Virus record (IMG/VR): IMGVR_UViG_3300034073_003340
Coordinates: 186,001-250,000 of that record
Reading direction: 5' to 3' (one strand)
DNA length: 64,000 nucleotides
In this document: in pieces, positions 1 through 64,000 of the stretch
Layout of the letters: each line of letters starts with the position of its first letter
How positions within the stretch are numbered: the stretch's first letter is position 1
Program-made: the position numbers and the translations under genes
The notes under the pieces: model-generated
The model's database searches: none
Told to the model about the DNA's origin: nothing
Seen by the model: the letters and a program-made list of their open reading frames with translations, nothing else

Positions 1-1
1 A

Positions 2-103
2 TCTTGTCCGCCAGACGAGATTAATGCTGATTTTTACCTTCACGTTTATTTTAAGTCAGCAGAAGATGCCCTACTTTTCAAGCTTACATGGGGTGGACAA
101 TGA
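2..103 (+). CDS. FKLxW-family small protein (5' truncated by window)
   Basis: Reads ...HVYFKSAEDALLFKLTWGGQ*; TGA at 101-103 overlaps next ATG at 100. Confidence 0.8.
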   Translation, partial: SCPPDEINADFYLHVYFKSAEDALLFKLTWGGQ

Positions 104-456
104 AAGTTTGGCCAGGCTCTACAGTTGATACTCGACTAACAAAGGTCGAAGTGCCGTTACCGCATAGTCAGCTGGTTCTGAATAAACATATTCGCGAAAC
201 CGCCCCGGAGATTCAACATCTCCTATTCATGCCTGAAATGGACTTGTGGTTTCAAGACCATAATCTCAATAGGGCGCCTGATCCTGTTGATGTTTATAAG
301 AACTCTGGCTATGATTTCGCAACTGACCGACGGATCATAAACGTTCGGGGTCTTGGATCAGTAGGCGGTTGGGTCAAGGAAACCAATCAGATCAATTTTT
401 ACTTTCTGGACCCCAAGATGGCTGTTTTGTTCAAACTAGTGTGGTGCGGCCAATGA
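100..456 (+). CDS. FKLxW-family small protein
   Basis: Ends FYFLDPKMAVLFKLVWCGQ; start moved to ATG 100 (ATGA overlap). Confidence 0.85.
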   Translation: MKVWPGSTVDTRLTKVEVPLPHSQLVLNKHIRETAPEIQHLLFMPEMDLWFQDHNLNRAPDPVDVYKNSGYDFATDRRIINVRGLGSVGGWVKETNQINFYFLDPKMAVLFKLVWCGQ

Positions 457-677
457 CAAAGAAGGAATGGCCATATAGGGTAACCGCAGTGGTTCATGAG
501 CTCAAATTCAGAGAGCTGTTGACATGGCTTCATGATGCCGGCCATACTCTTCACGCTACGGTGAAATTTGGAAAACAACATCGTCTAACCATAGATAGTC
601 CTATGGTAAAACAGGAAGTTGCTTTCAAGGACGGAAATCAAGCAATGATATTCAAACTAGCGTGGGGTGGAAAATGA
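453..677 (+). CDS. FKLxW-family small protein
   Basis: MTKKEWPY...VAFKDGNQAMIFKLAWGGK; ATGA overlap at 453. Confidence 0.85.
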   Translation: MTKKEWPYRVTAVVHELKFRELLTWLHDAGHTLHATVKFGKQHRLTIDSPMVKQEVAFKDGNQAMIFKLAWGGK

Positions 678-934
678 CACCTCAACAAAAGGCAATGGCG
701 CAAATTCTTCAAGTCACCTTGTTTAAGTTGGCAGAAGAAACCCATCAAATATTAGATCGACTCCGTCAAAGATATCCTGATTCACGAGAAAGATTTGACC
801 TTTTGAGTCGGCAAGTAGAAACTGCCGTTGATAGGACTCTTGAAGATTATCATACCAACGGTAGAAATTTTTCAGTTCAAGAAATGGACAAGATCCATTC
901 TGATATTATTGAGATAAGACGTCTCCTTGGGTAA
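674..934 (+). CDS. Hypothetical helical protein (not a clear family member)
   Basis: MTPQQKAM...; ATGA-coupled to the upstream gene, GGGGTGG SD-like sequence. Confidence 0.7.
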   Translation: MTPQQKAMAQILQVTLFKLAEETHQILDRLRQRYPDSRERFDLLSRQVETAVDRTLEDYHTNGRNFSVQEMDKIHSDIIEIRRLLG

Positions 935-1220
935 AGAAACATATCTTGGTGTACAATGGACAACTGTTTTGATCCCTATTACCTCCATGGTTTGCGTAAC
1001 AAAATTGGCCTACGATGGATATGGCAAATATGATGTATTGAATTTGCCCGAAGACATGGAGAATTGGCTTTACAGCGAAACTGATGGCATACAGCACTCC
1101 AGAGTAGATAAGAGACACTGGTGGTGGGATATTGATGATATAGACCATGTTAAATTTTACTTTAGAGACGTCTCTACTGCTATCAAGTTCAAATTAACAT
1201 GGGGTGGCGTATGTCGCTGA
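927..1220 (+). CDS. FKLxW-family small protein
   Basis: Ends FYFRDVSTAIKFKLTWGGVCR; TTG start uncertain. Confidence 0.8.
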   Translation: MGKETYLGVQWTTVLIPITSMVCVTKLAYDGYGKYDVLNLPEDMENWLYSETDGIQHSRVDKRHWWWDIDDIDHVKFYFRDVSTAIKFKLTWGGVCR

Positions 1221-1540
1221 TACTCTGGGATAGTGATAATCCCCTTAAAGTTATCATCACACAGGCCATTGATTACAATCAATTAGTTTTGCGAGAACCT
1301 CGGTCGGACGCTGAAAAAGAAGAGAGGCGCAACAGAAGAAATAAACAAACGTCTTCAGAAAAGCTACGTGATCTATTTTGGGAGACTTTTCAGGCACATT
1401 GGCGGGCTTCTCCTTTTTATTCGTGGTTTGAAGAGTTCTGCCCGGGTTATAAAGTATTCAAGATGTCTGGAACCGATAGTGTGTCCATTGAGTTCGCAGA
1501 TCACAGACAGGCGGTCCTATTCAAATTGACATGGGGGTAG
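1211..1540 (+). CDS. FKLxW-family small protein
   Basis: Ends IEFADHRQAVLFKLTWG. Confidence 0.85.
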   Translation: MSLILWDSDNPLKVIITQAIDYNQLVLREPRSDAEKEERRNRRNKQTSSEKLRDLFWETFQAHWRASPFYSWFEEFCPGYKVFKMSGTDSVSIEFADHRQAVLFKLTWG

Positions 1541-1542
1541 GC

Positions 1543-1761
1543 GTGAGCGGCTGTATTCTACCTTTTGATAAAGTGGCCAGCTATGACTGGAATAGAGAAA
1601 TCAAAGTCCTTATAAACGAGGATATACGGATTTGGCTATCTGAACACCAGGGTTCATATGTTTGGTTGATCAACTCAGTATCACATATCGAAAGCTGGCA
1701 GGTATCCTTTGAATTCGTTAATCACTCTGACTTGGTGTTGTTCAAATTGACTTTTGGTTAA
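1543..1761 (+). CDS. FKLxW-family small protein
   Basis: Ends FEFVNHSDLVLFKLTFG; GTG start inferred. Confidence 0.8.
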   Translation: MSGCILPFDKVASYDWNREIKVLINEDIRIWLSEHQGSYVWLINSVSHIESWQVSFEFVNHSDLVLFKLTFG

Positions 1762-2217
1762 ATGTGGCTTCATAATAGTCACATGCGTATATGTAGAATC
1801 TACCAGGTAAAATTCAAGGGTAAAATGGCCAGTCTCAACTCGCCAGCGTCAGTTGAGTATTGGGTAGTTGATGATGATGGTAAACGATCTCAAGTTCGTA
1901 TACCCAATCATCCAAAGATCATAGAAGCTTTTGAATGGATGAATGAAAACGATTGTCTAAGACATCTCCAGAACGCCACACCTAGCTACCAGAACAACCA
2001 AATAGAAATAGAAGCCATTGAACATCATAACGCAATGTTGGAAGAGAACTCATATGCCCTTCCCAAACAATATTGTGTGAGTACCGGGTCATACAGAGTA
2101 TTCATACCAGGACTTAAACCAGTCCCTGAAAAGACCTTTGAAGTAACTTGGAGTTTTTGGTCCAAGGAACATGCGGTTATGTTCAAGCTGGCGTGTGGTG
2201 GCGATCTTGAGGATTGA
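1762..2217 (+). CDS. FKLxW-family protein (long variable insert)
   Basis: Ends WSFWSKEHAVMFKLACGGDLED. Confidence 0.8.
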   Translation: MWLHNSHMRICRIYQVKFKGKMASLNSPASVEYWVVDDDGKRSQVRIPNHPKIIEAFEWMNENDCLRHLQNATPSYQNNQIEIEAIEHHNAMLEENSYALPKQYCVSTGSYRVFIPGLKPVPEKTFEVTWSFWSKEHAVMFKLACGGDLED

Positions 2218-2617
2218 AGAGATCAATGGCATCTATGTTATTGTCAATAACATAGATGAAAATTTTTGGCAATCTCTCTTCATCAAGACCGGTGAGGTTG
2301 CTAGTGGCCGCCCTCGTCTCAAAGATTCACTAGCCCAATGGTGGGATCAGACGGCTCCAGGTGAATGGACAACTGCTTATCTGTCTAATCCCAGTAGACG
2401 GGTCATTGTGATAAGAGACCCCAGTCTCTTTATGCTTTTCAAGCTGGCTTTTTCTAATTCCGAAGAAATCAGTAACGAGGTCGTGATTTTAGATTCAGCA
2501 TGTTATTTTGCTCCCTATGTTTCACTTACTGCTTTACAAAATCCACATCCTGTGTTCAAATCAGATCATGACGATGAGGACGACCAAGCAGGACAATATA
2601 AGGGGTCACAGAGCTGA
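2207..2617 (+). CDS. FKLxW-family protein with C-terminal extension
   Basis: Internal IVIRDPSLFMLFKLAFS followed by about 55 extra aa; TTG start inferred. Confidence 0.75.
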   Translation: MRIEEINGIYVIVNNIDENFWQSLFIKTGEVASGRPRLKDSLAQWWDQTAPGEWTTAYLSNPSRRVIVIRDPSLFMLFKLAFSNSEEISNEVVILDSACYFAPYVSLTALQNPHPVFKSDHDDEDDQAGQYKGSQS

Positions 2618-2707
2618 TCTTGAAGACAGGGTAGTCACGCTATATGCTGACAACCTTGTGGTCCACAGTGACCCTCACAGGGCAGATTTTGAACCCGTAA
2701 GAGGCTT

Positions 2708-2959
2708 GTGATGGCCTGGGGTTTAGGAGGTGTCGGAGTATCAGTCTGTATAGATCGATACGACACGTTGATGGATAAAGTCATTGACATGGACGCCGAT
2801 GAATACGGTAGTCCGCGTATGGATCTCCAATACAATATCAAGATGTGGTTTAAGGATTCCACAATTCAGGATGAATGGTGGGTTGATGACCTAGGGAACG
2901 TTTGGTTTGAATTCGATCGTCGTGGTGAGGCAATGCTGTTTGTTTTGGAATGTTTGTAA
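2708..2959 (+). CDS. FKLxW-family small protein (diverged)
   Basis: Ends WFEFDRRGEAMLFVLECL. Confidence 0.75.
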   Translation: MMAWGLGGVGVSVCIDRYDTLMDKVIDMDADEYGSPRMDLQYNIKMWFKDSTIQDEWWVDDLGNVWFEFDRRGEAMLFVLECL

Positions 2960-3267
2960 TGGATCCAATTGCTGTTACATTTGAGCACCACTTGCTTGTT
3001 CCTTACGAAACATGGGATAGTTGCTTCAATGCGAGGCTTCGAGATGACTTTTCCAAATGGCTCTTTGACAATATTGGCTTTGGTATCTCTATACCGGTTA
3101 TTGGTTGGGACAATGACAGCAGACAAGTCAATTGGGCTTGGTATGATGACAGACGTAAAGGAATGGACGCTCGCAAATGGAAGCATCAGGGATTTAAGAT
3201 ATTGTTCCTAAACCCCAGGCATGCCACATTAGCGAAGCTTACCTGGGGTGGAAAAGAAGTTACTTGA
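2959..3267 (+). CDS. FKLxW-family small protein
   Basis: Ends LFLNPRHATLAKLTWGGKEVT; TAATG overlap at 2959. Confidence 0.8.
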   Translation: MDPIAVTFEHHLLVPYETWDSCFNARLRDDFSKWLFDNIGFGISIPVIGWDNDSRQVNWAWYDDRRKGMDARKWKHQGFKILFLNPRHATLAKLTWGGKEVT

Positions 3268-3703
3268 TAATTCCTGGCAGGTAACGCTTACCGGTTGGCG
3301 GTAATGTCAGCAATTGCTTACGGTTGCTGATACCAGACCTCAGACCGAAGCCAATGTGAACCCAACGACGACGTTCGTGGATCAGCTGGTCGAAGGTTAG
3401 ACCAGATTCAGCGATCGCAACACAAACATCATAGGGTGTTCCAAACGATGGACACACAAAGTCAACCGCAAAGCCAAACGAGTGAGCCGAAGTAGTAACA
3501 CCACCAACCGCTCTGTTAACCGCATCGCTTCTAAAAGCTGAATTAACTCGGATAGGCTTGTTACCAAGAATGGCGCGAATCTTTTCCATCTGCTGGGCAG
3601 TATGTGTTAGATTCTGAAGAGTTACACCGGTTGGGATATTTGGAAGACCAGTGGAGGTAGTAGTCATCTCCGCCAGGCTAAAGTTTGGGGTTAGTTGAGT
3701 CAT
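3260..3703 (-). CDS. Peptidase M15A-type Zn D-Ala-D-Ala peptidase, likely endolysin
   Basis: LTPNFSLAEM...NSAFRS..VNRAVGG...SAHSFGFAVDF...DQLIHE...WVHIG motifs; AGGAG SD. Confidence 0.9.
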   Translation of the reverse strand: MTQLTPNFSLAEMTTTSTGLPNIPTGVTLQNLTHTAQQMEKIRAILGNKPIRVNSAFRSDAVNRAVGGVTTSAHSFGFAVDFVCPSFGTPYDVCVAIAESGLTFDQLIHERRRWVHIGFGLRSGISNRKQLLTLPPTGKRYLPGIIK

Positions 3704-3728
3704 ACCGATCTCCTTTATGGATTCCCCA

Positions 3729-3734
3729 TATTTA
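3729..3734 (-). promoter_or_regulatory. TAAATA late-promoter-like box upstream of endolysin
   Basis: CTAAATATGGG about 25 nt before the ATG; same sequence precedes the 14954-17158 gene. Confidence 0.55.
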
Positions 3735-3750
3735 GCCTAATAAGTAGGGG

Positions 3751-3990
3751 GTGGACGATCAGTTATTCTCTGCCGTTAAAAATCCCAGACCATATCGGGT
3801 GGTTTTACCAAACGTTTCTAGCTCTTTGGATCATTATAGGGTCAGATGTTTTCTCCTCAACCTACAATGGGAGGAATTCACAGATTGGATGATTTCCCCC
3901 TACACCAACACCATCGCGGGGGAGTATGAAGTTTGGTTTACGGATATTGCGAAAGCCACATACTTCAAGTTATCGTTTAGCTTGAAATAA
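3751..3990 (+). CDS. FKLxW-family small protein
   Basis: Ends VWFTDIAKATYFKLSFSLK. Confidence 0.8.
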   Translation: MDDQLFSAVKNPRPYRVVLPNVSSSLDHYRVRCFLLNLQWEEFTDWMISPYTNTIAGEYEVWFTDIAKATYFKLSFSLK

Positions 3991-4003
3991 CAAGGTCGAG
4001 ATA

Positions 4004-4198
4004 ATGGAATATCCATATTATGTGGCGATATCGTCAGAGCACGATGGAAAAGAAGTCTTGGATTGGTTGACTGAAAACGGTATCAGGCACCAAGAGGATT
4101 ACAAAGCCCTTAGAATGCGCCACCGTGGAATCTATGCCCTGTATTTCAAAGACTCTAGAAAAGCTGTAATGACCAAGCTCAGATGGTCAGGCGTGTGA
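4004..4198 (+). CDS. FKLxW-family small protein
   Basis: Ends LYFKDSRKAVMTKLRWSGV. Confidence 0.8.
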   Translation: MEYPYYVAISSEHDGKEVLDWLTENGIRHQEDYKALRMRHRGIYALYFKDSRKAVMTKLRWSGV

Positions 4199-4200
4199 TT

Positions 4201-4479
4201 TTAATTACCACACCATGTTAGTTTGAAGAGGACAGCTATGCGCGGATCCTCTATTCCCACATGCCAGTGATTATCCTTGATCTCGTTCCACACCAATCGA
4301 TAAAAACCGACTCTAGCTGATAACCATTCATGGATATCATCTCTTACAAACCAGCCTCCTCCATAGTGAGGTCGTTCTGATTCCAGTGTTGTGAGCTGGG
4401 TATTAGAACCACTTACTGTAGTTACCCGTTGATGGACAGAACCAGTAGTATTATAGCGATCCAATTCAACCCAAATCAT
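4201..4479 (-). CDS. FKLxW-family small protein
   Basis: Ends VGIEDPRIAVLFKLTWCGN. Confidence 0.85.
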   Translation of the reverse strand: MIWVELDRYNTTGSVHQRVTTVSGSNTQLTTLESERPHYGGGWFVRDDIHEWLSARVGFYRLVWNEIKDNHWHVGIEDPRIAVLFKLTWCGN

Positions 4480-4787
4480 ACAACAAAAATCTCACCATCA
4501 AATCTTAAAGCAAACTTAGCAGCATCATGCTTTTCACGAAAGAAGAATGTAAAATGGTTTCTGACAACCCACCATGCCACGCTACCATTTTCTTCGTCAT
4601 GTAAGTCAGTAATATTGGCTTCCAACCAATCCCATATTTCCCATGACGGCATCGGACCACTATAATCGGGATCTAGATCAAGTTCTTCTTCATTGCGATT
4701 TTCTTCGTAGGGGAGACTAACCTCAACCCATCCTTGGCTACTAACCGCATTGAGTGGACCCATGGCCTGATTACCATGCTCTTTCAT
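4476..4787 (-). CDS. FKLxW-family small protein
   Basis: Ends FFFREKHDAAKFALRFDG...; start at ATGA overlap 4787. Confidence 0.8.
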   Translation of the reverse strand: MKEHGNQAMGPLNAVSSQGWVEVSLPYEENRNEEELDLDPDYSGPMPSWEIWDWLEANITDLHDEENGSVAWWVVRNHFTFFFREKHDAAKFALRFDGEIFVV

Positions 4788-5086
4788 TGCCCGCCCCACA
4801 GTATCTTAAAGTATACGGCATGTTTGGGATCTTTAAACCAAAAATAGATATTTCTTTGATCCTCGGGTTTCCGGTAGTGCGCTTCCAAGGCGTTGATAAA
4901 CCAACCCCAAGTTTCTATATTGAAATCTACGCCTTCGGGGAAGCTAAAAAGAAAACGATCATCAGGAGTTGGTCCAGCGACCTTGATCAATAGATCAAGA
5001 GTATCACTGCGCAGTTTGATCGTCGTGTTCCAATCAACTACTTTGCCTGAATCCACTTTGATGATCGCTATATTATCGGGGATCAT
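4784..5086 (-). CDS. FKLxW-family small protein
   Basis: Ends FWFKDPKHAVYFKILWGGQ. Confidence 0.85.
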   Translation of the reverse strand: MIPDNIAIIKVDSGKVVDWNTTIKLRSDTLDLLIKVAGPTPDDRFLFSFPEGVDFNIETWGWFINALEAHYRKPEDQRNIYFWFKDPKHAVYFKILWGGQ

Positions 5087-5439
5087 TTGATCCCCGTCCA
5101 AGTCAACTTGAACAGAACGGCCACATTGGGATCAAACATAATGATTTCATAGCCGGCATCCGGGGCGGAAACATGAGTATCCAACTCATACTCATATCCA
5201 TGTTCTTTCATCCAATCTTCAATTTCTTCGGTGAGAACACGCGACATGGATAGAGTTGCGGTTCCCATCCTTTTGAATGCGGTAAACGATGAGTTTGAGT
5301 TTTCTTCTACTTCTGAAGGGTTTTCTTCATTCCAAGAAATGCCACTTATGCCGTCAACCACAAGACTGGTAAAGGATTCAGCATTCAAGACCCAAGCTGG
5401 TCTTCCTTGGTATGTGGTAGAAATGACCTCGGTGCTCAT
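5083..5439 (-). CDS. FKLxW-family small protein
   Basis: Ends IMFDPNVAVLFKLTWTGIK. Confidence 0.85.
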   Translation of the reverse strand: MSTEVISTTYQGRPAWVLNAESFTSLVVDGISGISWNEENPSEVEENSNSSFTAFKRMGTATLSMSRVLTEEIEDWMKEHGYEYELDTHVSAPDAGYEIIMFDPNVAVLFKLTWTGIK

Positions 5440-5440
5440 A

Positions 5441-5812
5441 TCATAATCCCCATGCTAGTTTGAACAACATCGCACTGTTCTTATCCAAGAATCCCACATG
5501 CCAACCTGGCTCCATGGAACCATTGGCATAGCGAAACTCAAATTGATAGGCTCGTTCCAATCCAGCATTCACCAGCCATTCATGAACTTCGTCCTTGAGA
5601 CGAAAAAAGCCATCTCGACCTTCGCTGAAACAGGGACGACTCACCAGATCCTGAGTTCCAAATTCGCCATTGCGTCGTGGGCAGACAACTATGCGACAGG
5701 CATCAGACTCATAGAATTCACGAACCGTGTTGGCTCGCTGGTCGTTGATCAACACCCAGTGGAGATTGCGTCCACTGGGATCTATGACTCTAAAGGGTCG
5801 CCCGTCTTCCAT
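5441..5812 (-). CDS. FKLxW-family small protein
   Basis: Ends VGFLDKNSAMLFKLAWGL. Confidence 0.85.
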   Translation of the reverse strand: MEDGRPFRVIDPSGRNLHWVLINDQRANTVREFYESDACRIVVCPRRNGEFGTQDLVSRPCFSEGRDGFFRLKDEVHEWLVNAGLERAYQFEFRYANGSMEPGWHVGFLDKNSAMLFKLAWGL

Positions 5813-5831
5813 GACGCCAATATAGCACCTA

Positions 5832-6035
5832 CTATGTCCAAGTCAATGCGAACCTAATGGCTTCTTTGCGATCAAAGAAATACCAACAGGTGGTGTTACT
5901 GGATCCAAAGTAAGAATTGCTGAACTGCCGTGTGAGATATATCTCACACCATTCTATGATCTCATTATGATTTTCATAACCAGGGGTGCGGACTTTGTAA
6001 TGGAGTCCAGATGTATATAAAACAAACTTGCTCAT
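5832..6035 (-). CDS. FKLxW-family small protein
   Basis: Ends WYFFDRKEAIRFALTWT. Confidence 0.8.
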   Translation of the reverse strand: MSKFVLYTSGLHYKVRTPGYENHNEIIEWCEIYLTRQFSNSYFGSSNTTCWYFFDRKEAIRFALTWT

Positions 6036-6280
6036 AACCAAGTTAGTTTGAACAACATGGCATGATCAGGATTTTTGAAGAAAATGAAGACATGGTCAGA
6101 CAACATGGGATAATCATGGAACCAATCCCCCAGAGCTTCGTCGTTTACAAAGTGGCATTTATGACCAACGTTTCTATCTAGCCAATCCTTGATTTCCGGT
6201 CGCAAAGCAAACCAGTCAGGAAGATCGTATTCAACTTTACAACGATCCACTTTTAACTTGGTCCAACCCTGCCAGATCAT
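6032..6280 (-). CDS. FKLxW-family small protein
   Basis: Ends IFFKNPDHAMLFKLTWL. Confidence 0.85.
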   Translation of the reverse strand: MIWQGWTKLKVDRCKVEYDLPDWFALRPEIKDWLDRNVGHKCHFVNDEALGDWFHDYPMLSDHVFIFFKNPDHAMLFKLTWL

Positions 6281-6558
6281 AGAAACGCTAACTTGAAAAC
6301 TGCCGCTTGTGCCCTATCTGCTATTTCCAGTCTCCAATGTTTATAGGATATAAACGTCAATGTATAACCGGAATTTAGAATGTTATGAGCAAAATCAGTG
6401 AGAAAATAATGCTTGGCTAGGCGAACCTGGGGATACCAAGGATCCTGGGCATCTGATATCACTTGTCGATCCACCGGGGCCTGACCATGAGAATAACCCA
6501 ACCAGTTGGGACGACTCCCCGAGAAATCAATGTCGTGATAAAGATGAAAGATTGTCAT
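6277..6558 (-). CDS. FKLxW-family small protein
   Basis: Ends LEIADRAQAAVFKLAFL. Confidence 0.85.
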   Translation of the reverse strand: MTIFHLYHDIDFSGSRPNWLGYSHGQAPVDRQVISDAQDPWYPQVRLAKHYFLTDFAHNILNSGYTLTFISYKHWRLEIADRAQAAVFKLAFL

Positions 6559-6854
6559 TTGCCACCAAATGTCAACTTGAACAAAAGGGCATCATCAGAA
6601 GTCTTAAAGGATACAAAGTTGGTATTTGTCCACATATCAAAAGACTCAATACCATTATGCTCTTCAATCCATTCGGCATAACCCTCAGATAACTTTTCAG
6701 TTCTGATCTCGTTGTAAATCAAAACCGGCCAAGAATAACCAGAATCCTGATGATCCTTTAGGATCTCTTCACGGCGAGTTTGATGGAACTTTTTAACCAA
6801 CTCAATACCAAGAGCCAATGTCTCTGGGTTGGGTTTCCAATCAAAACTAGACAT
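6555..6854 (-). CDS. FKLxW-family small protein
   Basis: Ends VSFKTSDDALLFKLTFGGK. Confidence 0.85.
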   Translation of the reverse strand: MSSFDWKPNPETLALGIELVKKFHQTRREEILKDHQDSGYSWPVLIYNEIRTEKLSEGYAEWIEEHNGIESFDMWTNTNFVSFKTSDDALLFKLTFGGK

Positions 6855-7107
6855 TATACCACCTCAACTTAAAAAGCAACGTTTGGTCCATGGTCTTGAA
6901 TCTAAAGGAAATTATACTAGGATCCCGTCCCATGTCTCTGATAAACCAAGCACCCCAGGTTTCACCCTCGGCAATCAAGCCATAAGTGTTTTCACTCAAC
7001 ACGGGGTCAATGTTGGCCTCTAACCAATCCAACATTTCCTTTGGAAGGCGACCATCTTCCAAAAGAACACGCATGGTGAGATTGGGACTTGGCTGATAAT
7101 CTTTCAT
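6847..7107 (-). CDS. FKLxW-family small protein
   Basis: Ends FRFKTMDQTLLFKLRWYNV. Confidence 0.85.
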   Translation of the reverse strand: MKDYQPSPNLTMRVLLEDGRLPKEMLDWLEANIDPVLSENTYGLIAEGETWGAWFIRDMGRDPSIISFRFKTMDQTLLFKLRWYNV

Positions 7108-7108
7108 A

Positions 7109-7324
7109 TCAACCCCAGGTCAACTTGAATAAAGTCGCAATGCTATGGTCATGAAAACGAAAAACTACCCTGGTAGCAGTGAATGCCCAATCCCAATCGT
7201 CACCACAATGGCTGTTGAGCCATTTGACTATATTGGGATCTAGACAGTCACCACACCGCCAAGGAGATTCTCCATCATACACCTCAATCATGACGTTTTC
7301 ATATTTTACCGCAACGTCTATCAT
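7109..7324 (-). CDS. FKLxW-family small protein
   Basis: Ends FRFHDHSIATLFKLTWG. Confidence 0.85.
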   Translation of the reverse strand: MIDVAVKYENVMIEVYDGESPWRCGDCLDPNIVKWLNSHCGDDWDWAFTATRVVFRFHDHSIATLFKLTWG

Positions 7325-7755
7325 CCCCAAGTCAACTTTACCAAAGCTTGTTGGCTTTCAGGAACATACAGGGTCATGGGCTCAAGGTTATTACTGTAGA
7401 TAAATTTGAATTCATCAACAATAGGAAAATCCCGCTCCCCACACCACTGACGAAACTCTTCCGATCTAGAAAAATCCACCGAGATCTTCATTTCCACATA
7501 ACCACGCGACACCAAGTCCTCAATGGTTACAATCTCTTCATCATCAGATTCATCCCACTTGATCAAAGTGGCGTTGAACTTTAACTTGAACTGAAGAGCA
7601 TATCGCTTGTCCGTGAATACCACATTGTAGATGGTATTACCATCAGCATCACGACGGTTACAAGCCAGATAGTCACCATGGCCTATATAACGAACAAAAT
7701 GGTCTACCTCTGCGAGATCATTGGTCTCACTAGAGACATCAAAGATATAACTCAT
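7321..7755 (-). CDS. FKLxW-family protein with two tandem domains
   Basis: Internal VVFTDKRYALQFKLKFN plus terminal LYVPESQQALVKLTWG. Confidence 0.8.
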   Translation of the reverse strand: MSYIFDVSSETNDLAEVDHFVRYIGHGDYLACNRRDADGNTIYNVVFTDKRYALQFKLKFNATLIKWDESDDEEIVTIEDLVSRGYVEMKISVDFSRSEEFRQWCGERDFPIVDEFKFIYSNNLEPMTLYVPESQQALVKLTWG

Positions 7756-7758
7756 TGT

Positions 7759-8013
7759 CTATCCCCAAGCTAATTTAAAAAGAATGGCACAACTAGCATC
7801 CTCAATGTCTATTACCCAATAGGGATCACGATAGAAAAGTCTATAGTGACAACCAATACTCTCATGAGGTTGATCATTCAACCACCAAAAATCACGAACA
7901 ACCCTTGCGTGATCTGGATAACAAGGACGATCCGATCTAAACTCATAACCGTTGCCTAAAATGCCATTGGCCCGGCCATTACGCCCTGCATATATGAGAA
8001 CCTGATGGCTCAT
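7759..8013 (-). CDS. FKLxW-family small protein
   Basis: Ends IDIEDASCAILFKLAWG. Confidence 0.85.
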   Translation of the reverse strand: MSHQVLIYAGRNGRANGILGNGYEFRSDRPCYPDHARVVRDFWWLNDQPHESIGCHYRLFYRDPYWVIDIEDASCAILFKLAWG

Positions 8014-8267
8014 GCCCAAGTCAACTTAAACAACATGGCATCTTTGGGATCTGAAAACGCTATTAAGTTGTCAGCTGGTCCCTGGAGGCGTCCACTATAT
8101 CGGTAATTCCACTGCCACGCCTGATCTCCAGACCATCCCCCAGATCTAGATCCCGGACCCACATGCTCCAATAACCAGCAGTAGACTTCATCAACCAACA
8201 ACCACACACACTGGTATGGAGAAGAGTTTTCAATGATGAGATTCAAAGGCAACTCAACCAAAGTCAT
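8010..8267 (-). CDS. FKLxW-family small protein
   Basis: Ends IAFSDPKDAMLFKLTWA. Confidence 0.85.
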   Translation of the reverse strand: MTLVELPLNLIIENSSPYQCVWLLVDEVYCWLLEHVGPGSRSGGWSGDQAWQWNYRYSGRLQGPADNLIAFSDPKDAMLFKLTWA

Positions 8268-8551
8268 CCCCACCTCAATTTAAACAATATGGCAAGATGA
8301 CGGTCTTGCTCGTGAAAACAAACCATACGGCGAGGAAATCTAGGAAACCAATTTTCCGAAGAAGCCGCTGATCTACAATAACTCTTGATACACCACTGGC
8401 CAGGTTCCAGATCCCCACGCTCAGAACCCGCAGAAATATACTTTAACCCAAGAGAAGAACACCAATCCTTCCAACAACCCAACGCCGTCACATAAGGATT
8501 TCCATCACCCCATGTTTCTGCTTCAGGTTCGTTGATAGGAACATATATCAT
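8264..8551 (-). CDS. FKLxW-family small protein
   Basis: Ends FHEQDRHLAILFKLRWG; start uncertain (8551 ATG or 8578 TTG). Confidence 0.8.
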   Translation of the reverse strand: MIYVPINEPEAETWGDGNPYVTALGCWKDWCSSLGLKYISAGSERGDLEPGQWCIKSYCRSAASSENWFPRFPRRMVCFHEQDRHLAILFKLRWG

Positions 8552-8589
8552 AGCCGGGTATAGACATAACCAAACCAACTTGTCAATTG

Positions 8590-8841
8590 CTAGGCAAATG
8601 ACATCTTAAACAACATTGCGTCACTAAGATTGTCAAAATATGCCCGCATGGGCACTTGGTGGCTTTGGTGCTCGGCCTCTGATAAAAATGATCGCAGACG
8701 ATACTCACCATCTTTGGGATAAACCCTGATCATCCAATCCCAAATACGATAGTCGGAAATGTCCCAATTGAACTCAAGACAACAAGGACCATACGTCTTC
8801 AACTTGAAAAAACAAAAATAACGAGAGCTAACCAGTTTCAC
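8590..8841 (-). CDS. FKLxW-family small protein
   Basis: Ends AYFDNLSDAMLFKMSFA; GTGA overlap start at 8841. Confidence 0.8.
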   Translation of the reverse strand: MKLVSSRYFCFFKLKTYGPCCLEFNWDISDYRIWDWMIRVYPKDGEYRLRSFLSEAEHQSHQVPMRAYFDNLSDAMLFKMSFA

Positions 8842-9128
8842 TCCCCGCCCCATGCTAACTTGAACAGTATGGCGCAATTGACCTCACGGAACCCAATAAC
8901 AAATCTTCGATGAATCGGGCTATTACAAAATCCTGGACCCAAGACGTCTTGATTATAAAAATATGACCAACTGGGCGCATACAGGTCAAGCCATTCAACT
9001 AATAAGCTGCTGGGGAATATCTCAAAAGACCACATGCCACTGGATGGTAACTTGATCCAAAGACCTTCCAGTGGTGGACAAGAATAACTGATAAACCAAG
9101 AAGGCACCAAAGTGGACACTTCATACAT
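8838..9128 (-). CDS. FKLxW-family small protein
   Basis: MYEVS...IGFREVNCAILFKLAWGGE. Confidence 0.85.
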   Translation of the reverse strand: MYEVSTLVPSWFISYSCPPLEGLWIKLPSSGMWSFEIFPSSLLVEWLDLYAPSWSYFYNQDVLGPGFCNSPIHRRFVIGFREVNCAILFKLAWGGE

Positions 9129-9142
9129 AACAGAGAAACCAA

Positions 9143-9445
9143 CTAAAGTTGACACCAGGTCAACTTGAACAATACTGCGTCACTGGCCTCCTCAAAGGCA
9201 AACAAAACACCCGTGGGAATCTGAGAACTAAAATACCCAGTAGTTATAGGAGGCGCTACCTCATGATAATACACCCATGAGGGAGTATACTCCTTCATCC
9301 ATTCCACAAGGTGAGCTCGAGGATGAATCGCCTTGAACCAATGACCGCTGGCGGTGGTCCCCGATTGATATTCCAAGAGATCAGAACTACCCCCTCGTCG
9401 CCAAAAACTATCACCCAAAGGTATAGGAATAACAACCTCATACAT
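9143..9445 (-). CDS. FKLxW-family small protein
   Basis: MYEVV...FAFEEASDAVLFKLTWCQL. Confidence 0.85.
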   Translation of the reverse strand: MYEVVIPIPLGDSFWRRGGSSDLLEYQSGTTASGHWFKAIHPRAHLVEWMKEYTPSWVYYHEVAPPITTGYFSSQIPTGVLFAFEEASDAVLFKLTWCQL

Positions 9446-9466
9446 AGAACAAATACCCCTAGGGAA

Positions 9467-9775
9467 CTATTGACCACCCCACGTCAACTTGAACATAATG
9501 GCTAACCCCGGTGGACAATCTAAATGATACCAACGAACCCAAGAACTACGCTCATCATCCCAGGAAAACTCTTGAAACCACTGGCCGTTACCCACATGGT
9601 CGTTGAGCCATCTGATCCGCTCACTGGCAATCTCAAGATCATCAGATATGTCATCTTTGGACGAAGGATCATAACACACTATAGAGAACATTGATCCTCT
9701 ATAGTGGACAAAAGACCGATTGTCACTATAGAGAGATTGATCACAAAGATAACTCTGGTGAGGCACTATCATCAA
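9467..9775 (-). CDS. FKLxW-family small protein (first gene of leftward array)
   Basis: Ends LDCPPGLAIMFKLTWGGQ. Confidence 0.8.
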   Translation of the reverse strand: MMIVPHQSYLCDQSLYSDNRSFVHYRGSMFSIVCYDPSSKDDISDDLEIASERIRWLNDHVGNGQWFQEFSWDDERSSWVRWYHLDCPPGLAIMFKLTWGGQ

Positions 9776-10100
9776 GAATCACCAGAGTTGAGGTCAAGAA
9801 TTCTTATCTATATTCAGACAATTTTCCCCTTTTATCAACCATTTTTCTACAACTATAGAGACTGGAGATGCGCATTATTGCTGGCTCTTAGCAACAAAGA
9901 TTACTGATTTGGCAAAAAGAAAATCAAAAATAATTCTTTCAATAGGAAGACAGATTTAGGCGATTCTGACACTTTTTATACCTCTATGGTGACTCTACTG
10001 TAAAGGTATTTTGTTCACTATAGAGACTACTATGGGAGTCACTATGGGAGTCACTATGGAGTCACTATAGTGGACAACACTGGGTATCGCTTTACTATAA
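9677..10100. repeat. CACTAT(A/G)G iteron-like repeat cluster with AT-rich tract
   Basis: cactatagag at 9677, 9724 and 10017, inverted at 9697, aactatagag at 9851; tandem actatgggagtc x2 then actatggagtc at about 10029-10063; A-rich tract at about 9914-9945. Confidence 0.75.
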
Positions 10101-10301
10101 GGACTCAGAGTTTGTCAGTAGACCACTTTTAGATTTTGGTCAAAAATTTGGCCCGCGCGAAATCGCGCTTTCTAGGATTTTGGATCGTCTAGCTTTTTGA
10201 CCCCCCACTTGTCAGAAAAAGCGGTTTGACTTTTTGCTATCAGTCAAGTGAAAATTTCAATACCTACCATCCATTATCTTCTCAGTAGAAGTATTGACCC
10301 A

Positions 10302-10577
10302 TTAGTCTCTTGGTATTGTTTTCAGTTTATTCAGTATAGAGAGGAATTCCTCTCTATAGTATTCTCGTGAGTCCACCAAGTATTCATAGTATAGTTGGAG
10401 TTCATGTTCTTTGGGTCTATACCTATAATCTAGGGTCTTGTGACCATGTACAACGTCCCAGCAGTAATTGGCTACTTTGGATCTAGTCAGCTTTTCCTGG
10501 GATCTCCGATCCTGTAGTTTCCAATCTAAAGTATAGTTGTGTTCCAGGGGAAGTTCTAGTTGATGAGGATCTTTCAT
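10302..10577 (-). CDS. Hypothetical protein
   Basis: 91 aa ORF on the same strand as its neighbours. Confidence 0.65.
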   Translation of the reverse strand: MKDPHQLELPLEHNYTLDWKLQDRRSQEKLTRSKVANYCWDVVHGHKTLDYRYRPKEHELQLYYEYLVDSREYYREEFLSILNKLKTIPRD

Positions 10578-10631
10578 GCCACAGTCCTTTAGTCATGATT
10601 GAACCCCAGAGTTTGTTCTGGGGTTCAACTG

Positions 10632-11789
10632 TTAGTTGCGGAGGATTACTACCAAGTCGCCTGACCAAGAGGGAGGGTTATCGCCTACCACTGCCAAGTG
10701 ATCTCCATAAGCTATTACTCTATCGCCTGCCACTGGGATACTAATTGTGCCCAATAGATCACCAACCGCCCAAGTAATTGTTCCAATCACCTGACCGTTC
10801 TTCTCAATGTCGCGGGTTTGACTCACTGTGGCCGCTTGAGTTGCCTTTACCCTAGAGTTGCTTACGCTGATAGTAAAGGGTTGGAGGGCTGGGTTGAGGG
10901 CAATAGAGCTTGCGCTCGCGGGGCCTTGTCCCACATAGCCTACCGCGATACTTGAAGTGGAAGCTTTGGCGTCTAGTGCCCCTTGTAGACCCGTTACGTC
11001 CTGGATCGTGTGGGTGTGGATAGCCGGAGCCTTGCCATCAAGAGCGGTTTGGAGATTGGTTACCTGAGAGATCGCAATGGAGCCTGTGGCATCTAGTTTG
11101 AGATCCAAGGCCGCTTGTGTCGCAATGCTGATTGGTTTCTGGGCATCACTGGTATTATTGACGTTTGTGATATTGAGAAAACCTTTGACGTCCACATCTG
11201 TGAGTTCGCTGGCCTGACCTGCCCCTGGACTAGTTTTGCCCAAGATGCGGGGTCCTGCGCTCAACTGGATATCAGCAGCCACGTGACTGTGAGTGGCATT
11301 GGCTTTGAGGTCCAGAGCCGTCTGTGTGGCAGTGCTGATTGGCTTCTGGGTATCGCTAGTATTATCCACATTGCCAAGACCAACCGCTGCCTTGTTCAGT
11401 GTTTGGAAAGTTTTATCGCCTCTCCAATACTGTTGGGCCGTTCCTGCCACAATGGCATCTTCCTTGCCAGCCAGGGCCGCTACTGCCGCATTACTCAGGG
11501 GTTTCAGAGCGTCACTGGTATTATTGACGTTTTCCAGTTCCAAAAAGGTTTTGGCCTGAGTGGAGGTCAAGTTTTGAATAGGGGCATCAGTGGAGCCAGT
11601 GGATCTACCCAATAGACCTGCGCCGGGACTTGTTAGACCGCTGGTAGTAATATTACCTTGATCCACCTTGTTGTCTTGATTCAAGTAAAGTTCATCAAAG
11701 TTATTGTTTACTTTAATGAACGCATCGCGCAGGCCCTCGCCGTCACCAGCATTGGCCGCGCTACCAATATTGATAGTTTGCTTTGCCAT
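10632..11789 (-). CDS. Baseplate/tail-fibre protein with T4 gp9/gp10-like N-terminus and tail repeats
   Basis: MAKQTINIGSAANAGDGEGLRDAFIKVNNNFDELY; three NV(N/D)NTSD..KP.S.A..AL repeats; HTHTIQDVTGLQGALDAKA phage-tail repeats. Confidence 0.8.
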   Translation of the reverse strand: MAKQTINIGSAANAGDGEGLRDAFIKVNNNFDELYLNQDNKVDQGNITTSGLTSPGAGLLGRSTGSTDAPIQNLTSTQAKTFLELENVNNTSDALKPLSNAAVAALAGKEDAIVAGTAQQYWRGDKTFQTLNKAAVGLGNVDNTSDTQKPISTATQTALDLKANATHSHVAADIQLSAGPRILGKTSPGAGQASELTDVDVKGFLNITNVNNTSDAQKPISIATQAALDLKLDATGSIAISQVTNLQTALDGKAPAIHTHTIQDVTGLQGALDAKASTSSIAVGYVGQGPASASSIALNPALQPFTISVSNSRVKATQAATVSQTRDIEKNGQVIGTITWAVGDLLGTISIPVAGDRVIAYGDHLAVVGDNPPSWSGDLVVILRN

Positions 11790-11812
11790 TTTATTCTCCT
11801 CGCCCTGGGGCC

Positions 11813-14800
11813 TTAACTGATACTTCCGTCTGTTAGAGCAAGATTGCTCGAGACATTGATCTGGTTGTTATCTGCGGTGTTGGTTACTACACTGCTCTGG
11901 TTGTCATCTAAATCACCTGACAAGTCCCAAATGTTAGCTGCCACTTTGGTCAAAGTAACATTGGAAAATCTCGTGCGAGTAAAACGACTTGTTGGCGTAT
12001 TGATGATCACGCTGGGTCCTGGCACGATTTCTGTTTGACCGGAACCAATCTGAGTGATGTGAATCTGGACACCAATATTTAATTGAACCGTTGAGTTATT
12101 GGGAACCACTACTTGATTGGGTCCAGTAAAAGACCTACGAATATAGGATCCAGCATCACTGGTTTGGAGAGTATAGGAAGCCGTGGTAACTGGAGTTACT
12201 TTCATACCAGCAGCATCAACTTGCTTTTGACCTACCCAAGTTCTAGTTCTACTAAAGTAGCGGAACAAGTAAAAGGTCAGACCATTTGGCACAATATTGG
12301 GGGCCGTGCTGGAGATCCAAGTAATAGGTCCACCCTGCGTTACTTGAAAGTTGACTTGACGATTACCAACTGAATCTTGCTTTACAGCAATCAGGAGTTC
12401 ACTATAAAGTTCACCGCTAGTATTCAGCGGTCCAGGAGCATAGGAGGTTGGCTCTGGTGTCTTGATCGTCAGAGTAGCTGAGCCGGTCAAGTTTACCAAG
12501 AAAGTATTGCCTGATTTTGGATCAATGACACCGTCTGGTACAACTGAGTTGTCTTCAGTATAGCGGAGAAGAATACCACTGGCATTGTAGTGACCAACAA
12601 AGTTTCCTTCGTCTGGCTGGACATCATAGGCCAAACGTGGTCCACTGATAAAGTCCTGATCACTGCGTCTCTTTACACGAGTAAAGGACCATTCACAGTT
12701 TCCTTCTTTGTAGATTTTGCTGAACTCACCATTGTAGTAAAAGTTTACGTTGGTAAGTTCCAATCTATTTTCTGCTCCGCCAGTATTGGCATCCGCAATA
12801 CTGTAGAGACCCACAGTATAGTCTCGGATGGTATCAGGCTGTTGAACGGTGACCTGAACCCAGGGAGTTTTGAGGCTTTCACCTGCGTTATTGGGATCAT
12901 CAATTGGATTACCCTGTGGATCAAGTAATAGGGTCTCGACGTTGTTTCCTTCGTCGTCCTGATTATTCAATAGAGTAACACCGGGATCATCTTCAAACGC
13001 GTCATCTCCCGTAGTGGTTAGAAACTTGGGTCGTCCACCTTCCCAAAGGGGAAGAGATGGGTTATTGATATTCACGCTGTAGTTTTCTGGAATAATGGAT
13101 CCAACATTTTCCATTATCAAAACACCACCATTGTGTTCAATACCTTTGAGTAATGGGGCACCAGAAACCAAAGTAAAGCTTTCGGGACTCAACTGAAGAC
13201 CCGTCCAACCATTTTCAGGAAGACCGCAGTTTTGGAAAACAACACGATTTCCATCCGCAATAGTCGAGTTGTCAATTTTACCCTGAATAGTACAGTTGAA
13301 GAAATTGACATCACCGCCAAGCTGACCATTCAAAGACATAACGGTCAAATCACTCAGAGGACCAGGTCCTCTCAAAAAGGAACAGTCCTTGAAAGTCGCT
13401 TTGCCAACACCACCTACAATCGCAAAAGTAGGCTGAAATATTGAACTTGGTTGATCACTAGTATCAATGGTGATTTTGCTCATGAGCAGTGAATCAACAT
13501 TGAATAGTATTTGGACGTTTCCTTTGATTACTGAATTTGTGGAACCAAAGAAACCCTCAATGGCAAGATTTCTCTTGTTTTGAATATCAACATTTTCCTG
13601 ATATGTTCCACCCAGAAGCATTATGGTATAGGTGGTCAGCAAATCTCCATTGGGGATTTCACTCAACGCGCGATTTATGGTCAGGTAGGGAGAGTTCAGC
13701 GACCCGTTGCCCGTGGTATCATTGCCATTCTTACCAACAAAAATCGTGTTTTGGATCGTCTGAAAGAACTGCTGAACCGAAGACCATACTAGTGTATTAC
13801 TTGGACCCTGTGTTAGAAACTGGCCAGTGGTGCCAGCGGTGGACGGGAAAAGCAGTCCATTTAGGGTCAAAGAGGGCGATTGTAGGGCCACCGCTGGTGC
13901 TTGTAGAGCCAAGCTGGTTCCTGTGCCACCATCTAGTGTGATGCCCGTCTGTGAAACCCTGATAGAGCTGGAAGGAGCAATCGCATGGCTTTCAATGAAG
14001 ACACCATTATTACCAGAAGTGGTAATTGTAAAACCCTGAACGTCCAGATCTCCACCCAGTTGTGGAGTTTCATCAACCACAATTTCAATCAAATTGTTGC
14101 GCAACTGAGCAACTGTCAATCGCTTTGGTTGATTATCACCAGAGGACAAGAAGATGAACTGGTCAGTGTTGGTGACAATTGGCTCGGCGTCCAATTTGCC
14201 AATATCCAGATTGACAGTTGGCGCTTCACCTGTTCCAGTGACCGTTATACCAATTCCACCAGTTACTCCGCTGACACTTCCTGCACCAACGGGTTGCCAG
14301 GATAGATTGGATCCTTGTGCCACCAGGGCAAATGCTCCAGCGCCGCCAGGAGGTGAAAACGCAATTGACTGATTGTTGGAATCACCCACAATAATGGATC
14401 CCTGATTCAGGGTGTGACTCAAAAGACCATAAGGAATTATTTTGGTTCCAGTGGCAATCAATCGACCATTTTGATCAAAGGCAAAGGTTGGAAACACCAA
14501 GTTGCCAGAACCGGTACCAATATTGGTTCCTTGGATTGGAACAGTGATTCCACTCTGATGATCAATATACCAGTCAATAGAGTGTTGAATAGCTTCATGG
14601 GCAGTCAAGCGACCCTTGGCATCAAATGAAAGTCGGAAGTCACCAAGATCACTGTTATAGGTTACTGGGCCCTGGATTGTGTTTGATAGAGTGAAATTTA
14701 TTTCCAATGTTGGATCAGCAGCGCCAACGACTACCGCATTGTCAAATCTATCACTCTGACCCGCGGCATCTCCAACAAAACTCAAACGAGTATTTTGGAT

Positions 14801-14941
14801 TTTCGTCAGTTCATCACTGGCTTGGAACAGCGCCTGTTGAGTCGCATTGGTATTGTCCCTAAACCCCTGTGATGAATTATTGACACCAGGGGTTGGGAAC
14901 GTGACATTCAGGCTATTGGCTCTATTGCGAACGTCGCTCAT
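11813..14941 (-). CDS. Large tail fibre/tailspike-like structural protein
   Basis: N-terminal FPTPGVNNSSQGFRDN coiled segment; IFVGKNGNDTTGNGSLNSPYLTINRAL beta-helix entry motif; C-terminal YTLQTSDAG...IGVQIHITQIGSGQ...LTKVAANIWDLSGDL fibre domain. Confidence 0.75.
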   Translation of the reverse strand: MSDVRNRANSLNVTFPTPGVNNSSQGFRDNTNATQQALFQASDELTKIQNTRLSFVGDAAGQSDRFDNAVVVGAADPTLEINFTLSNTIQGPVTYNSDLGDFRLSFDAKGRLTAHEAIQHSIDWYIDHQSGITVPIQGTNIGTGSGNLVFPTFAFDQNGRLIATGTKIIPYGLLSHTLNQGSIIVGDSNNQSIAFSPPGGAGAFALVAQGSNLSWQPVGAGSVSGVTGGIGITVTGTGEAPTVNLDIGKLDAEPIVTNTDQFIFLSSGDNQPKRLTVAQLRNNLIEIVVDETPQLGGDLDVQGFTITTSGNNGVFIESHAIAPSSSIRVSQTGITLDGGTGTSLALQAPAVALQSPSLTLNGLLFPSTAGTTGQFLTQGPSNTLVWSSVQQFFQTIQNTIFVGKNGNDTTGNGSLNSPYLTINRALSEIPNGDLLTTYTIMLLGGTYQENVDIQNKRNLAIEGFFGSTNSVIKGNVQILFNVDSLLMSKITIDTSDQPSSIFQPTFAIVGGVGKATFKDCSFLRGPGPLSDLTVMSLNGQLGGDVNFFNCTIQGKIDNSTIADGNRVVFQNCGLPENGWTGLQLSPESFTLVSGAPLLKGIEHNGGVLIMENVGSIIPENYSVNINNPSLPLWEGGRPKFLTTTGDDAFEDDPGVTLLNNQDDEGNNVETLLLDPQGNPIDDPNNAGESLKTPWVQVTVQQPDTIRDYTVGLYSIADANTGGAENRLELTNVNFYYNGEFSKIYKEGNCEWSFTRVKRRSDQDFISGPRLAYDVQPDEGNFVGHYNASGILLRYTEDNSVVPDGVIDPKSGNTFLVNLTGSATLTIKTPEPTSYAPGPLNTSGELYSELLIAVKQDSVGNRQVNFQVTQGGPITWISSTAPNIVPNGLTFYLFRYFSRTRTWVGQKQVDAAGMKVTPVTTASYTLQTSDAGSYIRRSFTGPNQVVVPNNSTVQLNIGVQIHITQIGSGQTEIVPGPSVIINTPTSRFTRTRFSNVTLTKVAANIWDLSGDLDDNQSSVVTNTADNNQINVSSNLALTDGSIS

Positions 14942-14953
14942 GCGATCTCCCTT

Positions 14954-17158
14954 TTATTTGTCTCCCGGCGGAAACTTGTAGTATTTACTCTCAGACTGGA
15001 GACTGGTATCAAAAGTCGTAAAGGCAACTGTTGGTGTATCCAAGTTGTCAGGACCGTCAAAAGTTGTAATTTCTGGGAATCCAAATTCAGTTCCATCAAA
15101 AGTAGTTGAAGCAAAACCATCACTAATGAGGAGATACCTATCCACTTCAATAGTGGTTCCCTGAAGATCATCATTAATACCAGCGGTGTCTAGAGCTCTC
15201 ACAATAGCAGGACCGCTTCCTGCTCTCACATGAGCTAATTCAATAGCACATTGGTACCCCAGAATAGTGTCTGGACGTCCTCGCTCTTGTTCACTTATCA
15301 TCCAAAGAGGCAATCCTTCACGACCAGAAATGCCATAACCAGGAAGAGCTCCTGGTAATCTATCGTTGCGATTGATAAGGTCAGATCGCAGGTTCTTTAT
15401 ACTATTGGGATAGTAATTACTTGTGCCTTCCAAGAGGTTCCATTTGGGAATCGCAACAGGTGTCTGACCTGGATTATAACGATTTAGAGGCTCCTCTTGT
15501 CCAAGGGTGTTGAATCCACCTGCCCCTTCCATGGGGTCAAGTATTCCCAAATAAATCACATCGTAGAGATGTACTCCTTCAGGGCTACGTGCTCTGGCCG
15601 TTTGAACTTTACCAATTCTCAACTTAGTTGGATGATGATAGTCTTTGAGGCGATCAATTAGATCACCTGTCTGATAGTTGATACCGTTGGTTAGTAGAAT
15701 TCTATACTGGCGATTTTTTCCAAAATATTGGTCAATTTCTCTATAGAGTTGATCTCTTCCAAGCACAGTCAGTCGGTCTGATGCTAGGGCGCCAGCATTA
15801 TTGACATATCTTATGATTTTGATTTCAGTTCCAGCTGCTGGTATGGAACCAGGAGGAAATATAATAAAATCTTCACGCAACTCAGTAATTCTGGAAATTG
15901 TTCCTCTGTAAATTTGATTATTCAAAAATACATCCACGGCATCACCAAGTCGGCCTCTTGGAACAAGGAACTTTGAATCTGTTCCATTTCCAATATAGAC
16001 TCTCTGACTCACCGAGTAATCAGGTCTTGGCTCTGGTAGAGTTCCCCATACCCATTTGGCTATTTTTTGACGTGCCGGTCCAGGAACATTGAATTGGAGA
16101 CTGGTAACTGAATCAGCAGCAAAAATCGATCTAATGGTAATGGAAAAGCTTCGCTCGCTGGCAATTGCTGACGGACGAACTTCCCCTGTTTCATTATTGA
16201 CGAAAACCACTCTGGCCTCAACAATAAAATCAAAAGTTCTAGTAACCGTCACGTATGGGCATCGACCAATTATAAGACCGGACGATGGATCCAAGAGTAA
16301 GCCTTCTGGTAATGGACGACTACCAGGTGTAATGGTATAGTTGATGACTTGCGATTCAGTAGAATTGCCAGATGCTACTTGGTATTGCGGAACAGCCCTT
16401 ACTCCAAAGTGACTGGGATAGGTCTCAAATGTAGACCCCAAGGATCCCGCTGGAGTTTCCCAGCGAACCACATCGGATAGTCGGGCGTCCAGGACAATAT
16501 CTTGCCCAATTGTCAGCTTGTAGACCTTCTCTGACGTTCTAGGAGATCCCTCTCCGCGAGGATTACTTTGAAGGTCATCCGGGTCTCGAGCATAGACTCT
16601 AAAATAGTAATCACCTGGAACATTTCCAGTAATGGTCGGGGATCCAACAATTCTACCAAATTGGTCAACTTCAAGACCAATAGGCAAACCAGACTGGGAG
16701 CCTGCCGGTCCCTTGTAACCAACCGCCTTGAATTCAAGTGGATCTTGATCTGGGTTGACAATATCCAATTGGATTACAACATTGGATCCTCGATTTACTA
16801 ATCCCAAGTCTTGAATACCAGATGGTGAAGACCAGCTTTGTTCTTCATCGCTCAAATCAACAATAAACCTAAAACTTCTGTCGTAGGTTCTATTGGAAGA
16901 TCGGAGGAATACTCTAAAGACTACTGGATAGCTTTCTTGATCTTTTGGTAATGATCTAACGGTGCCCAGTATTCTCAGAGTTCCATTATTGTAGAATAGT
17001 CCAGGAGGCAATTGGCCGCCAATGAGTTCCAAACGATCCAAATCATTTCTGGCATCTGGAGAAATTTCAAGGCTAATAGAAGCCTGGTCACCACGGCGCC
17101 AAGGTTGTCCATTATTCAATAGATTTCCAGAAGGTGGCGAGAACCAAACAGCAACCAT
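14954..17158 (-). CDS. Virion structural protein with putative Ig-like (He_PIG-type) repeats
   Basis: Three W..P.GSLG...LPxGL...G.I.G...F.V repeats; large C-terminal domain; AGGAGG SD. Confidence 0.75.
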   Translation of the reverse strand: MVAVWFSPPSGNLLNNGQPWRRGDQASISLEISPDARNDLDRLELIGGQLPPGLFYNNGTLRILGTVRSLPKDQESYPVVFRVFLRSSNRTYDRSFRFIVDLSDEEQSWSSPSGIQDLGLVNRGSNVVIQLDIVNPDQDPLEFKAVGYKGPAGSQSGLPIGLEVDQFGRIVGSPTITGNVPGDYYFRVYARDPDDLQSNPRGEGSPRTSEKVYKLTIGQDIVLDARLSDVVRWETPAGSLGSTFETYPSHFGVRAVPQYQVASGNSTESQVINYTITPGSRPLPEGLLLDPSSGLIIGRCPYVTVTRTFDFIVEARVVFVNNETGEVRPSAIASERSFSITIRSIFAADSVTSLQFNVPGPARQKIAKWVWGTLPEPRPDYSVSQRVYIGNGTDSKFLVPRGRLGDAVDVFLNNQIYRGTISRITELREDFIIFPPGSIPAAGTEIKIIRYVNNAGALASDRLTVLGRDQLYREIDQYFGKNRQYRILLTNGINYQTGDLIDRLKDYHHPTKLRIGKVQTARARSPEGVHLYDVIYLGILDPMEGAGGFNTLGQEEPLNRYNPGQTPVAIPKWNLLEGTSNYYPNSIKNLRSDLINRNDRLPGALPGYGISGREGLPLWMISEQERGRPDTILGYQCAIELAHVRAGSGPAIVRALDTAGINDDLQGTTIEVDRYLLISDGFASTTFDGTEFGFPEITTFDGPDNLDTPTVAFTTFDTSLQSESKYYKFPPGDK
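14982..14987 (-). promoter_or_regulatory. TAAATA late-promoter-like box
   Basis: GTAAATAC about 40 nt upstream of the 14941 ATG. Confidence 0.45.
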
Positions 17159-17176
17159 GAAATTCCTCCTATCCCA

Positions 17177-17204
17177 TATTTAGCGGTTCCTGGGATGCTA
17201 AATA
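17177..17204. promoter_or_regulatory. Back-to-back divergent TAAATA late-promoter-like boxes
   Basis: TAAATA on minus at 17177-17182 and on plus at 17199-17204, each followed by an SD and a structural-gene ATG. Confidence 0.6.
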
Positions 17205-17227
17205 CAGGAGCCAACTTGGAGGATATT

Positions 17228-18463
17228 ATGGGAATTAGATTCAAAGGCCGTTTTATACCACAGGGGGCTCTCAAGTTTGCCAATGTCCCTCCTGCTGCTC
17301 CAGTATTCATTACTGATCCCAGCATTTCACCAACAACTGGTATCTCTGGTGAGACTTTGTTTACTGGAAATGATGGTGTATTCACCAATGGCGTTGTTAC
17401 CTCCAGACAATGGTTACTCAACAATATTGTGGTAGCCTCGGGAAATACAGTAACTCCTCTTCTTCCAGGAACATTAGTCTATAGAGTTACTGTTGTTGGC
17501 AACGGCGGCACCGTTGTAGCGAATTCAGCTGCGGTCACCGTAGATCCTGCTCCTCCTCCACTATTCACCGTGGACCCCAGCATCACTCCCAGTGCTGGTA
17601 TTGTGGGTGTAACCACCTATACTGGTAACGATGGTGAATTTACTGGCGGAACTATTACCGCAAGAGATTGGTATGTGGGGACTGAATTCGTGGGTTCCGG
17701 ACCAACCAATATACCTCAAATTACTGGTAATCTGACCTATAGGGTCACGGTGGTCGGGAACGGTGGAACCACTATAGCCAATTCTGCACCTGCTAGCGTT
17801 GAACTTCCAGATCCTCCGGTATTCATTAGAACTCCAAGCGTAACACCAACTTCAGGACTCATGAATGCCACATTTACCGCTGATCCTGGTGAATGGACTG
17901 GTGCTACTTCGGTGACAAGAGAGTGGTTGGTAAACAACAGAGTATTGATTGGGTCGAATGGTTTGACTGTTATCCCAATGAAGGTTGGGCAGTTGGTCTA
18001 TAGAGTGACTTTGTCTAACGCGGCTGGAACAATAGTGGCAACTTCCACTCCAGTAACCGTTAATGTCAATCCAGCCATTGCTCAGCCGCCAACCTGGATT
18101 ACTGGTTCCGGTTACTTTGGTAGCTTTGAAGAAGGTTCTGAGTTCTCTGAACTATTCAACGCAACTGATCCCAATGGTGGTCCTCTGGAATATAGTATTG
18201 TCAGCGGAACATTGCCTCCTGGACTTAGCTTGAATATTTCAACTGGTGAGTTATTTGGAACCATTGGAGCAGTTGAAGAAACCACAAACTTTACATTTAC
18301 CCTTAGGGTAATGGATGAAACCAATCTCACATCTGATCGCCAGTTTGAGATCCAGGTTCAGAACGTCAAGAGCGACGTCTTCTGGGATACCCCAGAAGGT
18401 TCACTTGGTGAACCTAGCGCAGGCTCACTATTCTCAACCAAACTAGCAGCTAGGTCGGTATAA
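17228..18463 (+). CDS. Ig-like repeat virion protein A
   Basis: Three P.F...PS.TP..G......G..T.....W...RVT...GT..A.S repeats, one complete He_PIG-like domain, then ends in a partial one; GGAGG SD before ATG 17228. Confidence 0.8.
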   Translation: MGIRFKGRFIPQGALKFANVPPAAPVFITDPSISPTTGISGETLFTGNDGVFTNGVVTSRQWLLNNIVVASGNTVTPLLPGTLVYRVTVVGNGGTVVANSAAVTVDPAPPPLFTVDPSITPSAGIVGVTTYTGNDGEFTGGTITARDWYVGTEFVGSGPTNIPQITGNLTYRVTVVGNGGTTIANSAPASVELPDPPVFIRTPSVTPTSGLMNATFTADPGEWTGATSVTREWLVNNRVLIGSNGLTVIPMKVGQLVYRVTLSNAAGTIVATSTPVTVNVNPAIAQPPTWITGSGYFGSFEEGSEFSELFNATDPNGGPLEYSIVSGTLPPGLSLNISTGELFGTIGAVEETTNFTFTLRVMDETNLTSDRQFEIQVQNVKSDVFWDTPEGSLGEPSAGSLFSTKLAARSV

Positions 18464-19587
18464 TGACAGAAATCAAATATGAAATCATTAGCGGATCTCT
18501 TCCAGTAAATGTCACGTTGAATGAAGACACTGGAGAGATTATTGGTGATATTGACTTCGCCAACGTTGGTCTAGGACCAGAATGGGTAAGCCCTCCTGCT
18601 GGTAAGCTTGGAGACTTCCTTGAAGGTGATTCCGTCAACATTACCTTCGACGCGAGATATGGGTCCAATGACGAACTTGCTCTAATGGGAGTCGTCAACA
18701 ATGGAACCTTTCTTCCAAGAGGTTTGGTCTTTGATCCTGATACTGGAGTCCTTTCTGGAATCTGTGCTGACCTTTTAGCTGAAGAAGCAATTGGTAATGT
18801 GGATCCCCCAATCTGGCAGACTAGATTTGGTACTCTGGCAATGTATGACGAAGGGGTAAATGCGAACGTTTCAGTAGCCGCTACGGCCCAGGCTGGAAAG
18901 AGCCTTGCTCGATATGCTATTGTGAGTGGCGGGCTTCCTTGGGGCCTTACGCTTGATTTTCAGACGGGAGCAATTACCGGTCTCACGGCTGACCTCAAGA
19001 GCCCAGGTGTAACAATTGAAGTGCCAAAACTTCCTGCCCCAGTATTCGTTCATCCCGCAGGTAATATTGCGACCTATAATGAGGGAGAAACTTTCTCTGG
19101 ATTATTTGTCAATGCTACCCCAGCGGTTGATCGTCAGATGGTCAAATATGTGATCACCAGAGGATTTTTGCCTCGAGGTGTCATCCTCAACACGGTATCC
19201 GGAGAGATTTCAGGAACCGCTGTTGAGATGTTAGGCATAGAGGAGCCACCATTCTTCTTTACTGAGCTTTATCCAACTTTCTCATCAGAAGTTCTGGTAG
19301 ACAGCGTGAGCCAAACATCATCTAATCTTGGTTCATATGCCCGAGGAACGACCGTGTCTGCTCAGTTTGCCGCAACCCCAACGGGTTCTAGAACTATTAT
19401 GACTTATAGTTTGGAATCTGGTGGTCTTCCATATGGTCTTACACTTTCTTCCACTGGACTGATCAGCGGAACAATAAGTAATCAAGCAACGAATAGTGCG
19501 CCATCTGGCACTTACAACTTTACCGTTAGGGTAACAGATAACCAGTATGGTTTTGCTACTCGATCTTTTAACATTACTGTTCTCTAA
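18463..19587 (+). CDS. He_PIG-like repeat virion protein B
   Basis: Five Y....G.LP.GL.L...TG.I.G repeats; TAATG-coupled to gene A. Confidence 0.85.
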   Translation: MTEIKYEIISGSLPVNVTLNEDTGEIIGDIDFANVGLGPEWVSPPAGKLGDFLEGDSVNITFDARYGSNDELALMGVVNNGTFLPRGLVFDPDTGVLSGICADLLAEEAIGNVDPPIWQTRFGTLAMYDEGVNANVSVAATAQAGKSLARYAIVSGGLPWGLTLDFQTGAITGLTADLKSPGVTIEVPKLPAPVFVHPAGNIATYNEGETFSGLFVNATPAVDRQMVKYVITRGFLPRGVILNTVSGEISGTAVEMLGIEEPPFFFTELYPTFSSEVLVDSVSQTSSNLGSYARGTTVSAQFAATPTGSRTIMTYSLESGGLPYGLTLSSTGLISGTISNQATNSAPSGTYNFTVRVTDNQYGFATRSFNITVL

Positions 19588-19596
19588 GGAGTAATC

Positions 19597-20892
19597 ATGG
19601 CAGTTTTTCCTTTTACTATTAGAGCTACTGACTCTGAAGGCTCCTTTGCTGACCGTCAGTTCTCTATCACTGTTCGCAATAGCCGAGTTGAGCGCTTTAT
19701 GGCGGTAACAGGTACTGACGCGTATACCAGCGCCGACGGTCAGTCCTGGGTTTTTAGAGCCGGTATGGGCGGTTCGTCATGCACCTATGGAAACAATATG
19801 TGGCTGATTGGTCCTGTCAGTATTGGTGGTCTACGTCGTTCAACAGACGGTGTGAACTATACATATATTGATCCGGCCTCCATGACCTTTACCCACCTGA
19901 ACGATCCAAGAACTGGAACCAATGCTGCTGGTAACCCAAGCATGTTTCCTAACAGAATCAGCAAGATTCGTTTCTACAATGGCAGATTCTGGTTTTGGCA
20001 GAGCCAGACCTCAAACACGAGCAATAATAGCAGACAATCTCTGAGAGTTTGGTATTCAGAAAACGGTATTGATTGGTTTGGTCGTACGCTTCTTCATAAC
20101 AACAATAGTGCGACTAACTTTGCCAATATTATGACCAACTCAGGTGAGTATATTACTGAAGATAACGGCACTCTGTTCATTGGTTGTGCTGTTGGTCTTG
20201 GTTCAAACACCGATAACCTCCTACATCCTGATTTTGGTACTGGCGGCCCTCCACTAGGTTTCCAATCAACTGACAACGGAAATACTTGGACTCCGGTTCG
20301 TCGTGCCGGTCTTGCTAACTCTGTGGTTTTGTCTGCTCCCAACGTTTCACTCACCAGAGTAAATGGCTTTTACCTTGCCTACGGTATGAATACTAACTTT
20401 GGTTTTGGTAATGGCTCTGCCACCTATGCGTATAGCACTGACGGCAGTAACTGGACACAGGGCGACTTCTCTGTTGGAACTGGTCAGACCAATTCGGCCA
20501 TAACAACCCTTTTGAACGGTACTCGTCCTAACGGTTTCATCTATGCCAATGGACTGATTTATGTCTCTATGGCCGCTACCGCTGGCACCTCTCCCGGTTA
20601 TCTGCCGATGCTGGTAAGTTCTGATGGTATTAGCTGGACTTTGAGAACAAATATTATTGATTTCGGTCGCACAACTGGAACTGGTGCTAACTCAGGCGAC
20701 TGGGGTAGAGGAGATATCATTTATCGTAATGGTATTTTCCTATTGGCTCACCAGGGCGGCGGCTCCGCCGACGTTATCGGGGCCAACGCACTCAGTGGCG
20801 GTCTTCGCTTCTCAACCAACGGTTCTACTTGGACTACGGTAAACCGCTTTGACAATACTGCTACTCTTTTCCTAGACGCAGCAATGATTTAA
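19597..20892 (+). CDS. Asp-box/BNR-type beta-propeller protein C (putative receptor-binding)
   Basis: Seven S.DG..W-type boxes (YTSADGQSW, STDGVNY, YSENGIDW, STDNGNTW, YSTDGSNW, VSSDGISW, FSTNGSTW); N-terminus is an Ig-type FTIRATD...DRQFSITV hairpin. Confidence 0.75.
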   Translation: MAVFPFTIRATDSEGSFADRQFSITVRNSRVERFMAVTGTDAYTSADGQSWVFRAGMGGSSCTYGNNMWLIGPVSIGGLRRSTDGVNYTYIDPASMTFTHLNDPRTGTNAAGNPSMFPNRISKIRFYNGRFWFWQSQTSNTSNNSRQSLRVWYSENGIDWFGRTLLHNNNSATNFANIMTNSGEYITEDNGTLFIGCAVGLGSNTDNLLHPDFGTGGPPLGFQSTDNGNTWTPVRRAGLANSVVLSAPNVSLTRVNGFYLAYGMNTNFGFGNGSATYAYSTDGSNWTQGDFSVGTGQTNSAITTLLNGTRPNGFIYANGLIYVSMAATAGTSPGYLPMLVSSDGISWTLRTNIIDFGRTTGTGANSGDWGRGDIIYRNGIFLLAHQGGGSADVIGANALSGGLRFSTNGSTWTTVNRFDNTATLFLDAAMI

Positions 20893-20897
20893 AGACA

Positions 20898-20928
20898 AAT
20901 GAGCCGGGGTCTATGACCCCGGCTCATT
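20898..20928. terminator. Bidirectional hairpin terminator between convergent genes
   Basis: aatgagccggggtc-tat-gaccccggctcatt, 14-bp perfect stem; tctctgaggg x2 follows. Confidence 0.8.
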
Positions 20929-20951
20929 GCTTCTCTGAGGGTCTCTGAGGG

Positions 20952-21605
20952 TCAATCTCCCTCTTTGGATGCCCGGGCAGCTTCTAGCTCGCTCACTAGC
21001 ACTACACGCTCCGATGACCCGATATTATCACTCCAGGTCATTTTGAACAAGATAGCATCCTTGGGATCAGCAAAATAGAAGGTTCCATTCGTCCAACGCT
21101 GGATCCTATATCTGTCATCATTGTTGATTTGAGGACCAAACTGATCCTCGCACCATTCCTGCATTTGTGTGATATGTGAAGTTGTGAAGCCAGTTCTTCC
21201 TCTGGTTCTTCTAACTGGAATCCTAAAAGCTATCCTATATTTTTTAAAGAACAACTGACTTCTGGTGATGACCTTTTCTCTTGCCATCTGCTCAGTATGT
21301 TGTTTGTCAATTGGCTTTTCGTATTCTTCAAAGTTCTCCTGTCCAATGGTTTCAGACAAGAGATCGAAGATAGCCGGATCTTTGAAGAATACTGTATAGT
21401 GGAGAACTATTGATTTAGATGAAAACCAATCATTGTTAGCGGTAGATTCAATTCCCCTCCACTGGTTTTCAAATTTGGTGTTTAGAATCCACTCGATAAC
21501 TTCCTGAGTTGGAACCTTCTTCTGTTTTTTATACTTTCTAAGCTTGATCACTAGACGGTGATCATATGTCTTAAAATAGATCTTACGAGTAACCAGTTCT
21601 TTCAC
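20952..21605 (-). CDS. Two-domain FKLxW-family protein
   Basis: Domain 1 VFFKDPAIFDLL; domain 2 WCEDQFG...FYFADPKDAILFKMTWS. Confidence 0.8.
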   Translation of the reverse strand: MKELVTRKIYFKTYDHRLVIKLRKYKKQKKVPTQEVIEWILNTKFENQWRGIESTANNDWFSSKSIVLHYTVFFKDPAIFDLLSETIGQENFEEYEKPIDKQHTEQMAREKVITRSQLFFKKYRIAFRIPVRRTRGRTGFTTSHITQMQEWCEDQFGPQINNDDRYRIQRWTNGTFYFADPKDAILFKMTWSDNIGSSERVVLVSELEAARASKEGD

Positions 21606-21614
21606 TATATCCTC

Positions 21615-21872
21615 CTACCAGCGAAGCTTGAAAAGCCGCGCGTCTCGATCGTCAAAGAGGACAACGTGAAATTGAATTCGAGAATATGGCCAATCCAATA
21701 CAGTTTCCGGCCAGTATTGATAACGATCAGGAGAGCAATTGGAGTCAATCCAATCCCCCACTTCTCTGTGATCTTCAAATTCTGAATAATCCAACCAGAA
21801 GTGATGATGGCCTCTCAATAGACCATTTTTATACTCGCTTTTTGGTTTTACGTATTTGATAATGCTTGTCAC
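21615..21872 (-). CDS. FKLxW-family small protein
   Basis: Ends VLFDDRDARLFKLRW. Confidence 0.85.
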   Translation of the reverse strand: MTSIIKYVKPKSEYKNGLLRGHHHFWLDYSEFEDHREVGDWIDSNCSPDRYQYWPETVLDWPYSRIQFHVVLFDDRDARLFKLRW

Positions 21873-21881
21873 ATCACCGTG

Positions 21882-22130
21882 TTAGTAGGTGATGGTTTGA
21901 TTTGTCACTATGTTTTCAAGCACAAAACGAATCGCATCAATTTTACGTTTGAACGAATACCGTAAGTGCTCACCACGTTCAAAATCGTTTTGGTAGACAA
22001 TGGAAACCTGCCTGGGTATCTGTTCACACCAGTCGTTCATCTCCAGCAATTCGTCCGCAGTCGCATCGTAAACATTGACCCAGTAGGGATACATTTCATC
22101 GTCTAACCATAGATAGTAAAAATCAGACAT
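21882..22130 (-). CDS. FKLxW-family small protein (diverged)
   Basis: EMNDWC...YSFKRKIDAIRFVLE. Confidence 0.7.
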   Translation of the reverse strand: MSDFYYLWLDDEMYPYWVNVYDATADELLEMNDWCEQIPRQVSIVYQNDFERGEHLRYSFKRKIDAIRFVLENIVTNQTITY

Positions 22131-22365
22131 AGGTTTTCAGTTTACAAAACACGGCTTCTTTTTTCAAAAGAAAATAGAATCTCTGATTCCAATAACCATT
22201 ACCGTCACTATACATCGCACCAGCATAGAATCGATCTTCACAAAAAATGCGACAGTGACGATCCACATTTATTAGTTCAATTTGAGTTCCCCGACAAACT
22301 AATACGTGCGGAAACGTATAGTCTTCTCTGTCCGATAAGTCCTGATAGGAACACAGTTTCATCAA
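22123..22365 (-). CDS. FKLxW-family small protein (diverged)
   Basis: FYFLLKKEAVFCKLK. Confidence 0.7.
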   Translation of the reverse strand: MMKLCSYQDLSDREDYTFPHVLVCRGTQIELINVDRHCRIFCEDRFYAGAMYSDGNGYWNQRFYFLLKKEAVFCKLKTYV

Positions 22366-22589
22366 TAGCTGAGCTTTATTATCATGGCATTATTTGGGTC
22401 GTTAAAACAGAACCCAATCTGACACCCTTCGCAAATATAGTTTTCTGACTTTATTATGCCAAATGAAATTTCTGATGGGGAAAATCTTTCAAGGATGTCT
22501 CTTTGAAGAGCTTGGATTTCTTCCAAAGACCCTTCAAAGAAAACCCAAATCTGATCGTTTAGGTTGACAGTGTTGGTATACGTTGCCAT
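22362..22589 (-). CDS. FKLxW-family small protein (diverged)
   Basis: FCFNDPNNAMIIKLSY. Confidence 0.7.
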   Translation of the reverse strand: MATYTNTVNLNDQIWVFFEGSLEEIQALQRDILERFSPSEISFGIIKSENYICEGCQIGFCFNDPNNAMIIKLSY

Positions 22590-22930
22590 CAGTCGCAGCC
22601 ACCACCTCCACCGCCGTCAGAACCGCTATCGCAGGAACTTCCAGAGTCGCTATGTGAGCTGCTGTAGCCACCCGAAAACCATGTGGTGTTGATCATCAGA
22701 TCATCAGACAAACTTGACGAACTCGAACGGCGTTTGCTGGTTCTATGTGAACTTCGTTCCTTTACCGATGCGACATCTTTGGCGAATGACCTGCGGTAAG
22801 CAGCTCTTTCTTCAGCTTCAGATCGATGTTTTGCTTGACGTTTTGTCTCTTGATCTTCCGAAAATCGGTGGATGCCGGCAATGACCATTACCACTATACC
22901 CATGCCAACTATAAACCAAAATGCTTCCAT
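22589..22930 (-). CDS. Membrane-anchored protein with Ser/Gly-rich acidic tail
   Basis: N-terminal TM segment; ends SSSHSDSGSSCDSGSDGGGGGGCD. Confidence 0.8.
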   Translation of the reverse strand: MEAFWFIVGMGIVVMVIAGIHRFSEDQETKRQAKHRSEAEERAAYRRSFAKDVASVKERSSHRTSKRRSSSSSLSDDLMINTTWFSGGYSSSHSDSGSSCDSGSDGGGGGGCD

Positions 22931-22977
22931 TATTCACTCCTTTGCCCTAAAGTAAATGAGTGAATTCTAGACGTCAA

Positions 22978-23232
22978 TTAATCGTCGAACTCACTAGGTT
23001 TAGCTTTTTGGAGCACGGGTTCTCCTGCCTTGAGGATCTTCCGTGCTTTTGTGAGTGAACAGTCCTCGCCGCACAAGGTACAGTTGGGTTCTGTGAAGTC
23101 AGCTTTACCACTGTCGATCTCTGCGACTTGATCCCTGAGACTCTCAAAGACCATTAGGGCATCGTCAGTGCCAGCTAGCGTATCAGAGCAGATGGGGCAT
23201 TGGCGCTTGAATCGTGTGTCTTTTACACTCAT
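22978..23232 (-). CDS. Small Zn-finger-like protein
   Basis: CPIC...CTLC pairs. Confidence 0.7.
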   Translation of the reverse strand: MSVKDTRFKRQCPICSDTLAGTDDALMVFESLRDQVAEIDSGKADFTEPNCTLCGEDCSLTKARKILKAGEPVLQKAKPSEFDD

Positions 23233-25016
23233 CAGACTTCCTTCCAACCCTGCCCTTCGAGGTGAGCCTTGACTTCGTCCCAAGTGCCTTCGCTGCTGTA
23301 GCTGAAGCCAGTCTCAGGATCCTCGCCCTTGCGCTTGAAGACATCGTGCGTGATGTCCTCAACATTCCACTCGCCGCCCCACGTAGCCATGAGCTCCTCA
23401 AGCATCGCACTGGGCAGGTCGATGTTGTTGATCAGCTTGCCGTCACGGTCCAGATAGCCCATGAGGATGCGGATACCAGTGAAATCTCGGCGCACGAATT
23501 GGAAACCCAGGCCAGTAATCTGCGCATCGCGCGGGCGGTAGCGGTCATACCAGTGAATATCCAAGGGAAGGTTACTCTTGTTGAGCTCGTAGGTTTCCCA
23601 TACCTCGCGACAGAAGTCAGCCCACTGATCACCACTGTCAGCCTTGATGCGCGCTTCGGCATTGCCCGGAGGTGGAGCCGGAGGGGCCACAGCAGCCGGT
23701 GGAGCCGGAAGCGGGGCAAAGCTGCCCGCACGAGCATTCACCGCCGCAGGACCCATCATAGGGGCTGGGTGACCTGGGTTATGAGGCGGAAAGGAAGGAA
23801 GTGGAGTGGGTTGCGGAACCGGCAGATCATACGGTGGAGGATACGATGCCTCGTCATTGATGATTTCCAGATTCTCTCCTTCATCCTCGTCGTCGATATC
23901 CAGCATTTCGCAAAGTTCTGCGTGGAGATCTTCATCCGTGTAGGTAAAGTAATCGGGCAGGACCGTAGTGCCGTCGTCGAAATATTCATACAGAAGCCAG
24001 ATTGCGTGGCTGCGTTCAAGCGTGACCCAGATGCCGGCCTGAAGCTCTCGCTTGATCTTTTTGTCATCTTCCCATGTGGGATCACACTGGTCGAGCCCCT
24101 TCAATCCAGCGGCTCGTTGCGTTATGAATGCGGCCTGAACCGCAGGTTGGAGATTGGCCAATTCGGGCCATTGGGTGGCCATCAGAGGCAAAGCTGCCTG
24201 CATACCGGGAGCATTGAAGATGCCGCTGGGCGGAAGTGCAGGGACGTTGATTGCGTTCATGTTGGGGATGGGACCCACGGGGGCAACTGGCAGCATTCCA
24301 GTAGGTGTGCCGGGCGGCATGGGCACACCGTTGCCAGGCATCGGAATACCCAGCATGGCGCCGATCTGGCTCATGAGATTGCCCACTGGAGGTGTGGAAG
24401 CCGCTGCGGCTGCGCTCAGGGCACCAGGAGCAGGCTTCGCAACGCCGGGAGGATTCCAACTGGAATCCAGGATCGGTGGAAGAGGTGGATTGACGGGAGG
24501 GGTCGGCGTCTGCGGCGCCGGTCCGTTGCTGGTGTCATTGAGGAAGTCGCTGAGTGACTGGTCGTGCTTGAAACCATATTTGGCCAGCGCGATGTGAACC
24601 TTCAGAACGTTGTCGTAGGGTGACACGAAATCGTTTTCTTGTGCTTCATCGGCGAGGTCGTCGGGCAGACAGTGGAAGAATTGTATGATCCACTGCTGAT
24701 GCTGGTCGAAGACATAACCAGTGCGGCGCCAGCGATCCTGTGGTTCGAACACATAGCTGATGCCAGTGGTAAGACCGTTCATCGTGTCACCGTGCTCGCA
24801 GATGCCATAGACCCATTGATCACGTTCATAGACGCCGCAGTCTTCGTCGTCACCGATTGTATAAACGGTTCGATTCAGCTTGCTGTTGAAGAACTCCCTG
24901 ACATTCTCGCCATTGAGGGCAAACTTCTGAACTCGCTTCCAGTCTTTTTCTGTGGTCGGGACATTGGAAGTGTTGAAGTAGTGAACGATGCGTTCCTTGA
25001 TTTCTGCGCTACTCAT
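23232..25016 (-). CDS. Large hypothetical protein with two Pro-rich linkers
   Basis: Long ORF with GC-rich codons; GGAGATCGAT RBS before ATG 25016. Confidence 0.85.
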   Translation of the reverse strand: MSSAEIKERIVHYFNTSNVPTTEKDWKRVQKFALNGENVREFFNSKLNRTVYTIGDDEDCGVYERDQWVYGICEHGDTMNGLTTGISYVFEPQDRWRRTGYVFDQHQQWIIQFFHCLPDDLADEAQENDFVSPYDNVLKVHIALAKYGFKHDQSLSDFLNDTSNGPAPQTPTPPVNPPLPPILDSSWNPPGVAKPAPGALSAAAAASTPPVGNLMSQIGAMLGIPMPGNGVPMPPGTPTGMLPVAPVGPIPNMNAINVPALPPSGIFNAPGMQAALPLMATQWPELANLQPAVQAAFITQRAAGLKGLDQCDPTWEDDKKIKRELQAGIWVTLERSHAIWLLYEYFDDGTTVLPDYFTYTDEDLHAELCEMLDIDDEDEGENLEIINDEASYPPPYDLPVPQPTPLPSFPPHNPGHPAPMMGPAAVNARAGSFAPLPAPPAAVAPPAPPPGNAEARIKADSGDQWADFCREVWETYELNKSNLPLDIHWYDRYRPRDAQITGLGFQFVRRDFTGIRILMGYLDRDGKLINNIDLPSAMLEELMATWGGEWNVEDITHDVFKRKGEDPETGFSYSSEGTWDEVKAHLEGQGWKEV

Positions 25017-25075
25017 ATCGATCTCCATGAGGATTTGAGTCTTGTGTAGCACCTTGTCCAAAAAGGACAAGGTAA

Positions 25076-25381
25076 TTATGGCAATATAGTGCGAGGAATG
25101 CCAGTCTTTGGATTCATCACTATGAGTATCTTTTTGCGATCCTCAAAAGCGTCGACCTCCACGACCCATGACTCATCATTTTCTTTGGTAACGATGCGAG
25201 CAGTCTTTGTTGGACCATCGATCTTGATCGCAAAGCTAGCCAGAGCAGTGAGTATCTCAAGCGTTCCATAGTCAGCATCGGGTATATGACGCTGTATGAG
25301 ACGCTCGAGGGCGTGGCGATAAGGCTCACGCTGTTTTGCTAAAGCTTTGCGCTGCGCGGGGCTGAGTCGATCTTCTCTCAT
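25076..25381 (-). CDS. Hypothetical protein
   Basis: 101 aa, coupled to neighbours. Confidence 0.7.
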   Translation of the reverse strand: MREDRLSPAQRKALAKQREPYRHALERLIQRHIPDADYGTLEILTALASFAIKIDGPTKTARIVTKENDESWVVEVDAFEDRKKILIVMNPKTGIPRTILP

Positions 25382-25566
25382 CAGTCATTTCGCTTTCGCA
25401 ATTCCAGATCGTTTACATCCAGATCAGCCGCCACACTATTGGTGATCCAGGACTTGAGATACTTGGCCTGAGCAGCATCTGTGCGAATATTCAAAGCTCT
25501 CATCTGTTTGATCACACGAAAGAGGGCAATTTCGTCTGGTGTGATCTTCTCTAGATTCTCCCTCAT
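25381..25566 (-). CDS. Hypothetical protein
   Basis: 61 aa, ATGA overlap. Confidence 0.65.
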   Translation of the reverse strand: MRENLEKITPDEIALFRVIKQMRALNIRTDAAQAKYLKSWITNSVAADLDVNDLELRKRND

Positions 25567-26354
25567 TTGCTATTCTTTGTCTTTTTGCGGAAGGACCATT
25601 TATCCATCCCGTGCTTTGCTAGTTTGATAGAATCGTCTTTGATTTCAATGATATCAGGACCATACGACGCAAGAGTTCCCCCTACCCATTGGCTGATTTC
25701 CTGAAAGGCTGAAACCGGATCAAAGGCTTTCTGAAAGTCCCAGTCTTTGAGATTATCAGAGTTCGCCACATACTCACTTTCTTGTTCCAGCCAGCCCGCA
25801 CGATCGCGATAAAATAGTCGGTTGAAAACAAATGATGTTTCTTTGAACGTCACACAGACGATCTTTTTCTCAAGGAGACACTGGAGAGCATCACCTTTGA
25901 GCTCAAAAGCAGCAAATTTATCTTCCAGTTTGGTATAGCCATGCTCACCATATTGAAAAGAAGAACTGGTGCGCCAACCCCGTTCCTTAAGAAAAGCGTC
26001 AAACTTTTCAGCGTTCCAAAAGCGATGTTCGGTTTTGACCTCATGGTCGCCGGTGCCTTCGATAATAGTCACAAAGACACCACTGTAAACTTTGCCACAA
26101 AAGATAACGATGGGCAAAGAGGCTTGAACTTTCAACCCAGGAGCCAAGTTGCCCTGAGACCATTGGGATCGCGTCTTCCAACTGTCTTCTTCATCAGTAT
26201 CAGGACGAATGACGAATGTTTGTGGAATAAATCGACCGATCCGGTCCATGTCGCCATTGGTGAGACGGAATTCCTTGCGAACGAACACGATCCCAGGGTC
26301 GATACCATAGGCGGCCGCGCTATCATAGTAATCTTTGCCGCCAATAATCCTCAT
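25563..26354 (-). CDS. Conserved-type phage hypothetical protein
   Basis: MRIIGGKDYYDS...KLAKHGMDKWSFRK; GAGG SD. Confidence 0.8.
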   Translation of the reverse strand: MRIIGGKDYYDSAAAYGIDPGIVFVRKEFRLTNGDMDRIGRFIPQTFVIRPDTDEEDSWKTRSQWSQGNLAPGLKVQASLPIVIFCGKVYSGVFVTIIEGTGDHEVKTEHRFWNAEKFDAFLKERGWRTSSSFQYGEHGYTKLEDKFAAFELKGDALQCLLEKKIVCVTFKETSFVFNRLFYRDRAGWLEQESEYVANSDNLKDWDFQKAFDPVSAFQEISQWVGGTLASYGPDIIEIKDDSIKLAKHGMDKWSFRKKTKNSK

Positions 26355-26500
26355 GGTATTTCCTCTATGTCAATATATACCGGCTGAGCAACGTATCCGT
26401 TCTTAATATCTTCCGCAGTCAAAGGAGTGGTGGTGAATTGTTTTGAGTTCGGATTCATCTTATTCCAGAACCACCACCCTATTGCCCTAAGATTGCCCAT

Positions 26501-26812
26501 TTATTGAATGTCCGCTAGCATTTGCTCCACCAGACTTTTGGCTTTTTCCAGTTGATGTTTGCGGTTATCAGAACCCATTTGACCGATCTTCGCATCAGGA
26601 TTCACAAAAGCCCCAATCACCATGTTGTTAGCGACCTTGCCCATTTCAGCTGGCAAATCAAATGCCAGCAGCAGACTTGAAATGGCCTCCATCTGTTGAC
26701 TACACATATCAACCAATTCCGATCTCGGGATCACAACGGCTGAATCGTTGGTTTCGAGGAATTCGTCATTTACCTGAGATTCATCAAGTAAAATCAAAAC
26801 AGGGTTCGTCAT
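26501..26812 (-). CDS. Hypothetical protein
   Basis: 103 aa, coupled to upstream gene. Confidence 0.7.
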   Translation of the reverse strand: MTNPVLILLDESQVNDEFLETNDSAVVIPRSELVDMCSQQMEAISSLLLAFDLPAEMGKVANNMVIGAFVNPDAKIGQMGSDNRKHQLEKAKSLVEQMLADIQ

Positions 26813-27351
26813 TACAAATCCTTCACCAGATCCAAATATGTTTGTTCATCTACGCCTAAGGCTTTTAACCAAGAGTTAAAGTAAAAGTCAAGCTCTGCTG
26901 AACGAGGATGAGATCCTTTGTGATAAATCAGAAAGTCTTTTCGATTTTGAACTTTGTCAGCTATCAACATCTGATTCACTGGATCCAGAGGGCTGGTGGC
27001 TATTGGTCGATCCAATAGCAAAGTCCTATAGTCGTTGTGTGGCCCACCCTGCCACGACTCAATGACAATATCAGATAGGCTGCGGTTGGCCATATTGCGA
27101 TATTCCAAAGCATAGAGGACCACTAATTGATTGAGATCAGCGCATTGGAAAAAATTTGCCTTTAAATCAGCGTCCGCTTGAAAGATTGGATGGACTGCGT
27201 AAGCTTCCATTGTTACCTCGTCGGCACCAATCCTGCGCAGGATCTTAATACCTTGATTGATGTGGTCAATCAAGGAAACGCCAGAGCGCTTGGTTCGTCG
27301 GTCACCATAATGACGAACGATCGCTTGATACCCAGGTGTTTTCTCGATCAT
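26812..27351 (-). CDS. Degenerate HD-domain (SpoT/Mesh1 hydrolase-like) protein
   Basis: R..RSG...IDH...G..IL..IG.D..T..AY..HP...MLIADKVQN; HD replaced by HP. Confidence 0.5.
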   Translation of the reverse strand: MIEKTPGYQAIVRHYGDRRTKRSGVSLIDHINQGIKILRRIGADEVTMEAYAVHPIFQADADLKANFFQCADLNQLVVLYALEYRNMANRSLSDIVIESWQGGPHNDYRTLLLDRPIATSPLDPVNQMLIADKVQNRKDFLIYHKGSHPRSAELDFYFNSWLKALGVDEQTYLDLVKDL

Positions 27352-27665
27352 GGTTTGGGTCCCGTGACTGCCTGAGAAAGGTCAGGTGTAAGCTTGATAG
27401 GTATGATCTTGATGTCATCGTAAGGGATAGGGCTGATCGTCCTATCACTGTGTTGGTCGTCCACTATCTCGATCTCGTTGACGAGAGGATATTTTGCTGC
27501 CTCTTTGATCCAATTTTTGATCACCTTGGCAGCATTTTTCTCACTAGCATAAAGAGCCGGATCATGATGGATGTCTTGAAAATAACGATGGCCACCTGAT
27601 GTGCAGGGATAGTGAAGACCCGTCTCAGGATCCCTATAATAAATGGCGAACTGGGTCATTGTCAT
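27348..27665 (-). CDS. Hypothetical protein
   Basis: 105 aa, overlapping starts and stops with neighbours. Confidence 0.7.
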   Translation of the reverse strand: MTMTQFAIYYRDPETGLHYPCTSGGHRYFQDIHHDPALYASEKNAAKVIKNWIKEAAKYPLVNEIEIVDDQHSDRTISPIPYDDIKIIPIKLTPDLSQAVTGPKP

Positions 27666-28915
27666 CGTAAAGCCTCCTGAATTCTCAAAAATACCTCTTC
27701 ATTGCCCAAAAGGGTCAAGCAGTCCACAATAGGCGGGCTTGTCTTACTCCCTGTGAGGGCCATTCGCAGAGGGGCTACCACTTTGCCCAACTTGAGGTTG
27801 AGGTTCTCTGCGACCCCATTTAGGACTTCCATGATGTGATCATGGTCCCACTCAACGTGCTTGATGGCATTGTTTACCAACGACAGAACCATCTTCTCGT
27901 TATCGTTCAGAGGTTCTGAGAGGATAATGGGACTTTTAGCCCAGAGAAACATTGTTCCCTCGATCAAAGCATTCATATCAGAAGAACGTTCTTTTAGAGC
28001 GTCAACGGCCCCCAGGAGTTTATCTTGGGGCGGTGTTGGAATGCCGCGCCCTTGAAGACCCGGAAGAATCTTTTCAGCCAAATACTGTGAAGACGACTTC
28101 CTGATATAGTGACCGTTGAGATTCATCAACTTTTTCTTATCAAGCCTCGCGGGATTTCGACCAACGTCCTTGATGTCAAACCACTCAACGGCCTGCTCCA
28201 TGGAGAAAATTTCGTCGTTGCCGTGACCCCAACCCAATCGAGCAAGATAATTGAGCATGGCTTCGGACAGAATACCCATTTCCTGGTAGTCTGTTACCGC
28301 TGCGGCACCGGTGCGCTTTGAGAGCTTTTTGCCATTCTCATCCAGGATCAGGGGAATGTGGCCATAAGCTGGAATAGGCCAACCCATGGCCCGGTAGATG
28401 CTCATCTGCCGAAAGGCATTGTTGAGGTGATCATCGCCGCGAATCACATGAGTGACGCCCATATCGTGATCGTCGACCACCACAGCTAGCATATAGGTTG
28501 GCGTGCCGTCCTTGCGGAGAATCACAAAGTCGTCGATATCCTGGGGCCATGTGACTTCGCCCTGAACCAGATCGTTTATCGTCTGTGCGCCCTTGGTCCC
28601 GCGAATCCTGACTGCCCCATCATCATAATAGGCCAGCATGTCGTCCACGAGTTGCTTGGCCACTTCAACATGGCGAGCAGCGCGCTCACTCTGCAGGACG
28701 ATCTCCCCGTCATGATCCAGCCCCAGCCACTTCATACCATCGTAGATGGCCTGGACAGCCTCGGGAGTGTTGCGCTCCTTGTCGGTATCCTCGATGCGGA
28801 GGAGGAACTGACCTCCTGTATGGCGCGCATAGAGCCAGTTAAAGAGAGCAGTGCGGGCACCACCGATATGGAGGTAGCCCGTAGGCGATGGAGCAAATCG
28901 TGTTACAATAGTCAT
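27662..28915 (-). CDS. gltX: Glutamyl-tRNA synthetase
   Basis: TRFAPSPTGYLHIGGARTALFNWL, LRIEDTD, PTYMLAVVVDDHDMGVTHVIRGDDHLNN, KLSKR, C-terminal anticodon-binding domain. Confidence 0.95.
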   Translation of the reverse strand: MTIVTRFAPSPTGYLHIGGARTALFNWLYARHTGGQFLLRIEDTDKERNTPEAVQAIYDGMKWLGLDHDGEIVLQSERAARHVEVAKQLVDDMLAYYDDGAVRIRGTKGAQTINDLVQGEVTWPQDIDDFVILRKDGTPTYMLAVVVDDHDMGVTHVIRGDDHLNNAFRQMSIYRAMGWPIPAYGHIPLILDENGKKLSKRTGAAAVTDYQEMGILSEAMLNYLARLGWGHGNDEIFSMEQAVEWFDIKDVGRNPARLDKKKLMNLNGHYIRKSSSQYLAEKILPGLQGRGIPTPPQDKLLGAVDALKERSSDMNALIEGTMFLWAKSPIILSEPLNDNEKMVLSLVNNAIKHVEWDHDHIMEVLNGVAENLNLKLGKVVAPLRMALTGSKTSPPIVDCLTLLGNEEVFLRIQEALR

Positions 28916-28967
28916 AGGGCCACTCTGCATTCAAAGTGGGTCCTTGTCTACCGCTTTGTGGATCGCG

Positions 28968-29198
28968 TTACAGCGAGTTCACATTATCCCCAATGAACTC
29001 GTCACTGTCCTCGAGATCACCCTCGGGTGTGAGAAACCAGCTGGCCAGAACCAGACCACTGCTGTCATATTCAATAACATAGATGTCACCAGCCGCGGTT
29101 GGGATCTCGTTGAGGAGATCCTTGGCTTCCCGATGCGCAAGCTCTTTGCTATTGGCCTGTTCAATCACCCCACTGTTGGGGATAAAAGCAGCAAACAT
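28968..29198 (-). CDS. Hypothetical protein
   Basis: Downstream of cassette promoter at 29253. Confidence 0.65.
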   Translation of the reverse strand: MFAAFIPNSGVIEQANSKELAHREAKDLLNEIPTAAGDIYVIEYDSSGLVLASWFLTPEGDLEDSDEFIGDNVNSL

Positions 29199-29247
29199 CG
29201 TAATCTCCGATCCTTGTTCCAACTCATTAGAGTTAGCATAGATAGGT

Positions 29248-29280
29248 GGGTCGTCAACCAGTTTCCTAGTTGACGACCCA
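29248..29280 (-). promoter_or_regulatory. Inverted repeat covering the -35 of a cassette promoter
   Basis: tgggtcgtcaac...gttgacgaccca. Confidence 0.75.
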
Positions 29281-29293
29281 GCAAACTGCCTTT

Positions 29294-29617
29294 TTAGCTG
29301 TTGCTAACGCGCACCGCTGCCACACCCTCCAGCGAGGGCGACAGCGCCAGCCAGCCGCGCTTTGCGTCCACCAGGCCGACCTTCTGACCAGCGACCAGGT
29401 TCAGACCGTCGAAACCGCGCAGGCTGAACTTGACCGACGAAACATCCTTGCGCGTCAGCTTGAGCAGCTTTTCGCCCTTGGGGAGAGCCTTGCCGCAGAC
29501 CCGATCGGTGGGCTTGATCATCAGCACGCCGTCTTCCATCTTGACGCGAACCTTGGGAGCGTCCTTGACGAAAACCTGGGTGGCGGCTGCGTTGAAGTTC
29601 AGGGTAAAACGTGCCAT
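29294..29617 (-). CDS. AbrB/MraZ-like paralog 1 (putative DNA-binding)
   Basis: KVRVK...IKPTDR...LPKGEKLL...KRGWLAL, shared with 39719 and 56865. Confidence 0.75.
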   Translation of the reverse strand: MARFTLNFNAAATQVFVKDAPKVRVKMEDGVLMIKPTDRVCGKALPKGEKLLKLTRKDVSSVKFSLRGFDGLNLVAGQKVGLVDAKRGWLALSPSLEGVAAVRVSNS

Positions 29618-29724
29618 GTTTCGATCTCCTCGTTTCCAGCAGCGCCGATCGCTGCGTCCATGTTCTCGTTCTATACTCTGGTGAGGAGAAGTCAACCAGT
29701 TTTTCACCAGTTTTCAAAATCTGG

Positions 29725-30000
29725 TTAAAGGGAGCGAGCTTCCTGGAATGTCATCTCATCCACTAGGATGATATCAGCGTCTGTTTCAATCCAGGCCCGA
29801 TCGCCGCACTGAAGCTGTGATCCGTTATATACCATTTTACTTGGCCCTTGGATCTCAACTTCTCGGGCATAACGGACTTTGCCATTTACCTTTATGGTGT
29901 AGACAGGTCTGTTGCCGCCATCTTTGGCGTTCATCGCAATATGCTGCCGGTTTACATGAATGATCTTAGGCACTTGGAATCGCCTTTGGACGACCGTCAT
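29725..30000 (-). CDS. Conserved-type phage hypothetical protein
   Basis: KIIHVNRQHI..N...PV.T.K...YAREVEIQGPS..VY...L.CG.RAWIET; start uncertain. Confidence 0.75.
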   Translation of the reverse strand: MTVVQRRFQVPKIIHVNRQHIAMNAKDGGNRPVYTIKVNGKVRYAREVEIQGPSKMVYNGSQLQCGDRAWIETDADIILVDEMTFQEARSL

Positions 30001-30373
30001 CGCCAATATGAACGAACACATACATGGCTTCGCAGACTTTGGTCTCAACCCCTGTACAGCCCGCGAGCGCATAGGTACACACCATGACGCTCATGCTAGT
30101 GGTACCCTCACGCTTGATATCAGCGTAAATGACCACTTCGTCACCAACCTTCACAGGTGCGAGGAACTTGAAGCCCTCCACCGCAACCGTTACAGTTCTG
30201 CCACCTGCTCGTCGCTTTGTAACTGCGCCTGCTGCCAAGTCCATTTGACTCATGAGCCAGCCGCCGAAAATATCACCATCTGGGTTGGTGTCGTTGGGCA
30301 TGGCAGTAAGGATGCGGACGGGCTTGCGGCCCTCATTGATTGATGCTGTCATATGACCATGTAGAGGTATCAT
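29966..30373 (-). CDS. yciA: Acyl-CoA thioesterase (hotdog fold, YciA-like)
   Basis: AMPNDTNPDGDIFGGWLMSQMDLAAG...VTVAV..FKFLAPVKVGD...GTTSM. Confidence 0.9.
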   Translation of the reverse strand: MIPLHGHMTASINEGRKPVRILTAMPNDTNPDGDIFGGWLMSQMDLAAGAVTKRRAGGRTVTVAVEGFKFLAPVKVGDEVVIYADIKREGTTSMSVMVCTYALAGCTGVETKVCEAMYVFVHIGDDGRPKAIPSA

Positions 30374-30398
30374 CTTTTCAAAGTCAATAAATAGTCAT

Positions 30399-30707
30399 AT
30401 GACAAAACCAACTGATCCTCGAACCATTCTCCGTGAATCCATCGACCGCATCGACGAGCTTATGGGTTTCAAACACCCCAAGGCTTTTGGTCAAAAAACC
30501 GAACCTAGTGATCAAGAGATTGAAAACAAGGGTCAGCAACGTCTCAAGGCAGTGGCAGATCGTGCCAATACGGAAAAGAAGTCCTATGGATTTCTCAGAT
30601 CTCTTAAGAGTAGAGTGTTTGGCAAAAAGACTCCAGAATACCAGCGCGAGCCACGTTCTCCCGAGGAACGACTAAAGGCTATAGCTGCCCGCGCCAAGCA
30701 GTCTTAA
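30399..30707 (+). CDS. Hypothetical basic protein, probably late
   Basis: One of only two plus-strand genes called in this region; TAAATA at 30388-30393. Confidence 0.7.
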   Translation: MTKPTDPRTILRESIDRIDELMGFKHPKAFGQKTEPSDQEIENKGQQRLKAVADRANTEKKSYGFLRSLKSRVFGKKTPEYQREPRSPEERLKAIAARAKQS

Positions 30708-31528
30708 TCAGAGTCACTGTCATCTTCCTGATCCACGTCTCGCTTTGTCTGAGTCTCTAGAATAATATTCGCAAAAACAACACTAGCTTCTTTTCCGCCA
30801 TGTTGGGGACCAACACCCTCACTTGGGACGATTTTCTTACGAAGTTCCCCTGCGGCAATGCTCAGAACGCTGAGACGACGCTTTGCCGCAAGAACGCTAT
30901 CAAAGTCTTTGCCTTCTTTAATGCGCTCCTGGCACAAAGTGGAATAGCCAGCCATCATTCCATCACTTGATCGAGTCAACCTAGCATCGGCCAAAAGCAA
31001 AGCGAGCTCTATCGAAGCCTCGCGGCTGACTAATGCTTCCTCCTTGATCTTGGCGATGGCGTTGACTAGTTTATTGAGATAGTTCACATCGTCCTGGCCT
31101 TTGAGATCGAGCATCTCATTGATTGAAGAGACCTTGATACTTTTCCCATTCAGGAAAACATAGGGAAACTCTGGTTCTAGTTCACCCAAGCGATCAAAGA
31201 TTTCTCCGTGAATCCAGAAGCGCGAATAGTTGTCGCCCATATTGCGGTTTGGAATTTGCTCTAGCATGTCGAGGCTGAAGTCATCGTTCTGTTCTAACAA
31301 CAGACCAGTCTGCTCATTGAAGATCGTGAGTATCTCAGGATCGTCCTCAACGCTAAGATAGCCATAGTCGTTGTAGGTGCCCTTGAGGAGGGTTGAGTGG
31401 GGCACAAACAGGTCGAATGGCCCGTGGCCATTCTCATAGGTCGGACCCCTGAGGACCATGACGTAGGCGGTTTCACCCTCTCTGATCTCCAGACCAGAGA
31501 ACCCGCACGATTCACTCCAACTGCCCAT
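30704..31528 (-). CDS. Hypothetical protein
   Basis: 274 aa, GAGG SD. Confidence 0.8.
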   Translation of the reverse strand: MGSWSESCGFSGLEIREGETAYVMVLRGPTYENGHGPFDLFVPHSTLLKGTYNDYGYLSVEDDPEILTIFNEQTGLLLEQNDDFSLDMLEQIPNRNMGDNYSRFWIHGEIFDRLGELEPEFPYVFLNGKSIKVSSINEMLDLKGQDDVNYLNKLVNAIAKIKEEALVSREASIELALLLADARLTRSSDGMMAGYSTLCQERIKEGKDFDSVLAAKRRLSVLSIAAGELRKKIVPSEGVGPQHGGKEASVVFANIILETQTKRDVDQEDDSDSD

Positions 31529-31605
31529 TTGATGCCTCTAGCTGATACGACTGATATCGTAAAGCAGCACCTTAGCACCAAGGTCTTGTGAAGCAAATAT
31601 TCTTG

Positions 31606-31758
31606 TTAAAAGTTGTTGGCTTTGAATTCTTTTACCCAGCCACGGTCCCACGCCTTGTAGTCGTCAGAGCCTTTGGGGAACGGATTATCTTCACGCTCCT
31701 TGCTGTTGTGGTAGTCGGTCCGTCCCAACTTGACACGAGGATTTGGAGCCTTACGCAT
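31606..31758 (-). CDS. RMF-like small protein (50 aa, not in ORF track)
   Basis: MRKAPNPRVKLGRTDYHNSKEREDNPFPKGSDDYKAWDRGWVKEFKANNF; GGTGG SD. Confidence 0.65.
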   Translation of the reverse strand: MRKAPNPRVKLGRTDYHNSKEREDNPFPKGSDDYKAWDRGWVKEFKANNF

Positions 31759-31933
31759 TATCCACCATTTACCAATGCCCTACTATAGATATCAAACGCC
31801 TGACCCAATATGATCATCCCTGAACCGGTCAGCATCATGATTACAGGCGCTCGTATTCCTCTTCGCCAAAAATAGTGGGCAAATGGAAACATCGCAAATG
31901 CCCACAGGAGAAATACGAGATTAAGCAGCGTTA

Positions 31934-32329
31934 TCAAGCAGTTGCTCCAGCAGCAAGACGACCCATATTCTTGATATTGTCGCCCAGCTTTGCCATCATC
32001 AGCTGATTTTTGAAGCTTTTCACGAAGTTGGGATAGACCGCTTCAATGGACGGATATTCACCGTCGCTGGTCTGGTTGACAGCGATCTGGCGATATCCCT
32101 TATCCCGAATTTTCTTCGAGGTCAAGGCCTGCAGGTCGTGAGCGCCCCACCGTCCGGGATTGTATTTGAAGGTCAGCTTCTTGCGCGTTTCTGCGCTTTC
32201 GGGCCGCCGACCCCAGAAATTGTAGAGCTTGCCTTCGACCTCGACCCAGCCCCAAATCTTGTCTGAGCCCTTTTTGCCAGCATCCGGGTCATTACACCAC
32301 AGAAATGCCTTGATAGTGAAATCAACCAT
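31934..32329 (-). CDS. WGR-like domain protein
   Basis: SDKIWG...FWGRR...KK..KGY pattern; AGGAGATCGAAT RBS. Confidence 0.6.
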   Translation of the reverse strand: MVDFTIKAFLWCNDPDAGKKGSDKIWGWVEVEGKLYNFWGRRPESAETRKKLTFKYNPGRWGAHDLQALTSKKIRDKGYRQIAVNQTSDGEYPSIEAVYPNFVKSFKNQLMMAKLGDNIKNMGRLAAGATA

Positions 32330-32380
32330 GATTCGATCTCCTCTTTTGATGCCACAATATAGCACAAAAGAGGAAACTGT

Positions 32381-32689
32381 CTAGCCCTTTTTGGAACCAA
32401 GTTGTTCCCGGGCCCTTTGGATAGCAGTGCGGAGGTCGAGGCCTTCCTCTTCCCTGAGCTTGCGAATAAGCGCAACCTCGCGGTTGATTGCCTCACGATC
32501 GATGGGACGAAAGGGGACATATTCCGCGCCGCGTTCTTCGGCCCAAAGCTTGGCCGAACGTTCGGCATCAGCGAGATTGTTGAAGCTGTCCCAAAAGGCT
32601 TCGCGATCCATGGATTCGCCCTGACCCCAAATCATAGTGGGGAGGAAGAGACCATAAGAGGTTTCCTGAACTTGGACAATCTTGCGCAT
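32381..32689 (-). CDS. Hypothetical early protein
   Basis: Follows cassette promoter 32744. Confidence 0.75.
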   Translation of the reverse strand: MRKIVQVQETSYGLFLPTMIWGQGESMDREAFWDSFNNLADAERSAKLWAEERGAEYVPFRPIDREAINREVALIRKLREEEGLDLRTAIQRAREQLGSKKG

Positions 32690-32753
32690 ATCAATCTCCA
32701 CGTCTGCTTCCGATAAACCAGATTTAGCAGAACTGGTGAATATGTCAACCAGA

Positions 32754-33032
32754 TTATCCCCACCGTAGTTTGAAATAGATAGCCTCTTTGGTAAATCGCT
32801 TTGGTATTGTGAGTATTGCTTGACGCGATTCCAAGAGATTTCTCAAAAATTCCTTCAAGTCAGCTAATGACCAAGAAGTCTCGGGAAGGTGTGAACACCA
32901 CTCGACCATGTCAAAGCAGTCAGTTTCCTCGAGATTTTCCCTACTCAGAAGCTCAAGCATTTCCTCTATATCCGGATCAGGGTCGTGCTCTGATAGTTTG
33001 AGTAGCCGACGAAGTTCTTCCAATACTAACAT
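32754..33032 (-). CDS. FKLxW-family small protein (isolated copy)
   Basis: Ends RFTKEAIYFKLRWG. Confidence 0.75.
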   Translation of the reverse strand: MLVLEELRRLLKLSEHDPDPDIEEMLELLSRENLEETDCFDMVEWCSHLPETSWSLADLKEFLRNLLESRQAILTIPKRFTKEAIYFKLRWG

Positions 33033-33035
33033 TGG

Positions 33036-33293
33036 TTATCGGTTCATCAAATAGTTTTGCCAGCTCTTTATCTCTTCTGGAGTCCAAACTCGGGTTCTCA
33101 ATGCCTTGAGTCTGCCAGCTTCAATGGCTTCAAGCAAGGGAACCAGTTCCTTCCATGTGGATTCGTCTCGACCTAACCAACTAGCCGCTGCTCGACATTG
33201 TTGTTCCAAAGAATGTGGTTCGATTCTTTCTATAATCTCATGAGCAGTAACTTGATCTCGTCGAAGATTAGCCTCTTCATTGTTGTCAGTCAT
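33036..33293 (-). CDS. Hypothetical protein
   Basis: 85 aa, ATGA-coupled. Confidence 0.7.
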   Translation of the reverse strand: MTDNNEEANLRRDQVTAHEIIERIEPHSLEQQCRAAASWLGRDESTWKELVPLLEAIEAGRLKALRTRVWTPEEIKSWQNYLMNR

Positions 33294-33814
33294 GCGCTGC
33301 GAGCCTTATGGTATTCCAGAGCCTTTTCAGGAGTGCTAAGGCCCTTGATATCGCCTTCACCCACATAAGCAAGATGCGATCTGCCATCTGGAAACCAAAA
33401 GTCAATACCATAGACCATTGGACTGTTTCCCATCAATCCCGCGCCGCCCGAGACATGCCTGATTGTTCCGTGACCAGTTTCTCCCATGCCAAGATTGAAT
33501 ACAACAAAATCTCCAGGCTCATAGATTGCCGGTTTGGCTTTACTGATTTTCTTAATCAGTTCGAGTAGTATCTCGTCAGAGATATAACCGATCTCAAGTG
33601 AGTAGCGGTCCAGATATTCCCTAGCCACTGCTAGTTGTTCATTTTTCACCAGATTTGTCCTTGAAGACGTCGCCGTAGAGAGGATGTTCCCACCATTCTC
33701 CTGGATGATACCACTGCTCGCGCCGCTTGGATTCATCCAAGAGCCGCTGAATACGAGGGCTACGTTGGATAACACCACAGTTGAAAATGCTGAAAAATCC
33801 CTGCCAGAACGCAT
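33290..33814 (-). CDS. Hypothetical protein
   Basis: 174 aa, operon packing. Confidence 0.7.
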   Translation of the reverse strand: MRSGRDFSAFSTVVLSNVALVFSGSWMNPSGASSGIIQENGGNILSTATSSRTNLVKNEQLAVAREYLDRYSLEIGYISDEILLELIKKISKAKPAIYEPGDFVVFNLGMGETGHGTIRHVSGGAGLMGNSPMVYGIDFWFPDGRSHLAYVGEGDIKGLSTPEKALEYHKARSA

Positions 33815-34087
33815 TCATAGCAAAGACTCAACTTCAATAGCGGCTAGCTTTTGTGAAACCTCTTCGGCTGTGACTTGATTTTCATAGTCAAGTCCCAGTT
33901 GCTTCAAGCCATACTGATGAAGACGAGAAACAGCATCATCTCTGGATGTTAGTTGACCAGTTCTCTCAACAATAAGAATACGCCAACGATTGAAGCCCAT
34001 ATTGGCTTTGGTCTTGTGGTAGCCGGGTGTCTCGCTGCTATGCCAGATATTCACGTTATTCGCTCCAATCGTCAGAGACTTAATCAA
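33815..34087 (-). CDS. Hypothetical protein
   Basis: 90 aa, operon packing. Confidence 0.65.
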   Translation of the reverse strand: MIKSLTIGANNVNIWHSSETPGYHKTKANMGFNRWRILIVERTGQLTSRDDAVSRLHQYGLKQLGLDYENQVTAEEVSQKLAAIEVESLL

Positions 34088-34319
34088 AGAAGCCGCGCTT
34101 GCCTTTTATATACTGATCAAAGGCATCAGTTTTGCCGAAGATCTTTTCCATCTTACTGGGCTCATCTAACTGATTTTTAAGAGCTTCCAGATCGCGCCTG
34201 TCCTGCTCTGCCTGTTCAAGCAGCCTGTGAACTTCTTTCAGCCACGATCGCTTAACCGTTATTTTGGTGTCAGGATCCCCAAAAGTCACCGACTTCAAAG
34301 TCTTCATATCAATTGCCAC
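34080..34319 (-). CDS. Hypothetical protein
   Basis: 79 aa, operon packing. Confidence 0.7.
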   Translation of the reverse strand: MAIDMKTLKSVTFGDPDTKITVKRSWLKEVHRLLEQAEQDRRDLEALKNQLDEPSKMEKIFGKTDAFDQYIKGKRGFFD

Positions 34320-34605
34320 GGAGCGTCTCCAACTCGTCCAACAGCGCAGGGAGGGCGTTAGCTGCCCCTACGAGCAGATTCATATAAGCTACAGCAAGTG
34401 GCAGCTTTGGACAATCGTTTCCACCCTCAGAGGGGCTCTCTATCCCATTATGAACAAGCATCTCTGCGATGCCACCCATATGACTTTCATCAACAATATA
34501 TCGACAATTACATGGGTGATCGGGATCACCCATATGTCCGCCATGCAGGCTAACAGTTCCCCCGACGTCATCAATCAACTTACGGAGGGCTTGAATATCA
34601 GTCAC
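34309..34605 (-). CDS. Hypothetical protein
   Basis: 98 aa; ends AANALPALLDELETLR. Confidence 0.7.
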   Translation of the reverse strand: MTDIQALRKLIDDVGGTVSLHGGHMGDPDHPCNCRYIVDESHMGGIAEMLVHNGIESPSEGGNDCPKLPLAVAYMNLLVGAANALPALLDELETLRGN

Positions 34606-34608
34606 CGC

Positions 34609-34797
34609 TTACCTTTCAATAATAAAGACATCATCGTCAGGTCTTTGAGACTGGATAACATCTTTCCAGTTTTCTGCCTGCCGGAGAGCAACATCTCTCC
34701 CAAATTCAGGGATAATTCTGAACGGGCGACTTTCAATCATCAGTCGTGATCCAGCGCCATTTTTGGGCATTCTCACAACATAGAAGCCAGGCTCCAT
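34609..34797 (-). CDS. Hypothetical protein
   Basis: Start moved to MEPGFY after GAGGA SD. Confidence 0.6.
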   Translation of the reverse strand: MEPGFYVVRMPKNGAGSRLMIESRPFRIIPEFGRDVALRQAENWKDVIQSQRPDDDVFIIER

Positions 34798-34804
34798 TGT
34801 CCTC

Positions 34805-35131
34805 TTAGTTGATCGAACGGTCACCATCAACACTTGCTCCATAGCGACGGGCCCACTTCTCGCATTTGCGGAGTAGGACCTCACATATTTCCTCGTTGGA
34901 AGTCTCTGGGCTGTGAACGAAGATGGCATCGAGGGCACAAGCGATGATGTCGATGCTTTCGCCCACAACTCCATCGGAGCCCTCTGGGGAGCCTTGTTCG
35001 CACTTGCCGACCTCCTCGTAGAGTTCGGCGAGTTCGCTTTCTGTATGGCGAGCCACATCTCTCAGGGTGCGACCGTTGCGGATCGCCCCTGAGAAATGCC
35101 TCACGATATCGATGGGATCATTTTTGTTCAT
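34805..35131 (-). CDS. MazG-like nucleotide pyrophosphohydrolase
   Basis: RTLRDVARHTESELAELYEEV...VVGESIDIIACALD...KCEKW (ExxE...ExxD pattern). Confidence 0.65.
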   Translation of the reverse strand: MNKNDPIDIVRHFSGAIRNGRTLRDVARHTESELAELYEEVGKCEQGSPEGSDGVVGESIDIIACALDAIFVHSPETSNEEICEVLLRKCEKWARRYGASVDGDRSIN

Positions 35132-35196
35132 GCTGTAAAGTAACATGAACAGGAAAAGAGTCAATGTCAAAAGCGACCGCTAAGGTCTTTGACCTT

Positions 35197-35484
35197 TTAG
35201 GAGGCGCGCGATGCGATCCGCTGAACCGTGCTGTGGCTGAGCCCCAGGATCTGACCAAGGGTGCGATAGTCTTTCGACATATTGCTGGCGACCGTCTGTT
35301 TGAGAATGGGCAGGCTACCACAAACCCCAAGCTTGGACTGTCGGGAAACCCCCTTCAGAGGGTGACCACCGTTGGCGCTCGTCAGTCGATTATATACGGT
35401 CTTCTGCGTGAGACCATGGCGCGCTGCCAGTTCCTTGATGGAAACACCGCTGCGATATTCTGCGAGGGCGATCTTGGCATTCAT
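35197..35484 (-). CDS. Tandem HTH DNA-binding protein
   Basis: SIKELAARHGLTQKTVYNRL and YRTLGQILGLSHSTVQRI. Confidence 0.75.
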   Translation of the reverse strand: MNAKIALAEYRSGVSIKELAARHGLTQKTVYNRLTSANGGHPLKGVSRQSKLGVCGSLPILKQTVASNMSKDYRTLGQILGLSHSTVQRIASRAS

Positions 35485-35554
35485 TTGCTAAACTCCTTGT
35501 TGTTGCCTGTAAATTGGTTTTAGCAATTACAGGTCACGAGTCAACACCAAAGAA

Positions 35555-35737
35555 TCATTTTCTGATGTAGACAGTAGTGTAGACGCATTTGGCATTGACA
35601 CCCTGGAGTTCACGGGCCACCACCATACAATCCTTTTTGCTGTTAAACATATGATTGCTCACCCCAGCCCCTGTGCCCCACACGGCGCCCACGCCAAATA
35701 CTCCTGGCATAACGAGTAGCCAAACCTTCAAAGCCAT
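35555..35737 (-). CDS. Small membrane/secreted protein
   Basis: Hydrophobic N-terminus, CxxVA...C motif. Confidence 0.55.
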   Translation of the reverse strand: MALKVWLLVMPGVFGVGAVWGTGAGVSNHMFNSKKDCMVVARELQGVNAKCVYTTVYIRK

Positions 35738-35741
35738 TTCG

Positions 35742-36047
35742 TCAGTCCATCCAGAGGTAGCCGTTGGGAACCTGGATAGCATCATCAGGGTCAGGACGGT
35801 CTTCATCATTGTCCATATGCTGATCGTATTCGTCCTCTTGGATCACACGGAAGCCTGGCAGATCCGAGTCATAATCCTCAGGGCTAAAGTAGGCGTCCCA
35901 GATACCCTGAAAATGTCCGTTTTCATAGACATCGAGGGCAATTTCAGCGCGCAAAGCCGAATAGTCACCATATCCCTCGGTTGCCAGGCTCTTGATAATT
36001 TCGTCTGCGAAACCTAGGGTTTCCTCGGAAGCTTCCTCGATTTCCAT
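35742..36047 (-). CDS. Acidic hypothetical protein
   Basis: AAGGAG SD; 101 aa. Confidence 0.7.
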   Translation of the reverse strand: MEIEEASEETLGFADEIIKSLATEGYGDYSALRAEIALDVYENGHFQGIWDAYFSPEDYDSDLPGFRVIQEDEYDQHMDNDEDRPDPDDAIQVPNGYLWMD

Positions 36048-36164
36048 TTTATTGCTCCTTGACGGCAGGGTTTGGTTTTTCGGTAGCAGGTCAATGCAGA
36101 TCGAGCAACCTTTAAATGTAGTCCAAAGTTTTCGGGTCGTATTTGGAGTTCCCAGTTCCAGCTC

Positions 36165-36359
36165 TCATATTTGTTCATCCTTGATGATGATCACTCCATA
36201 TCGTTTAAGTTGGCGATGGCAATCTACTTTTAGATCAAAGTCGAGAATTCCACCCATTGCTCCTGCTAGGAGCCTTTGAACAGATCCATAACGATCAGCT
36301 TCCTTATTATATACCGGAAATAGCGTATCGTCGATCTCAACAGTTACGCGGCGCTTCAC
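36165..36359 (-). CDS. Hypothetical protein
   Basis: GTGA-coupled, 64 aa. Confidence 0.6.
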   Translation of the reverse strand: MKRRVTVEIDDTLFPVYNKEADRYGSVQRLLAGAMGGILDFDLKVDCHRQLKRYGVIIIKDEQI

Positions 36360-36826
36360 AGGCGATACTCCGCTTTGTCGGCGAAATCAGGATCCAGGGT
36401 AAGCAGCGGATGACCCAGCGACTCCGTGAAAGAGTCCTTGAAACGTTCGTGATCGCGGTTGATCAGGTCGGCGCAGGTGCCACAATAATACGCCCTTGTT
36501 GAATGGTTATACCAGTATGCTCCGGGCATCTGGCATGCCGTGCGGTTACACCGCTGACCCTTTTCACCTTTGTGGGGATGATCTGGCTTGGTGACATTGA
36601 GATTGTCCAGATAAGCTTTGCTCATCCTGACACCGTTGGGATCAATATAGCTACCATCGGGCTGATATCCCGTCTGCGGAGCCGACGGACGACTTGGCGA
36701 AACCGGCGTCTGATAGGAGCCCTGACTGAGCATTTTCATATGAGCTGCGGCCTCACGCTTTGCTGCTGATTCAGCCCGCATCTGCTTGAAGCTCTTATTG
36801 CGGAAACTCCTGGATGGCTTGCTCAT
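36356..36826 (-). CDS. Zn-finger phage protein
   Basis: KGEKGQRCNRTACQ...WYNHSTRAYYCGTCA; AAGGAGATCGT RBS. Confidence 0.75.
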   Translation of the reverse strand: MSKPSRSFRNKSFKQMRAESAAKREAAAHMKMLSQGSYQTPVSPSRPSAPQTGYQPDGSYIDPNGVRMSKAYLDNLNVTKPDHPHKGEKGQRCNRTACQMPGAYWYNHSTRAYYCGTCADLINRDHERFKDSFTESLGHPLLTLDPDFADKAEYRL

Positions 36827-36898
36827 ACGATCTCCTTTGTGGTTTGAATAACCATAACACCACTTTTAACAAGATCAACCTATTATTGATATTGAGAT

Positions 36899-37240
36899 GT
36901 GGTGGATTTAAGATGTGCGAAAGGAATGAATATGACTGAACTAAAGTCCAACGATCACGCATTCATCAAAATCTCCAAAGAGCTTCACTGTCTGAGAAAT
37001 GATCACAAGGCTCTGACCATGTTACAGTATGCCAAAGTAGGAGCGGGTCAGCATAACCCAGACGCGGTCCACAGTGAAGAATGGAAATGTCTCAATAGAC
37101 TTGTCAATATTTTGACAAGTGAAAATAAAATGCGAGAAACTCTGATTTCGATAAGAGAACGAATCAAAAGCCTCGAAGAATTATCGGATGCCTACCTCAG
37201 GGGAGATGATATAGTGGCAACCCGATTAATGAAGGAATGA
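36899..37240 (+). CDS. Hypothetical protein
   Basis: 113 aa, divergent from 36826, convergent with 37241. Confidence 0.55.
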   Translation: MVDLRCAKGMNMTELKSNDHAFIKISKELHCLRNDHKALTMLQYAKVGAGQHNPDAVHSEEWKCLNRLVNILTSENKMRETLISIRERIKSLEELSDAYLRGDDIVATRLMKE

Positions 37241-37546
37241 TCAATAGTCGGCAAGATGCGCGAACTTTCCGCGCGGATTGACAATGTTATTGTATCGGTC
37301 CTTACACCGATAGGACTTTTTCTTGCCTTTGATCACCGGAGGACAGAACTTCTGCTGGTAGGTCTTTTTCACGATCTTGCGGGCGCAGCAGGCACATTCG
37401 ATAGTGGCCCCGATTTCGGCCCGGCTGTTGTCATGGAAGCGGTCACGCATCTTGCGCCACTCGCGATCGCGACGTTCAAGATCAAATTCCCGCAATTCAG
37501 AGGAAAAATCGTAGGAGTCGTCCAGATGCTCCGCCATTTCACCCAT
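37241..37546 (-). CDS. Zn-finger-like phage protein
   Basis: CACC...QQKFC...CKDRYNN. Confidence 0.7.
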   Translation of the reverse strand: MGEMAEHLDDSYDFSSELREFDLERRDREWRKMRDRFHDNSRAEIGATIECACCARKIVKKTYQQKFCPPVIKGKKKSYRCKDRYNNIVNPRGKFAHLADY

Positions 37547-37742
37547 TGGTGATCTCCCTTGCCATCTGAGCCGCGGCCAGCTTGCGTTGAGCCTCGCGGA
37601 TCATGACCTCAGATGCGCCCATGGCCTTCATGGTTTCGATAACCTTGGCAGCGGCCTCGAGTCGATCTTCACCTTGCTGGATACCAGAAAGTTCTCCAGC
37701 AAAGCTATTTGCTTGTGATCGGGATACTTTACGCGTCACCAT
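37539..37742 (-). CDS. Hypothetical protein
   Basis: Follows cassette promoter 37790. Confidence 0.7.
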   Translation of the reverse strand: MVTRKVSRSQANSFAGELSGIQQGEDRLEAAAKVIETMKAMGASEVMIREAQRKLAAAQMAREITNG

Positions 37743-37798
37743 AGACTCCTCATTTCCTGTTCACCAGTTCTAACAGAAACTAGAAAGAAGTCAACCGA

Positions 37799-38194
37799 TC
37801 AAAGGCCCTCGATTTCAATTGATGTAACGCGGTTACTGAACTTGTTCCGCAGCACCCCGCCAATGCGATCCCAGAAAGACGGTTCACCATCCTCAGACTC
37901 AAACCACTTTTGCTTGGGAAAGATGAGAATATTGCGAAAGCGCAGGCTATCCATCTGACTCAAAAAACAAGTCAGAGCAGTCGGGCTTAGATCTTCCATA
38001 CCGGCCACAATCGTCGGCCCTTTGTCATCGAAAACTGTGGGATTCTGAGTGTCGAGAACCCGATGAGCAACACCAAGGGTGTCGAGCATCTTGCTGATGT
38101 CTTCAGGGGTCGCATTATCGATAGCAATCTTCATTGCGTGACCGCTACAGGGCTGGCTGATCTTTGAAAGGATCGCTGGCGTAATCTGGGTCAT
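37799..38194 (-). CDS. Hypothetical protein
   Basis: Follows cassette promoter 38243. Confidence 0.75.
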   Translation of the reverse strand: MTQITPAILSKISQPCSGHAMKIAIDNATPEDISKMLDTLGVAHRVLDTQNPTVFDDKGPTIVAGMEDLSPTALTCFLSQMDSLRFRNILIFPKQKWFESEDGEPSFWDRIGGVLRNKFSNRVTSIEIEGL

Positions 38195-38252
38195 GTTGAT
38201 CTCCTATTTGGCTAAACTGGTGATAACATGGAAGTTCTAATCGTCAACCAGT

Positions 38253-38603
38253 TTAGCTAAATTCACCCGAATAGAAGTGGAAGCCCTCGTCAATCCACTC
38301 GTTGCCGGTCTTGGCCCGCGCCGTCTTGGGCTCAATGGCCTTTGGTCCCCAGGGCTTAGTGGTTTGCTCCACAGTGGCCCAGAACTCCTCGGGAGTGAAA
38401 GGGGTGTTGTATTCGTCGACGATCAGCATGTTGGGCGTCATCATCGAAATGACATTCCGCCAGATATCCACGGTCTTGAAGTTCTCACCCTGGAACATAA
38501 AAGTCCAGCCACCTGCCCACTTGCCAATGTGAATATCTTCAGAAACTCGCTGACCGGTCTGGGGGTTCACCGATGTTTCGCGAATATAGAAGTTCGTTCC
38601 CAT
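38253..38603 (-). CDS. Conserved-type phage hypothetical protein
   Basis: MGTNFY...HIGK..GGWTFMFQ...DEY...FW...GEFS. Confidence 0.8.
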   Translation of the reverse strand: MGTNFYIRETSVNPQTGQRVSEDIHIGKWAGGWTFMFQGENFKTVDIWRNVISMMTPNMLIVDEYNTPFTPEEFWATVEQTTKPWGPKAIEPKTARAKTGNEWIDEGFHFYSGEFS

Positions 38604-38861
38604 GTGAGTCTCCTTGATATCAACCTATATTCAGGGTTTAACATCTGAATAGGAATAGTCAACCAGTTTCAGGGAGAAATGTTCCGTAAATTATAAAAGC
38701 TACTATGGTTCACAACTAAATGAACAACGCTGATATACAGGTTACCAGACGCTACCCGCCAGCGGGTAGACCCTGATAACATGAATAGCAGAGATATTCA
38801 ATTAAGAAGTGACACATAGGCGCGCTGACTCATCCTTTCAGGAGAGCAGCGAATCTGAAAT

Positions 38862-39428
38862 TTATTCAGAGGGCAACGTGCGCCCCACGTAGGACAGAGG
38901 CAACAAAAGATGCTCTGTGGGATCCAGTAGCGAATGCGGTCGCTCGTCCGTCCAATCAACCGCCTCTTTGGTGCCATGCTTGTGAAGTTCCAAATGTAGC
39001 ATCGACATTGGGCGCCCTTTGTCTTCAATCAGCACTGGGATAACATGCCCGATTATTTCACCGGCTTTGATTCTATCACCGGGCCAATAGTGATAGTTGG
39101 GTTTGATTTCACCATACACCACAACACCACTTTCACCCTCAAGCAATAGTGCCCAGGTGTCCCGCCACCAGGGACTAGGCGGGGTCGCATGGGCACCCGT
39201 AAAAGGAACAAGTGCCACGACTACACTGAATTCAACGGCCGCCACAGGCGTCCCCTCAGGGCAATACAGGTCAACTCCTTCGTGGTAGTGATGTTTGCGT
39301 TTGAAGCCAAACGACCCTGGGTGATCGGGTCCCACAGGAACGCCAGTGTTACCTGGCTCAAATGATAGAAAATCCTCACTACCCTGGCTAGGGTGGAGGA
39401 CCATTGTTGGAAGAGGATTGTGCCACAT
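38862..39428 (-). CDS. M23-family peptidase
   Basis: GSFG..R....HEGVDLYCPEGTPVAAV...GEIIG.V...MLHLE. Confidence 0.8.
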   Translation of the reverse strand: MWHNPLPTMVLHPSQGSEDFLSFEPGNTGVPVGPDHPGSFGFKRKHHYHEGVDLYCPEGTPVAAVEFSVVVALVPFTGAHATPPSPWWRDTWALLLEGESGVVVYGEIKPNYHYWPGDRIKAGEIIGHVIPVLIEDKGRPMSMLHLELHKHGTKEAVDWTDERPHSLLDPTEHLLLPLSYVGRTLPSE

Positions 39429-39464
39429 GCCTTCCTCTACTTTGGTCGTGATTTAAAGTCAAGA

Positions 39465-39492
39465 CAATGGGCACTTTTGAAAGTGCCCATTG
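39465..39492. terminator. Hairpin terminator
   Basis: caatgggcacttt..aaagtgcccattg. Confidence 0.75.
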
Positions 39493-39717
39493 GGTTAGAG
39501 TGCTGTTTTTCTCTAAATGCTTCCGATCTATCAACAAATCTTACGCTACGGCCAGTTCATGATTAAGAATCCTGTTTGTGTTATCCAACTATCCAATATA
39601 TCAAGCATCTCATTTTAGGATCTGCGCTACGGCCAGTTCATGATTAAAAACCTCTGTTTAACCTTTTTACAAATGCCTACACCCTGGAGACTAGCAGGTT
39701 ACACCAGGGTGTCAACC
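39465..39717 (-). ncRNA. Promoter-to-terminator short transcript with two MNWP minigenes (putative sRNA/minigene unit)
   Basis: TTGACA-N16-TAGTCT promoter; 23-nt direct repeat at 39544 and 39625; no long sense ORF; terminator. Confidence 0.5.
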
Positions 39718-39718
39718 A

Positions 39719-40093
39719 TTATTTGGACGAGATGCTGCCACCGCTTTGCTTGCCTTCGGCAGCGGTGCGGTTGGTGTTGTAGAATGCCAGTTCTTCAGCA
39801 GTGGCATTGCGCAAAGCGATCCAGCCATGCTTGCCGGTTTCCGTGAGGAACTGGATGTTGGTGCCGATGCCAGCTGCGTCAGCAACTTCCGACGGGATGG
39901 TAAAGCGCAAAGCGCGGACAGCCTGCTTCTTCAGGCGCAGGTCAGCGAGCAGCTCACCCTTGGGGAGGCCCACTGCCGACTTGCGATCGGTGGGACGAAC
40001 CTGCAGGGTTCCGTCCAGAACCCGGATACGGACCTTGGTCGCGGTGCCCATGAGAGCCGATGCGTTCTTGTTGAGGTTTACGGTCTTGCCCAT
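39719..40093 (-). CDS. AbrB/MraZ-like paralog 2
   Basis: KVRIR...VRPTDR...LPKGELL...RFTIPSEVADAAGI...KHGWIAL. Confidence 0.8.
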   Translation of the reverse strand: MGKTVNLNKNASALMGTATKVRIRVLDGTLQVRPTDRKSAVGLPKGELLADLRLKKQAVRALRFTIPSEVADAAGIGTNIQFLTETGKHGWIALRNATAEELAFYNTNRTAAEGKQSGGSISSK

Positions 40094-40157
40094 TTTCGAT
40101 CTCCTTGTTTGCTTCCGATAAACCAGTTCTAGCAGAACTGGTGAATATGTCAACCAG
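40094..40157 (-). promoter_or_regulatory. Prototype cassette promoter, leader and RBS
   Basis: ctggTTGACAtattcaccagttctgcTAGAACtggtttatcggaagcaaacaAGGAGatcgaaa-ATG; 44 nt identical at 41044-41087. Confidence 0.85.
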
Positions 40158-40167
40158 AATCTCGCCG

Positions 40168-40527
40168 TTATTTCAACTTCAGGGTGAAATTCCGACTGTG
40201 CTGTTTGGTTTTCTTGACATCCAGCTTATCGACCGGAAGTTCATAGTAGTAAGCCACCCAGTGGGCCGACCGGACGACCTCGCGGGTCACTTCCACCTCA
40301 CCCTTGCGCTTGCCGCGCGTGATGGTGCGCTTGGTGACCTTGGCTTTGCGATTGTGCTTTTCCAGGCTGTAGAGGCGCGCCAGTCCGTCCTTGGTGCCGC
40401 TGCCAATGAGAAAGCGACCGTTATTGCGGAAGCTGTTGAAACTGAAGCCGCCCTCGATCTTGTGGATCACGTCCATCTTGCTCTTGCCCGTGATCTTCAC
40501 CGGCTTGATCTTGATCACAATCGCCAT
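40168..40527 (-). CDS. Highly basic hypothetical early protein
   Basis: Lys/Arg-rich, GC-rich codons; cassette promoter 40583. Confidence 0.8.
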   Translation of the reverse strand: MAIVIKIKPVKITGKSKMDVIHKIEGGFSFNSFRNNGRFLIGSGTKDGLARLYSLEKHNRKAKVTKRTITRGKRKGEVEVTREVVRSAHWVAYYYELPVDKLDVKKTKQHSRNFTLKLK

Positions 40528-40583
40528 TTCCGATCTCCTTGTTTGCTGTCTATGTCCTGGTTTTAACAGAAACTGGTTAGGTG

Positions 40584-41036
40584 TCAACCAGTTTTCTTCT
40601 TTCCGTTGATCACCAGCTGCGCGGGACCCTCATAGCCGAAAAGAAATGCCGGAACCTTGCTGCCGCGCGGCGCATCATACTGGTCACCAAATTCAAAGGT
40701 CTTGTCGCCGACTTTTCCCGTCATCGAATACCAGGTGTTGGCATAATAGTTGAAGCCCACGCCGCTTTCCGCAATGAGCTTTGCGTAAACTTCCGAAAAT
40801 TCACCTTCATAGTGATGAGAGGTGGTGCCGCTGCGAGCCCGATCGGCTTTCAGCGTAACCGGCATGATGGAGCCGGTATAACGACCCTTTGTAATTTCGA
40901 CGAAGATCGGCTTTCCAGCAGCCAGCGTTTCGTTGATGTGATCGAAGATCTCCTTGTAGGCATCCCAAAAGGAACCAAAGGTAGTGTAACGACCATCCAG
41001 CTTGGGAAGTTCCAACCTCTTTACTATCTGTGCCAT
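40584..41036 (-). CDS. Hypothetical early protein (paralogous to N-terminus of 42592)
   Basis: IFVEITKGRYTGSI...FLFGYEGP; stop codon lies in the next -35 box. Confidence 0.75.
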   Translation of the reverse strand: MAQIVKRLELPKLDGRYTTFGSFWDAYKEIFDHINETLAAGKPIFVEITKGRYTGSIMPVTLKADRARSGTTSHHYEGEFSEVYAKLIAESGVGFNYYANTWYSMTGKVGDKTFEFGDQYDAPRGSKVPAFLFGYEGPAQLVINGKKKTG

Positions 41037-41120
41037 TTCCGACCTCCTTGTTTGCTTCCGATAAACCAGTTCTAGCAGAACTGGTGAGATAGTCAACCAC
41101 TATCTCACCAGTTCGCTGGA

Positions 41121-41558
41121 TTAAGCGACCTTTTCCGCGCGAGCAGCCTGAATTACTTCAAAGCGCACAAACTCGTCCTTGGTATCCTCAGGACCCAGTT
41201 CGTCCTTGATATAGCCACCGAACGTGCCGACCAGGCTGTCGACGATTTCCCGACAATCACCCCAGTGGCCCAGCGAGATGTAGGTCATGTCATCGGTGGT
41301 AACGTGTTCATAATCACACTTACAGGAGCCATCGACATGAACCGACATGAGGCGGCGTGTTGCCTTCTTGTTGCGCTCCCAGGGACGCATCGCCAGCAGT
41401 TCAGGAGTATAGTTTTCAGTGAACGAGATCTGGTAGAAGCTGTCGATGCTGGTGAAGAGGATTGCGAAGTTGTCGCCACCATATTTCTTCTTGATCAGCT
41501 TGACGAGATCGATGGGGTTGATGTTGACGCCGATCAGACCAACGTAAGAAACGCTCAT
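41121..41558 (-). CDS. Hypothetical early protein
   Basis: Cassette promoter 41614 and RBS. Confidence 0.8.
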   Translation of the reverse strand: MSVSYVGLIGVNINPIDLVKLIKKKYGGDNFAILFTSIDSFYQISFTENYTPELLAMRPWERNKKATRRLMSVHVDGSCKCDYEHVTTDDMTYISLGHWGDCREIVDSLVGTFGGYIKDELGPEDTKDEFVRFEVIQAARAEKVA

Positions 41559-41624
41559 ATTCGATCTCCTGTGTTGCTTGCTATAAACTGGTGATAGCAT
41601 CTCACCAGTTTATGTCAACCAGTT

Positions 41625-41912
41625 TTAGGAGAATTCACATTCAGGAAGATCTGCGGGGTCCATACCATCTTCAACATCGACCTGTCGACACCAGCGTTCC
41701 CAGCCGGATAGGTTGAAATTGATGGTATAGCCACCCCAGGGTTCTGAACTAATCTTGACCCAGCCCTTGTCCTCGGCATCGAGCCAACCTTTGCCCACAG
41801 GACCCTCGAGAGACTTGATCTCATGCTTGGGAGTGTTGCCCAGCTTACGAATCAATGCCTTTGTGCTGGGCTTGAGCAGGGCAAACTCGGGGGCCTCGAC
41901 GGCCTTAGTCAT
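41625..41912 (-). CDS. Hypothetical protein
   Basis: About 95 aa; start uncertain. Confidence 0.65.
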   Translation of the reverse strand: MTKAVEAPEFALLKPSTKALIRKLGNTPKHEIKSLEGPVGKGWLDAEDKGWVKISSEPWGGYTINFNLSGWERWCRQVDVEDGMDPADLPECEFS

Positions 41913-42075
41913 CGAGGTCGATCCGCTTGTTTTCTGCTCGGCGCTTGCGAGCACTGTTGGCGCGGTAGCTCTTGTCCTTGCGGTAATCGCCCAGATCCAT
42001 ACCGCCCTTTTTCTTGCTGCGGCCCAGCTTCTCGAGAATCTCGATAAACCATGAGGTTCGAATTTTACCTGCCAT
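41905..42075 (-). CDS. Small basic protein
   Basis: AAGGAG SD before MAGKIR. Confidence 0.6.
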   Translation of the reverse strand: MAGKIRTSWFIEILEKLGRSKKKGGMDLGDYRKDKSYRANSARKRRAENKRIDLDD

Positions 42076-42085
42076 TTCTATCTCC

Positions 42086-42274
42086 TTAGCCTCGAGGCAT
42101 TCTTCGATCACCCTGGAGACAGGCAATACGATGACGCAGACTGTTGCGCTCCGTCTCGTCTGTTTCGGTTTCCAGTTCAGCCTGGAGCCGATCAATATTG
42201 GCCTGAATGCGGACCCGATCAGCCTCGGAGGCCGGCTTCTGTGTGTAATAGCACTTCAACTGAATATCGCGCAT
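42086..42274 (-). CDS. Small coiled-coil protein
   Basis: Cassette promoter 42317. Confidence 0.65.
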   Translation of the reverse strand: MRDIQLKCYYTQKPASEADRVRIQANIDRLQAELETETDETERNSLRHRIACLQGDRRMPRG

Positions 42275-42317
42275 TTCAATCTCCTTGTTAAGAACCCTAC
42301 ACTCTGGTGAACAGATG

Positions 42318-42515
42318 TCAACCAGTTTTGGGACGGAGTTTTGCGGACAGCTTGTTAGCTAGCCGAATCAGAGCAATCGAACGATCCTTGGGCGTATCGG
42401 GATCGTCAGCGAGATACCAGATCGCATCGATCTGCTCTTCTGCCGTCCTGGCTTTGATAGCGGCCAGTGGCACAATCGCGAGAGCCGGAATGTTCAGAAT
42501 AAACGGCTTTGCCAT
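42318..42515 (-). CDS. Hypothetical early protein
   Basis: Cassette promoter 42573; ends KTG* in the next -35. Confidence 0.7.
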   Translation of the reverse strand: MAKPFILNIPALAIVPLAAIKARTAEEQIDAIWYLADDPDTPKDRSIALIRLANKLSAKLRPKTG

Positions 42516-42591
42516 CTTTTGATCTCCTCGATTGCCTACCTACTCACCAGTTCTATACTCTGGTGAGTAGGAGTCAACCAGTTTTTGGAGA

Positions 42592-43404
42592 TTAATTGCT
42601 CAGTTTGAAAAGCATCAGTCGATCACCCAGATCCTTGCTATACTTGAGCAGACAGGTTACATTCTCGCCATTTTTGACCTGTCTGCGGACCATCTCTGTA
42701 GAGATGCGACCTGATCCGCCTCCTATGAATGCGGTATAGGCTAGCGATCCCTGTTCGGTAACTTTGATAAGTTTGCCGATCAGCAGTGTATTGGCCCCGC
42801 CATAAAGAAACAGATCGCCCAACTGTATCTCATCACCCAACTGATCGAAAACCTTGTGTTGGGCAGGATCTCGCATTGCTGCCAGTTCTTCTGGTGTTCG
42901 TTCTGTTCGGGAATAGCAATAGACGGTAGGACCCTGATAATCAAACAAAAACTCCAGGCTCATATGCTCGTCATAACTCAATGAAACCGATTTGCGACCA
43001 TCAAATTTTGCCTGGTATCTCGCATTCCAGGCAATGTTGGTAGTGAAGTCATAAGGAATTTGAAAATTCAGCTTCTTGCCTGTTGGCCGATCATTTACAA
43101 GCTTTGCTGTGACAAATTTGTTGATCGGCCAACAGGCAAGATAACCAGGATCCTGCCAGGCTGAAGTATTGGAGATTTTCCACTGGTTGACATCTACTCT
43201 TACGATAGAACCGGCTCGGCATCCGTCGTGAATTTTCGCAAAAATTTCTCCTCGATTTTTGAGGAGTTCAAGCAATTGCTTGAACTCAAGTTCACGATCT
43301 CGGATGAAATCTCGATATTGGCTAATCTCTTTGACTGTTTGATTTTTGCCAACTGATATGCTGGCCAGCATACCCTGAAACAGATCTCGGATCATCAAGC
43401 TCAT
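42592..43404 (-). CDS. Two-domain hypothetical protein
   Basis: IFAKIHDGCRAGSI...FLFDYQGP; VFDQLGDEIQLGD second domain; ends MLFKLSN. Confidence 0.8.
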   Translation of the reverse strand: MSLMIRDLFQGMLASISVGKNQTVKEISQYRDFIRDRELEFKQLLELLKNRGEIFAKIHDGCRAGSIVRVDVNQWKISNTSAWQDPGYLACWPINKFVTAKLVNDRPTGKKLNFQIPYDFTTNIAWNARYQAKFDGRKSVSLSYDEHMSLEFLFDYQGPTVYCYSRTERTPEELAAMRDPAQHKVFDQLGDEIQLGDLFLYGGANTLLIGKLIKVTEQGSLAYTAFIGGGSGRISTEMVRRQVKNGENVTCLLKYSKDLGDRLMLFKLSN

Positions 43405-43467
43405 ATTCGATCTCCACAAAACAGAAGGCCACACCTATAGCAGATGTGGCCTTCCGTCAATTGACTT

Positions 43468-44151
43468 TTAATACCAGCTATCGTCATCCGACTTTTCGCC
43501 ACCCTCATACCAGAGGTTTTCCCGGATATATTCCAGGCATTCCATCAGGGTGCCGCGCTTTTCCAGACCGCTGCTAACAAAACGGGTTTCAAAAACCACA
43601 GCCGAACCGTCGTCGAGGACGCCCAGGTTGTAGCTGCCATGTTCCGACAGGTTGTGCTCGAAAATGTCAAACAGCTTGAGTGTCTGAACGTTGATCTTTT
43701 CCTCCTTGTGGGAAAAGCTGCCGATCATGAAATCACTGGGGGACATCTGCGTGGCGTCCCAGTTGCCGGTCTTCATGTCGGGAAGGACCTCGAGGATCAG
43801 CTTTTCAAGCTGCTCAAGCTTGGCAGTGTCCCAGGTATAGTTGAGAGCCAGCTTGAGGGTCCGCTGACGCGTTCCGCTCCAGTAGCCGCCTCCAAACTGA
43901 AGACCAGTTCCCTTCCACTTGCCCTTCCAGGTCATGTCGGTGAGGAACTCGTATCCTTCCCGAAACTCAACATGGGTGCCGGGCAGGAAAGTTTCCAGCG
44001 CTCGTGCGACAGTCATGGGCTGCTGCGCGGCTTCGGCCTCCAGCATCTTGACCAGTTGATTGTGAAGGCGATTGACCTTGGCCTGCTGCTTCTCGAGCGC
44101 GGCGATTTCGATCTTGAGAATTTCCTCAACCTGTTCGCGGGTCTTGGTCAT
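43468..44151 (-). CDS. Hypothetical early protein
   Basis: 227 aa, cassette promoter 44206. Confidence 0.85.
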   Translation of the reverse strand: MTKTREQVEEILKIEIAALEKQQAKVNRLHNQLVKMLEAEAAQQPMTVARALETFLPGTHVEFREGYEFLTDMTWKGKWKGTGLQFGGGYWSGTRQRTLKLALNYTWDTAKLEQLEKLILEVLPDMKTGNWDATQMSPSDFMIGSFSHKEEKINVQTLKLFDIFEHNLSEHGSYNLGVLDDGSAVVFETRFVSSGLEKRGTLMECLEYIRENLWYEGGEKSDDDSWY

Positions 44152-44217
44152 TTGTAAATCTCCTTTTGTCTGCCTATAACCCGTGATAGCAGAAACTGGT
44201 GAGGAGTCAACCAGTTT

Positions 44218-44589
44218 CTAGATACCAGAGAAGTTTTCAGCCTGCTCGATGTTGACGACCACCTCTTCCAGCCATTGCTCGATGGTCGTTGGTTCGATCT
44301 CATCAAACGACTCACCAAAGGGTCCATAAACCGACGCACCAGCCTTGAGCGACCAAAGAGACTGATCGTCATCTTTGATGAAGAGGTAAATGGTGTGACC
44401 CTCTTCATAGTCCACCCAAGCGGTTTCACCGATCAACGTCCAACCAATTAGAGCCTCTGCTCCATAATCCTCTTCGAGACGCTCAATTGCCTGCTGACGC
44501 CAGAAAGGTGACATAAAGCCACCTACCTGTCTAGCGTCATCCCACTGCTCTCGCAGGATCTGTTCAGCTTCCTGTGGAGTGAACATCAA
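44218..44589 (-). CDS. Hypothetical protein
   Basis: 123 aa, acidic. Confidence 0.75.
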   Translation of the reverse strand: MMFTPQEAEQILREQWDDARQVGGFMSPFWRQQAIERLEEDYGAEALIGWTLIGETAWVDYEEGHTIYLFIKDDDQSLWSLKAGASVYGPFGESFDEIEPTTIEQWLEEVVVNIEQAENFSGI

Positions 44590-44936
44590 GCCACCACCGT
44601 GTCGAGCCAGCGTAGGGTGCGAAAATACTGCTCACACCATTCCTTCTGCGCAACCTTGAGCTCCTCGGTGACCATCACGAGAATCTTGTATTCCTGGAGA
44701 GCTTTGACCCAGGTACGCGGGATACGCTTGCCCCGAGTATAGCGATCCTGGATCTTCCGGATCAAGTCGCGTCCTGCCGTCGCCTGAGCACGAAATTCCT
44801 GGCTGTCTTTGCCGTTGTCGACCACAAGCCGATCGCCTTCGATCTTGTAATGCGGATAAGCGGAGACCATGAAAAAGGGCATACCTGCCTGATTCAGCAT
44901 ATAACCCACATACTGACCTTCAAACTTTTCCATCAT
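44586..44936 (-). CDS. Hypothetical early protein
   Basis: Cassette promoter 44990. Confidence 0.75.
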   Translation of the reverse strand: MMEKFEGQYVGYMLNQAGMPFFMVSAYPHYKIEGDRLVVDNGKDSQEFRAQATAGRDLIRKIQDRYTRGKRIPRTWVKALQEYKILVMVTEELKVAQKEWCEQYFRTLRWLDTVVA

Positions 44937-45002
44937 CTGTCTCCTTTGTTTGCTTCCTACTCACCTGTTCTAGCAAAACAGGTGAGGAAGTCAACCAGAA
45001 TT

Positions 45003-45344
45003 TCAGGAAATTTTCTTGGCCAACCAGGGAGAAATGCGACGGCCAGTCTTGCCAACTGGCAGGATACCACCCCATTCAATTTTGCCAAACGAATCGATGG
45101 TGCGGGGATCGCTACCATACCACATACCACGCAGACCCACTCGGCTTTTCTGTCGACTCACAGTCTGCATGGGGCAGGACTTGTGATCGATTTCACTGAT
45201 AATGACCAGCATACCAGTTCGACCAGTTCGACCAGGCCTAAAAAGGCGTCCAATACGTGCGACGCCATGGATAGCAAGCTTTTGAGCCCTTGCGGCCTGC
45301 TGACGTTCAGCTCGCTTTGCTGACTTTTCCAAATCAATTTTCAT
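45003..45344 (-). CDS. Basic hypothetical protein
   Basis: Cassette promoter 45390. Confidence 0.7.
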   Translation of the reverse strand: MKIDLEKSAKRAERQQAARAQKLAIHGVARIGRLFRPGRTGRTGMLVIISEIDHKSCPMQTVSRQKSRVGLRGMWYGSDPRTIDSFGKIEWGGILPVGKTGRRISPWLAKKIS

Positions 45345-45398
45345 ACGATTCTCCTTTCTATATCTGGTGATAACAGAAATCAGGAGAGTGTCAACCTT

Positions 45399-45863
45399 TT
45401 ACCAAAACCGACGTTTGTCGTAAAAACGAACAGGGTCAGATATTTTGATACTTTCTCGAGTCTCTCCATTTTTGAGCTCTTCAAAGCATTCACAAACATA
45501 GGTAGCTGGTCGTGGATCAGGCAAAATCGGATGCTTTACCTTGGTCATGCCGTTTTGCCGATACTCAGAGCGATGGCTATTGTTATACCGATCTCGCCAA
45601 GTCCCGTCAGGCATCTCATACATAAGAGCAGCACAAAGATATCGACCTCTGGCGTCTGTTCCCACACAATTAAAGCAGGTTTCACATAGCGATCGTCGTA
45701 CAGGCCCTCGATAGACCGGCTGGTACTGATTACAACTAGCGCACCAAAGAAATTCTTCTCTGGGAAAGTGGTTACTCACAGGGCTATTACAGACTTTACA
45801 ACAAGCCTTTGGCGACTCACTTGTGTCGTTTCGCGAGGGCGCAGGAAGGTTACTTGATACCAT
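45399..45863 (-). CDS. Cys-rich (Zn-binding) protein
   Basis: Multiple CxxC pairs. Confidence 0.65.
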   Translation of the reverse strand: MVSSNLPAPSRNDTSESPKACCKVCNSPVSNHFPREEFLWCASCNQYQPVYRGPVRRSLCETCFNCVGTDARGRYLCAALMYEMPDGTWRDRYNNSHRSEYRQNGMTKVKHPILPDPRPATYVCECFEELKNGETRESIKISDPVRFYDKRRFW

Positions 45864-45916
45864 GTTATTAGCCCTCTGCTGTCACCTTCGCCGACGCCTG
45901 AGTCTACCCCCGATCA

Positions 45917-46195
45917 TCAGTCGTTGAATACCATGACCTGTGGACCACCCAGTGCCCGACCAAAATTGTCGACCTGACGGAACATCCAAGCCTGAATTTC
46001 GCCGGGCTCATTGCGATCTTCTGCCCGCTTGACATCAAAAAGGCAATACTGCCGAGTCTCGCGCTTGCCAACGATCTTGAACGTTTCATAGCGGAGCAGG
46101 CGATCGAAATCGATCTTTGCCGACAGACAGGAAGCCTCGGTGCTGAGAACCTGAGTTACCTTGTTCCAGGTAAAGTCGTCGATTGAAACCTGCAT
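45917..46195 (-). CDS. Hypothetical early protein
   Basis: Variant cassette promoter 46247. Confidence 0.7.
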   Translation of the reverse strand: MQVSIDDFTWNKVTQVLSTEASCLSAKIDFDRLLRYETFKIVGKRETRQYCLFDVKRAEDRNEPGEIQAWMFRQVDNFGRALGGPQVMVFND

Positions 46196-46247
46196 GATAA
46201 CTCCTGTTTCTGCCTATACACCAGCTCTAACAGAAACAGGTGATATG

Positions 46248-46619
46248 TCAACTAGTTTTAGGAGAATTCAGGTGATTGAGGATATCCTCAATGCTGACTT
46301 TGCCAATAGATCTTGGCGTGATAACAGTCGGCTGATCAGCTGATTTTTCAATCCAAGCTTCGCGACCATCGGCAGTCTCGAGGTTATCTCCAAGATCGCG
46401 ACAGTTTTTCTCGGCCTCAACTTGCCATTCTGCCACTTGTTCCAGGGTAAAAGAGTCCATATAACGCTGCGATGACTCCGAGACTCCAGGACAGTTGATC
46501 TTGCCGTCTTTGACCTGGATCCTGAACATTACCCCTTCGAGTCGACGATCGCCAAATGAATAACCATCGAGCAAAGCTTCTTCAACCGGACCGTCTTCGG
46601 TCATGATATTGATCGTCAT
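46248..46619 (-). CDS. Hypothetical protein
   Basis: Ends KTS* in the next -35. Confidence 0.75.
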   Translation of the reverse strand: MTINIMTEDGPVEEALLDGYSFGDRRLEGVMFRIQVKDGKINCPGVSESSQRYMDSFTLEQVAEWQVEAEKNCRDLGDNLETADGREAWIEKSADQPTVITPRSIGKVSIEDILNHLNSPKTS

Positions 46620-47119
46620 CCTACAACTCCAAAACTGATAGAGCGTTTTCTACTAAGAGCATGTATGCCTGATGCGGTCAAGCAATAATTGGCTCCAGTG
46701 AACTTCATATAACCCCGATCAGCTAGGCTTTTACAGATAAAACGTTCAGGGTCATTGGACGGAATAAAGGAGTTCTGTGTGGCTGATTTCTTCTTTAGAA
46801 GGCCAAGGGTGAGTTCACAAATCTCTTGTTCCAGCTTGGTAAGAGGTAATCTCCTAGACTTCCTTTTCGAGGAGGTCTTTGGACGGTCGTCGATGACCTT
46901 GAATATTTTACTACCAGCTTGTTGATTTTGTGATCTGCACCACTCGATCATTTGGGTTTTGGTATGACAACCATGCCCAATTATTGGCGACCATTTGCCG
47001 TTAATGAGACGCCCGATGCTTGGACTCAAGGTCTGCGATGAGGTCGAGTCCTTCGAGCAGCCAAACGAGGGTGAGCTCTTCATCTCCCCGATGGGCATAC
47101 TGGTGCTCATAAAATACAT
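46616..47119 (-). CDS. Hypothetical protein, possibly winged-helix C-terminus
   Basis: CKSLADRGYM...YCLTASGI; true start probably downstream. Confidence 0.55.
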   Translation of the reverse strand: MYFMSTSMPIGEMKSSPSFGCSKDSTSSQTLSPSIGRLINGKWSPIIGHGCHTKTQMIEWCRSQNQQAGSKIFKVIDDRPKTSSKRKSRRLPLTKLEQEICELTLGLLKKKSATQNSFIPSNDPERFICKSLADRGYMKFTGANYCLTASGIHALSRKRSISFGVVG

Positions 47120-47339
47120 CCTCGATCGGATAGAACGAAAGGTTTTCGTTCAAGAAGTTTCTCACGGCGACCGGTAGCTGATCGAACGCATCCATGTCAA
47201 CCTTGCGACCATCCTGCCAGAGGAAATCTGTGCCGGTCTGAAGAGCGGGCGCATCAATGCTCATCATTTTGATCATCGAAACGTGAATTCCCCGATCTGT
47301 TGCTTGAGCTGCTGGATACCCTGGGTGGTCAACTTCCAC
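47001..47339 (-). CDS. Hypothetical protein
   Basis: Start probably about 47276. Confidence 0.6.
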   Translation of the reverse strand: MEVDHPGYPAAQATDRGIHVSMIKMMSIDAPALQTGTDFLWQDGRKVDMDAFDQLPVAVRNFLNENLSFYPIEDVFYEHQYAHRGDEELTLVWLLEGLDLIADLESKHRASH

Positions 47340-47509
47340 CCATTGCCGACGGTTTCCGCGTGACCCTTTTCCTGTAAGGAGAGAATCAAAGGACGATCTC
47401 GGAGAAAACGGCGCTCCCAGTAGTTTTTGGGAGCCGTGAAACGGCTCCCACTCAACCCGATGATGCGGCGAGCCAGCTTGACCTCAGGCCCAGTCATCGT
47501 CCGGTTCAT
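47273..47509 (-). CDS. Hypothetical protein, winged-helix-like
   Basis: SLQEKGHAE...WKLTTQGI. Confidence 0.6.
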   Translation of the reverse strand: MNRTMTGPEVKLARRIIGLSGSRFTAPKNYWERRFLRDRPLILSLQEKGHAETVGNGWKLTTQGIQQLKQQIGEFTFR

Positions 47510-47694
47510 GCGCGGTCTCCGCGCAGGTCACTGGCGTTGATTCCACTGCCATAGCGGACACGCATCGCCCAGTTGCCGACCTGCTTGAAGAAGCTGATGT
47601 TGTGATTGAGGGCATGGCGCAGCTTGCGACGATCCAAAGATCGTGCTCGACGCTTGCTGCCAGAACGCTTGTTTGCCAAAGATGTTCTCCTCAT
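47506..47694 (-). CDS. Small basic protein
   Basis: Variant cassette promoter 47732. Confidence 0.55.
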   Translation of the reverse strand: MRRTSLANKRSGSKRRARSLDRRKLRHALNHNISFFKQVGNWAMRVRYGSGINASDLRGDRA

Positions 47695-47742
47695 CTGCCT
47701 ATATTCTGGTGATAACATGGATAACCAGAATGTCAATCAGAT

Positions 47743-47925
47743 TCAAACAAACAAGGCAAACCCTGCTAGAATCACGCTGACGATGAGAAGTCCCAGAGAA
47801 ACACGACCCCAGAAGGTTTCCTCGGCATACCCTGAAAAGGGCATATGGCCACTGGCATAGTCAGCTGCTATATATCCACCGATCAAAGCAATGAGTGCTA
47901 GTGCGGCGAAAACTCCGGAGCTCAC
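47743..47925 (-). CDS. Small two-TM membrane protein
   Basis: Two hydrophobic segments. Confidence 0.65.
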   Translation of the reverse strand: MSSGVFAALALIALIGGYIAADYASGHMPFSGYAEETFWGRVSLGLLIVSVILAGFALFV

Positions 47926-48434
47926 TGGGTCTCTCCCAGGGTCTGATCGATCTTAGCTAGTCGGTTCTTCAGGGACTCATAATCAGCCCTTGTGGGCCGC
48001 CACTGGGTATCCGCGAGCTTACGACTGGCCAGATACGCACCGTCAGCGGCGAGAATCTGAGCATCAACTGTTTTGTGCTTGGTGATTAGCTTGACGATCA
48101 GTTCACGCAATTGCGCAATGGTGCGCAACTTGATGGCTTTGCCCAGCCAGGCTTTGGCCTTGGTCTCAGCGGCTTCCCAGTCGGCAATTTCAGCGTCCAG
48201 CTGCTCATCAAAAGGCAGTTGGGTCGGGAAACCGTCAACTGTCTTGCTGACGTAGAATGGTTCAGTGTGGTGCCGGGTTGCGATAACCTTGACCGCGCCC
48301 TTTGATGCTCGATCAAGCTGCTCAGCCACCTCGCTGTTGGCCGACCTCACATAGTGATTCAAATGACCCAGCCAGGAAATGTCTGAGGGGTTGAACGCGT
48401 CATGTGAGATACTCACTATGGTATGATACCCCAT
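47922..48434 (-). CDS. Hypothetical protein
   Basis: Start moved to MGYHTIVS. Confidence 0.7.
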   Translation of the reverse strand: MGYHTIVSISHDAFNPSDISWLGHLNHYVRSANSEVAEQLDRASKGAVKVIATRHHTEPFYVSKTVDGFPTQLPFDEQLDAEIADWEAAETKAKAWLGKAIKLRTIAQLRELIVKLITKHKTVDAQILAADGAYLASRKLADTQWRPTRADYESLKNRLAKIDQTLGETQ

Positions 48435-48590
48435 GGAATCAAAATCCTCCATCCATAAAGCTGTCAACAAGATCAGCTTCCAGTATAAAGTACAGGGTGT
48501 CTGTATCGATGCCAAACTTCTCGCAGGTCTTGGCTTCTGCTTCATCATCGTCGCAGAGTGAGAGATAAAACTTGACGATTTCTTCTTCCA

Positions 48591-48827
48591 TTAGAAGTCC
48601 TCCAAGTCCGAGGGTTTCAGGACGATTTCCAGGGCCTGGTGACCTACCATACTATCCCTGAATTCGACGATGAGATTTTCCTTGTCATCGTCCATGTAGA
48701 TTGAGCAGGGATAGCGACTCCAGCCGACCCTTGCCTTGAGATCCAAAGTGGCCCAGGCAGCGTCACCGGCCTTCTTTTCGAGGGCCGCATACTGGTCGAT
48801 CAGATCACTTACTGCCGAGATATCCAT
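48591..48827 (-). CDS. Hypothetical early protein
   Basis: Cassette promoter 48877. Confidence 0.7.
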   Translation of the reverse strand: MDISAVSDLIDQYAALEKKAGDAAWATLDLKARVGWSRYPCSIYMDDDKENLIVEFRDSMVGHQALEIVLKPSDLEDF

Positions 48828-48893
48828 GAAGTTCTCTCCTTGCTTACTCACCAACTTTAGCACGAGCTAGCTGAATGTCAACCAAATTGACAA

Positions 48894-49397
48894 TCAGTCA
48901 TACCACTCCATGCGACGCTTGTGTGACTTCTCGAGGCTGAAATCATGATTGCGATTGGCGAATGTTGCGAGGTCGAGTCGATGCGTCTTGCTGCCGAACT
49001 GGGGCTTGATGGTCACGGTCTTGTCCGTGATGCGCTCGATGGCCCCCAGGTAGTCGAAGTTGAAGGAGTCGTAGATCGCAGTATCACCCTCGGTGAACTT
49101 GATATCAACGTCCTTGTAATTGCCATACCGACCGGTCAGGTGGATAGTGGTCTTGCCCTCGTCGTTCTTACCTATGCGGTAGAACATGCCGGTAGGCTCA
49201 CCGCCGTAGGTGTGACCGCGCTGGACCCGAGTCTTGCTCAAAATGGGCAGAGGGGCTTCATAACCCACAAAGTCCTTGATCAGCGCGAGGGCGTTGTCGA
49301 ACTGGTTGGAGTCAGGGTGGAGACGGATGCCGCCGTCCATATTGAACTCGATCTTCTCGAGAACCTGGATTGCTTGTTCGATCGTGAGAATCTGCAT
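48894..49397 (-). CDS. Conserved-type phage hypothetical protein
   Basis: GDTAIYDSFN..Y.G.I..IT.KTV.I...RLDL..F..RN; promoter 49449. Confidence 0.8.
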   Translation of the reverse strand: MQILTIEQAIQVLEKIEFNMDGGIRLHPDSNQFDNALALIKDFVGYEAPLPILSKTRVQRGHTYGGEPTGMFYRIGKNDEGKTTIHLTGRYGNYKDVDIKFTEGDTAIYDSFNFDYLGAIERITDKTVTIKPQFGSKTHRLDLATFANRNHDFSLEKSHKRRMEWYD

Positions 49398-49449
49398 AAC
49401 GTCTCCTGTTTCTGCCTATACACCAGTTCTAGCAGAAACTGGAGAAGTG

Positions 49450-49623
49450 TCAACCAGATTTTTGACGCCAGGCGAGTTCTCGACCAAATGCCAAACCCGC
49501 GTATGCGCTGGCAACAATGATTCCAAGACCACCGGGAATAATACCTATGTAGACCATCAAGGTAATGATGGCGACGCCGATCAACGCCAACTTATAACTG
49601 AAAATAACGTGATCTATGGCCAT
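49450..49623 (-). CDS. Small two-TM membrane protein (57 aa, not in ORF track)
   Basis: MAIDHVIFSYKLALIGVAIITLMVYIGIIPGGLGIIVASAYAGLAFGRELAWRQKSG*; stop in the next -35. Confidence 0.6.
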   Translation of the reverse strand: MAIDHVIFSYKLALIGVAIITLMVYIGIIPGGLGIIVASAYAGLAFGRELAWRQKSG

Positions 49624-49630
49624 CGCACCA

Positions 49631-49936
49631 TCACTCCATGTCGTCTTCGTATTTCTTTAGCATTTCGGTATACCGGTCAACAGTTGATTGATCGCCGTCT
49701 TTCTGAGCTCTGGCAAGAGAGCCCTTGATCTTATCAACCATGGCCGGATAGGAAAAAACCGTTATAACCGATCCATGTTCCTTGGCATGGAAACGACCCT
49801 TGCCATAGGTGACATCAAAGGATTTCTGGACCATATCAACCGTAAGGGCCCCTCCTCCTCCAGTTATCGTGTGATTGGTATGGTCGGAGTTACCGATGCC
49901 GGCGAGCCAGTTGTCTTCGCGTTTCCAGAGTCCCAT
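49631..49936 (-). CDS. Hypothetical protein
   Basis: 101 aa. Confidence 0.7.
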   Translation of the reverse strand: MGLWKREDNWLAGIGNSDHTNHTITGGGGALTVDMVQKSFDVTYGKGRFHAKEHGSVITVFSYPAMVDKIKGSLARAQKDGDQSTVDRYTEMLKKYEDDME

Positions 49937-49946
49937 ATGAACCTCC

Positions 49947-50384
49947 TTAGCGACGCTTGCCGCCGAGGAAGCTCTTCAGCTCGCTCATGAATACTGCGGG
50001 CGCAGCCGAAGGGTCCTTTTCGAGGGCTTCCTTGACCTTGCGTCCAAAATGGTCTGCCTCGGCCTGGATCCCATCCAGATACATCTTGCGCTCGAATGCC
50101 TTGGTTTCCTCGCTCATTGCTTCAGCGGGAATGGGCTTGTTGCCGACCGTCACATAGCGAGTGCGCTTGCCGTGCGGGACGATCTTCAGGAAACCAAAAT
50201 ACGCTGCCGCTTCGATCCGGCGGACCGCGTTGGGATTGCCAGTGCCGCTGGTGCCCCAGATTGCCGTGGTGGCTTCGGTCATGGTGATCTGGGTCTTGCC
50301 GCGAATAGCCATGTAGTTTTCAACACTAGCAGCGATTTCAGCTGCCTTCTGTGCTGCTTCCGACATTTCGTTCCAGTTTGCCAT
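49947..50384 (-). CDS. Winged-helix-like DNA-binding protein
   Basis: ITMTEATTAIWG...AVRRIEAAAYFGFLKIV..GKRTRYV; promoter 50441. Confidence 0.6.
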   Translation of the reverse strand: MANWNEMSEAAQKAAEIAASVENYMAIRGKTQITMTEATTAIWGTSGTGNPNAVRRIEAAAYFGFLKIVPHGKRTRYVTVGNKPIPAEAMSEETKAFERKMYLDGIQAEADHFGRKVKEALEKDPSAAPAVFMSELKSFLGGKRR

Positions 50385-50441
50385 GTTTCGATCTCCTGTC
50401 TGTGTGCCTATGTTCTGGTTCTACACTCTGGTGAGGAGAAG

Positions 50442-50891
50442 TCAACCAGAAATCTGCGTAATGAGGTCCTCGAGCGAGATACGCTCGACCATTACCGCAT
50501 GTTCTTTGTGGTAGAGAACCTGTGCTTCGCCCTTGCGGACTTTGTGGTGAGGGACTTTGTAGATGACCAGCGACATGCTGTCCTTGTGATGCTTTGCGAG
50601 TTTATTCATTTTCGCAATGCCTTCAGCGGGAAACCACTTCTCTAGCTGTTCCAGAGATTCAAAAGCGCAAAGCCAGTTGCGACGATCGCCGCTGGGCCAC
50701 TTCCGCATTTCCTTGACGGTGAGATGAAAGCCACCCCAAAAATGTTGAAGCTTGGGATCATACTCAGGGCTAGGATGGTATTCTTTCAGAACAGCCTGGT
50801 CTTCAGCCAATGCTTGACGCGAGCATTTGGTTCCAAATCCGCGAGAATAGCAACCCTCACCTTCTTCGTTCTCTAGCCGGTATATGAGCAT
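50442..50891 (-). CDS. Conserved-type phage hypothetical protein
   Basis: IYRLE...G.G.Y...HPSP..D...AFESLEQLEKWF. Confidence 0.75.
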   Translation of the reverse strand: MLIYRLENEEGEGCYSRGFGTKCSRQALAEDQAVLKEYHPSPEYDPKLQHFWGGFHLTVKEMRKWPSGDRRNWLCAFESLEQLEKWFPAEGIAKMNKLAKHHKDSMSLVIYKVPHHKVRKGEAQVLYHKEHAVMVERISLEDLITQISG

Positions 50892-50955
50892 GACTGTCTC
50901 CCTGGTTACCAATTCTGCTACTTTGTAGCAGAATTGGTAGAGGAATCAACCAGTT

Positions 50956-51240
50956 TTATGACCGGTGGATCATCTTGGTGAGAGCAATTGCCTCATCCAG
51001 GGTCTTGACCGAGCCAGGTTCCCAGCCCTCGATGTTACCACTGGTAAGGACCAGCTGGTCCTTACCAGTGAAGTTGATGCGAACGACAGGAGCAGTCCAC
51101 TCATAAATTTCGACCTGGCGAGCATCACCGGCCTGCTCGAAAAATGAGCGAATCATAAACCTCAGAGCAGCCGGAACAGTCTTGAACAACCGGTCGGAAG
51201 GATTGCCGTAAGGGCTAGTCGGGATAGCGATAATCAACAT
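50956..51240 (-). CDS. Hypothetical early protein
   Basis: Cassette promoter 51296. Confidence 0.7.
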   Translation of the reverse strand: MLIIAIPTSPYGNPSDRLFKTVPAALRFMIRSFFEQAGDARQVEIYEWTAPVVRINFTGKDQLVLTSGNIEGWEPGSVKTLDEAIALTKMIHRS

Positions 51241-51308
51241 GGGTTCGATCTCCTGTGTCTGCCTACTCACCTGTTTTAACAGAAACAGGTGAGTAGTCAA
51301 CCAGAAAA

Positions 51309-51647
51309 TCAGTTTACCGTGCTGAAAGCTGCCCGCTGGCTACCGAGTTCATTTTCCATGAAACGGATGATATGACGGGTCGCCGTTTCAAACTGGTGCT
51401 GATTGGCATATGGGCCCATCACAACAGTGATATCAAAGCGATCTTTCTGAACGTCGTTCCGCTCGACCGAACTGCCCTGGACCTTGTCACCAAAGCGTTC
51501 ACGTGTTAGTTCTTCAATCGCTTGCCGAACTTGCTCTTCAGAGCCTTCGGGGATATTCCCCACCATCATCATGATCTGGTCTTCGTGACCTGAAAGAAAG
51601 AACACCGGGGCATTTTTGTCTTTCATTTCCAGATAGCCGCGATTCAT
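51309..51647 (-). CDS. Hypothetical early protein
   Basis: Cassette promoter 51698. Confidence 0.75.
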   Translation of the reverse strand: MNRGYLEMKDKNAPVFFLSGHEDQIMMMVGNIPEGSEEQVRQAIEELTRERFGDKVQGSSVERNDVQKDRFDITVVMGPYANQHQFETATRHIIRFMENELGSQRAAFSTVN

Positions 51648-51714
51648 ATAACCTCCTTTTGTTGTTGTTTTTCGAATCTACAATAATTGGTGAATATGTC
51701 AACCAGTTTATTGA

Positions 51715-52110
51715 TTACACCACTTCGCAACGACCAGAAAGTTCAAGGCCGCGTATCGCGTCTGCCGGAATCAAACCCTGCTCAGCTGCCGCTTCGAGAA
51801 TGATGCGATCCATGATCGGCTCGATCACCCGATGAATGCCATCCCAGTTGGTCGTGAGAAAACGACCGCGGCCCGTTCGAAAAGCGCCAACGCTGATGTT
51901 GAAGATTCTGCGAATCAGAGGACCACGGTTACCACCGCCGTTGTTGAAGATGTCGTAGTAGGCGTTGGATGCCTGGCGGAACTTCTCGAGCTTGCGATTG
52001 CGCCCACGCGGTGATTCAACCGCGCCTTCAAACGGGATCATGAGCTGAAGTTGATCAGAAAGACCCTGGTGAGCGCCGGTGTTACCCCAATAAGTCTTCA
52101 TCTTTTCCAT
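51715..52110 (-). CDS. Conserved-type phage hypothetical protein
   Basis: TYW...G..Q...D.L...IP..G...R...N.YYD.FNNG; promoter 52164. Confidence 0.8.
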   Translation of the reverse strand: MEKMKTYWGNTGAHQGLSDQLQLMIPFEGAVESPRGRNRKLEKFRQASNAYYDIFNNGGGNRGPLIRRIFNISVGAFRTGRGRFLTTNWDGIHRVIEPIMDRIILEAAAEQGLIPADAIRGLELSGRCEVV

Positions 52111-52174
52111 GTTCGATCCCCTTTGTCTGCTTATTCACCAGTTCTAGCAGAACTGGTGAATTCGTCAACCATTT

Positions 52175-52510
52175 TTACCAGAGATGCCGGTCTGAACCGG
52201 CTGATATTGATTTAGCGTTCCATGCCATTCTACGACCTGATTCAGCAATATATTGGGTTTCAAACCCCTCTCCGGGAGAGGTTCCACCGGCCTCTATGTA
52301 ATTAAGGTGAAACGAGCCCAGGCTTTGACAGGCAACCGAGGTATCATATTTGAGAGAATGGTCTCGAACATCAAGTAGACAGGAGGTAGCTGCGGATTCA
52401 AAGGCGCGAGCAGCGTCTTTCAGTTCTATTGAATCTTGAATCGTGATAGCAAAGTAACCACCGGCGATTGAGCATACCAACATTCCTAAAACAATTGTAA
52501 GTTTTCTCAT
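52175..52510 (-). CDS. Membrane-anchored periplasmic protein
   Basis: N-terminal hydrophobic segment; promoter 52568. Confidence 0.7.
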   Translation of the reverse strand: MRKLTIVLGMLVCSIAGGYFAITIQDSIELKDAARAFESAATSCLLDVRDHSLKYDTSVACQSLGSFHLNYIEAGGTSPGEGFETQYIAESGRRMAWNAKSISAGSDRHLW

Positions 52511-52579
52511 TTTTGGTCTCCTGGCGGTATCTGCTTATTCACCAGTTCTAGCAGAAATAGGAGACCTGTCAACCAGCTT

Positions 52580-52801
52580 TTAATCCCGACGACGATCAAT
52601 CACACCGTCAACCATCTTGGTAGCATAATGGACAGGACGCTCGTAGATACCCTGCTCGTCCCTGTAGACGCTGATGAACCTACCCTGGCTAGCCAGAGAC
52701 ACCGTCTCACCATAGCTGATGTTGACGCCCAGGGGCCAATGGGCAACAAGGTCCTCGGCTTCCAAGGCATCGTTAAGTGTAGGAAAGCGGTTGTTCTTCA
52801 T
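52580..52801 (-). CDS. Conserved-type phage hypothetical protein
   Basis: MKNNRFPTLNDALEAE...ISVYRDE.G.YERPVHY. Confidence 0.75.
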   Translation of the reverse strand: MKNNRFPTLNDALEAEDLVAHWPLGVNISYGETVSLASQGRFISVYRDEQGIYERPVHYATKMVDGVIDRRRD

Positions 52802-52802
52802 G

Positions 52803-52973
52803 TCAGTATCCCGTGTTGACGCCAGCGCGAAAGCCCGCCTGATAGGCACGTTCTAGAGCCTCCTTAACGTCCCAGACGCTGAGCTCCTTGAAGTCTAGAC
52901 TGTCGCTGTTGCGTGTCTCGAGAGTCTCCAGATCCAAAACGTCCTGGGCGATTTCATTGAGTTCCTCGTCCAT
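52803..52973 (-). CDS. DUF6900-like small protein (56 aa, not in ORF track)
   Basis: LETLETRNSDSLDF..LSVW.VKEALERAYQAG. Confidence 0.75.
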   Translation of the reverse strand: MDEELNEIAQDVLDLETLETRNSDSLDFKELSVWDVKEALERAYQAGFRAGVNTGY

Positions 52974-53203
52974 TAGTAGGGCACCTTGTCACAATTTGCG
53001 AGGGGAGCGCAAAAGGGTTCTCCGTCGTCGCCGAGACCATAAACGATTCCGTCCACTACGGCTTCGACCACCACCGTCTCGACCAGACCTCGAGCATATT
53101 CCATGAGGATCATGTCGCCCTCGTTGATGTCGGAAGGGTTGACTGCCGGGGCAACAGATCCAAAACCCAGCTTTGCCAAAATACGCTCCACAAAGTTCTT
53201 CAT
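52973..53203 (-). CDS. Hypothetical early protein
   Basis: Cassette promoter 53256. Confidence 0.7.
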   Translation of the reverse strand: MKNFVERILAKLGFGSVAPAVNPSDINEGDMILMEYARGLVETVVVEAVVDGIVYGLGDDGEPFCAPLANCDKVPY

Positions 53204-53266
53204 CTGCTATCTCCTCGTCTGCCTATAAACTGGTGATAGCACCATAGACCAAAGAGTCAACCAGTT

Positions 53267-54382
53267 TTACACCAGTTCGAAAACTTCTCCGGTTTCCAGG
53301 TCTTCACACATGATGATGAACTTGTCGACGATTTCCTCGGCAACCTTGGTCACGGCAGCTTCAACAATTGCGTCCACCTCGTCATCGCTTACAAAAGCGC
53401 CATGGACCCTGCGAACCGTTGAACCATTGCTGACCAGCATATCACCCCAGCCCAGCAGGTTCTGCGCACCGCCCTGACCCAGTGCCGTGCGGCTGTCGAT
53501 CTCGCTGCTGACGCGGAAGCAAATACGCGCAGGGAAGTTGGACTTGATAACACCGGTTACAACGTCCACAGAGGGCCGCTGAGTAGCCATAACAACATGG
53601 ATGCCCGCTGCCCGAGCCTTTTGCGCAAGGCGCTGTACGAGCCCTTCCAGTGTTTTTCCACCAGTCTGCATGAGATCAGCAAACTCGTCAATGAAGACCA
53701 CAATATAGGGCAATTCGTTTCCGGCTTCCTTGTAGGCCTTGATATTGCGAACGCGGGCGTCAGCGAGCAGTCGGTAACGCCGCTCCATTTCCTCAACCAT
53801 ATCCTCGAGGGCACGGATGGATTCACGCGGGTCGGTGATAACCGGCTGGACCAAATGAGGAATGCCATTGTAGATGGACAGTTCCAACATCTTTGGGTCG
53901 ATCATGAGGAACTTACATTCATCAGCTGACAAAGCTGCCATGAGGCTGATGATCATCGCGTTGATACCAACGCTTTTGCCTGAGCCAGTTGTGCCACTGA
54001 CCAATACGTGGGGCATGGTTGCGAGGTCGGTGACGACCACTTCACCCATAACGTCCAGCCCGAGAGCAATGGGCAAAGCCGCAGTGGTGGTCTTGAACTC
54101 CTCGCTGGTCAGAACCTCGTTGAGGAGTATGGTCTTGCGCTGCTCATTGGGAATTTCAACAGCCAGTGTGGGGCTACCAGGCATCACGTTGATCTGGATG
54201 CTCGCAACACCAAGCAGGCGCGCCACGTCCTCGTTGAGCTTCATGATCTGCGAAGCACGAGTTCCAGCGGGAATTTCGATTTCGTAAACGCTGACCAGAG
54301 GTCCTTGCTTGGAACCAATAACACGAACACGATGTCCGAATTCGTCCAGGGCGCGTTCCAGTGCGGTAGCAAAGTTACTCAA
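53267..54382 (-). CDS. ftsK: FtsK/SpoIIIE motor domain only (no TM, no gamma)
   Basis: PHVLVSGTTGSGKS, MIDPKMLELSIY, IDEFADLM, AQKARAAGIH..ATQRPSVDV.TG.IK.N, GAQNLLG.GDML; TTG start. Confidence 0.9.
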   Translation of the reverse strand: MSNFATALERALDEFGHRVRVIGSKQGPLVSVYEIEIPAGTRASQIMKLNEDVARLLGVASIQINVMPGSPTLAVEIPNEQRKTILLNEVLTSEEFKTTTAALPIALGLDVMGEVVVTDLATMPHVLVSGTTGSGKSVGINAMIISLMAALSADECKFLMIDPKMLELSIYNGIPHLVQPVITDPRESIRALEDMVEEMERRYRLLADARVRNIKAYKEAGNELPYIVVFIDEFADLMQTGGKTLEGLVQRLAQKARAAGIHVVMATQRPSVDVVTGVIKSNFPARICFRVSSEIDSRTALGQGGAQNLLGWGDMLVSNGSTVRRVHGAFVSDDEVDAIVEAAVTKVAEEIVDKFIIMCEDLETGEVFELV

Positions 54383-54440
54383 AACCGATCTCCTCTTGAT
54401 GTCTCATCATAGCAGGACAGGTGTGACTGTCAACCAGTTT

Positions 54441-54731
54441 TTAATCGTCCCAATGAGCAACGCCCAAGATCAGACCGCGATAACAGGCAAAACCCTTGAC
54501 TGGCTTGCCACGCAAGATTGCGGTGTATTTGTAAATTTCAGATTTGCGACACTGGAGAGGGGCTTGATTGATGAAAGCCTTGCCGATTGAGATGCTGCGG
54601 TAGCCCTTGTCCTTGAGCGTGTCCTCGACCTTTGATTTTCCATATATGTAATCAACTACGCCGGCCTGTGCCGGGGTTGAAAGAATGCTCATAGCCAGGG
54701 TAAAAGCCAACACCATCTTCCGCATTTTCAA
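54441..54731 (-). CDS. Secreted small protein (Sec signal peptide)
   Basis: MRKMVLAFTLAMSILSTPAQA-; promoter 54772. Confidence 0.7.
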   Translation of the reverse strand: MKMRKMVLAFTLAMSILSTPAQAGVVDYIYGKSKVEDTLKDKGYRSISIGKAFINQAPLQCRKSEIYKYTAILRGKPVKGFACYRGLILGVAHWDD

Positions 54732-54801
54732 CTCCTCTTGTTATCACCACAATAACAATTCTGGTGAACCCGTCAACCAGAATTGTTATAAGGAAGCTTC
54801 C

Positions 54802-55101
54802 TTAGTTCTTAACAAGAATTCGAGCGGCAGCTTTGGAAGTAGCGGAGAGGAAGGTGTAGTCCTCGTGGTTTGCGAGATACTTGAGAGCACCCTCATACGC
54901 CTCTTTGAGCGTTGGGCGCGAGCGACGATCGGTGTCCTCACGGAAATAGCGGCTCATCGCCAACATCATCAACTCTGCGCTTTGGGCTTGCGGATGGTTA
55001 GTGCGAGCAGGCTTATAGCGTCCGCCCTCGGGCGCTATGATATCTTCGGTCACGATCCAGCCGGTCTTCATTCGCGTGTTGTGGGAATAAATGAGCAGCA
55101 T
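54802..55101 (-). CDS. Hypothetical early protein
   Basis: Cassette promoter 55156. Confidence 0.7.
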   Translation of the reverse strand: MLLIYSHNTRMKTGWIVTEDIIAPEGGRYKPARTNHPQAQSAELMMLAMSRYFREDTDRRSRPTLKEAYEGALKYLANHEDYTFLSATSKAAARILVKN

Positions 55102-55164
55102 GACTCGATCTCCTTTGTTGCCTACATCACCGGTTGTATAGAAATCTGGTGATGTGTCAACCAG

Positions 55165-55488
55165 TCAATGAGAAATATACTCAGTCTCTGGATCACCTTC
55201 AATGCGACGTCGACCTGTCTTGGGATGGCGATGCCAATGCTTTGGTTCGCCCTCGAAGCCCCGCTGTCGCCACTCTTCTAGGGCATGTTCCACTAGCAGC
55301 ATATTGCCAACCATACGGTCGTCATAGCACCAGCGGTCGTCATAACCCCAGAAGTTGTCCATGGAACCAGTGATCATTGTCCAGTGAAACATGAGGCGAT
55401 AGAAGGCGACATATTCGTCGCCTCCCCGAATAAGCTCAACGTGCTTATAATCGCGCTTCAACTGCGCTAGATATTCTTCGCGGGTCAT
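55165..55488 (-). CDS. Hypothetical phage protein
   Basis: GYDDRWCY...GEP..WHRHPKTGRRR. Confidence 0.75.
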   Translation of the reverse strand: MTREEYLAQLKRDYKHVELIRGGDEYVAFYRLMFHWTMITGSMDNFWGYDDRWCYDDRMVGNMLLVEHALEEWRQRGFEGEPKHWHRHPKTGRRRIEGDPETEYISH

Positions 55489-55526
55489 GCTCGCTTGTCT
55501 ATACCCTAAACAAGCGAGCGTCTACC

Positions 55527-56099
55527 TCAACCCTTGTGTTCCTTGATATAACGCTGGGCAGTCGACAGCCCAACGCCAGTGATCTTCGCAATACGCGGAA
55601 TCGAGAATGACCCCTGGCGATAGAGGTCAATTACGTTCTGCCGCTTTTCACGCGAACGAATCTGGGCCGCGCTCAGGGTCTTTTTGGCGGGACTGACTAC
55701 TGCCTTTGACGCCGAGGACACGGTGCTCAGGCTATTGATATCTGCCTGTGTTACTGCTCCAGTATCGAGAAGATGCTTGATGAGTTTGGCGCCAACTGAC
55801 AGGCCGGCTGTTGGTGCGATCTTGACAAGCTTCGCAGCCTTGGTGCTCTTTTTGGTCTTACTGGACTTTCCATTGGGATTGAATGGCAGACCAGCAGGAG
55901 TTTTGCCTTTGGCCCGGGCATCTTCCCAGATCTTTTTGAAGTTGGTCTGACGTCCACGCTTTGGCACATTGTATTTTTCGAGGATATCATACAACAGCTT
56001 TGAATACAGACCAGGAAAATCAGCGTAGATCTGTTTCAGGGTATCGCCCCTCTTGTATGCTTCTACGATATTCAGTTCGTCTTGCTCGGACAGGGTCAT
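55527..56099 (-). CDS. Multi-HTH protein with Lys/Ala-rich linker
   Basis: N- and C-terminal HTH (SIPRIAKITGVGLSTAQRYI). Confidence 0.75.
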   Translation of the reverse strand: MTLSEQDELNIVEAYKRGDTLKQIYADFPGLYSKLLYDILEKYNVPKRGRQTNFKKIWEDARAKGKTPAGLPFNPNGKSSKTKKSTKAAKLVKIAPTAGLSVGAKLIKHLLDTGAVTQADINSLSTVSSASKAVVSPAKKTLSAAQIRSREKRQNVIDLYRQGSFSIPRIAKITGVGLSTAQRYIKEHKG

Positions 56100-56160
56100 A
56101 AGATGCTCCGTTAGGCGCCAGCAGCGCAACAAAGTGGGATTAAAAATCCCAATGCGCCTT

Positions 56161-56649
56161 TTACGACCCAGGATACTCGGCTGTCAACAGATTTATGGAA
56201 CCAACGGCCTTGATGAGCTTCTCAAGGATCTCATCCGTTTTGGGATGGGGCTTGCCCTGTTTGTCATTATAAATTTTGTTGTCGCCTATTGGGTGAAGCT
56301 TTCGAAAAGCGTTGCTCAGCCGTTGGCCCTGCTCGTCGTCTTCAATAAAAGCGAGAACCTTTACAGGTCCCCAGCGGTTTTCCTTGAGATAACGAATATC
56401 ATCCCTGAACTCATAACCCTCAGGGGCCGGTTCAAATGCGCTCGCACAATATCGATCACGCGAGTAGATAGTATCGTCGAATACCGCCTTTTGGCGACGG
56501 GTGGGCGCTCGGGCCTCGCGGGTAATCTTGCCCCACCAGTTCCTTGTCTCACCACGTTCTGCAATATCGAGGATCCAGACGTTGATGCCTTCGTTAACGG
56601 GCTCGCAATATGCGACACCTCTGAAATCCTTGAATACTGCCCAGCGCAC
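56161..56649 (-). CDS. Hypothetical protein
   Basis: 162 aa. Confidence 0.7.
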   Translation of the reverse strand: MRWAVFKDFRGVAYCEPVNEGINVWILDIAERGETRNWWGKITREARAPTRRQKAVFDDTIYSRDRYCASAFEPAPEGYEFRDDIRYLKENRWGPVKVLAFIEDDEQGQRLSNAFRKLHPIGDNKIYNDKQGKPHPKTDEILEKLIKAVGSINLLTAEYPGS

Positions 56650-56650
56650 T

Positions 56651-56812
56651 TTAGTTCTCGATCCGGTGGTTGACCACGTTGTTGAACAGGGCCTTCTTTG
56701 CCGAGATTACACCCGCGCGCTTGATGGAATCCATTGCCGTCTCCGAGTCGATCTCGAACTCGTGATCCTTACGGTGACGGCCGTTCTTGGTAGTGATGAT
56801 CAGCTTTGCCAC
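56651..56812 (-). CDS. Small hypothetical protein
   Basis: GTG start after GGGAG; 53 aa. Confidence 0.55.
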   Translation of the reverse strand: MAKLIITTKNGRHRKDHEFEIDSETAMDSIKRAGVISAKKALFNNVVNHRIEN

Positions 56813-56864
56813 TACTCGTCTCCCATTAGGGGAGGGGAGGAGACTAACCCCTCCCCCGCCACCA

Positions 56865-57185
56865 TTACTTCGAGATCGAAGCTGCCTTTTCTGCGGCGTC
56901 GGCCGCGACGGCCAGGTTGAACCAGCCATACTTGGCGGGGACCAGCTTGACCGCGGTGCCGGCTTCGGGCAGGTGCTCGGCGATTTCGCTGGGCAGACCC
57001 AGGCGACGACCGGCGCCCTTGACACCGAGGTCGCGGAGAAGTTCGGTCTTGGGCATGTTCACGGTCGAGGTGCGGTCGGTGAAGCGGACCTGGACCTGTT
57101 CGTCACGAACGCGAACGCGGGCCTTGGTTGCGGCGCCGATCACATTGGCACTCACGCTGGCAATGAAATTCACAGTCTTATACAC
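56865..57185 (-). CDS. AbrB/MraZ-like paralog 3
   Basis: KARVR...VRFTDR...MPKTELL...RLGLPSEIAEHL...KYGWFNL; promoter 57260; GC hairpin at about 56829-56857. Confidence 0.8.
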   Translation of the reverse strand: MYKTVNFIASVSANVIGAATKARVRVRDEQVQVRFTDRTSTVNMPKTELLRDLGVKGAGRRLGLPSEIAEHLPEAGTAVKLVPAKYGWFNLAVAADAAEKAASISK

Positions 57186-57296
57186 GTTTCGATCTCCTTG
57201 TTATTTCAGGGGCACCATTGCCCCGTCCATGCTCTGGGTTTATACTCTGGTTTTATGATGTCAACCAGAAAAATACTCTGATTTAAATTTTTGAAC

Positions 57297-57322
57297 ATGG
57301 GGGAGGCGAACCTCCCCCATGA
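57297..57322. terminator. Hairpin terminator
   Basis: catgggggagg-cgaa-cctcccccatg. Confidence 0.7.
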
Positions 57323-57670
57323 TCAGATATATTCTCCAAAAATCTCACGATCGTTACGACGATCAGGGATCATCATCTTTGATAGAGCGTGGATATACCC
57401 AAACCTTGCTGCTTCACGCCAGGCATCCATGGGGTTGATATCCACATCAAAACGCTTTGCTACCGCGTTTTGATCCTCTTCGTCGTTGTCATCAAGACCA
57501 ATGCCATTATAGACAACGAACTCCTCGGGAGATTCTGGATTGGGGACCGCACTAACAGTGACCAGAACTTCGTCACCGCAGTGGATCTGTAGAAAATAAT
57601 CTTCATCAAACGTATGGGCTTCAACGGCATAAAACTGCCGTGCCCTTTCGTTCGCATCAATATCTGACAT
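57323..57670 (-). CDS. Acidic hypothetical protein
   Basis: AGGAG SD; variant promoter 57726. Confidence 0.75.
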   Translation of the reverse strand: MSDIDANERARQFYAVEAHTFDEDYFLQIHCGDEVLVTVSAVPNPESPEEFVVYNGIGLDDNDEEDQNAVAKRFDVDINPMDAWREAARFGYIHALSKMMIPDRRNDREIFGEYI

Positions 57671-57755
57671 CGGGGTCTCCTGGTTGTCGCTATGACACCA
57701 GCACTAAATGTCTGCTACCCTCAACGTCAATAAGTTTAGATGAAATCTTCTGCTG

Positions 57756-57974
57756 TTAGGCTGTAAACTTTTGAGCGATCATTTGCTCAATCGTTGAAAT
57801 TTTGGCCTCGAGTATATCCAGCATGGGTTGACCGTATTTTTCCATACGGTCAGGTGGATAGTTCTCAATCATTCGCAGATAATTGATGCGCTCGGTCTGT
57901 AGACCTTGAAGCAAGAGGCGGCTCATCTTTTCGTTGAGCCGCTCTCTTCCCTCCCATGCTTTATGGAGATTCAT
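57756..57974 (-). CDS. Hypothetical protein
   Basis: TAATG-coupled. Confidence 0.7.
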   Translation of the reverse strand: MNLHKAWEGRERLNEKMSRLLLQGLQTERINYLRMIENYPPDRMEKYGQPMLDILEAKISTIEQMIAQKFTA

Positions 57975-58324
57975 TAACGCAACTCAGGGTCCGCGTCACG
58001 AGCAGCGGCCTCGGCCCAGTCAATGTAATAGTCGAAGACGCGTTCGACCAGATGCGCCGCTGCTTCCGTCGGAGTCTGCTTGACTTCGCCAAAGCCCAGG
58101 ATCGACATCACGAATTCCTCGGTCAGCGTGATCTTCATCTGCTTCCATTCTTCAGCAGACTGACCAAAGGTCGGGAAGATCATCTGGGCGTTTTCGTTGG
58201 CGCCCTGTGCTGCCGTCATGACGAGATAGCTGGCGATCGACCCCAGGCCACGAAATTCGTTGCCCGAGCAAAGAGCAGAAATCACATAATCAGCAGCATA
58301 GATCTTGGTTTCTTCAAGCTTCAT
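57974..58324 (-). CDS. Hypothetical early protein
   Basis: Cassette promoter 58381. Confidence 0.75.
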   Translation of the reverse strand: MKLEETKIYAADYVISALCSGNEFRGLGSIASYLVMTAAQGANENAQMIFPTFGQSAEEWKQMKITLTEEFVMSILGFGEVKQTPTEAAAHLVERVFDYYIDWAEAAARDADPELR

Positions 58325-58399
58325 TTTCGATCTCCTTGTTTGTGTGCCTATGCTCTGGTGATAGCACCACACCAGAGTTTGTCAACCAGTTTTAGGAGA

Positions 58400-59422
58400 T
58401 TATTTGGTGGATGCGGTATAAAGATATACCTCATTTTTTCCGCTATCCGCTGATGCTGTATAATATGAATATTTTTCATTTTTGTATTTTTTGTTTTTGG
58501 CTTCTTTGTGAACGAGGGACTCCAATTCCTCGATTACCTCATTGAGAGATATAGCCTTTTGATGCTCTTTGGGTGGCAGCAAGCTATTGCCAACCACGTC
58601 ATTTTCTTTGATCTTTTCAAGATGATGCTGGACTGCGCTCTGGTAATTGAGAGGAGGACTCCACCAGTCCGGGGCAGGAGTAGGTTCAGCCAACATGCCA
58701 TGGGGGTTCAACCAAAAGGCTGACAAGCTGTCAGTAAGCCAGTAGAGATCGTTTTGCGCTCGCTGTTGTTCCTCGGTCCAGTTGCGCGCCACGACTGTTG
58801 GACCCTGCTCGATCAGCTGACGAGCAACTCGCTGCTCGCTTGTGGCAATCAGATTCAGGGTATTGTCGAGCAGCTTTTGGTCAGCGGCTAAGTTCTCGAG
58901 GAACAATTGCTCGCGATAAGCTTTGACTTCGGTATTGTTTTTCAGAAGCCAGCCGATCTTTTTACAAGTGGTAATCAAGCCATCCCGAGACAGATCAATG
59001 TCAAGATAGTAGGCAACATCCTTCTTTATCTCAACTGACGGCTTATTACAATGCCGCAAGGTGTCCCAGAGGGCAAGACCATCTTTGGAGAGATAGAACT
59101 CCCCACCTGGCTTCGACTGAAACACCAGACCTTTCTTTATGAGGTCTAAAACGATGTCAACAGACAATATATCCATTTTTCTGGTATCAATCCATTGCCT
59201 CGTAAAAGATCCCTCTTGAAAAGATACCTCTTTGACATTGAGTATAAGATTGATCTGATCCTCAGATATACCGCGCTTTGCGAGAACCTTTTTGGCTTTC
59301 GCAAGGGTCAATCCTCGAATCAAATCATGAAGACTGACATTACGGCTGGTCAGGTCACGCTTCACCGCATCAGCCATACCGAATACCATGCCGTTCTCCT
59401 GAATATGTTTAAGAATCTTCAT
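58400..59422 (-). CDS. Hypothetical protein
   Basis: About 340 aa; variant promoter 59451. Confidence 0.75.
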   Translation of the reverse strand: MKILKHIQENGMVFGMADAVKRDLTSRNVSLHDLIRGLTLAKAKKVLAKRGISEDQINLILNVKEVSFQEGSFTRQWIDTRKMDILSVDIVLDLIKKGLVFQSKPGGEFYLSKDGLALWDTLRHCNKPSVEIKKDVAYYLDIDLSRDGLITTCKKIGWLLKNNTEVKAYREQLFLENLAADQKLLDNTLNLIATSEQRVARQLIEQGPTVVARNWTEEQQRAQNDLYWLTDSLSAFWLNPHGMLAEPTPAPDWWSPPLNYQSAVQHHLEKIKENDVVGNSLLPPKEHQKAISLNEVIEELESLVHKEAKNKKYKNEKYSYYTASADSGKNEVYLYTASTK

Positions 59423-59451
59423 ATCCAGTCCTATACTACTCTGGTTTGTTG

Positions 59452-60114
59452 TCAATCAAAGAACACAAGTTCGAGACGAGGAACCAAGTCCTCATGACCA
59501 ATGGCTTTGATCAGCTGAATTACCTTGGCTTCAACCCCCTCATACTTTCTATGGAGAACACTTACAATACGTTCACCGATAACAGGTGCTTCAGTTAACC
59601 TAACGATTGAATCCTCAGGAAATTCGCAGACGCCTGCTCGACACAATGACCATGCCGCACTTAACAGGGCACAGGTGTGTTCCTCATGATCCTCATAGAC
59701 GTTCTTAAGCCCGATCTTCTTACCATTTGGGCTAAGATAACTCAATACTCGTTTGTTTTGGCGGCTGAATTGATCCCACACTAGGTCTTCTTGCGGGAGA
59801 CTGTGGATAATAGTCTCCGCGACCGGCGCCAGCTTGCCTTCAAATACCACATGATCGGGGGCCAGTCCCCGCCTCAAAATACAGCGAATGAATTCCGTGA
59901 CGTCCAGAGTATTATGCTCGATGTGGAGATCGTCGATCAATATCGCCGCTACCACTAGACTCTCGGGGTTGGATTCACGATCCAGATAGTTCTTCATGAC
60001 CGTGAGGCTGACATCCTGCTCGTCCCCAAACATGGAGTCAGCATAGATATGCGCGAACTCAACGAACATATGAGGCGTCGGAAGATCCGGCCTATCAGGA
60101 AGATGTGAACCCAT
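59452..60114 (-). CDS. Hypothetical protein, possible HUP/Rossmann nucleotidyltransferase-like
   Basis: VEFAHIY...ILIDD...CALLSAAW.L.R.G...SVL..KY. Confidence 0.5.
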   Translation of the reverse strand: MGSHLPDRPDLPTPHMFVEFAHIYADSMFGDEQDVSLTVMKNYLDRESNPESLVVAAILIDDLHIEHNTLDVTEFIRCILRRGLAPDHVVFEGKLAPVAETIIHSLPQEDLVWDQFSRQNKRVLSYLSPNGKKIGLKNVYEDHEEHTCALLSAAWSLCRAGVCEFPEDSIVRLTEAPVIGERIVSVLHRKYEGVEAKVIQLIKAIGHEDLVPRLELVFFD

Positions 60115-60144
60115 GTGCGTTTTCTAACACAAAACCAGAGTTCG

Positions 60145-60444
60145 TCAATTGATATTAGGTAATTTGACCTGATCCATTTCATCAACCCAGGTCAGTTTAA
60201 ACAGAACCGCATCTTGTTTTTCTTTGATCAAGAAAACCTGAAAATTTCCATTGCTCTGGCAAGATGTTGACCATTTTCCTTTGATCATTTCCATACACCA
60301 GTCCTCGACATCCGTTCGGGTAAAGTAATGTCTTACATATCTATCGGTCTTCGGGCATCGCTGTAAAACGCTCATTATCCCATTAAACCTGAATTGATAC
60401 CAGAAAAGCTGGTTGCTTTGTCTAGACACGGGAAGATTCGTCAT
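60145..60444 (-). CDS. FKLxW-family small protein
   Basis: DVEDWC..MIKGKW...FLIKEKQDAVLFKLTW. Confidence 0.8.
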   Translation of the reverse strand: MTNLPVSRQSNQLFWYQFRFNGIMSVLQRCPKTDRYVRHYFTRTDVEDWCMEMIKGKWSTSCQSNGNFQVFLIKEKQDAVLFKLTWVDEMDQVKLPNIN

Positions 60445-60695
60445 GTTTTAAAATGATCTCGCCAAGCTAGTTTGAAAAGCATAGCATCACTATCATCTTT
60501 GATGTAAAAGGTGATGCTATGATATTCAGCGACAAAAGTCCATTCGCCTGATATCATATCTATACACCAGCGCCCCGCTTTGGCATCTTCTGGACGTTTG
60601 ACGGAGAAAGTATGCCAGCCCAGATGATTGGCCGGGTTTGTTTGACTGCCCATCAGCAATTGGCCAATGGCCCCAATCGGGTTAGGCTGACTCAT
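60441..60695 (-). CDS. FKLxW-family small protein
   Basis: RWC.DMISGEW...FYIKDDSDAMLFKLAW. Confidence 0.85.
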   Translation of the reverse strand: MSQPNPIGAIGQLLMGSQTNPANHLGWHTFSVKRPEDAKAGRWCIDMISGEWTFVAEYHSITFYIKDDSDAMLFKLAWRDHFKT

Positions 60696-61096
60696 AGGGT
60701 CCCATATTCCCATGCCTCGATGGCGGGCAGCGGCGAACCCCGGCGAGCAAACTCGGCCTTGAGATCAGCTTCAGCCTTGCGAATGGCCTGCTCGGCCTCC
60801 CATTCATCAGCATCCTTGGCTTCCTTGACATCGTAGTAGTGGCTCCAGGAAGTATACTGAATACCATCCTTCTCCGAACGATAAGCAAGGGCAGCGTCCT
60901 CTTCTGCCTGGTGACGCTCGAACTCCTGTTCATAGGTGTCGAAGAAGTGGAGCATCATCTCCACTGAGTGACCGCGGGGGCGAATGCCGTGGATGCCCTT
61001 ATAGAGGTCGCTGTAGGATTCCTGGAAGGCCGGAGTCGCCATGTCGGCGAGGGTGAGGGTGCGAACGTTGCCGTTGTCGTTGAAAGTGAGACCCAT
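60692..61096 (-). CDS. Hypothetical early protein
   Basis: YSDLYK..HGIRPRG motif; promoter 61152. Confidence 0.75.
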   Translation of the reverse strand: MGLTFNDNGNVRTLTLADMATPAFQESYSDLYKGIHGIRPRGHSVEMMLHFFDTYEQEFERHQAEEDAALAYRSEKDGIQYTSWSHYYDVKEAKDADEWEAEQAIRKAEADLKAEFARRGSPLPAIEAWEYGTL

Positions 61097-61182
61097 CTGC
61101 GTAACTCCTCGTTGCTGCCTATGTCCTGGTTCTAGCAAAAATAGGTGAAGAGTCAACCACAATCTAACCAGAGTTGTGAATT

Positions 61183-62922
61183 TTATCCACTTGCTGATTC
61201 CAGTAGTCGATCAACGTGCCATTGGCAAAAATCTTCCATAGTGCAGGTTTTGCTGAATCCTAGAGTGAGCGCAAAATCCCGAAAATCATAATCACAGTCC
61301 CATATGGTTATGTTGAGACCCTTGAAGAATCTTACGTTTGCCTGCCATACAATCCTACTAAATTCCATTTCCACATCAGCGGGAATCTTTGCCCTCGCCC
61401 TCAGATTAACATAAGGCAACGCATAGGGAACGCGAGCACCGGTATTGTAACTGGTGACTACACTGAGCCCGCCAAACAGTGATCCCACGATAAAATCACG
61501 TAGATCAACCACATCATAATACTCAGTTCCAGCATAGTTGGAAAAATCCGACAAGATTACCGTGTCGATGACCTTGACATCTTTTGGTAGAATCGCGATA
61601 GCACTGGCAATGGTTCCACCAGTCACACAGTCATCTTCTACCATTACATATTCACCAGCAGGAATGCTACTGGCCTGGTCTTTTAAGCTTGGCATTCCGC
61701 CGCGATTTGACCTGTAGAGAGGCTTATCCTGAGTATCGCTCAACGCAAAATATCGCGTTGAGTCAATTCGGTAAGATCCTTCAAAGAACGGATCAAGACT
61801 GATAGTGGGTCGATCTCCTACTACCTCTTCAGCCTTTTTGATTTGGTCTGTTACCGAAACAAAGTGAACCTTATTTTTCTGGCCAGTTTTTTTAAACAAC
61901 TGAGCAATGCCAAGTCTGATAGCACTTTGAAGTTGAATGCGACGCTTTTCCAACTCTTCAAGCGAAGGGAAATGAGATGTAAAAACACTGCCAAGATCCT
62001 TCCAAAGATCAATGGCTAGATTTTCTTCATTGCGAATCAAGTAAGGAAGATCACCTGTATCCAACTTGTCCCAAGACTTTAGATATTCACTTACCCTAGG
62101 ATCCAAATGGTCATGATTACCCTCGCGAGCCAACTTGCTGGAAATATTACTGCGCGGCACACAAATGTGGTTAGAGGGCAGCGCCTTAGCGAACCCCTGG
62201 TTGTCTGAGCCAAAAACGTATACGACTTTGATTCCATCCGATATGTGTTTTTGGATCGATTCAGTCAGCCTTGCTACCACATCAGTAAAATTGATTTCAG
62301 CTGGCATATAGCGTGAGGCCCAAGGATCACAGGATAACCAGCTGCTATCCTGCGTGGCGAGTTCTACCATAGCACAACGGTGAACCGCAGGGATGGCCGC
62401 GGTTCCGTTATACTTTTGGCCCACATAACTATCATGACCTGGTGAGAAGAACCCTGCGATTACCTGTGATTTGCCATCCTGTTCTATGAGCTCACGGGCT
62501 GCTTCCATCATGGCAATATGACCGTTATGGATTGGTGCCATGCCACCAGTGGTCACTAGGACCACTCGTCTCTTTCCGCTACTGGTTTTGTAATTTTCGA
62601 TCAGCTTGTGGAAAGAAGTGGTCAAAAACATTGGATCATAGGCTTTATGATCCTTGGCTAACTTTTCCAGGCCGTCATCAAAAAAGCCAGCATCATAGAG
62701 AACTTGAGTGTTCTGATATTGGCTGTAGAGATAGTGATAACAAGGGTCACTTAGCGCCTTCCAAGCATATCGCTGGTCAGGGGTCATCGCTCCTTTTTCT
62801 TGAAGCGTATAACCATACTCAGCAGCTTCTGAGGGTAGAATGGCCGGATCGACCCCGAGAATCTCATATAGATTCTCAAGAGGTCGATACATTGTTATAC
62901 CACAGGCGTAAGTATCTGTCAT
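61183..62922 (-). CDS. NMNAT/NadD-like nucleotidyltransferase fused to type-I PRTase domain
   Basis: TGGMAPIHNGH, GFFSPGHDSYV..K, HRCAMVELA...W...DPW, VFGSDN; C-terminal VMVEDDCVTGGT PRPP-binding motif. Confidence 0.75.
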   Translation of the reverse strand: MTDTYACGITMYRPLENLYEILGVDPAILPSEAAEYGYTLQEKGAMTPDQRYAWKALSDPCYHYLYSQYQNTQVLYDAGFFDDGLEKLAKDHKAYDPMFLTTSFHKLIENYKTSSGKRRVVLVTTGGMAPIHNGHIAMMEAARELIEQDGKSQVIAGFFSPGHDSYVGQKYNGTAAIPAVHRCAMVELATQDSSWLSCDPWASRYMPAEINFTDVVARLTESIQKHISDGIKVVYVFGSDNQGFAKALPSNHICVPRSNISSKLAREGNHDHLDPRVSEYLKSWDKLDTGDLPYLIRNEENLAIDLWKDLGSVFTSHFPSLEELEKRRIQLQSAIRLGIAQLFKKTGQKNKVHFVSVTDQIKKAEEVVGDRPTISLDPFFEGSYRIDSTRYFALSDTQDKPLYRSNRGGMPSLKDQASSIPAGEYVMVEDDCVTGGTIASAIAILPKDVKVIDTVILSDFSNYAGTEYYDVVDLRDFIVGSLFGGLSVVTSYNTGARVPYALPYVNLRARAKIPADVEMEFSRIVWQANVRFFKGLNITIWDCDYDFRDFALTLGFSKTCTMEDFCQWHVDRLLESASG

Positions 62923-62961
62923 GTAGCCTATCTGCTACCAAACTGGTGACCTGTCAACCAC

Positions 62962-63360
62962 TCAGTAGCCAAAAAGACCAGCCCCACCCAGACAGTCGAT
63001 TTCTTCCTTGATCGGCTTTTGGCCCACGGCTTCAAGAACTTTGTTTTGGTTGTAGATGAGCATAGCTTTTTCGCTGAGTTCCTGGGCCTTGATATCCAGG
63101 TCGTGAGCTTCTTTAGCGGTCAGCTTTCGATCAGCCAAAGCCTTGGCGAGATCCATCTTCAAAGCGTTACAGTCGCCCCTTGAATAGCCACTGTCGATTA
63201 TTTCGCTGGCTTGGTCATATTCATAGCGGCCCACTTCCTGATCAGGGCGAACCAACCAGTCTGGCAACATATGCCAAACGCCAGCGACCCCAGCACCCAC
63301 ACAAATCAGCATAATCGAGATGCCAAAAATATCTCGACCACCCTGAGAAATTTTAGCCAT
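62962..63360 (-). CDS. Membrane-anchored hypothetical protein
   Basis: N-terminal TM segment. Confidence 0.7.
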   Translation of the reverse strand: MAKISQGGRDIFGISIMLICVGAGVAGVWHMLPDWLVRPDQEVGRYEYDQASEIIDSGYSRGDCNALKMDLAKALADRKLTAKEAHDLDIKAQELSEKAMLIYNQNKVLEAVGQKPIKEEIDCLGGAGLFGY

Positions 63361-63754
63361 TGATTATATCCCATTCACTTGCGATGTATGCGTAGTAGGA
63401 ATTTTCCTCGATACGCATGAAGTTGCTGGTCACGCTGGTCGAGCGTTCCACATAGGCGTTGCCCCGGATAGCCTGGCGCATGATGCTCTCACAGATGAAC
63501 TTGACCACTGCCTCTTCATCCTGAGGCTGGGCCGGGCTCAGCATAACCGCGTCGCGAGCAGATTCCCAAACGGAAATCGATACCAGGTAATGATTGGCGA
63601 CCTGTGCGCGGGCTGCGGTGCGCATTGCGCTCTCTGCCCACGAAAACGCATGAACGGCGTTGGTTTCCAGATCGTTCTTGAACTTCGCCAGTTCGACATC
63701 ATTGGCAGTAACCGCATTGGTGAAGAACCGCTTGATTTCTGCGAGGGTAATCAT
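63353..63754 (-). CDS. Hypothetical early protein
   Basis: Cassette promoter 63810. Confidence 0.75.
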   Translation of the reverse strand: MITLAEIKRFFTNAVTANDVELAKFKNDLETNAVHAFSWAESAMRTAARAQVANHYLVSISVWESARDAVMLSPAQPQDEEAVVKFICESIMRQAIRGNAYVERSTSVTSNFMRIEENSYYAYIASEWDIING

Positions 63755-63827
63755 TTCCGATCTCCTTTGTGACTTGCTATTCACCAGTTCTAACAGAAAC
63801 AGGGTAGATGTCAACCATATTCATGGA

Positions 63828-63852
63828 AAGAGCGGGGAAAACCCCCGCTCTT
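63828..63852. terminator. Hairpin terminator after hsp20
   Basis: aagagcgggg...ccccgctctt flanked by a T run. Confidence 0.75.
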
Positions 63853-63854
63853 TT

Positions 63855-63998
63855 TTAGCCGATGGCAATCTGCCTTGGCTTTGCTTCTTCGGGCATTTCC
63901 CGAATTAGGTCAATTAGGAGCAAACCGTGCTCAAGCTTTGCTTCTTTGACATGGACATAATCACCTAGTTTCCATTCTCTAGCAAAGTCCCTGAACGC
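63855..63998 (-). CDS. ibpA: Small heat-shock protein Hsp20/IbpA (3' part only)
   Basis: AFRDFAREWKLGDYVHVKEAKLEHGLLLIDLIREMPEEAKPRQIAIG*. Confidence 0.85.
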   Translation of the reverse strand, partial: AFRDFAREWKLGDYVHVKEAKLEHGLLLIDLIREMPEEAKPRQIAIG

Positions 63999-64000
63999 GA

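Follow-up and report, generated by a model that had tools for sequence, protein, structure and literature searches.

Is the break of a single immunoglobulin-like domain over three neighbouring genes of a giant bacteriophage real, and does it reflect the way in which a virion fibre is assembled? The question was raised by an earlier note on a stretch of 64,000 nucleotides (the window) of the record IMGVR_UViG_3300034073_003340, which described three genes, here called A, B and C, and proposed a branched fibre built by donor-strand complementation. In the present analysis every sequence statement of this note was confirmed, whereas its interpretation is only partly supported.

Three separate genes encode pieces of one domain

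Genes A (17228-18463, 411 aa), B (18463-19587, 374 aa) and C (19597-20892, 431 aa) lie on the plus strand. The A/B junction reads GTA TAA TG, so that a TAATG stop-start overlap at 18461-18465, compatible with translational coupling, links the two genes. B lies in the -1 frame relative to A, and a TAG at 18451-18453 is found in the B frame, 12 nt before its ATG. In addition to what the note had described, B and C lie in the same frame, separated by TAA plus 9 nt.

The translated pieces were compared separately with the Pfam He_PIG profile (PF05345). A (E = 4.8e-12, 46.6 bits) and B (E = 7.7e-27, 94 bits, 4 matched stretches) both exceed the gathering score of 24. In the 422-aa open reading frame of A, residues 310-388 match profile positions 12-95, which corresponds to a full domain. 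In B, residues 8-29 match positions 43-64, repeats 2 to 4 match only about 14-74 and repeat 5 matches 13-95, whereas residues 3-26 of C match 72-95. With a 97-position family HMM of the complete cadherin-like domain, the last ~30 residues of A, the first ~35 of B and the first ~28 of C map to positions 3-31, 39-65 and 72-97, respectively (4-31 for the A tail of the window). A complete seven-strand domain within one chain is thus lacking for 4 of the 6 domain units: three units of B are truncated and one is divided among the A tail, the B head and possibly the C head.

A starts with a motif, MGIRF.GR..P.G...F (17228-17278), which also heads the other A proteins, single-chain A-B relatives and giant He_PIG proteins; the MGIRF start is conserved in all relatives and its role as a virion anchor is inferred. 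It is followed by three Ig-like (PKD-like) repeats of about 87 aa (17288-18076), which share 31-45 identical residues per pair in self-alignment and give a weak K319L-like_PKD hit. The number of these repeats varies among relatives, in which A proteins are 146-411 aa long. The complete cadherin-like domain of A (18080-18364) covers family HMM positions 2-97 (E = 7.5e-32), and the A tail (18374-18457) contains only strands A-B of a further domain. The equivalent tails of 13 of 14 other A proteins map to positions 3-32; that of Atu_ph07 gave no significant match.

The B head (18475-18555) corresponds to strands C-D-E of the domain begun in A (family HMM 39-65, Pfam 43-64). Three truncated domains with strands A-E and without F-G then follow: T2 (18583-18771; family HMM 7-66, Pfam 16-64), T3 (18802-18993; 3-66 and 17-74) and T4 (19039-19227; 5-66 and 14-65). 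The terminal domain (19303-19581; 6-95 and 13-95) is complete, with its own F-G hairpin. The AF2 model of B has a pLDDT of 77.5, with about 90 for the terminal domain and 70-89 for the truncated domains as a monomer, and leaves the C-strand segment of the latter unpaired. Foldseek with this model retrieved cadherins and dystroglycan. The only PDB sequence hit was SraP, which carries cadherin-like modules; the fold and the tandem arrangement are shared with such proteins, but the known examples have complete seven-strand domains and no solved structure contains the truncated A-E unit.

The N-terminal hairpin of C (19603-19680) is homologous to strands F-G (family HMM 72-97, Pfam 72-95), and AF2 predicts strands at residues 2-11 and 17-26. 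The rest of C (19696-20889) contains 7-8 Asp-box motifs and is predicted as a BNR-type beta-propeller with a pTM of 0.80. Foldseek hits were sortilin Vps10p, GH74 and sialidases, as well as propellers found within phage fibre proteins. The Pfam family BNR_2 (PF13088) is recorded for 6 homologues, whereas C of the window gives no Pfam hit at E<=1 apart from a chance one. TM-scores to sialidases are only 0.27-0.41 and no enzymatic claim is made. In 37 homologues of C, of 374-432 aa, the hairpin is at or near the N-terminus.

The split is conserved among related jumbo phages

The same split recurs at the same positions in more than 15 independent cassettes from Atu_ph07-like jumbo phages at 30-50% identity, which is far beyond chance. 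Two cultured phages are included, with Atu_ph07 gp239/gp240/gp241 and Phosso gp681/680/679 as true homologues at about 30-35% identity (measured for B and C). These are annotated only as hypothetical or 'EF hand/PKD domain' proteins, and the split domain had not been noted in the literature that could be searched. None of 13 A/B junctions contains an XXXYYYZ slippery heptamer and 10 of them are TAATG overlaps. Stops in the B frame lie 6-54 nt before the ATG, and only 6-15 nt before it in 7 junctions. B is in the -1 frame in all cassettes. The frame relation of B and C observed here holds in 8 of the 15 B/C junctions listed and differs in the other 7.

In the loci designated L007 and L009, B copies exist without an upstream A, and in locus L022 a 27-nt spacer separates the two halves of a complete split domain. 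Another lineage (locus L023) cuts the domain at a different loop. A profile search of 1.8 billion proteins was dominated by giant He_PIG proteins but yielded single-chain relatives (proteins P0065, P0073, P0074, P0088 and P0124) with the A-type N-terminus, then full domains, 7-12 truncated domains and one full domain, the first truncated domain being contiguous. Megablast of the region against GenBank phages found nothing, PHROGs gave no family for A, B or C, and a back-translated search with the B alignment added no new loci.

Column identity is 0.89 in the C hairpin against 0.32 in the rest of C. Because synonymous sites are as saturated in the hairpin as elsewhere (58% against 61%), recombination or gene conversion was rejected as the cause of this conservation; the hairpin is under strong purifying selection. 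A hairpin-led C gene lay beside an array of truncated domains in every locus examined, including loci with fused A-B (L021) and loci where B has its own extra C-terminal domain (L018). On the other hand, protein P0010 has truncated repeats and is followed by a gene without a hairpin. The truncated domains keep the core hydrophobics of the full domains (mean KD 3.08 against 3.34), that is, the face which F-G covers. They also have their own signature, with Glu at position 19 in 99 of 113 and an aromatic residue (Trp49 in the signature) at position 49 in 72 of 113.

Published mass spectrometry of Atu_ph07 virions (PMC6102473, Table S5) detected all three homologues. The A homologue gp239 (15.8 kDa) peaks in gel slice 11 with other 15-20 kDa proteins, and the C homologue gp241 (43.7 kDa) peaks in the same slice as the 43.5 kDa capsid protein. 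The B homologue gp240 peaks one slice higher than expected for about 39 kDa, and gp239 peptides are also present in that slice. This shift is within the scatter of that gel but does not exclude a minor A-B fusion product.

A proposed modular fibre assembled by fold completion

The reading we favour, as somewhat more likely than not, is that A, B and C are separately translated virion proteins which assemble into one fibre by completing each other's cadherin-like folds. In this view, A would provide the anchor motif, the Ig-like shaft domains and strands A-B, and B would begin with strands C-D-E, the two fragments rebuilding one domain non-covalently while the TAATG overlap couples their synthesis. 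This A-B joint is well supported by the single-chain relatives, by the alternative break points and by the migration of the Atu_ph07 homologues of A and C at their own sizes. The shaft of B would then be an array of domains lacking F-G, and C a propeller head, presumably the receptor-binding or glycan-binding part, whose almost invariant hairpin would insert into one or more of the open domains, possibly the A/B composite domain itself, and attach heads laterally. The separateness of the genes, the tiling of one domain model, the conservation of the split and of the hairpin, and the neighbourhood of C and truncated arrays were shown by sequence analysis, and the presence of the homologues in virions is taken from the literature; the docking of C, by contrast, is purely inferential and only indirectly supported, the binding function of the head is presumed and the anchor function of the A motif is inferred.

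The earlier note was right that the genes are separate, that a frameshift is unlikely and that C carries the hairpin missing from B. Its proposal of four incomplete sockets in B, each filled by C, is not supported by gene counts, since the number of C genes does not scale with the open domains (1 for 4, 2 for 6, 2 for 8 and 2 for 12). Its suggestion of other hairpin-tagged heads encoded elsewhere is not supported either: a degenerate DNA pattern for M..F.FTVRATD found only the C genes already known, 1-2 per locus, and none beyond tandem C copies was detected in the 64-kb window or in related genomes.

The most serious alternative, although we consider it unlikely, is that the truncated domains are a self-sufficient shaft repeat, standing alone or closed by packing in a homo-oligomeric fibre, and that the hairpin is a generic adaptor binding elsewhere, by edge-strand augmentation on a full domain, on the baseplate, or in a small beta-structure with other C chains; the A-B joint may still hold in this case. 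Single chains with 9-20 truncated domains (about 20 in protein P0063), the Glu19 and Trp49 signature, which could be an adaptation to life without F-G, the pLDDT of these domains as monomers, the C gene numbers and P0010 are compatible with this view. Against it, the hairpin is homologous to exactly the piece that the truncated domains lack, these domains keep their hydrophobic face, their C strand is left without a partner in the AF2 model, and a hairpin-led gene lay beside the array in every locus examined.

Fusion of A and B by programmed -1 frameshifting, or of B and C by read-through, would make the domain contiguous in the functional product. The conserved -1 frame, the documented addition of Ig-like extensions by frameshifting in phages (PMC5009743) and the position of gp240 would fit, but this is very unlikely given the absence of slippery heptamers, the nearby B-frame stops, the conserved ATG and TAATG, the B copies without A, the spacer of L022 and the peak of gp239 at its own size. 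Read-through of the B stop was rejected because the B/C frame relation is not conserved. Assembly error or recent pseudogenisation of one long fibre gene, for which only the existence of single-chain relatives speaks, is refuted by the conservation of the breaks in independent assemblies and in two cultured phages. Furthermore, a strain with 90% identical B and 87-88% identical C keeps both as separate proteins of the same length, no indel variants were seen at either junction in contigs of four runs, and all three proteins are detected in virions.

Relation to known systems

In chaperone-usher pili, as with strand exchange in type V pili, an Ig-like fold left incomplete in one polypeptide is completed by an N-terminal extension of another, which builds a fibre; the logic proposed here is analogous. 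There, one strand (G) is missing, a periplasmic chaperone caps the subunit and an usher catalyses exchange; here, two strands (F-G) are missing from many tandem domains of one chain, the putative donor is a hairpin, and a further domain is cut between strands B and C across two genes. No chaperone or usher was identified among the five fibre-cluster proteins scanned against Pfam, and a phage virion protein is not expected to use them. Ig-like extensions added to phage structural proteins by frameshifting (Fraser et al. 2006; reviewed in PMC5009743) also have the downstream reading frame in another frame, but here no slippery site is present, the downstream gene has its own conserved ATG and sometimes no upstream partner, and the break lies inside the domain and not before it. 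In branched receptor-binding complexes, such as G7C gp63.1/gp66, CBA120 tailspikes and the hyperbranched fibres of Klebsiella jumbo phages, variable heads with a conserved N-terminal docking module hang on another fibre protein and tandem paralogous head genes occur. Those adaptors are folded domains docking onto folded domains, whereas here the adaptor would be a 26-residue hairpin homologous to the missing part of its partner's fold; no gp10-like adaptor was recognised, as A, B and C matched no PHROG or Pfam family beyond He_PIG. Literature searches for strand complementation in phage fibres returned nothing.

If the inference holds, this would be a new way of joining virion fibre proteins, by natural fragment complementation of an Ig-like fold with a short universal hairpin tag on interchangeable heads. 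It would explain how these phages combine and duplicate head genes (cassette orders ABC-ABC, A-B-C-B-C and A-B-C-C), assign a role to a widespread, structurally unsolved truncated He_PIG repeat, and offer a small natural tag-and-socket pair for protein engineering. In its most far-reaching form, which remains doubtful but is not excluded, jumbo phages would build bottle-brush fibres by a chaperone-free, hairpin-in-socket donor-strand complementation, with one domain assembled from up to three polypeptides (strands A-B from A, C-E from B and F-G from C) and every truncated domain acting as a socket for an exchangeable propeller head carrying a universal 26-residue tag, as a natural SpyTag-like plug system for swapping or multiplying receptor-binding heads.

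Signals around gene C

An AAGGAG ribosome-binding site (19586-19591, plus strand) was read directly from the sequence 5 nt before the ATG of C. Downstream of C, a 14-bp palindromic terminator-like hairpin (20898-20928) closes the A-B-C unit and lies between convergent genes.

Organization of the A-B-C genes

Three co-directional genes, A (17228-18463), B (18463-19587) and C (19597-20892), are located between a divergent intergenic region and a 14-bp palindromic terminator-like hairpin at 20898-20928. The real start of A is the conserved MGIRF. A and B overlap as GTA TAA TG and B is in the -1 frame, with a TAG in that frame 12 nt before its ATG. C follows the TAA of B after 9 nt and is preceded by an AAGGAG site. 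The window belongs to the IMG/VR contig IMGVR_UViG_3300034073_003340, a 435,856-bp jumbo phage, and the runs that hold it come from subsurface and soil metagenomes.

On the opposite strand (10632-17158, - strand), a divergently transcribed fibre cluster encodes a 734-aa protein with three full He_PIG domains, a 1042-aa protein with a pectinesterase-like beta-helix and weak PHROG tail-fibre hits, and a 385-aa protein whose counterpart in the related locus L018 carries a phage-tail-repeat (PTR) hit. The whole six-gene block, including the divergent He_PIG protein and the pectinesterase-like fibre protein, is syntenic with L018. Further along, at 23214-25070, long ORFs overlap on both strands (447 aa on +, 612 aa on -). 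The - strand product has long Pro/Ala-rich stretches and the + ORF is probably spurious.

Domain composition

Pfam analysis revealed the He_PIG (cadherin-like Ig) domain in A and B. When the pieces were scanned separately, B residues 8-29 matched profile positions 43-64, B repeats 2-4 matched only about 14-74, B repeat 5 and the last full domain of A matched 13-95, and C residues 3-26 matched 72-95. A 97-position HMM was then built from the complete domains of this family, and the A tail aligned to positions 4-31, the B head to 39-65 and the C head to 72-97. The three fragments therefore tile one domain, with breaks in the B-C and E-F loops. In addition, A has three PKD-like repeats of about 87 aa and C has 7-8 Asp boxes.

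The N-terminal motif of A, MGI+[FY].G... (window 17228-17278; P0149, P0105, P0095 and P0112 among proteins of the profile search described below), also heads single-chain A-B relatives and giant He_PIG proteins of 2,700-3,755 aa. It may be a shared virion-anchoring peptide, possibly another small beta-hairpin.

Conservation of the split

In a tblastn search against GenBank phages, only Sinorhizobium phage Phosso and Agrobacterium phage Atu_ph07 were found, at 32-35% identity, and both have the same three genes cut at the same places. IMG/VR and metagenome loci (designated by L numbers) added many more cassettes, with the gene orders ABC, ABC-ABC, A-B-C-B-C (L007, L009) and A-B-C-C (L011, L024). 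In all of them the A tail, B head and C head map to the same HMM ranges, the one exception being the Atu_ph07 A tail, which gave no significant match. Assembly error is excluded, and contigs of four runs also show no indel at either junction.

Absence of recoding signals

None of 13 A/B junctions has an XXXYYYZ heptamer in the stretch where the frame of B is open. Ten of them are TAATG, and B-frame stops lie 6-54 nt upstream of the ATG. The second B copies in L007 and L009 follow a C gene and not an A gene, and in locus L022 the two halves of a split domain are separated by a 27-nt spacer. B and C share a frame in 8 of 15 junctions and differ in 7. Ig extensions added by frameshifting are known in phages (PMC5009743), but the features of that mechanism are not found here. 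In Phosso (L001 466-541), an annotated tRNA-Pyl(CTA), an amber-suppressor-type tRNA, lies about 4 kb upstream of the cassette, but it is not relevant to these junctions, which end in TGA or TAA, and the window itself has no tRNA genes.

Single-chain relatives of A and B

As Rosetta-stone evidence for the A-B joint, a profile search of 1.8 billion representatives highlighted the single-chain proteins P0065, P0073, P0074, P0088 and P0124, of 1211-1376 aa, which have the A-type N-terminal motif followed by several full domains, then 7-12 truncated domains and one final full domain. Their first truncated domain is contiguous. In L022, the upstream protein ends with strands A-B (HMM 2-33) and the next protein starts with strands C-G (HMM 38-95), whereas in locus L023 the downstream protein starts at strand B (HMM 21-66, E=4e-8) and the upstream tails match only weakly. 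The same joint has therefore been cut at different loops in different lineages, which is what one expects if the fragments reassemble.

The N-terminal hairpin of C

The 37 homologues of C are 374-432 aa in length and all carry the hairpin at or near the N-terminus; one has a short N-terminal extension, probably a mis-called start. Mean pairwise column identity is 0.89 for residues 1-35 and 0.32 for the rest of the protein. Among 17 C genes whose DNA sequence was compared, identical-residue codons differ in 58% of pairs in the hairpin and 61% elsewhere. Conservation is therefore at the protein level and is not due to recent recombination.

Hairpin-led C genes lie beside the truncated-domain array in every locus examined, including L021, where A and B are fused and two C genes are present, L022, L024, and L018, where B carries an extra C-terminal domain of its own. 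C therefore does not simply continue the end of B. A strict DNA pattern for the hairpin start found no further copies elsewhere in those genomes.

Structure predictions

AF2 modelling of B (16-sequence alignment) gave a pLDDT of 77.5 and a pTM of 0.32. The full domain scores above 90 and the truncated ones 70-89, and in each truncated domain only the A, B, D and E strands are called whereas the C-strand segment is left unpaired. A Foldseek search with the B model returned cadherins, dystroglycan and SraP, and no PDB sequence matches the truncated unit. AF2 modelling of C (44 sequences) gave a pTM of 0.80, with a predicted hairpin at residues 2-11 and 17-26, a short linker and a propeller. A Foldseek search with this model returned Asp-box propellers and, in viruses, Atu_ph07 gp241 and propellers within several phage tail-fibre-type proteins. 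The C proteins end in a conserved ...D[VI]AAM motif (window 20875-20889 and all C homologues), which AF2 makes a last strand (427-430), probably the velcro closure of the propeller with strand 34-37.

Comparison of truncated and full domains

In 113 truncated and 44 full domains, the consensus over positions 5-65 is almost the same and the core positions stay hydrophobic, with a mean KD of 3.08 against 3.34. The face that strands F-G cover is therefore retained. However, the truncated domains (e.g. window 18583-19227) have their own marks, a Glu at HMM position 19 in 99 of 113 (against 9 of 44 full domains) and an aromatic residue at position 49, in LPWGL, in 72 of 113 (against 11 of 44). As Atu_ph07 gp240 is annotated 'EF hand/PKD', a Ca2+ site between domains is a possibility.

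Detection of the homologues in virions

In the Atu_ph07 proteome (PMC6102473, Table S5), gp239 (the A homologue, 15.8 kDa) peaks in gel slice 11 with other 15-20 kDa proteins, gp240 (the B homologue) is found in slices 5-6 and gp241 (the C homologue, 43.7 kDa) peaks in slice 6 together with the 43.5 kDa capsid protein. The three are structural proteins, and the A and C homologues migrate at their own sizes as separate polypeptides, whereas the B homologue peaks one slice higher than expected for its size.

Proposed assembly of the fibre

The splitting of Ig-like domains across these three genes, as described in the earlier note, is confirmed and generalised to other phages. The interpretation given there, in which the genes encode a fibre assembled by completion of open domains, is supported in part. 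The split, its conservation and the presence of the three homologues in virions are shown by sequence comparison and published proteomics, whereas the contacts between the proteins are inferred. The joining of A and B by fragment complementation is well supported and we consider it likely. The docking of the C hairpin into open domains is the most economical reading, but it remains an inference that we regard as about as likely as not, and the four heads per B proposed in the note should be taken as a conjecture. The main alternative is that the truncated domains are closed by other means and that the hairpin binds elsewhere. Functionally, the proposed arrangement resembles donor-strand complementation in pili and the adaptor logic of branched phage receptor-binding complexes, but it is not a member of either system.

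Variation among paralogues and strains

Paralogous cassettes were also compared, although this evidence is weak because it is confounded by duplication age. Where each B has its own A (L005, L008), the A tails are 30-41% identical and the B heads 42-43%, whereas the B heads are 71-75% identical where two B copies share one A (L007, L009). The hairpins are 73-97% identical throughout.

In one metagenome (run X4), a 157-nt unitig (window 19460-19616) covers the end of B and the start of C with a depth of about 774 against about 100 for neighbouring contigs, so this short stretch is shared nearly identically by several co-occurring strains or phages. In the same run, a related strain carries a compensating 1-nt deletion and 1-nt insertion 3 nt apart within C (window 20514-20517), by which the frame is restored.

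What the first reader, a model, noticed from the sequence alone, without database searches (positions are those of the whole stretch)
27662..28915. Phage-encoded GluRS with a streamlined acceptor-stem insertion
Seen: a full-length GluRS with HIGG, KLSKR and the anticodon domain, but the segment between AY and the (V)IR strand is only YDDGA. From memory, alphaproteobacterial GltX has roughly 35-45 more residues there, in the Zn/acceptor-binding insertion. Established: aaRS genes are uncommon in phages, and HipA kinases inactivate GltX at the KLSKR serine, which is retained here. Inference: a replacement or decoy synthetase against translation-arrest defence, or one with altered tRNA specificity (for example tRNA-Gln or phage tRNAs).
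Basis: partly seen in the sequence, partly recalled or inferred. Interest (0 to 1): 0.6.

Follow-up and report, generated by a model that had tools for sequence, protein, structure and literature searches.

The report
Huge-phage GluRS lacking zinc-binding subdomain
A 436-kb phage encodes its own glutamyl-tRNA synthetase in which the roughly 45-residue zinc-binding, acceptor-arm subdomain is replaced by a tight hairpin. The same kind of deletion is already known in a few bacterial enzymes, so this is most likely a working, trimmed-down synthetase and not a new kind of anti-defence device.

Summary
Window 27662-28915 (minus strand) encodes a 417-aa bacterial-type GluRS. It has HIGG, KLSKR and the anticodon-binding domain. 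[quoted passage not shown]

The genome is a complete 435,856-bp phage with terminal repeats. It has 59 tRNAs, including three tRNA-Glu and two tRNA-Gln.

All 80 closest cellular relatives are alphaproteobacterial and keep the pZBD, so the deletion is not a host-clade trait. It is typical of one huge-phage GluRS clade: 50 of 57 sequences are reduced, as either a 3-residue turn or a ~13-residue loop. Full-length relatives occupy the same syntenic locus in related phages.

pZBD-deleted GluRSs are already described in seven bacteria. One solved GluRS, 8jpv from a Methylacidiphilum species (a genus on that list), is the best two-way structural match.

Catalytic motifs are conserved, and the gene descends from the canonical GluRS paralogue. 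The same genome carries a ValRS without its editing domain and a ThrRS without its N-terminal editing domains.

Best reading: an active tRNA-Glu-charging enzyme that has lost a dispensable accessory module. The HipA-decoy and tRNA-Gln ideas have no support here.

The parts
27662..28915 (-). GluRS coding sequence (417 aa from M6, plus stop). An alternative upstream ATG at 28930 would give 422 aa.
   Evidence: the start is as in P0002 and in the homologue consensus
28127..28912 (-). Catalytic (Rossmann plus acceptor-binding) domain, Pfam tRNA-synt_1c, matched in two stretches that flank the deletion
28859..28870 (-). HIGH-type motif H-I-G-G (residues 21-24)
   Evidence: at least 90% conserved in the 27-sequence phage-clade alignment
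28604..28633 (-). [quoted passage not shown] About 40-45 residues (two helices and the Cys/His motif) are missing between them.
   Evidence: pZBD definition from PMC4381286
28313..28327 (-). KMSKS-type loop K-L-S-K-R (residues 202-206). The serine is the residue that HipA phosphorylates in E. coli GltX.
   Evidence: HipA target Ser239 from PMC8262856
27668..28033 (-). Anticodon-binding domain (Pfam Anticodon_2), including the invariant Arg315
29966..30373 (-). Upstream syntenic neighbour: hotdog-fold 4HBT thioesterase, 78-90% identical in related phages. No functional link to GluRS was shown.
26812..27351 (-). Downstream syntenic neighbour of 179 aa, phrog_21276, function unknown. It follows GluRS in six related phage loci.
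27348..27665 (-). 105-aa ORF whose start overlaps the GluRS stop by 4 bases (same transcription unit inferred); no family match

Best explanation
The gene encodes an active, canonical-type (GluRS1-like) glutamyl-tRNA synthetase of a huge phage. During infection it adds glutamylation capacity for tRNA-Glu, both the phage's own three tRNA-Glu genes and probably the host's. It is part of a phage translation module of 59 tRNAs and several synthetases.

The missing segment is the pZBD. In bacteria this accessory subdomain touches A73/C74 of the tRNA and, in the transamidosome, docks GatB. In a phage enzyme that charges only tRNA-Glu and has no GatCAB partner of its own, the subdomain is dispensable. 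It was lost within one huge-phage GluRS lineage and replaced by a beta-hairpin.

The reduced catalytic module is now combined with different anticodon-binding domains in different phages.

Shown: the gene's identity, the deletion, its distribution, the conserved motifs and the fold. Inferred: enzymatic activity, tRNA-Glu specificity, and the reason for the loss.
For: (1) Identity. gltX_bact is well above its cut-off, while all GluQRS, GlnRS and archaeal models fall below theirs. All top Foldseek matches are GluRS, TM 0.8-0.9.

(2) Constraint. Twenty-seven clade members at a mean column identity of 60% keep about 100 invariant columns. These include E47, Y146, R164, H168 and K202/L203/K205/R206; S204 is nearly invariant. 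The RFAPSPTG and HIGG stretches are at least 90% conserved.

(3) Fold. The deletion site folds as a confident hairpin. The best two-way structural match, and the only solved GluRS that aligns in one piece, is 8jpv from Methylacidiphilum fumariolicum. M. infernorum, of the same genus, is on the published list of natural, functional pZBD-deleted GluRSs.

(4) Published rationale. The pZBD contacts GatB, and its deletion correlates with a redundant indirect Gln pathway. The phage has one GluRS-family gene and no GatB.

(5) Ancestry. It descends from the canonical alphaproteobacterial paralogue. That paralogue scores 426 bits against E. coli GluRS and 354 bits against H. pylori GluRS1 over its full length. 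The second paralogue scores 189 bits against H. pylori GluRS1, over the catalytic domain only.

(6) Substrates are encoded in the genome: tRNA-Glu UUC x2 and CUC.

(7) The same genome trims other synthetases: ValRS without CP1 editing and without the C-terminal domain, and ThrRS without N1/N2. The mini-ValRS is a large conserved family.

(8) Orthologous locus. The same flanking genes surround short, intermediate and full-length forms in related phages.
Against: No activity or specificity data exist for any member of this clade.

In E. coli the pZBD matters for positioning the acceptor arm and for glutamate binding, so loss could change kinetics or tRNA preference.

One published pZBD-deleted case (M. 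infernorum) still needs the indirect pathway, so the GatCAB rationale is not strict.

The host is unknown. If it lacks GlnRS, the phage tRNA-Gln genes (U1-A72) need a non-discriminating GluRS from somewhere.

Arg315, probably the C36-reading Arg358 of T. thermophilus (mapping from numbering, not verified), is invariant in cellular relatives too, and the literature says it does not predict discrimination.

'Streamlining' is a description, not a demonstrated selective cause.
Confidence: 0.68

Rival explanations
1. Anti-defence replacement or decoy. The phage GluRS keeps translation going, or soaks up kinase, when a host HipA-type kinase phosphorylates host GltX as an abortive-infection response. 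Loss of the pZBD would help it escape or attract the kinase.
For: HipA phosphorylates the conserved serine of GltX. HipA systems that act on GltX exist in Alphaproteobacteria (Caulobacter, PMC7029023, abstract seen). Hip kinases have been proposed, not shown, to act in abortive infection. Any second GluRS copy would raise the amount of target.
Against: The target serine is kept in 120 of 121 homologues because it lies in the catalytic KMSKS loop. There is no escape substitution, so the phage enzyme should be as vulnerable as the host's. No Hip-related or known anti-defence gene lies beside it. Full-length and deleted forms sit at the same locus in sister phages. ValRS, ThrRS and CysRS are also carried, which fits general translation support better than a Glu-specific counter-measure.
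Confidence: 0.06
2. Altered tRNA specificity. Without the acceptor-arm subdomain the enzyme has become either a GluRS2-like tRNA-Gln glutamylating enzyme or a partner restricted to the phage's own tRNA-Glu (an orthogonal pair).
For: The pZBD hydrogen-bonds A73 and C74 of tRNA-Glu. The phage encodes tRNA-Gln UUG and CUG with U1-A72, and tRNA-Glu with G1-U72 or G2-U71 wobble pairs in the acceptor stem. The phage has no GlnRS.
Against: The gene descends from the canonical paralogue, not from the divergent second GluRS. The phage has no GatB to convert Glu-tRNA-Gln. The published comparison found no systematic tRNA-Glu differences between bacteria with and without a pZBD. Arg315 is invariant, although this is weak evidence.
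Confidence: 0.13
3. Adaptive insulation. The pZBD was removed under selection so that the phage enzyme cannot be drawn into the host GatCAB transamidosome, or to free it from zinc dependence. On this view the loss is not neutral trimming.
For: In the T. maritima transamidosome GluRS contacts GatCAB through the pZBD. The full-length forms inside the phage clade shown in the alignments have Asp or Tyr where the cellular forms have the first Cys-x-Cys motif; one, P0036, keeps a single Cys. The reduced catalytic module appears beside several different C-terminal domains, as if it had spread.
Against: Seven full-length forms persist in the clade at the same locus. Other huge-phage GluRS lineages keep the pZBD. 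No test of selection was possible.
Confidence: 0.1
4. Inactive relic, or a non-translational use such as GluQRS-like modification of tRNA-Asp.
For: GluQRS models match the catalytic half. One of the two T. maritima GluRS paralogues is reported inactive in the literature.
Against: All GluQRS models score below their cut-offs and the anticodon-binding domain is present. Conservation is strong across 57 sequences down to 54% identity.
Confidence: 0.03

Closest known systems
pZBD-deleted bacterial GluRS (group V of Chongdar et al. 2015, PMC4381286; a solved GluRS from the same genus as one listed case is 8jpv, Methylacidiphilum fumariolicum)
   Same: The subdomain between strands E3 and E4 is missing and only the two capping strands remain. 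The rest of the five-domain GluRS is intact. 8jpv is the best two-way structural match (TM 0.90/0.87) and the only solved GluRS that aligns in one stretch.
   Different: Independent origin: this clade branches from alphaproteobacterial GluRS, none of whose best 80 members has the deletion. The carrier is a virus. The remnant is at the bottom of the published 10-17 residue range; 8jpv is 13 residues longer across residues 62-169. Intermediate (~13-residue loop) and full-length forms coexist in the same clade.
Canonical alphaproteobacterial GluRS (the GluRS1-type paralogue, e.g. Sphingobium boeckii, L110:1042-2484)
   Same: 52-55% identity, the same motifs and the same anticodon-binding domain. 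These are the nearest cellular relatives.
   Different: The cellular enzymes keep a pZBD of about 45 residues that begins with the A-Y-R-C-Y motif. They live in genomes with a second GluRS and a GluQRS.
Synthetases of huge phages (Al-Shayeb et al. 2020, PMC7162821)
   Same: [quoted passage not shown] GluRS is the example tree in that paper.
   Different: Neither that paper's main text nor my literature searches describe loss of the pZBD or of editing domains in phage synthetases. Other huge-phage GluRS lineages in IMG/VR keep the pZBD.
GluQRS (YadB)
   Same: Shares the catalytic half; the models match at E 1e-50 to 1e-67.
   Different: GluQRS has no anticodon-binding domain and usually keeps a Zn motif. 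Here the anticodon-binding domain is present and every GluQRS model scores below its cut-off.

Membership tests
Bacterial glutamate--tRNA ligase (TIGR00464 gltX_bact) | Whole-protein score above the curated cut-off | tested here: met
   445.7 bits against a cut-off of 289.95
Bacterial glutamate--tRNA ligase (TIGR00464 gltX_bact) | Class I signature motifs HIGH and KMSKS in the Rossmann fold | tested here: met
   HIGG at residues 21-24 and KLSKR at 202-206, conserved in homologues
Bacterial glutamate--tRNA ligase (TIGR00464 gltX_bact) | All-helical bacterial-type anticodon-binding domain | tested here: met
   Pfam Anticodon_2, E 6.7e-22, residues 300-421; helices in the model
Bacterial glutamate--tRNA ligase (TIGR00464 gltX_bact) | tRNA-dependent glutamylation of tRNA-Glu | not testable with these tools
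   Needs an enzyme assay
pZBD-deleted GluRS (group V, PMC4381286) | pZBD reduced to 10-17 residues, with only strands E3 and E4 left | tested here: met
   Residues 100-109: strands 100-103 and 106-109 with a D-D-G turn
pZBD-deleted GluRS (group V, PMC4381286) | Occurs where the indirect (GatCAB) route does not depend on this enzyme | tested here: inconclusive
   The phage has no GatB and no GlnRS. The host is unknown. The nearest bacteria have two GluRS paralogues.
GluRS2 (tRNA-Gln-specific paralogue) | Groups with the divergent second paralogue, which has a mismatched C-terminal domain | tested here: not met
   52-55% identity to the canonical paralogue against 31-36% to the second one; PDB score profiles
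GluQRS (YadB) | Catalytic domain only, with no anticodon-binding domain; score above the model cut-off | tested here: not met
   The anticodon-binding domain is present. The best GluQRS model scores 228 bits against a cut-off of 276.7.
Huge-phage translation module | Complete phage genome over 200 kb with many tRNAs and several synthetases | tested here: met
   435,856 bp, terminal repeats, CheckV 100%, 59 tRNAs; GluRS, ValRS, ThrRS, CysRS and fragments

The most novel reading that the evidence does not exclude
A lineage of huge phages, probably infecting Sphingomonas-like Alphaproteobacteria, carries a coordinated set of minimised synthetases: GluRS without the pZBD, ValRS without the CP1 editing domain and the C-terminal tRNA-binding domain, and ThrRS without N-terminal editing. 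Together with the phage's own tRNAs, these would form a translation sub-system cut off from host partners and regulators (GatCAB, possibly Hip kinases) and free of proofreading. On this reading the pZBD loss is one adaptive step in that programme and has spread among phages by recombination of the catalytic module.
Probability: 0.15. Interest if true: 0.7.

Novelty: new member of a known kind. Interest (0 to 1): 0.4.

Why it matters
The clade is a natural deletion series of the GluRS zinc-binding subdomain: full length, a ~13-residue loop, and a 3-residue turn. All three sit in closely related genes at one syntenic locus.

That makes an old question directly testable: is the pZBD there for tRNA-Glu or for GatCAB docking? 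Compare sister enzymes that differ mainly in this module.

It also shows that phage-borne synthetases can be more reduced than any close cellular relative. With the editing-less ValRS and ThrRS in the same genome, it raises the question of whether huge phages run a lower-fidelity or host-insulated branch of translation.

Compact natural synthetase/tRNA sets are also of practical interest as scaffolds for genetic-code engineering.

For the finding as stated, a phage GluRS as an anti-HipA device, nothing here adds weight.

Tried and rejected
- Megablast of 10 kb around the gene against GenBank phages: no match.
- tblastn against the same collection: only distant GluRS at 39% identity or less, many in records that look like bacterial contamination.
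- Rfam on the window: nothing.
- Pfam and PHROGs on ten neighbours: only a 4HBT thioesterase and unnamed phrogs, so no functional context.
- Promoter and terminator scan of 25-31 kb: not clearly above shuffles.
- Arg315 as a marker of discrimination: invariant in all 120 sequences that cover it, cellular ones included, and reported as non-predictive, so dropped.
- TAG recoding, suggested by two tRNA(CUA): long ORFs barely gain when TAG is read through, and 47 of 416 long ORFs end in TAG, so the standard code was kept throughout.
- Glu codon or residue excess as a reason to carry GluRS: Glu is 6.6% of residues, which is unremarkable.
- 'Many independent deletions' as read from the whole-length tree (13 changes; reduced forms as one clade rejected, p 5e-5). 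I no longer take this at face value because the two domains disagree. The C-terminal domain rejects one clade (p 2e-58). The catalytic domain does not (p 0.67), but it cannot reject the rival pairings either. The number of losses therefore stays open.
- Exact look-up of the Sphingomonas mini-ValRS contig: not on record.
- Complex prediction (HipA with GluRS) was not run because the report does not claim binding.
- The reads tools were not used.

Full report
**What is there**

Window 27662-28930 (minus strand) is an open frame of 422 codons.

The protein matches Pfam tRNA-synt_1c and Anticodon_2. It scores 445.7 bits on NCBIfam gltX_bact against a cut-off of 290. Every GluQRS, GlnRS and archaeal GluRS model stays below its cut-off.

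All family and structure matches break at the same point. Profile positions ~104-142 are skipped. Solved GluRSs align in two pieces with 40-60 residues unmatched. In an alignment of 121 homologues the stretch spanning the site is 41 residues here and 78-81 in alphaproteobacterial enzymes.

[quoted passage not shown] It is defined in T. thermophilus GluRS as residues 101-150: two helices capped by strands E3 and E4. It hydrogen-bonds A73 and C74 of tRNA-Glu (PMC4381286).

An AlphaFold model built on 27 clade members is confident overall (pLDDT 88, pTM 0.83). At this site it shows strands 100-103 and 106-109 joined by a two-residue turn, with pLDDT 96-97.

**Where it sits**

The window is part of a single 435,856-bp record. 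IMG/VR classes it as a virus with direct terminal repeats, and CheckV gives 100% completeness. The ends overlap by 127 bp.

ARAGORN finds 59 tRNA genes, mostly in one array at 304-326 kb of the genome. They include tRNA-Glu UUC (two copies) and CUC, and tRNA-Gln UUG and CUG. The window itself has tail-fibre genes and many small ORFs without family.

This is a huge phage of the kind described by Al-Shayeb et al. 2020. Such phages carry up to 67 tRNAs and 15 synthetases, and GluRS is that paper's example tree. So a phage GluRS is not unusual in this size class.

**How the deletion is distributed**

The word search returned a tight group of 415-428-aa proteins at 54-80% identity. They lie on contigs of up to several hundred kb. 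Cellular GluRSs of 466 aa or more (typically 466-484) follow at about 52% identity.

Three states exist at the site:
- the three-residue turn (35 sequences);
- a loop of about 13 residues (15 sequences);
- a full-length pZBD (7 sequences within the clade). Those shown in the alignments have Asp or Tyr where the cellular forms have the first Cys-x-Cys motif; one, P0036, keeps a single Cys.

The clade of 57 is separated from the cellular sequences with 99% support.

Its members lie on IMG/VR contigs of 119-465 kb and on a 481-kb metagenome scaffold with the same gene neighbourhood. One short form is labelled as a gammaproteobacterial MAG protein in NCBI. It lies on an IMG/VR viral contig rich in translation genes.

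Six related phage loci share the same flanking genes: a 143-aa ORF, a 4HBT thioesterase, GluRS, a 179-aa phrog_21276 protein and a 612-aa protein. They carry short (L005), intermediate (L006, L008) or full-length (L007, L009, L014) forms. So this is one orthologous locus with a variable module.

The best 80 relatives among 185,579 species genomes are all Alphaproteobacteria, at 52% identity or less and with matches of 1356-1419 bases. None has the deletion. Both GluRS paralogues of Sphingobium boeckii keep a pZBD. More distant huge-phage GluRS lineages keep it too.

The deletion is standard only within this phage clade.

**One loss or many**

On a whole-length tree, with the pZBD columns removed, the three states are interspersed: 13 changes. 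Holding all reduced forms together is rejected (p 5e-5).

The two halves of the protein tell different stories.

- Identity flips between segments. P0019 (short) is 87% identical to the window protein in residues 106-200 but 50% in the last 120 residues. Against P0034 (full length) the figures are 75% and 82%.
- The C-terminal domain tree needs 15 changes and rejects a single reduced clade (p 2e-58).
- The catalytic-domain tree puts the full-length forms at the base and 49 of 50 reduced forms in one group. The tree constrained to a single reduced clade is even slightly better than the free quick search (p 0.67).
- All reduced forms also share a derived flank, R-I-R-G-I-K-G with one residue fewer. 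The ancestral form, R-L-K-A-P-R-E-G, is kept by most full-length phage forms and by cellular ones.

My reading is one loss, or very few, in the catalytic module, followed by recombination with different anticodon-binding domains.

Two caveats apply. The catalytic domain alone cannot reject the rival pairings. Residues next to the deletion could converge.

Independent histories of the two GluRS halves are already proposed for bacterial GluRS2 (PMC3927822).

**What is already known about such deletions**

Chongdar et al. 2015 surveyed 212 bacterial GluRSs. They found seven with the pZBD deleted to 10-17 residues, with only E3 and E4 left. The seven are Acholeplasma, two phytoplasmas, Methylacidiphilum, Akkermansia, Phycisphaera and Neorickettsia GluRS1.

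They found no systematic tRNA-Glu differences between the groups. They noted that in the T. maritima transamidosome GluRS touches GatCAB through the pZBD. They proposed that the subdomain's core role is GatB docking, so it can be lost where the indirect glutamine pathway does not depend on that enzyme.

A GluRS from the related species Methylacidiphilum fumariolicum has since been solved (8jpv). It is the only solved GluRS that aligns to the phage protein in one stretch. It is also the best match by TM-score normalised both ways, 0.90/0.87. It is still 13 residues longer across the region.

The phage enzyme is therefore an independent, somewhat more extreme member of a described class.

**How it most likely works**

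The catalytic apparatus is under strong constraint. Among 27 clade members at 60% mean column identity, about 100 columns are invariant. They include E47, Y146, R164, H168 and K202/L203/K205/R206; S204 is nearly invariant. The RFAPSPTG and HIGG stretches are at least 90% conserved. The correspondence of these residues to the T. thermophilus glutamate- and ATP-binding residues is from my own knowledge of that structure.

The nearest bacteria have two GluRS paralogues plus a GluQRS. The phage gene is 52-55% identical to the canonical paralogue. That paralogue scores 426 bits on E. coli GluRS and 354 on H. pylori GluRS1 over its full length. The phage gene is only 31-36% identical to the divergent paralogue, whose C-terminal domain does not match.

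The phage has no second GluRS-family gene and no GatB. By descent and by context the enzyme should charge tRNA-Glu.

Loss of a GatB-docking and acceptor-arm module fits an enzyme that has no transamidosome role. That step is inference.

**Supporting context from the same genome**

- The ValRS is 463 aa. It aligns to T. thermophilus ValRS 40-169 and 334-694 of 862. It therefore lacks the CP1 editing domain and the C-terminal domain while keeping HMGH and KMSKS.
- The ThrRS is 398 aa and equals E. coli ThrRS 240-615 of 642, so it lacks the N-terminal TGS and editing domains.
- CysRS is full length.
- The mini-ValRS is not an accident. A family of 430-520-aa relatives, down to 45% identity, lies on contigs of 240-580 kb.

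Trimming of accessory modules thus looks like a general habit of these phages. This weakens any Glu-specific explanation of the pZBD loss.

HipA does phosphorylate the KMSKS-loop serine of GltX, and Hip kinases have been suggested, not shown, to act in abortive infection. But the serine is retained in 120 of 121 homologues because it is catalytic. No escape change is seen, and no related gene is nearby. Sister phages with and without the deletion share the locus.

I give the decoy or replacement idea about 6%. A changed tRNA specificity cannot be excluded from sequence and gets about 13%.

**Verdict**

This is a real and correctly described feature. It is a new, viral and independently arisen member of the known class of pZBD-deleted GluRSs, set in a known kind of genome.

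Its value is as a natural deletion series and as one sign of a wider minimisation of phage synthetases. It does not support an anti-defence role.

Noticed in passing
outside the window: genome 124,127-125,518 (L001:1128-2519, minus strand): ValRS of only 463 aa. It aligns to T. thermophilus ValRS 40-169 and 334-694 of 862, so the CP1 editing domain and the C-terminal tRNA-binding domain are absent while HMGH and KMSKS are kept. A large family of 430-520-aa relatives lies on contigs of 240-580 kb. I found no description of this in the literature searched.
   Followed up: partly
outside the window: genome about 305.8-307.0 kb (L003:1348-2544, minus strand): ThrRS of 398 aa that equals E. coli ThrRS residues 240-615 of 642: catalytic plus anticodon domains only, with no TGS or editing domains.
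   Followed up: partly
outside the window: L002:3792-5141 (-), L002:1422-2240 (-), L004:1009-1461 (-): Full-length CysRS (449 aa). A 272-aa GlyRS-like piece. A 150-aa HisRS/HisZ-like fragment lying inside the tRNA array. No class II Asp/Asn/Lys-type synthetase and no Trp/Tyr-type synthetase was found.
   Followed up: partly
outside the window: genome 99,130-99,204 and 293,258-293,333 (both complement): Two tRNAs with anticodon CUA (amber-suppressor-like; ARAGORN calls them Pyl). ORF statistics give no sign that TAG is recoded: 47 of 416 long ORFs end in TAG, and read-through adds almost no long ORFs.
   Followed up: partly
window 29966-30373 (-) and 26812-27351 (-): A 4HBT hotdog thioesterase, 78-90% identical across related phages and so better conserved than GluRS itself, and a 179-aa phrog_21276 protein flank GluRS in six related phage loci. 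Any functional link is unknown.
   Followed up: partly
window 23232-25070 (-): A 612-aa protein with a long proline-rich, low-complexity middle. It has no family match but is conserved (38-64% identity) downstream of GluRS in related phages.
   Followed up: no
proteins P0038-P0046 (homologues, not in the window): Nine 387-394-aa homologues of the intermediate type, from different sources, start about 30 residues late and so lack the RFAPSPTG and HIGG stretches as called. Their near-identical relative P0031 (426 aa) has them. This is probably a start-codon or gene-calling issue, but I did not check it.
   Followed up: no
protein P0178 / P0242 (not in the window): A mini-ValRS 55% identical to the phage's is annotated in the isolate assembly Sphingomonas sp. 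3-13AW, on a 581,572-bp contig (WP_422513522.1). This may be a huge phage or megaplasmid carried by a cultured strain, and it hints at the host range of these phages. An exact look-up of the contig failed.
   Followed up: partly
window 10632-14941 (-) and 53267-54382 (-): Tail-fibre and minor-tail-like proteins (385 and 1042 aa) and an FtsK/SpoIIIE-like ATPase (371 aa). The first 20 kb of the window is 42-46% G+C; most of the window from about 22 kb on is 46-53%.
   Followed up: no
L026/L010 (IMG/VR contig of 144,978 bp; relatives of 455-465 kb): A second huge-phage lineage carries the short GluRS catalytic module with a very different C-terminal domain: 81% identity in residues 106-200 but 31% in the last 120. 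There the gene sits among a full-length 851-aa class I synthetase, a class I LysRS, GreA, GroES, methionine aminopeptidase and QueD. NCBI labels the protein as from a gammaproteobacterial MAG.
   Followed up: partly

What the first reader, a model, noticed from the sequence alone, without database searches (positions are those of the whole stretch)
29248..63816. 35-kb early region built from at least 32 promoter-hairpin-RBS gene cassettes
Seen: almost every intergenic gap is the same 55-75 bp module on the minus strand: AACTGG-TTGAC(A/T)-N16-TA(G/T)AA(C/T)-leader-AGGAGATCGAA-ATG. Each drives one to a few unrelated ORFs. Some copies are near-identical: 40101-40144 equals 41044-41087 (44 nt), and 32705-32752 differs from 40110-40157 at 2 of 48 nt. 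Established, from memory: the Caulobacter housekeeping consensus is TTGACGS/GCTANAWC, and T4-type PeSL elements are mobile promoter stem-loop cassettes that shuffle early genes. Inference: an integron-like or PeSL-like gene capture and shuffling platform, in which any captured ORF is expressed immediately by host RNAP. No recombinase gene was seen in the window.
Basis: partly seen in the sequence, partly recalled or inferred. Interest (0 to 1): 0.9.

Follow-up and report, generated by a model that had tools for sequence, protein, structure and literature searches.

The report
Repeated promoter-hairpin cassettes in jumbo phage
A giant environmental phage carries a region of 50 kb or more in which about 40 nearly identical host-type promoter/ribosome-site modules, often folded around a hairpin, each switch on one or a few unrelated small genes. 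It resembles the 'PeSL' cassettes of T4-type phages but has a different anatomy and sits in a different phage lineage.

Summary
A PWM finds 34-35 modules (aaaCTGG-TTGACw-N16-TGn-TAGAAC/TATCAC, then a leader, AGGAGATCGAA and ATG) between 29257 and 63814. All are on the minus strand; none lie on the plus strand or in 1-29000. About six degenerate copies also exist, and the array runs past the window to about 80 kb. The quoted near-identities are exact.

The window is part of a 436-kb IMG/VR phage contig, distantly related to Agrobacterium phage Atu_ph07 and Sinorhizobium phage Phosso. Phosso has a related module.

The -10 fits the alphaproteobacterial RpoD consensus GCTANAWC. About one third to one half of the modules place the -10 inside an inverted repeat whose arms covary.

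Three related jumbo contigs share a colinear backbone but differ by cassette-sized gains, losses and replacements. At least six single genes have moved, each sitting directly behind a module. One module is a mosaic of two others.

However, synteny breaks are nearly as common at junctions without a module (19/27 against 21/23). No recombinase or attC-like site is present.

Verdict: a PeSL-like promoter/stem-loop cassette array, a new variant of a known kind. The promoter role is well supported, the role as a recombination substrate is plausible but unproven, and the integron-like reading is unsupported.

The parts
29196..29265 (-). module P29257 (-10 TAACTC), drives 28968-29198 and probably the downstream GluRS operon
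   Evidence: PWM 36.1
29615..29703 (-). module P29695 (TAGAAC), ATG at 29617
32327..32391 (-). weak or partial module P32383 (TATATT), ATG at 32329
   Evidence: PWM 9.6
32687..32756 (-). module P32748 (TAAATC), ATG at 32689; near-identical to P40153
35482..35552 (-). module P35544 (TAAAAC)
37740..37802 (-). module P37794 (TAGAAC)
38192..38255 (-). module P38247 (TATCAC)
38601..38670 (-). module P38662 (TAAACC), arms CCTATTCAG/CTGAATATAGG
39680..39726 (-). degenerate module (TTGACA-N16-TAGTCT, arms CACCCTGG/CCAGGGTG) in front of a 290-nt non-coding stretch
40091..40161 (-). module P40153 (TAGAAC); mosaic of P32748 (-35 half) and P41096 (-10/leader half)
40525..40595 (-). module P40587 (TAAAAC) in front of the translocated gene 40168-40527
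41034..41114 (-). module P41096 (TAGAAC) with a perfect 16-bp inverted repeat around the -35
   Evidence: (I6)
41556..41626 (-). module P41618 (TATCAC), arms in everted order AACTGGTGA/TCACCAGTT
   Evidence: (I2)
42272..42329 (-). weak module P42321 (TAGGGT); its -35 overlaps the stop codon of 42318-42515; same subtype as P42577
42513..42585 (-). module P42577 (TAGAAC), 12-bp stem around the -10
43402..43468 (-). degenerate module (TTGACG-N15-TATAGG) inside a 10-bp GC-rich stem followed by a T-run
44149..44218 (-). module P44210 (TATCAC)
44934..45002 (-). module P44994 (TAGAAC), arms CACCTG/CAGGTG
45342..45402 (-). module P45394 (TATCAC)
46193..46259 (-). module P46251 (TAGAGC)
47108..47160 (-). 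degenerate module (TTGAAC ... TATCCG, arms GAACGAAA/TTTCGTTC)
47677..47744 (-). module P47736 (TATCAC)
48825..48889 (-). module P48881 (TAAAGT)
49395..49461 (-). module P49453 (TAGAAC), highest PWM score
50382..50453 (-). module P50445 (TAGAAC) in front of the translocated gene 49947-50384
50889..50957 (-). module P50949 (TTGATT/TACAAA), perfect 15-bp stem
   Evidence: (I7)
51238..51308 (-). module P51300 (TAAAAC), 13-14-bp stem
   Evidence: (I5)
51645..51710 (-). module P51702 (TAGATT), no hairpin
52108..52176 (-). module P52168 (TAGAAC), perfect 13+3+13 palindrome centred on -13
   Evidence: (I15)
52508..52580 (-). module P52572 (TAGAAC)
53201..53268 (-). module P53260 (TATCAC)
54380..54441 (-). 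module P54433 (TATGAT) in front of the FtsK-like gene 53267-54382
54723..54784 (-). weak module P54776 (TATTGT)
55099..55168 (-). module P55160 (TACAAC) in front of the translocated gene 54802-55101
57183..57272 (-). module P57264 (TAAACC), long leader
57668..57738 (-). degenerate module (TTGACG ... TTTAGT-GCTGGTG)
58322..58393 (-). module P58385 (TATCAC), everted arms CTCTGGTG/CACCAGAG
59420..59463 (-). weak module P59455 (TAGGAC), short leader
   Evidence: PWM 8.8
61094..61164 (-). module P61156 (TAGAAC), arms CCTAT/ATAGG
62943..62969 (-). degenerate module start (GTGG-TTGACA-GGTCACCAG) in front of 61183-62787
63752..63822 (-). module P63814 (TAGAAC) in front of the translocated gene 63353-63754
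28968..63754 (-). about 80 small minus-strand genes, mostly ORFans, arranged in about 35-40 transcription units

Best explanation
The region is the accessory, probably early-expressed and hyperplastic part of a 436-kb jumbo phage whose host is likely an alphaproteobacterium. It is built from about 40 copies in the window (about 50 in the contig) of one composite regulatory module.

Each module contains, in order: an A-tract plus CTGG, a -35 TTGACw, a 16-nt spacer, an extended -10 (TGn-TAGAAC or TATCAC), a conserved leader of about 25 nt, the RBS AGGAGATCGAA, and the ATG.

The proposed working is as follows.
- Each module is read by the host's primary-sigma RNA polymerase. This is inferred from the sequence, not shown.
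- Each module switches on one to a few unrelated small genes.
- In many copies the spacer pairs with the sequence just after the -10, or with the sequence before the -35. The promoter core then sits inside a hairpin that can form only in read-through RNA from the upstream unit, or in extruded DNA. I infer that this hairpin insulates or processes upstream transcripts, as the PeSL stem-loop does.
- Because the copies of about 60 bp are direct repeats, they also serve as patches of homology for the phage's general recombination. This would produce gene conversion between modules and gain, loss, replacement and relocation of promoter-plus-gene cassettes. That is PeSL-like modular shuffling and needs no dedicated recombinase.

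The recombination role is supported by comparative patterns but is not proven.
For: Promoter family:
- Copy number is far above chance, and all copies lie on the coding strand, 47-79 nt upstream of an ATG with an RBS.
- TG at -15/-14 occurs in 32 of 39 copies. The -10 matches GCTANAWC with at most 1 mismatch in 21 of 39. That consensus is quoted in PMC8144410.
- The same module occurs in three related jumbo contigs and several smaller ones, always in the direction of transcription.
- A related form occurs in the cultured Sinorhizobium phage Phosso.
- The only GenBank phage relatives of the 734-aa peptidase are Atu_ph07 and Phosso.

Hairpin:
- A perfect helix of at least 7 bp around the -10 occurs in 36% of 129 modules. 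It occurs in 10.6 +/- 2.5% (maximum 18.6%) when the 3' halves are swapped among modules.
- There are 58 different arm sequences among the 64 helices.
- 8 of 20 folded modules have z <= -3.6.

Plasticity and exchange:
- 78 proteins yield only a handful of Pfam families.
- The window and relative R share 33 reciprocal orthologues on a colinear backbone with many cassette-sized differences.
- By my reading, about 6 of 11 clean gain, loss or replacement events are bounded by modules on both sides.
- Six translocated genes (40168-40527, 49947-50384, 54802-55101, 63353-63754, 39719-40093, and one beyond the window) each sit directly behind a module in both genomes. Only 32 of 76 genes overall do so.
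- The ORFan 42318-42515 is flanked by two modules of the same subtype, where R has a single module.
- P40153, P41096 and P32748 are 86-88% identical, against a family mean of 49%, although their flanks and genes are unrelated.
- P40153 is a left/right mosaic of the other two.
- Only 3 of 16 orthologous genes keep the orthologous promoter subtype.
Against: - Synteny breaks are almost as frequent at junctions without a module: 19 of 27 against 21 of 23 (Fisher p = 0.085; reciprocal analysis p = 0.73). Several gains lie inside operons (48439-48827; R19191).
- The nearest relative that differs in structure shares only 45-80% amino-acid identity, so no junction can be read at base resolution.
- Strains at 99.8-100% identity show no structural difference.
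- A third or more of the modules have no convincing hairpin.
- The hairpins lack U-tracts, and canonical terminators are not enriched (22 against 17.4 expected).
- G:T and A:C mismatches in the stems are equal (19 against 20), so an RNA-level role is not shown.
- The promoter activity itself, its timing and the polymerase used are all untested.
Confidence: 0.6

Rival explanations
1. The modules are only a promoter family. They are strong early promoters kept alike by selection for an extended optimal sequence, with occasional gene conversion. The gene turnover of the region comes from ordinary illegitimate recombination in dispensable DNA, and the modules play no causal part.
For: Breaks are nearly as common at junctions without a module. 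Some gains lie inside operons. No structural variants were found among near-identical strains. The same consensus recurs in distantly related phages, which argues for functional constraint.
Against: - Blocks of 44-48 nt are identical or nearly so, including non-consensus spacer and leader positions, next to unrelated genes.
- P40153 is a mosaic.
- Promoter subtypes are swapped at orthologous genes.
- All six translocated genes carry a module.
- An ORFan is flanked by two modules of the same subtype.
Confidence: 0.3
2. The array is an integron-like capture platform. A site-specific recombinase would recognise the folded inverted repeat, as IntI recognises attC, and insert or excise cassettes.
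For: The array consists of repeated inverted-repeat elements with variable arm sequence and conserved structure, placed between unrelated ORFs.
Against: No integrase, resolvase or transposase family appears in any window ORF. Every cassette has its own promoter. The repeats lie 5' of the genes. No conserved R''/R' type core is visible in the consensus. Many modules lack the repeat. Many breaks lie away from modules.
Confidence: 0.03
3. The palindromes over the -10 are operators for a dimeric phage or host repressor that shuts the early promoters off (or an activator that turns them on), rather than nucleic-acid hairpins.
For: The commonest form is a near-perfect palindrome centred at -13 (ATTCACCAGTTCT-GCT-AGAACTGGTGAAT at 52133-52161). 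The CCAG/CTGG core recurs at three places in the module. G:T and A:C mismatches are symmetric. Two HTH proteins are encoded in the region.
Against: There are 58 different arm sequences among 64 helices. Inverted and everted arrangements both occur (CACCAG..CTGGTG and CTGGTG..CACCAG). Loop lengths vary from 3 to 16 nt, and the fixed-register consensus of the arms is weak. One protein could not read all of these.
Confidence: 0.1
4. The modules are read not by the host holoenzyme but by a phage-encoded sigma factor or polymerase, and so need not be early.
For: The final C of the -10 and the invariant CTGG before the -35 depart from the E. coli sigma-70 consensus. The generic sigma-70 scan misses most copies. 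Jumbo phages often encode their own transcription machinery.
Against: The -35 is an exact TTGAC, the extended -10 TG is present, and the -10 fits the published alphaproteobacterial RpoD consensus. Apart from weak region-4 (HTH) matches, no sigma-factor or RNA-polymerase family was seen in the window. The rest of the genome was not examined.
Confidence: 0.1

Closest known systems
PeSL (promoter-early stem-loop) cassettes of T4-type phages (Arbiol et al. 2010, PMC2839356; Comeau et al. 2014, PMC4122927)
   Same: Both are composite intergenic modules of about 55-75 bp. Each has an A/T tract, a sigma-70-type -35/-10, a stem-loop, an SD and an ATG. Both are repeated many times as direct repeats in regions of ORFans that vary between relatives. 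In both, single- or few-gene cassettes each carry their own promoter, degraded half copies occur, and no dedicated recombinase is known.
   Different: Here the stem-loop encloses the -10 (or the -35) instead of lying upstream of the promoter. The arms are mostly CCAG/CTGG- or CCTAT/ATAGG-based rather than polyG/polyC. The -10 is of the alphaproteobacterial type (TAGAAC). The host phage is a 436-kb jumbo phage only distantly linked to T4. Terminator activity, mini-circles and crossover points have not been shown. Breaks are not significantly enriched at the modules.
T4 early promoters
   Same: Both are a large family of strong, unusually extended host-polymerase promoters (UP-like tract, -35, extended -10) in front of many small non-essential genes.
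   Different: The consensus and host group are different. The conserved leader plus RBS and the embedded inverted repeat are not T4 features.
Integron attC cassette arrays
   Same: Both are arrays of unrelated ORFs separated by imperfect inverted repeats in which structure is better conserved than sequence.
   Different: No IntI is present. The repeats lie 5' of the genes and contain a promoter. No attC core sites are seen, and the cassettes are not promoterless.
Hairpin promoters of phage N4 virion RNA polymerase, and single-strand promoters such as Frpo of plasmid F
   Same: In these too, promoter elements lie within a hairpin-forming sequence.
   Different: Those are recognised as extruded or single-stranded hairpins with specific short stems and loops, by a dedicated polymerase or on ssDNA. 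Here a standard duplex -35/-10 geometry is present and many copies lack the hairpin.

Membership tests
PeSL (T4-type promoter-early stem-loop cassette) | Sigma-70-like -35 and -10 at promoter spacing, on the coding strand, just upstream of a gene | tested here: met
   TTGACw-N16-TAnnnC occurs in 34-35 copies, all on the minus strand, 47-79 nt from the ATG.
PeSL (T4-type promoter-early stem-loop cassette) | A/T-rich tract upstream of the -35 | tested here: met
   The consensus is aAAaCTGG-TTGAC in all four groups of phage contigs.
PeSL (T4-type promoter-early stem-loop cassette) | Stem-loop located just upstream of the promoter and acting as a terminator | tested here: not met
   The stems enclose the -10 (36% have a perfect helix of at least 7 bp) or the -35 (24%) rather than lying upstream. 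There is no U-tract, and terminator-like sites are not enriched. Terminator activity itself cannot be tested here.
PeSL (T4-type promoter-early stem-loop cassette) | Shine-Dalgarno sequence and start codon at the 3' end of the element | tested here: met
   AGGAGATCGAA-ATG; 16 of 32 module-led genes carry GGAGATCG with at most 1 mismatch.
PeSL (T4-type promoter-early stem-loop cassette) | Concentrated in hyperplastic regions rich in ORFans | tested here: met
   There are no modules in 1-29000, which holds tail and baseplate genes. The region is mostly ORFans, and its gene content differs strongly between relatives.
PeSL (T4-type promoter-early stem-loop cassette) | Insertions, deletions and replacements between relatives have their junctions in the elements | tested here: inconclusive
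   21 of 23 module junctions are breaks, but so are 19 of 27 junctions without a module (p = 0.085 and 0.73). About 6 of 11 clean events are module-bounded, and six translocated genes are each module-led. Divergence is too high to read junctions at base level.
PeSL (T4-type promoter-early stem-loop cassette) | Recombination between neighbouring elements yields mini-circles | not testable with these tools
   This needs outward PCR or long reads from infected cells. The only indirect signs are the mosaic module P40153 and the near-identical copies.
Integron | IntI-type tyrosine recombinase next to the array | tested here: not met
   No Phage_integrase, resolvase or transposase family hits any of the 132 window ORFs scanned. 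The rest of the 436-kb genome was not seen.
Integron | attC sites with conserved core sites at the 3' end of promoterless cassettes expressed from one Pc | tested here: not met
   The repeats are 5' of the genes and each contains its own promoter. The consensus shows no attC-type cores.
Alphaproteobacterial RpoD (primary sigma) promoter, TTGaCgS / GCtANAWC | Match to both boxes at the published spacing | tested here: met
   21 of 39 window modules match GCTANAWC with at most 1 mismatch, and 10 match exactly. 38 of 39 match TTGACGS with at most 2 mismatches. The consensus is taken from PMC8144410. Activity was not tested.
Intrinsic (Rho-independent) terminator | GC-rich stem-loop followed by a U-tract | tested here: not met
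   22 sites were found against 17.4 expected, and none lies at a standard module. The one exception is the degenerate module at 43424-43460.

The most novel reading that the evidence does not exclude
The inverted repeats that wrap the promoter core are not just RNA insulators. They would be structure-specific recombination sites, either extruded cruciforms or folded single strands cut by a phage junction-resolving or other nuclease. The array would then be an active, hairpin-targeted system for capturing and relocating genes, in which every captured ORF lands behind a ready-made host promoter. This would be a recombinase-independent or novel-enzyme analogue of an integron in a jumbo phage.
Probability: 0.07. 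Interest if true: 0.85.

Novelty: new variant of a known kind. Interest (0 to 1): 0.5.

Why it matters
If the modules really act as both promoters and recombination linkers, PeSL-type modular shuffling is not a peculiarity of T4-type coliphages and vibriophages. It would be a general way in which very large phages build and reshuffle their accessory ('host takeover') gene sets.

The array also gives about 130 natural variants of one strong alphaproteobacterial promoter/leader/RBS unit, which is useful for promoter biology and for engineering in rhizobia and relatives.

It also poses a concrete mechanistic question: why is the -10 placed inside a covarying hairpin?

A cultured relative with a similar module exists (Sinorhizobium phage Phosso), so all of this can be tested at the bench.

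Tried and rejected
- Megablast of 20 kb of the region against GenBank phages gave no match. A 76-nt module searched with blastn gave only chance hits.
- The single metagenome scan, anchored on a conserved cassette protein, returned only two contigs of about 1.5 kb. No closer relative with structural differences could be obtained.
- Exact-protein look-ups found the same phage in four other assemblies. They were 99.7-100% identical with unchanged gene order. Their contig ends fall at near-identical modules or at a 32-bp palindrome, which is an assembly effect and not biology.
- One look-up failed because my start codon differed from the called gene.
- Rfam gave no family in the window.
- The generic E. 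coli-type promoter scan misses the modules because it demands a T at the last -10 position.
- The strand-asymmetry test (G:T against A:C mismatches in stems) was uninformative: 19 against 20.
- My first up/down helix script used wrong indices and was replaced.
- A single-protein operator and an integron were both considered and rejected as main explanations (see rivals).
- The resemblance of CTGGTG to the E. coli Chi core (from memory) was noted only as speculation. Its counts on the two strands are balanced.

Full report
ORIGIN AND SETTING

The window is 100% identical to IMGVR_UViG_3300034073_003340, a 435,856-bp viral contig. Window position equals contig position minus 186,000.

GenBank phages contain no DNA-level relative. 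The left 29 kb encodes tail and baseplate proteins (a T4_gp9_10_N domain, Ig-like and tail-fibre repeats), an M15 peptidase, a 734-aa S8 peptidase and a GluRS-like protein. The only phage homologues of the S8 peptidase are in the jumbo phages Agrobacterium phage Atu_ph07 and Sinorhizobium phage Phosso, at 31% identity. The phage is therefore an uncultured jumbo phage, distantly allied to jumbo phages of Rhizobiales.

THE OBSERVATION

The strict pattern TTGACW-N16-TAKAAY occurs 11 times, all on the minus strand between 29668 and 63814, against 0.07 expected. AGGAGATCGAA with at most 1 mismatch occurs 21 times against 1.6 expected.

A PWM built from the copies finds 34-35 modules on the minus strand from 29257 to 63814. 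It finds none on the plus strand and none in 1-29000. Inspection of the remaining gaps adds at least five degenerate copies.

The two identity claims are exact: 44 of 44 nt, and 2 mismatches in 48 nt.

The -35 lies a median of 59 nt from the ATG. Gaps that hold a module have a median of 66 nt. Sixteen of the 35 units contain one gene, and the mean is 2.2 genes per unit. Only two paralogous pairs exist among about 100 predicted proteins. Of 78 proteins, only a few have any Pfam family: FtsK-like, 4HBT, a cytidylyltransferase, M23, two HTH proteins and Phage_T4_Y00F.

The array continues beyond the window to about window-equivalent 80.3 kb.

ANATOMY OF THE MODULE

The consensus is the same in four groups of phage contigs: aAAaCTGG, then TTGAC, a 16-nt spacer ending in ttcTGc, TA.aAC.gGt..aTaGg.Ag, the RBS and the ATG.

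TG at -15/-14 (an extended -10) is present in 32 of 39 window copies. The commonest -10 hexamers are TAGAAC (15 copies) and TATCAC (7 copies). Together with the preceding GC, 21 of 39 match the Caulobacter RpoD -10 consensus GCtANAWC with at most 1 mismatch (the consensus is quoted in PMC8144410).

A generic E. coli-type scan misses most copies because they end in C. It also finds no excess of intrinsic terminators: 22 against 17.4 expected.

THE HAIRPIN

The spacer can pair with the sequence that starts at the end of the -10. Examples are the perfect 13+3+13 palindrome at 52133-52161, 12-14-bp stems at P42577 and P51300, and a 15-bp stem at P50949. Alternatively the spacer pairs with a segment upstream of the -35, as in the perfect 16-bp stem at 41078-41114.

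I pooled 129 modules from the window contig and its relatives. A perfect helix of at least 7 bp around the -10 is present in 36%. When 3' halves are exchanged between modules the figure is 10.6 +/- 2.5% (maximum 18.6% in 200 trials). For the helix around the -35 the figures are 24% against 17 +/- 2.5%.

The 64 helices of at least 6 bp use 58 different arm sequences, in both inverted and everted order. Pairing is therefore kept, not one sequence.

Eight of 20 window modules fold with z <= -3.6, and four have a positive z-score, i.e. fold no better than shuffles.

Transcription from a module's own promoter would start inside the 3' arm. The hairpin can therefore exist only in read-through RNA from the upstream unit or in extruded DNA. 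G:T and A:C mismatches are equally frequent, so the data do not decide between RNA and DNA.

RELATIVES AND GENE ORDER

Pattern scans of IMG/VR recovered two further jumbo contigs with dense arrays in the same orientation: 3300034072_002211 (277 kb, 'R') and 3300049044_000033 (462 kb, 'T'). Several others carry a few copies each, for example 3300031088_000008 (417 kb).

The window and R share 33 reciprocal-best orthologues at 27-81% amino-acid identity. These lie on a colinear backbone interrupted by many cassette-sized differences.

By my reading, about 6 of 11 clean gain, loss or replacement events are bounded by modules on both sides. Two examples:
- 51715 | P, 51309, P, 50956, P | 50442 in the window, against one module in R.
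- 45399 | three module-led cassettes | 42592 in the window, against one module in R.

Six genes occupy different positions in different phages: 40168-40527, 49947-50384, 54802-55101, 63353-63754, 39719-40093, and one beyond the window. The homologue of 40168-40527 lies between the 48894 and 47273 homologues in R, in T and in the 417-kb contig, so its place in the window is the derived one. All six sit directly behind a module in both genomes, whereas only 32 of 76 genes overall do.

The ORFan 42318-42515 is flanked by two modules of the same subtype (CACCAGAGT-TAG). R has a single module of that subtype directly in front of the orthologue of the next gene.

The systematic count tempers this picture. 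21 of 23 informative module-bearing junctions are synteny breaks, but so are 19 of 27 junctions without a module (Fisher p = 0.085; p = 0.73 when R is the reference). At this divergence turnover is high everywhere, and enrichment at modules is not established.

Strains 99.8-100% identical from other samples show no structural change. No relative of intermediate distance was found.

EXCHANGE BETWEEN MODULES

Modules average 49% identity in a fixed register. P40153, P41096 and P32748 are 86-88% identical over about 60 nt, with sharp loss of similarity in both flanks and unrelated downstream genes.

P40153 equals P32748 at six consecutive informative sites in the -35 half. It equals P41096 at the next five sites in the -10/leader half. 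This is the pattern expected from a crossover in the spacer.

Orthologous genes in the window and R usually carry different promoter subtypes. Only 3 of 16 pairs are reciprocal best matches.

WHAT IT IS NOT

None of the 132 window ORFs scanned hits an integrase, resolvase or transposase family. The repeats lie 5' of the genes, each contains a promoter, and none shows attC-type cores. The integron analogy therefore fails on its defining features.

A single repressor operator is unlikely given the diversity of arm sequences, orientations and loop lengths.

Rfam has nothing in the window.

A CULTURED COUNTERPART

In 120 kb of Sinorhizobium phage Phosso (PV764938, host S. meliloti), the window-trained PWM finds 15 sites, all on the transcribed strand. 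Their form is cGG-TTGACt-N16-TA...-cagaacATAGGAA-...-GGAGATCGAA-ATG, again with arms (TTCCTAT/ATAGGAA and longer) enclosing the -10.

This supports an alphaproteobacterial host and shows that the architecture is conserved while the arm sequences change.

COMPARISON WITH THE KNOWN

PeSLs of T4-type phages are composite elements: an A/T tract, a stem-loop terminator just upstream of a sigma-70 early promoter, an SD and an ATG. They are clustered in hyperplastic regions and associated with indels. They have been shown to recombine into mini-circles, with crossovers between the -10 and the ATG (PMC2839356, PMC4122927).

The present array shares the composite nature, the repetition, the ORFan context and the signs of exchange. 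It differs in three ways: in where the stem-loop sits (around the promoter core), in promoter type, and in phage lineage. Terminator function and circle formation remain untested.

I therefore file it as working like a PeSL array and as a new variant of that kind, not as a demonstrated member.

CONFIDENCE

- Promoter/leader family read by the host holoenzyme: about 0.85-0.9.
- Hairpin under selection: about 0.8.
- Modules contribute as recombination substrates: about 0.5.
- Integron-like site-specific system: 0.03 or less.

Noticed in passing
window 39429-39718 (minus strand): A degenerate module is followed by 290 nt without an ORF. This stretch holds two 23-nt direct repeats (TTAATCATGAACTGGCCGTAGCG at 39625-39647 and 39544-39566) and a perfect 13-bp stem (39465-39492). 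It may be a small RNA or a regulatory leader in front of the M23-peptidase-like gene 38862-39428. Rfam has no match.
   Followed up: partly
window 51039-51070: A perfect 32-bp palindrome (CACTGGTAAGGACCAG/CTGGTCCTTACCAGTG) lies inside the coding sequence 50956-51240. Contigs of the same phage from three other assemblies end at or within it (51041 in two, 51068 in one).
   Followed up: partly
window 27662-28930 (minus strand): This is a phage-encoded class I glutamyl/glutaminyl-tRNA synthetase-like gene (tRNA-synt_1c plus an anticodon-binding domain). It lies directly downstream of the last module and heads a tightly packed operon reaching to about 20952. No tRNA genes are in the window, whereas Phosso carries dozens.
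   Followed up: partly
window 14954-17158 (minus strand): The only GenBank phage homologues of this 734-aa S8-family peptidase are in Agrobacterium phage Atu_ph07 and Sinorhizobium phage Phosso (31% identity). This is the best available clue to lineage and host group.
   Followed up: yes
window 53267-54382 (minus strand): An FtsK/SpoIIIE-like DNA translocase sits as a single-gene cassette with its own module. It has no counterpart at this position in the 277-kb relative.
   Followed up: partly
window 29000-64000 and Phosso (L177-L179): The RBS-plus-spacer motif AGGAGATCGAA is conserved as a unit, not just the SD. It also occurs before 5 of 44 genes that have no module, and it recurs in Phosso. 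It may be a translational optimum, or a second patch of microhomology for exchange: the 42318-42515 insertion looks as if it is joined at this motif.
   Followed up: partly
window 56829-56857 and 57287-57330 (minus strand): Two polyG/polyC-type stem-loops (GGGGGAGGGG...CCCCTCCCC, and GGGGGAGG/CCTCCCCC) lie in gaps without a standard module. They recall the G-run/C-run stems described for T4-type PeSLs.
   Followed up: no
window 1-10000: This stretch has lower G+C (42-45% against about 50% in the array). It holds densely overlapping ORFs of 65-150 codons on both strands, with GGGG-type RBS and no modules. It may be a second accessory region with different regulation or origin.
   Followed up: no
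modules throughout 29257-63814: The recurring arm CTGGTG/CACCAG appears at up to three places per module (before the -35, in the spacer, after the -10). From memory, it resembles the core of the E. coli Chi site GCTGGTGG. The counts on the two strands are balanced (28 against 31), so no Chi-like orientation bias is seen.
   Followed up: partly
window 38717-38804: This is the longest inverted repeat of the window (43-nt arms, 74% complementary, 2 nt apart). It lies in the gap between 38862-39428 and module P38662 and overlaps a doubtful 37-codon ORF.
   Followed up: no
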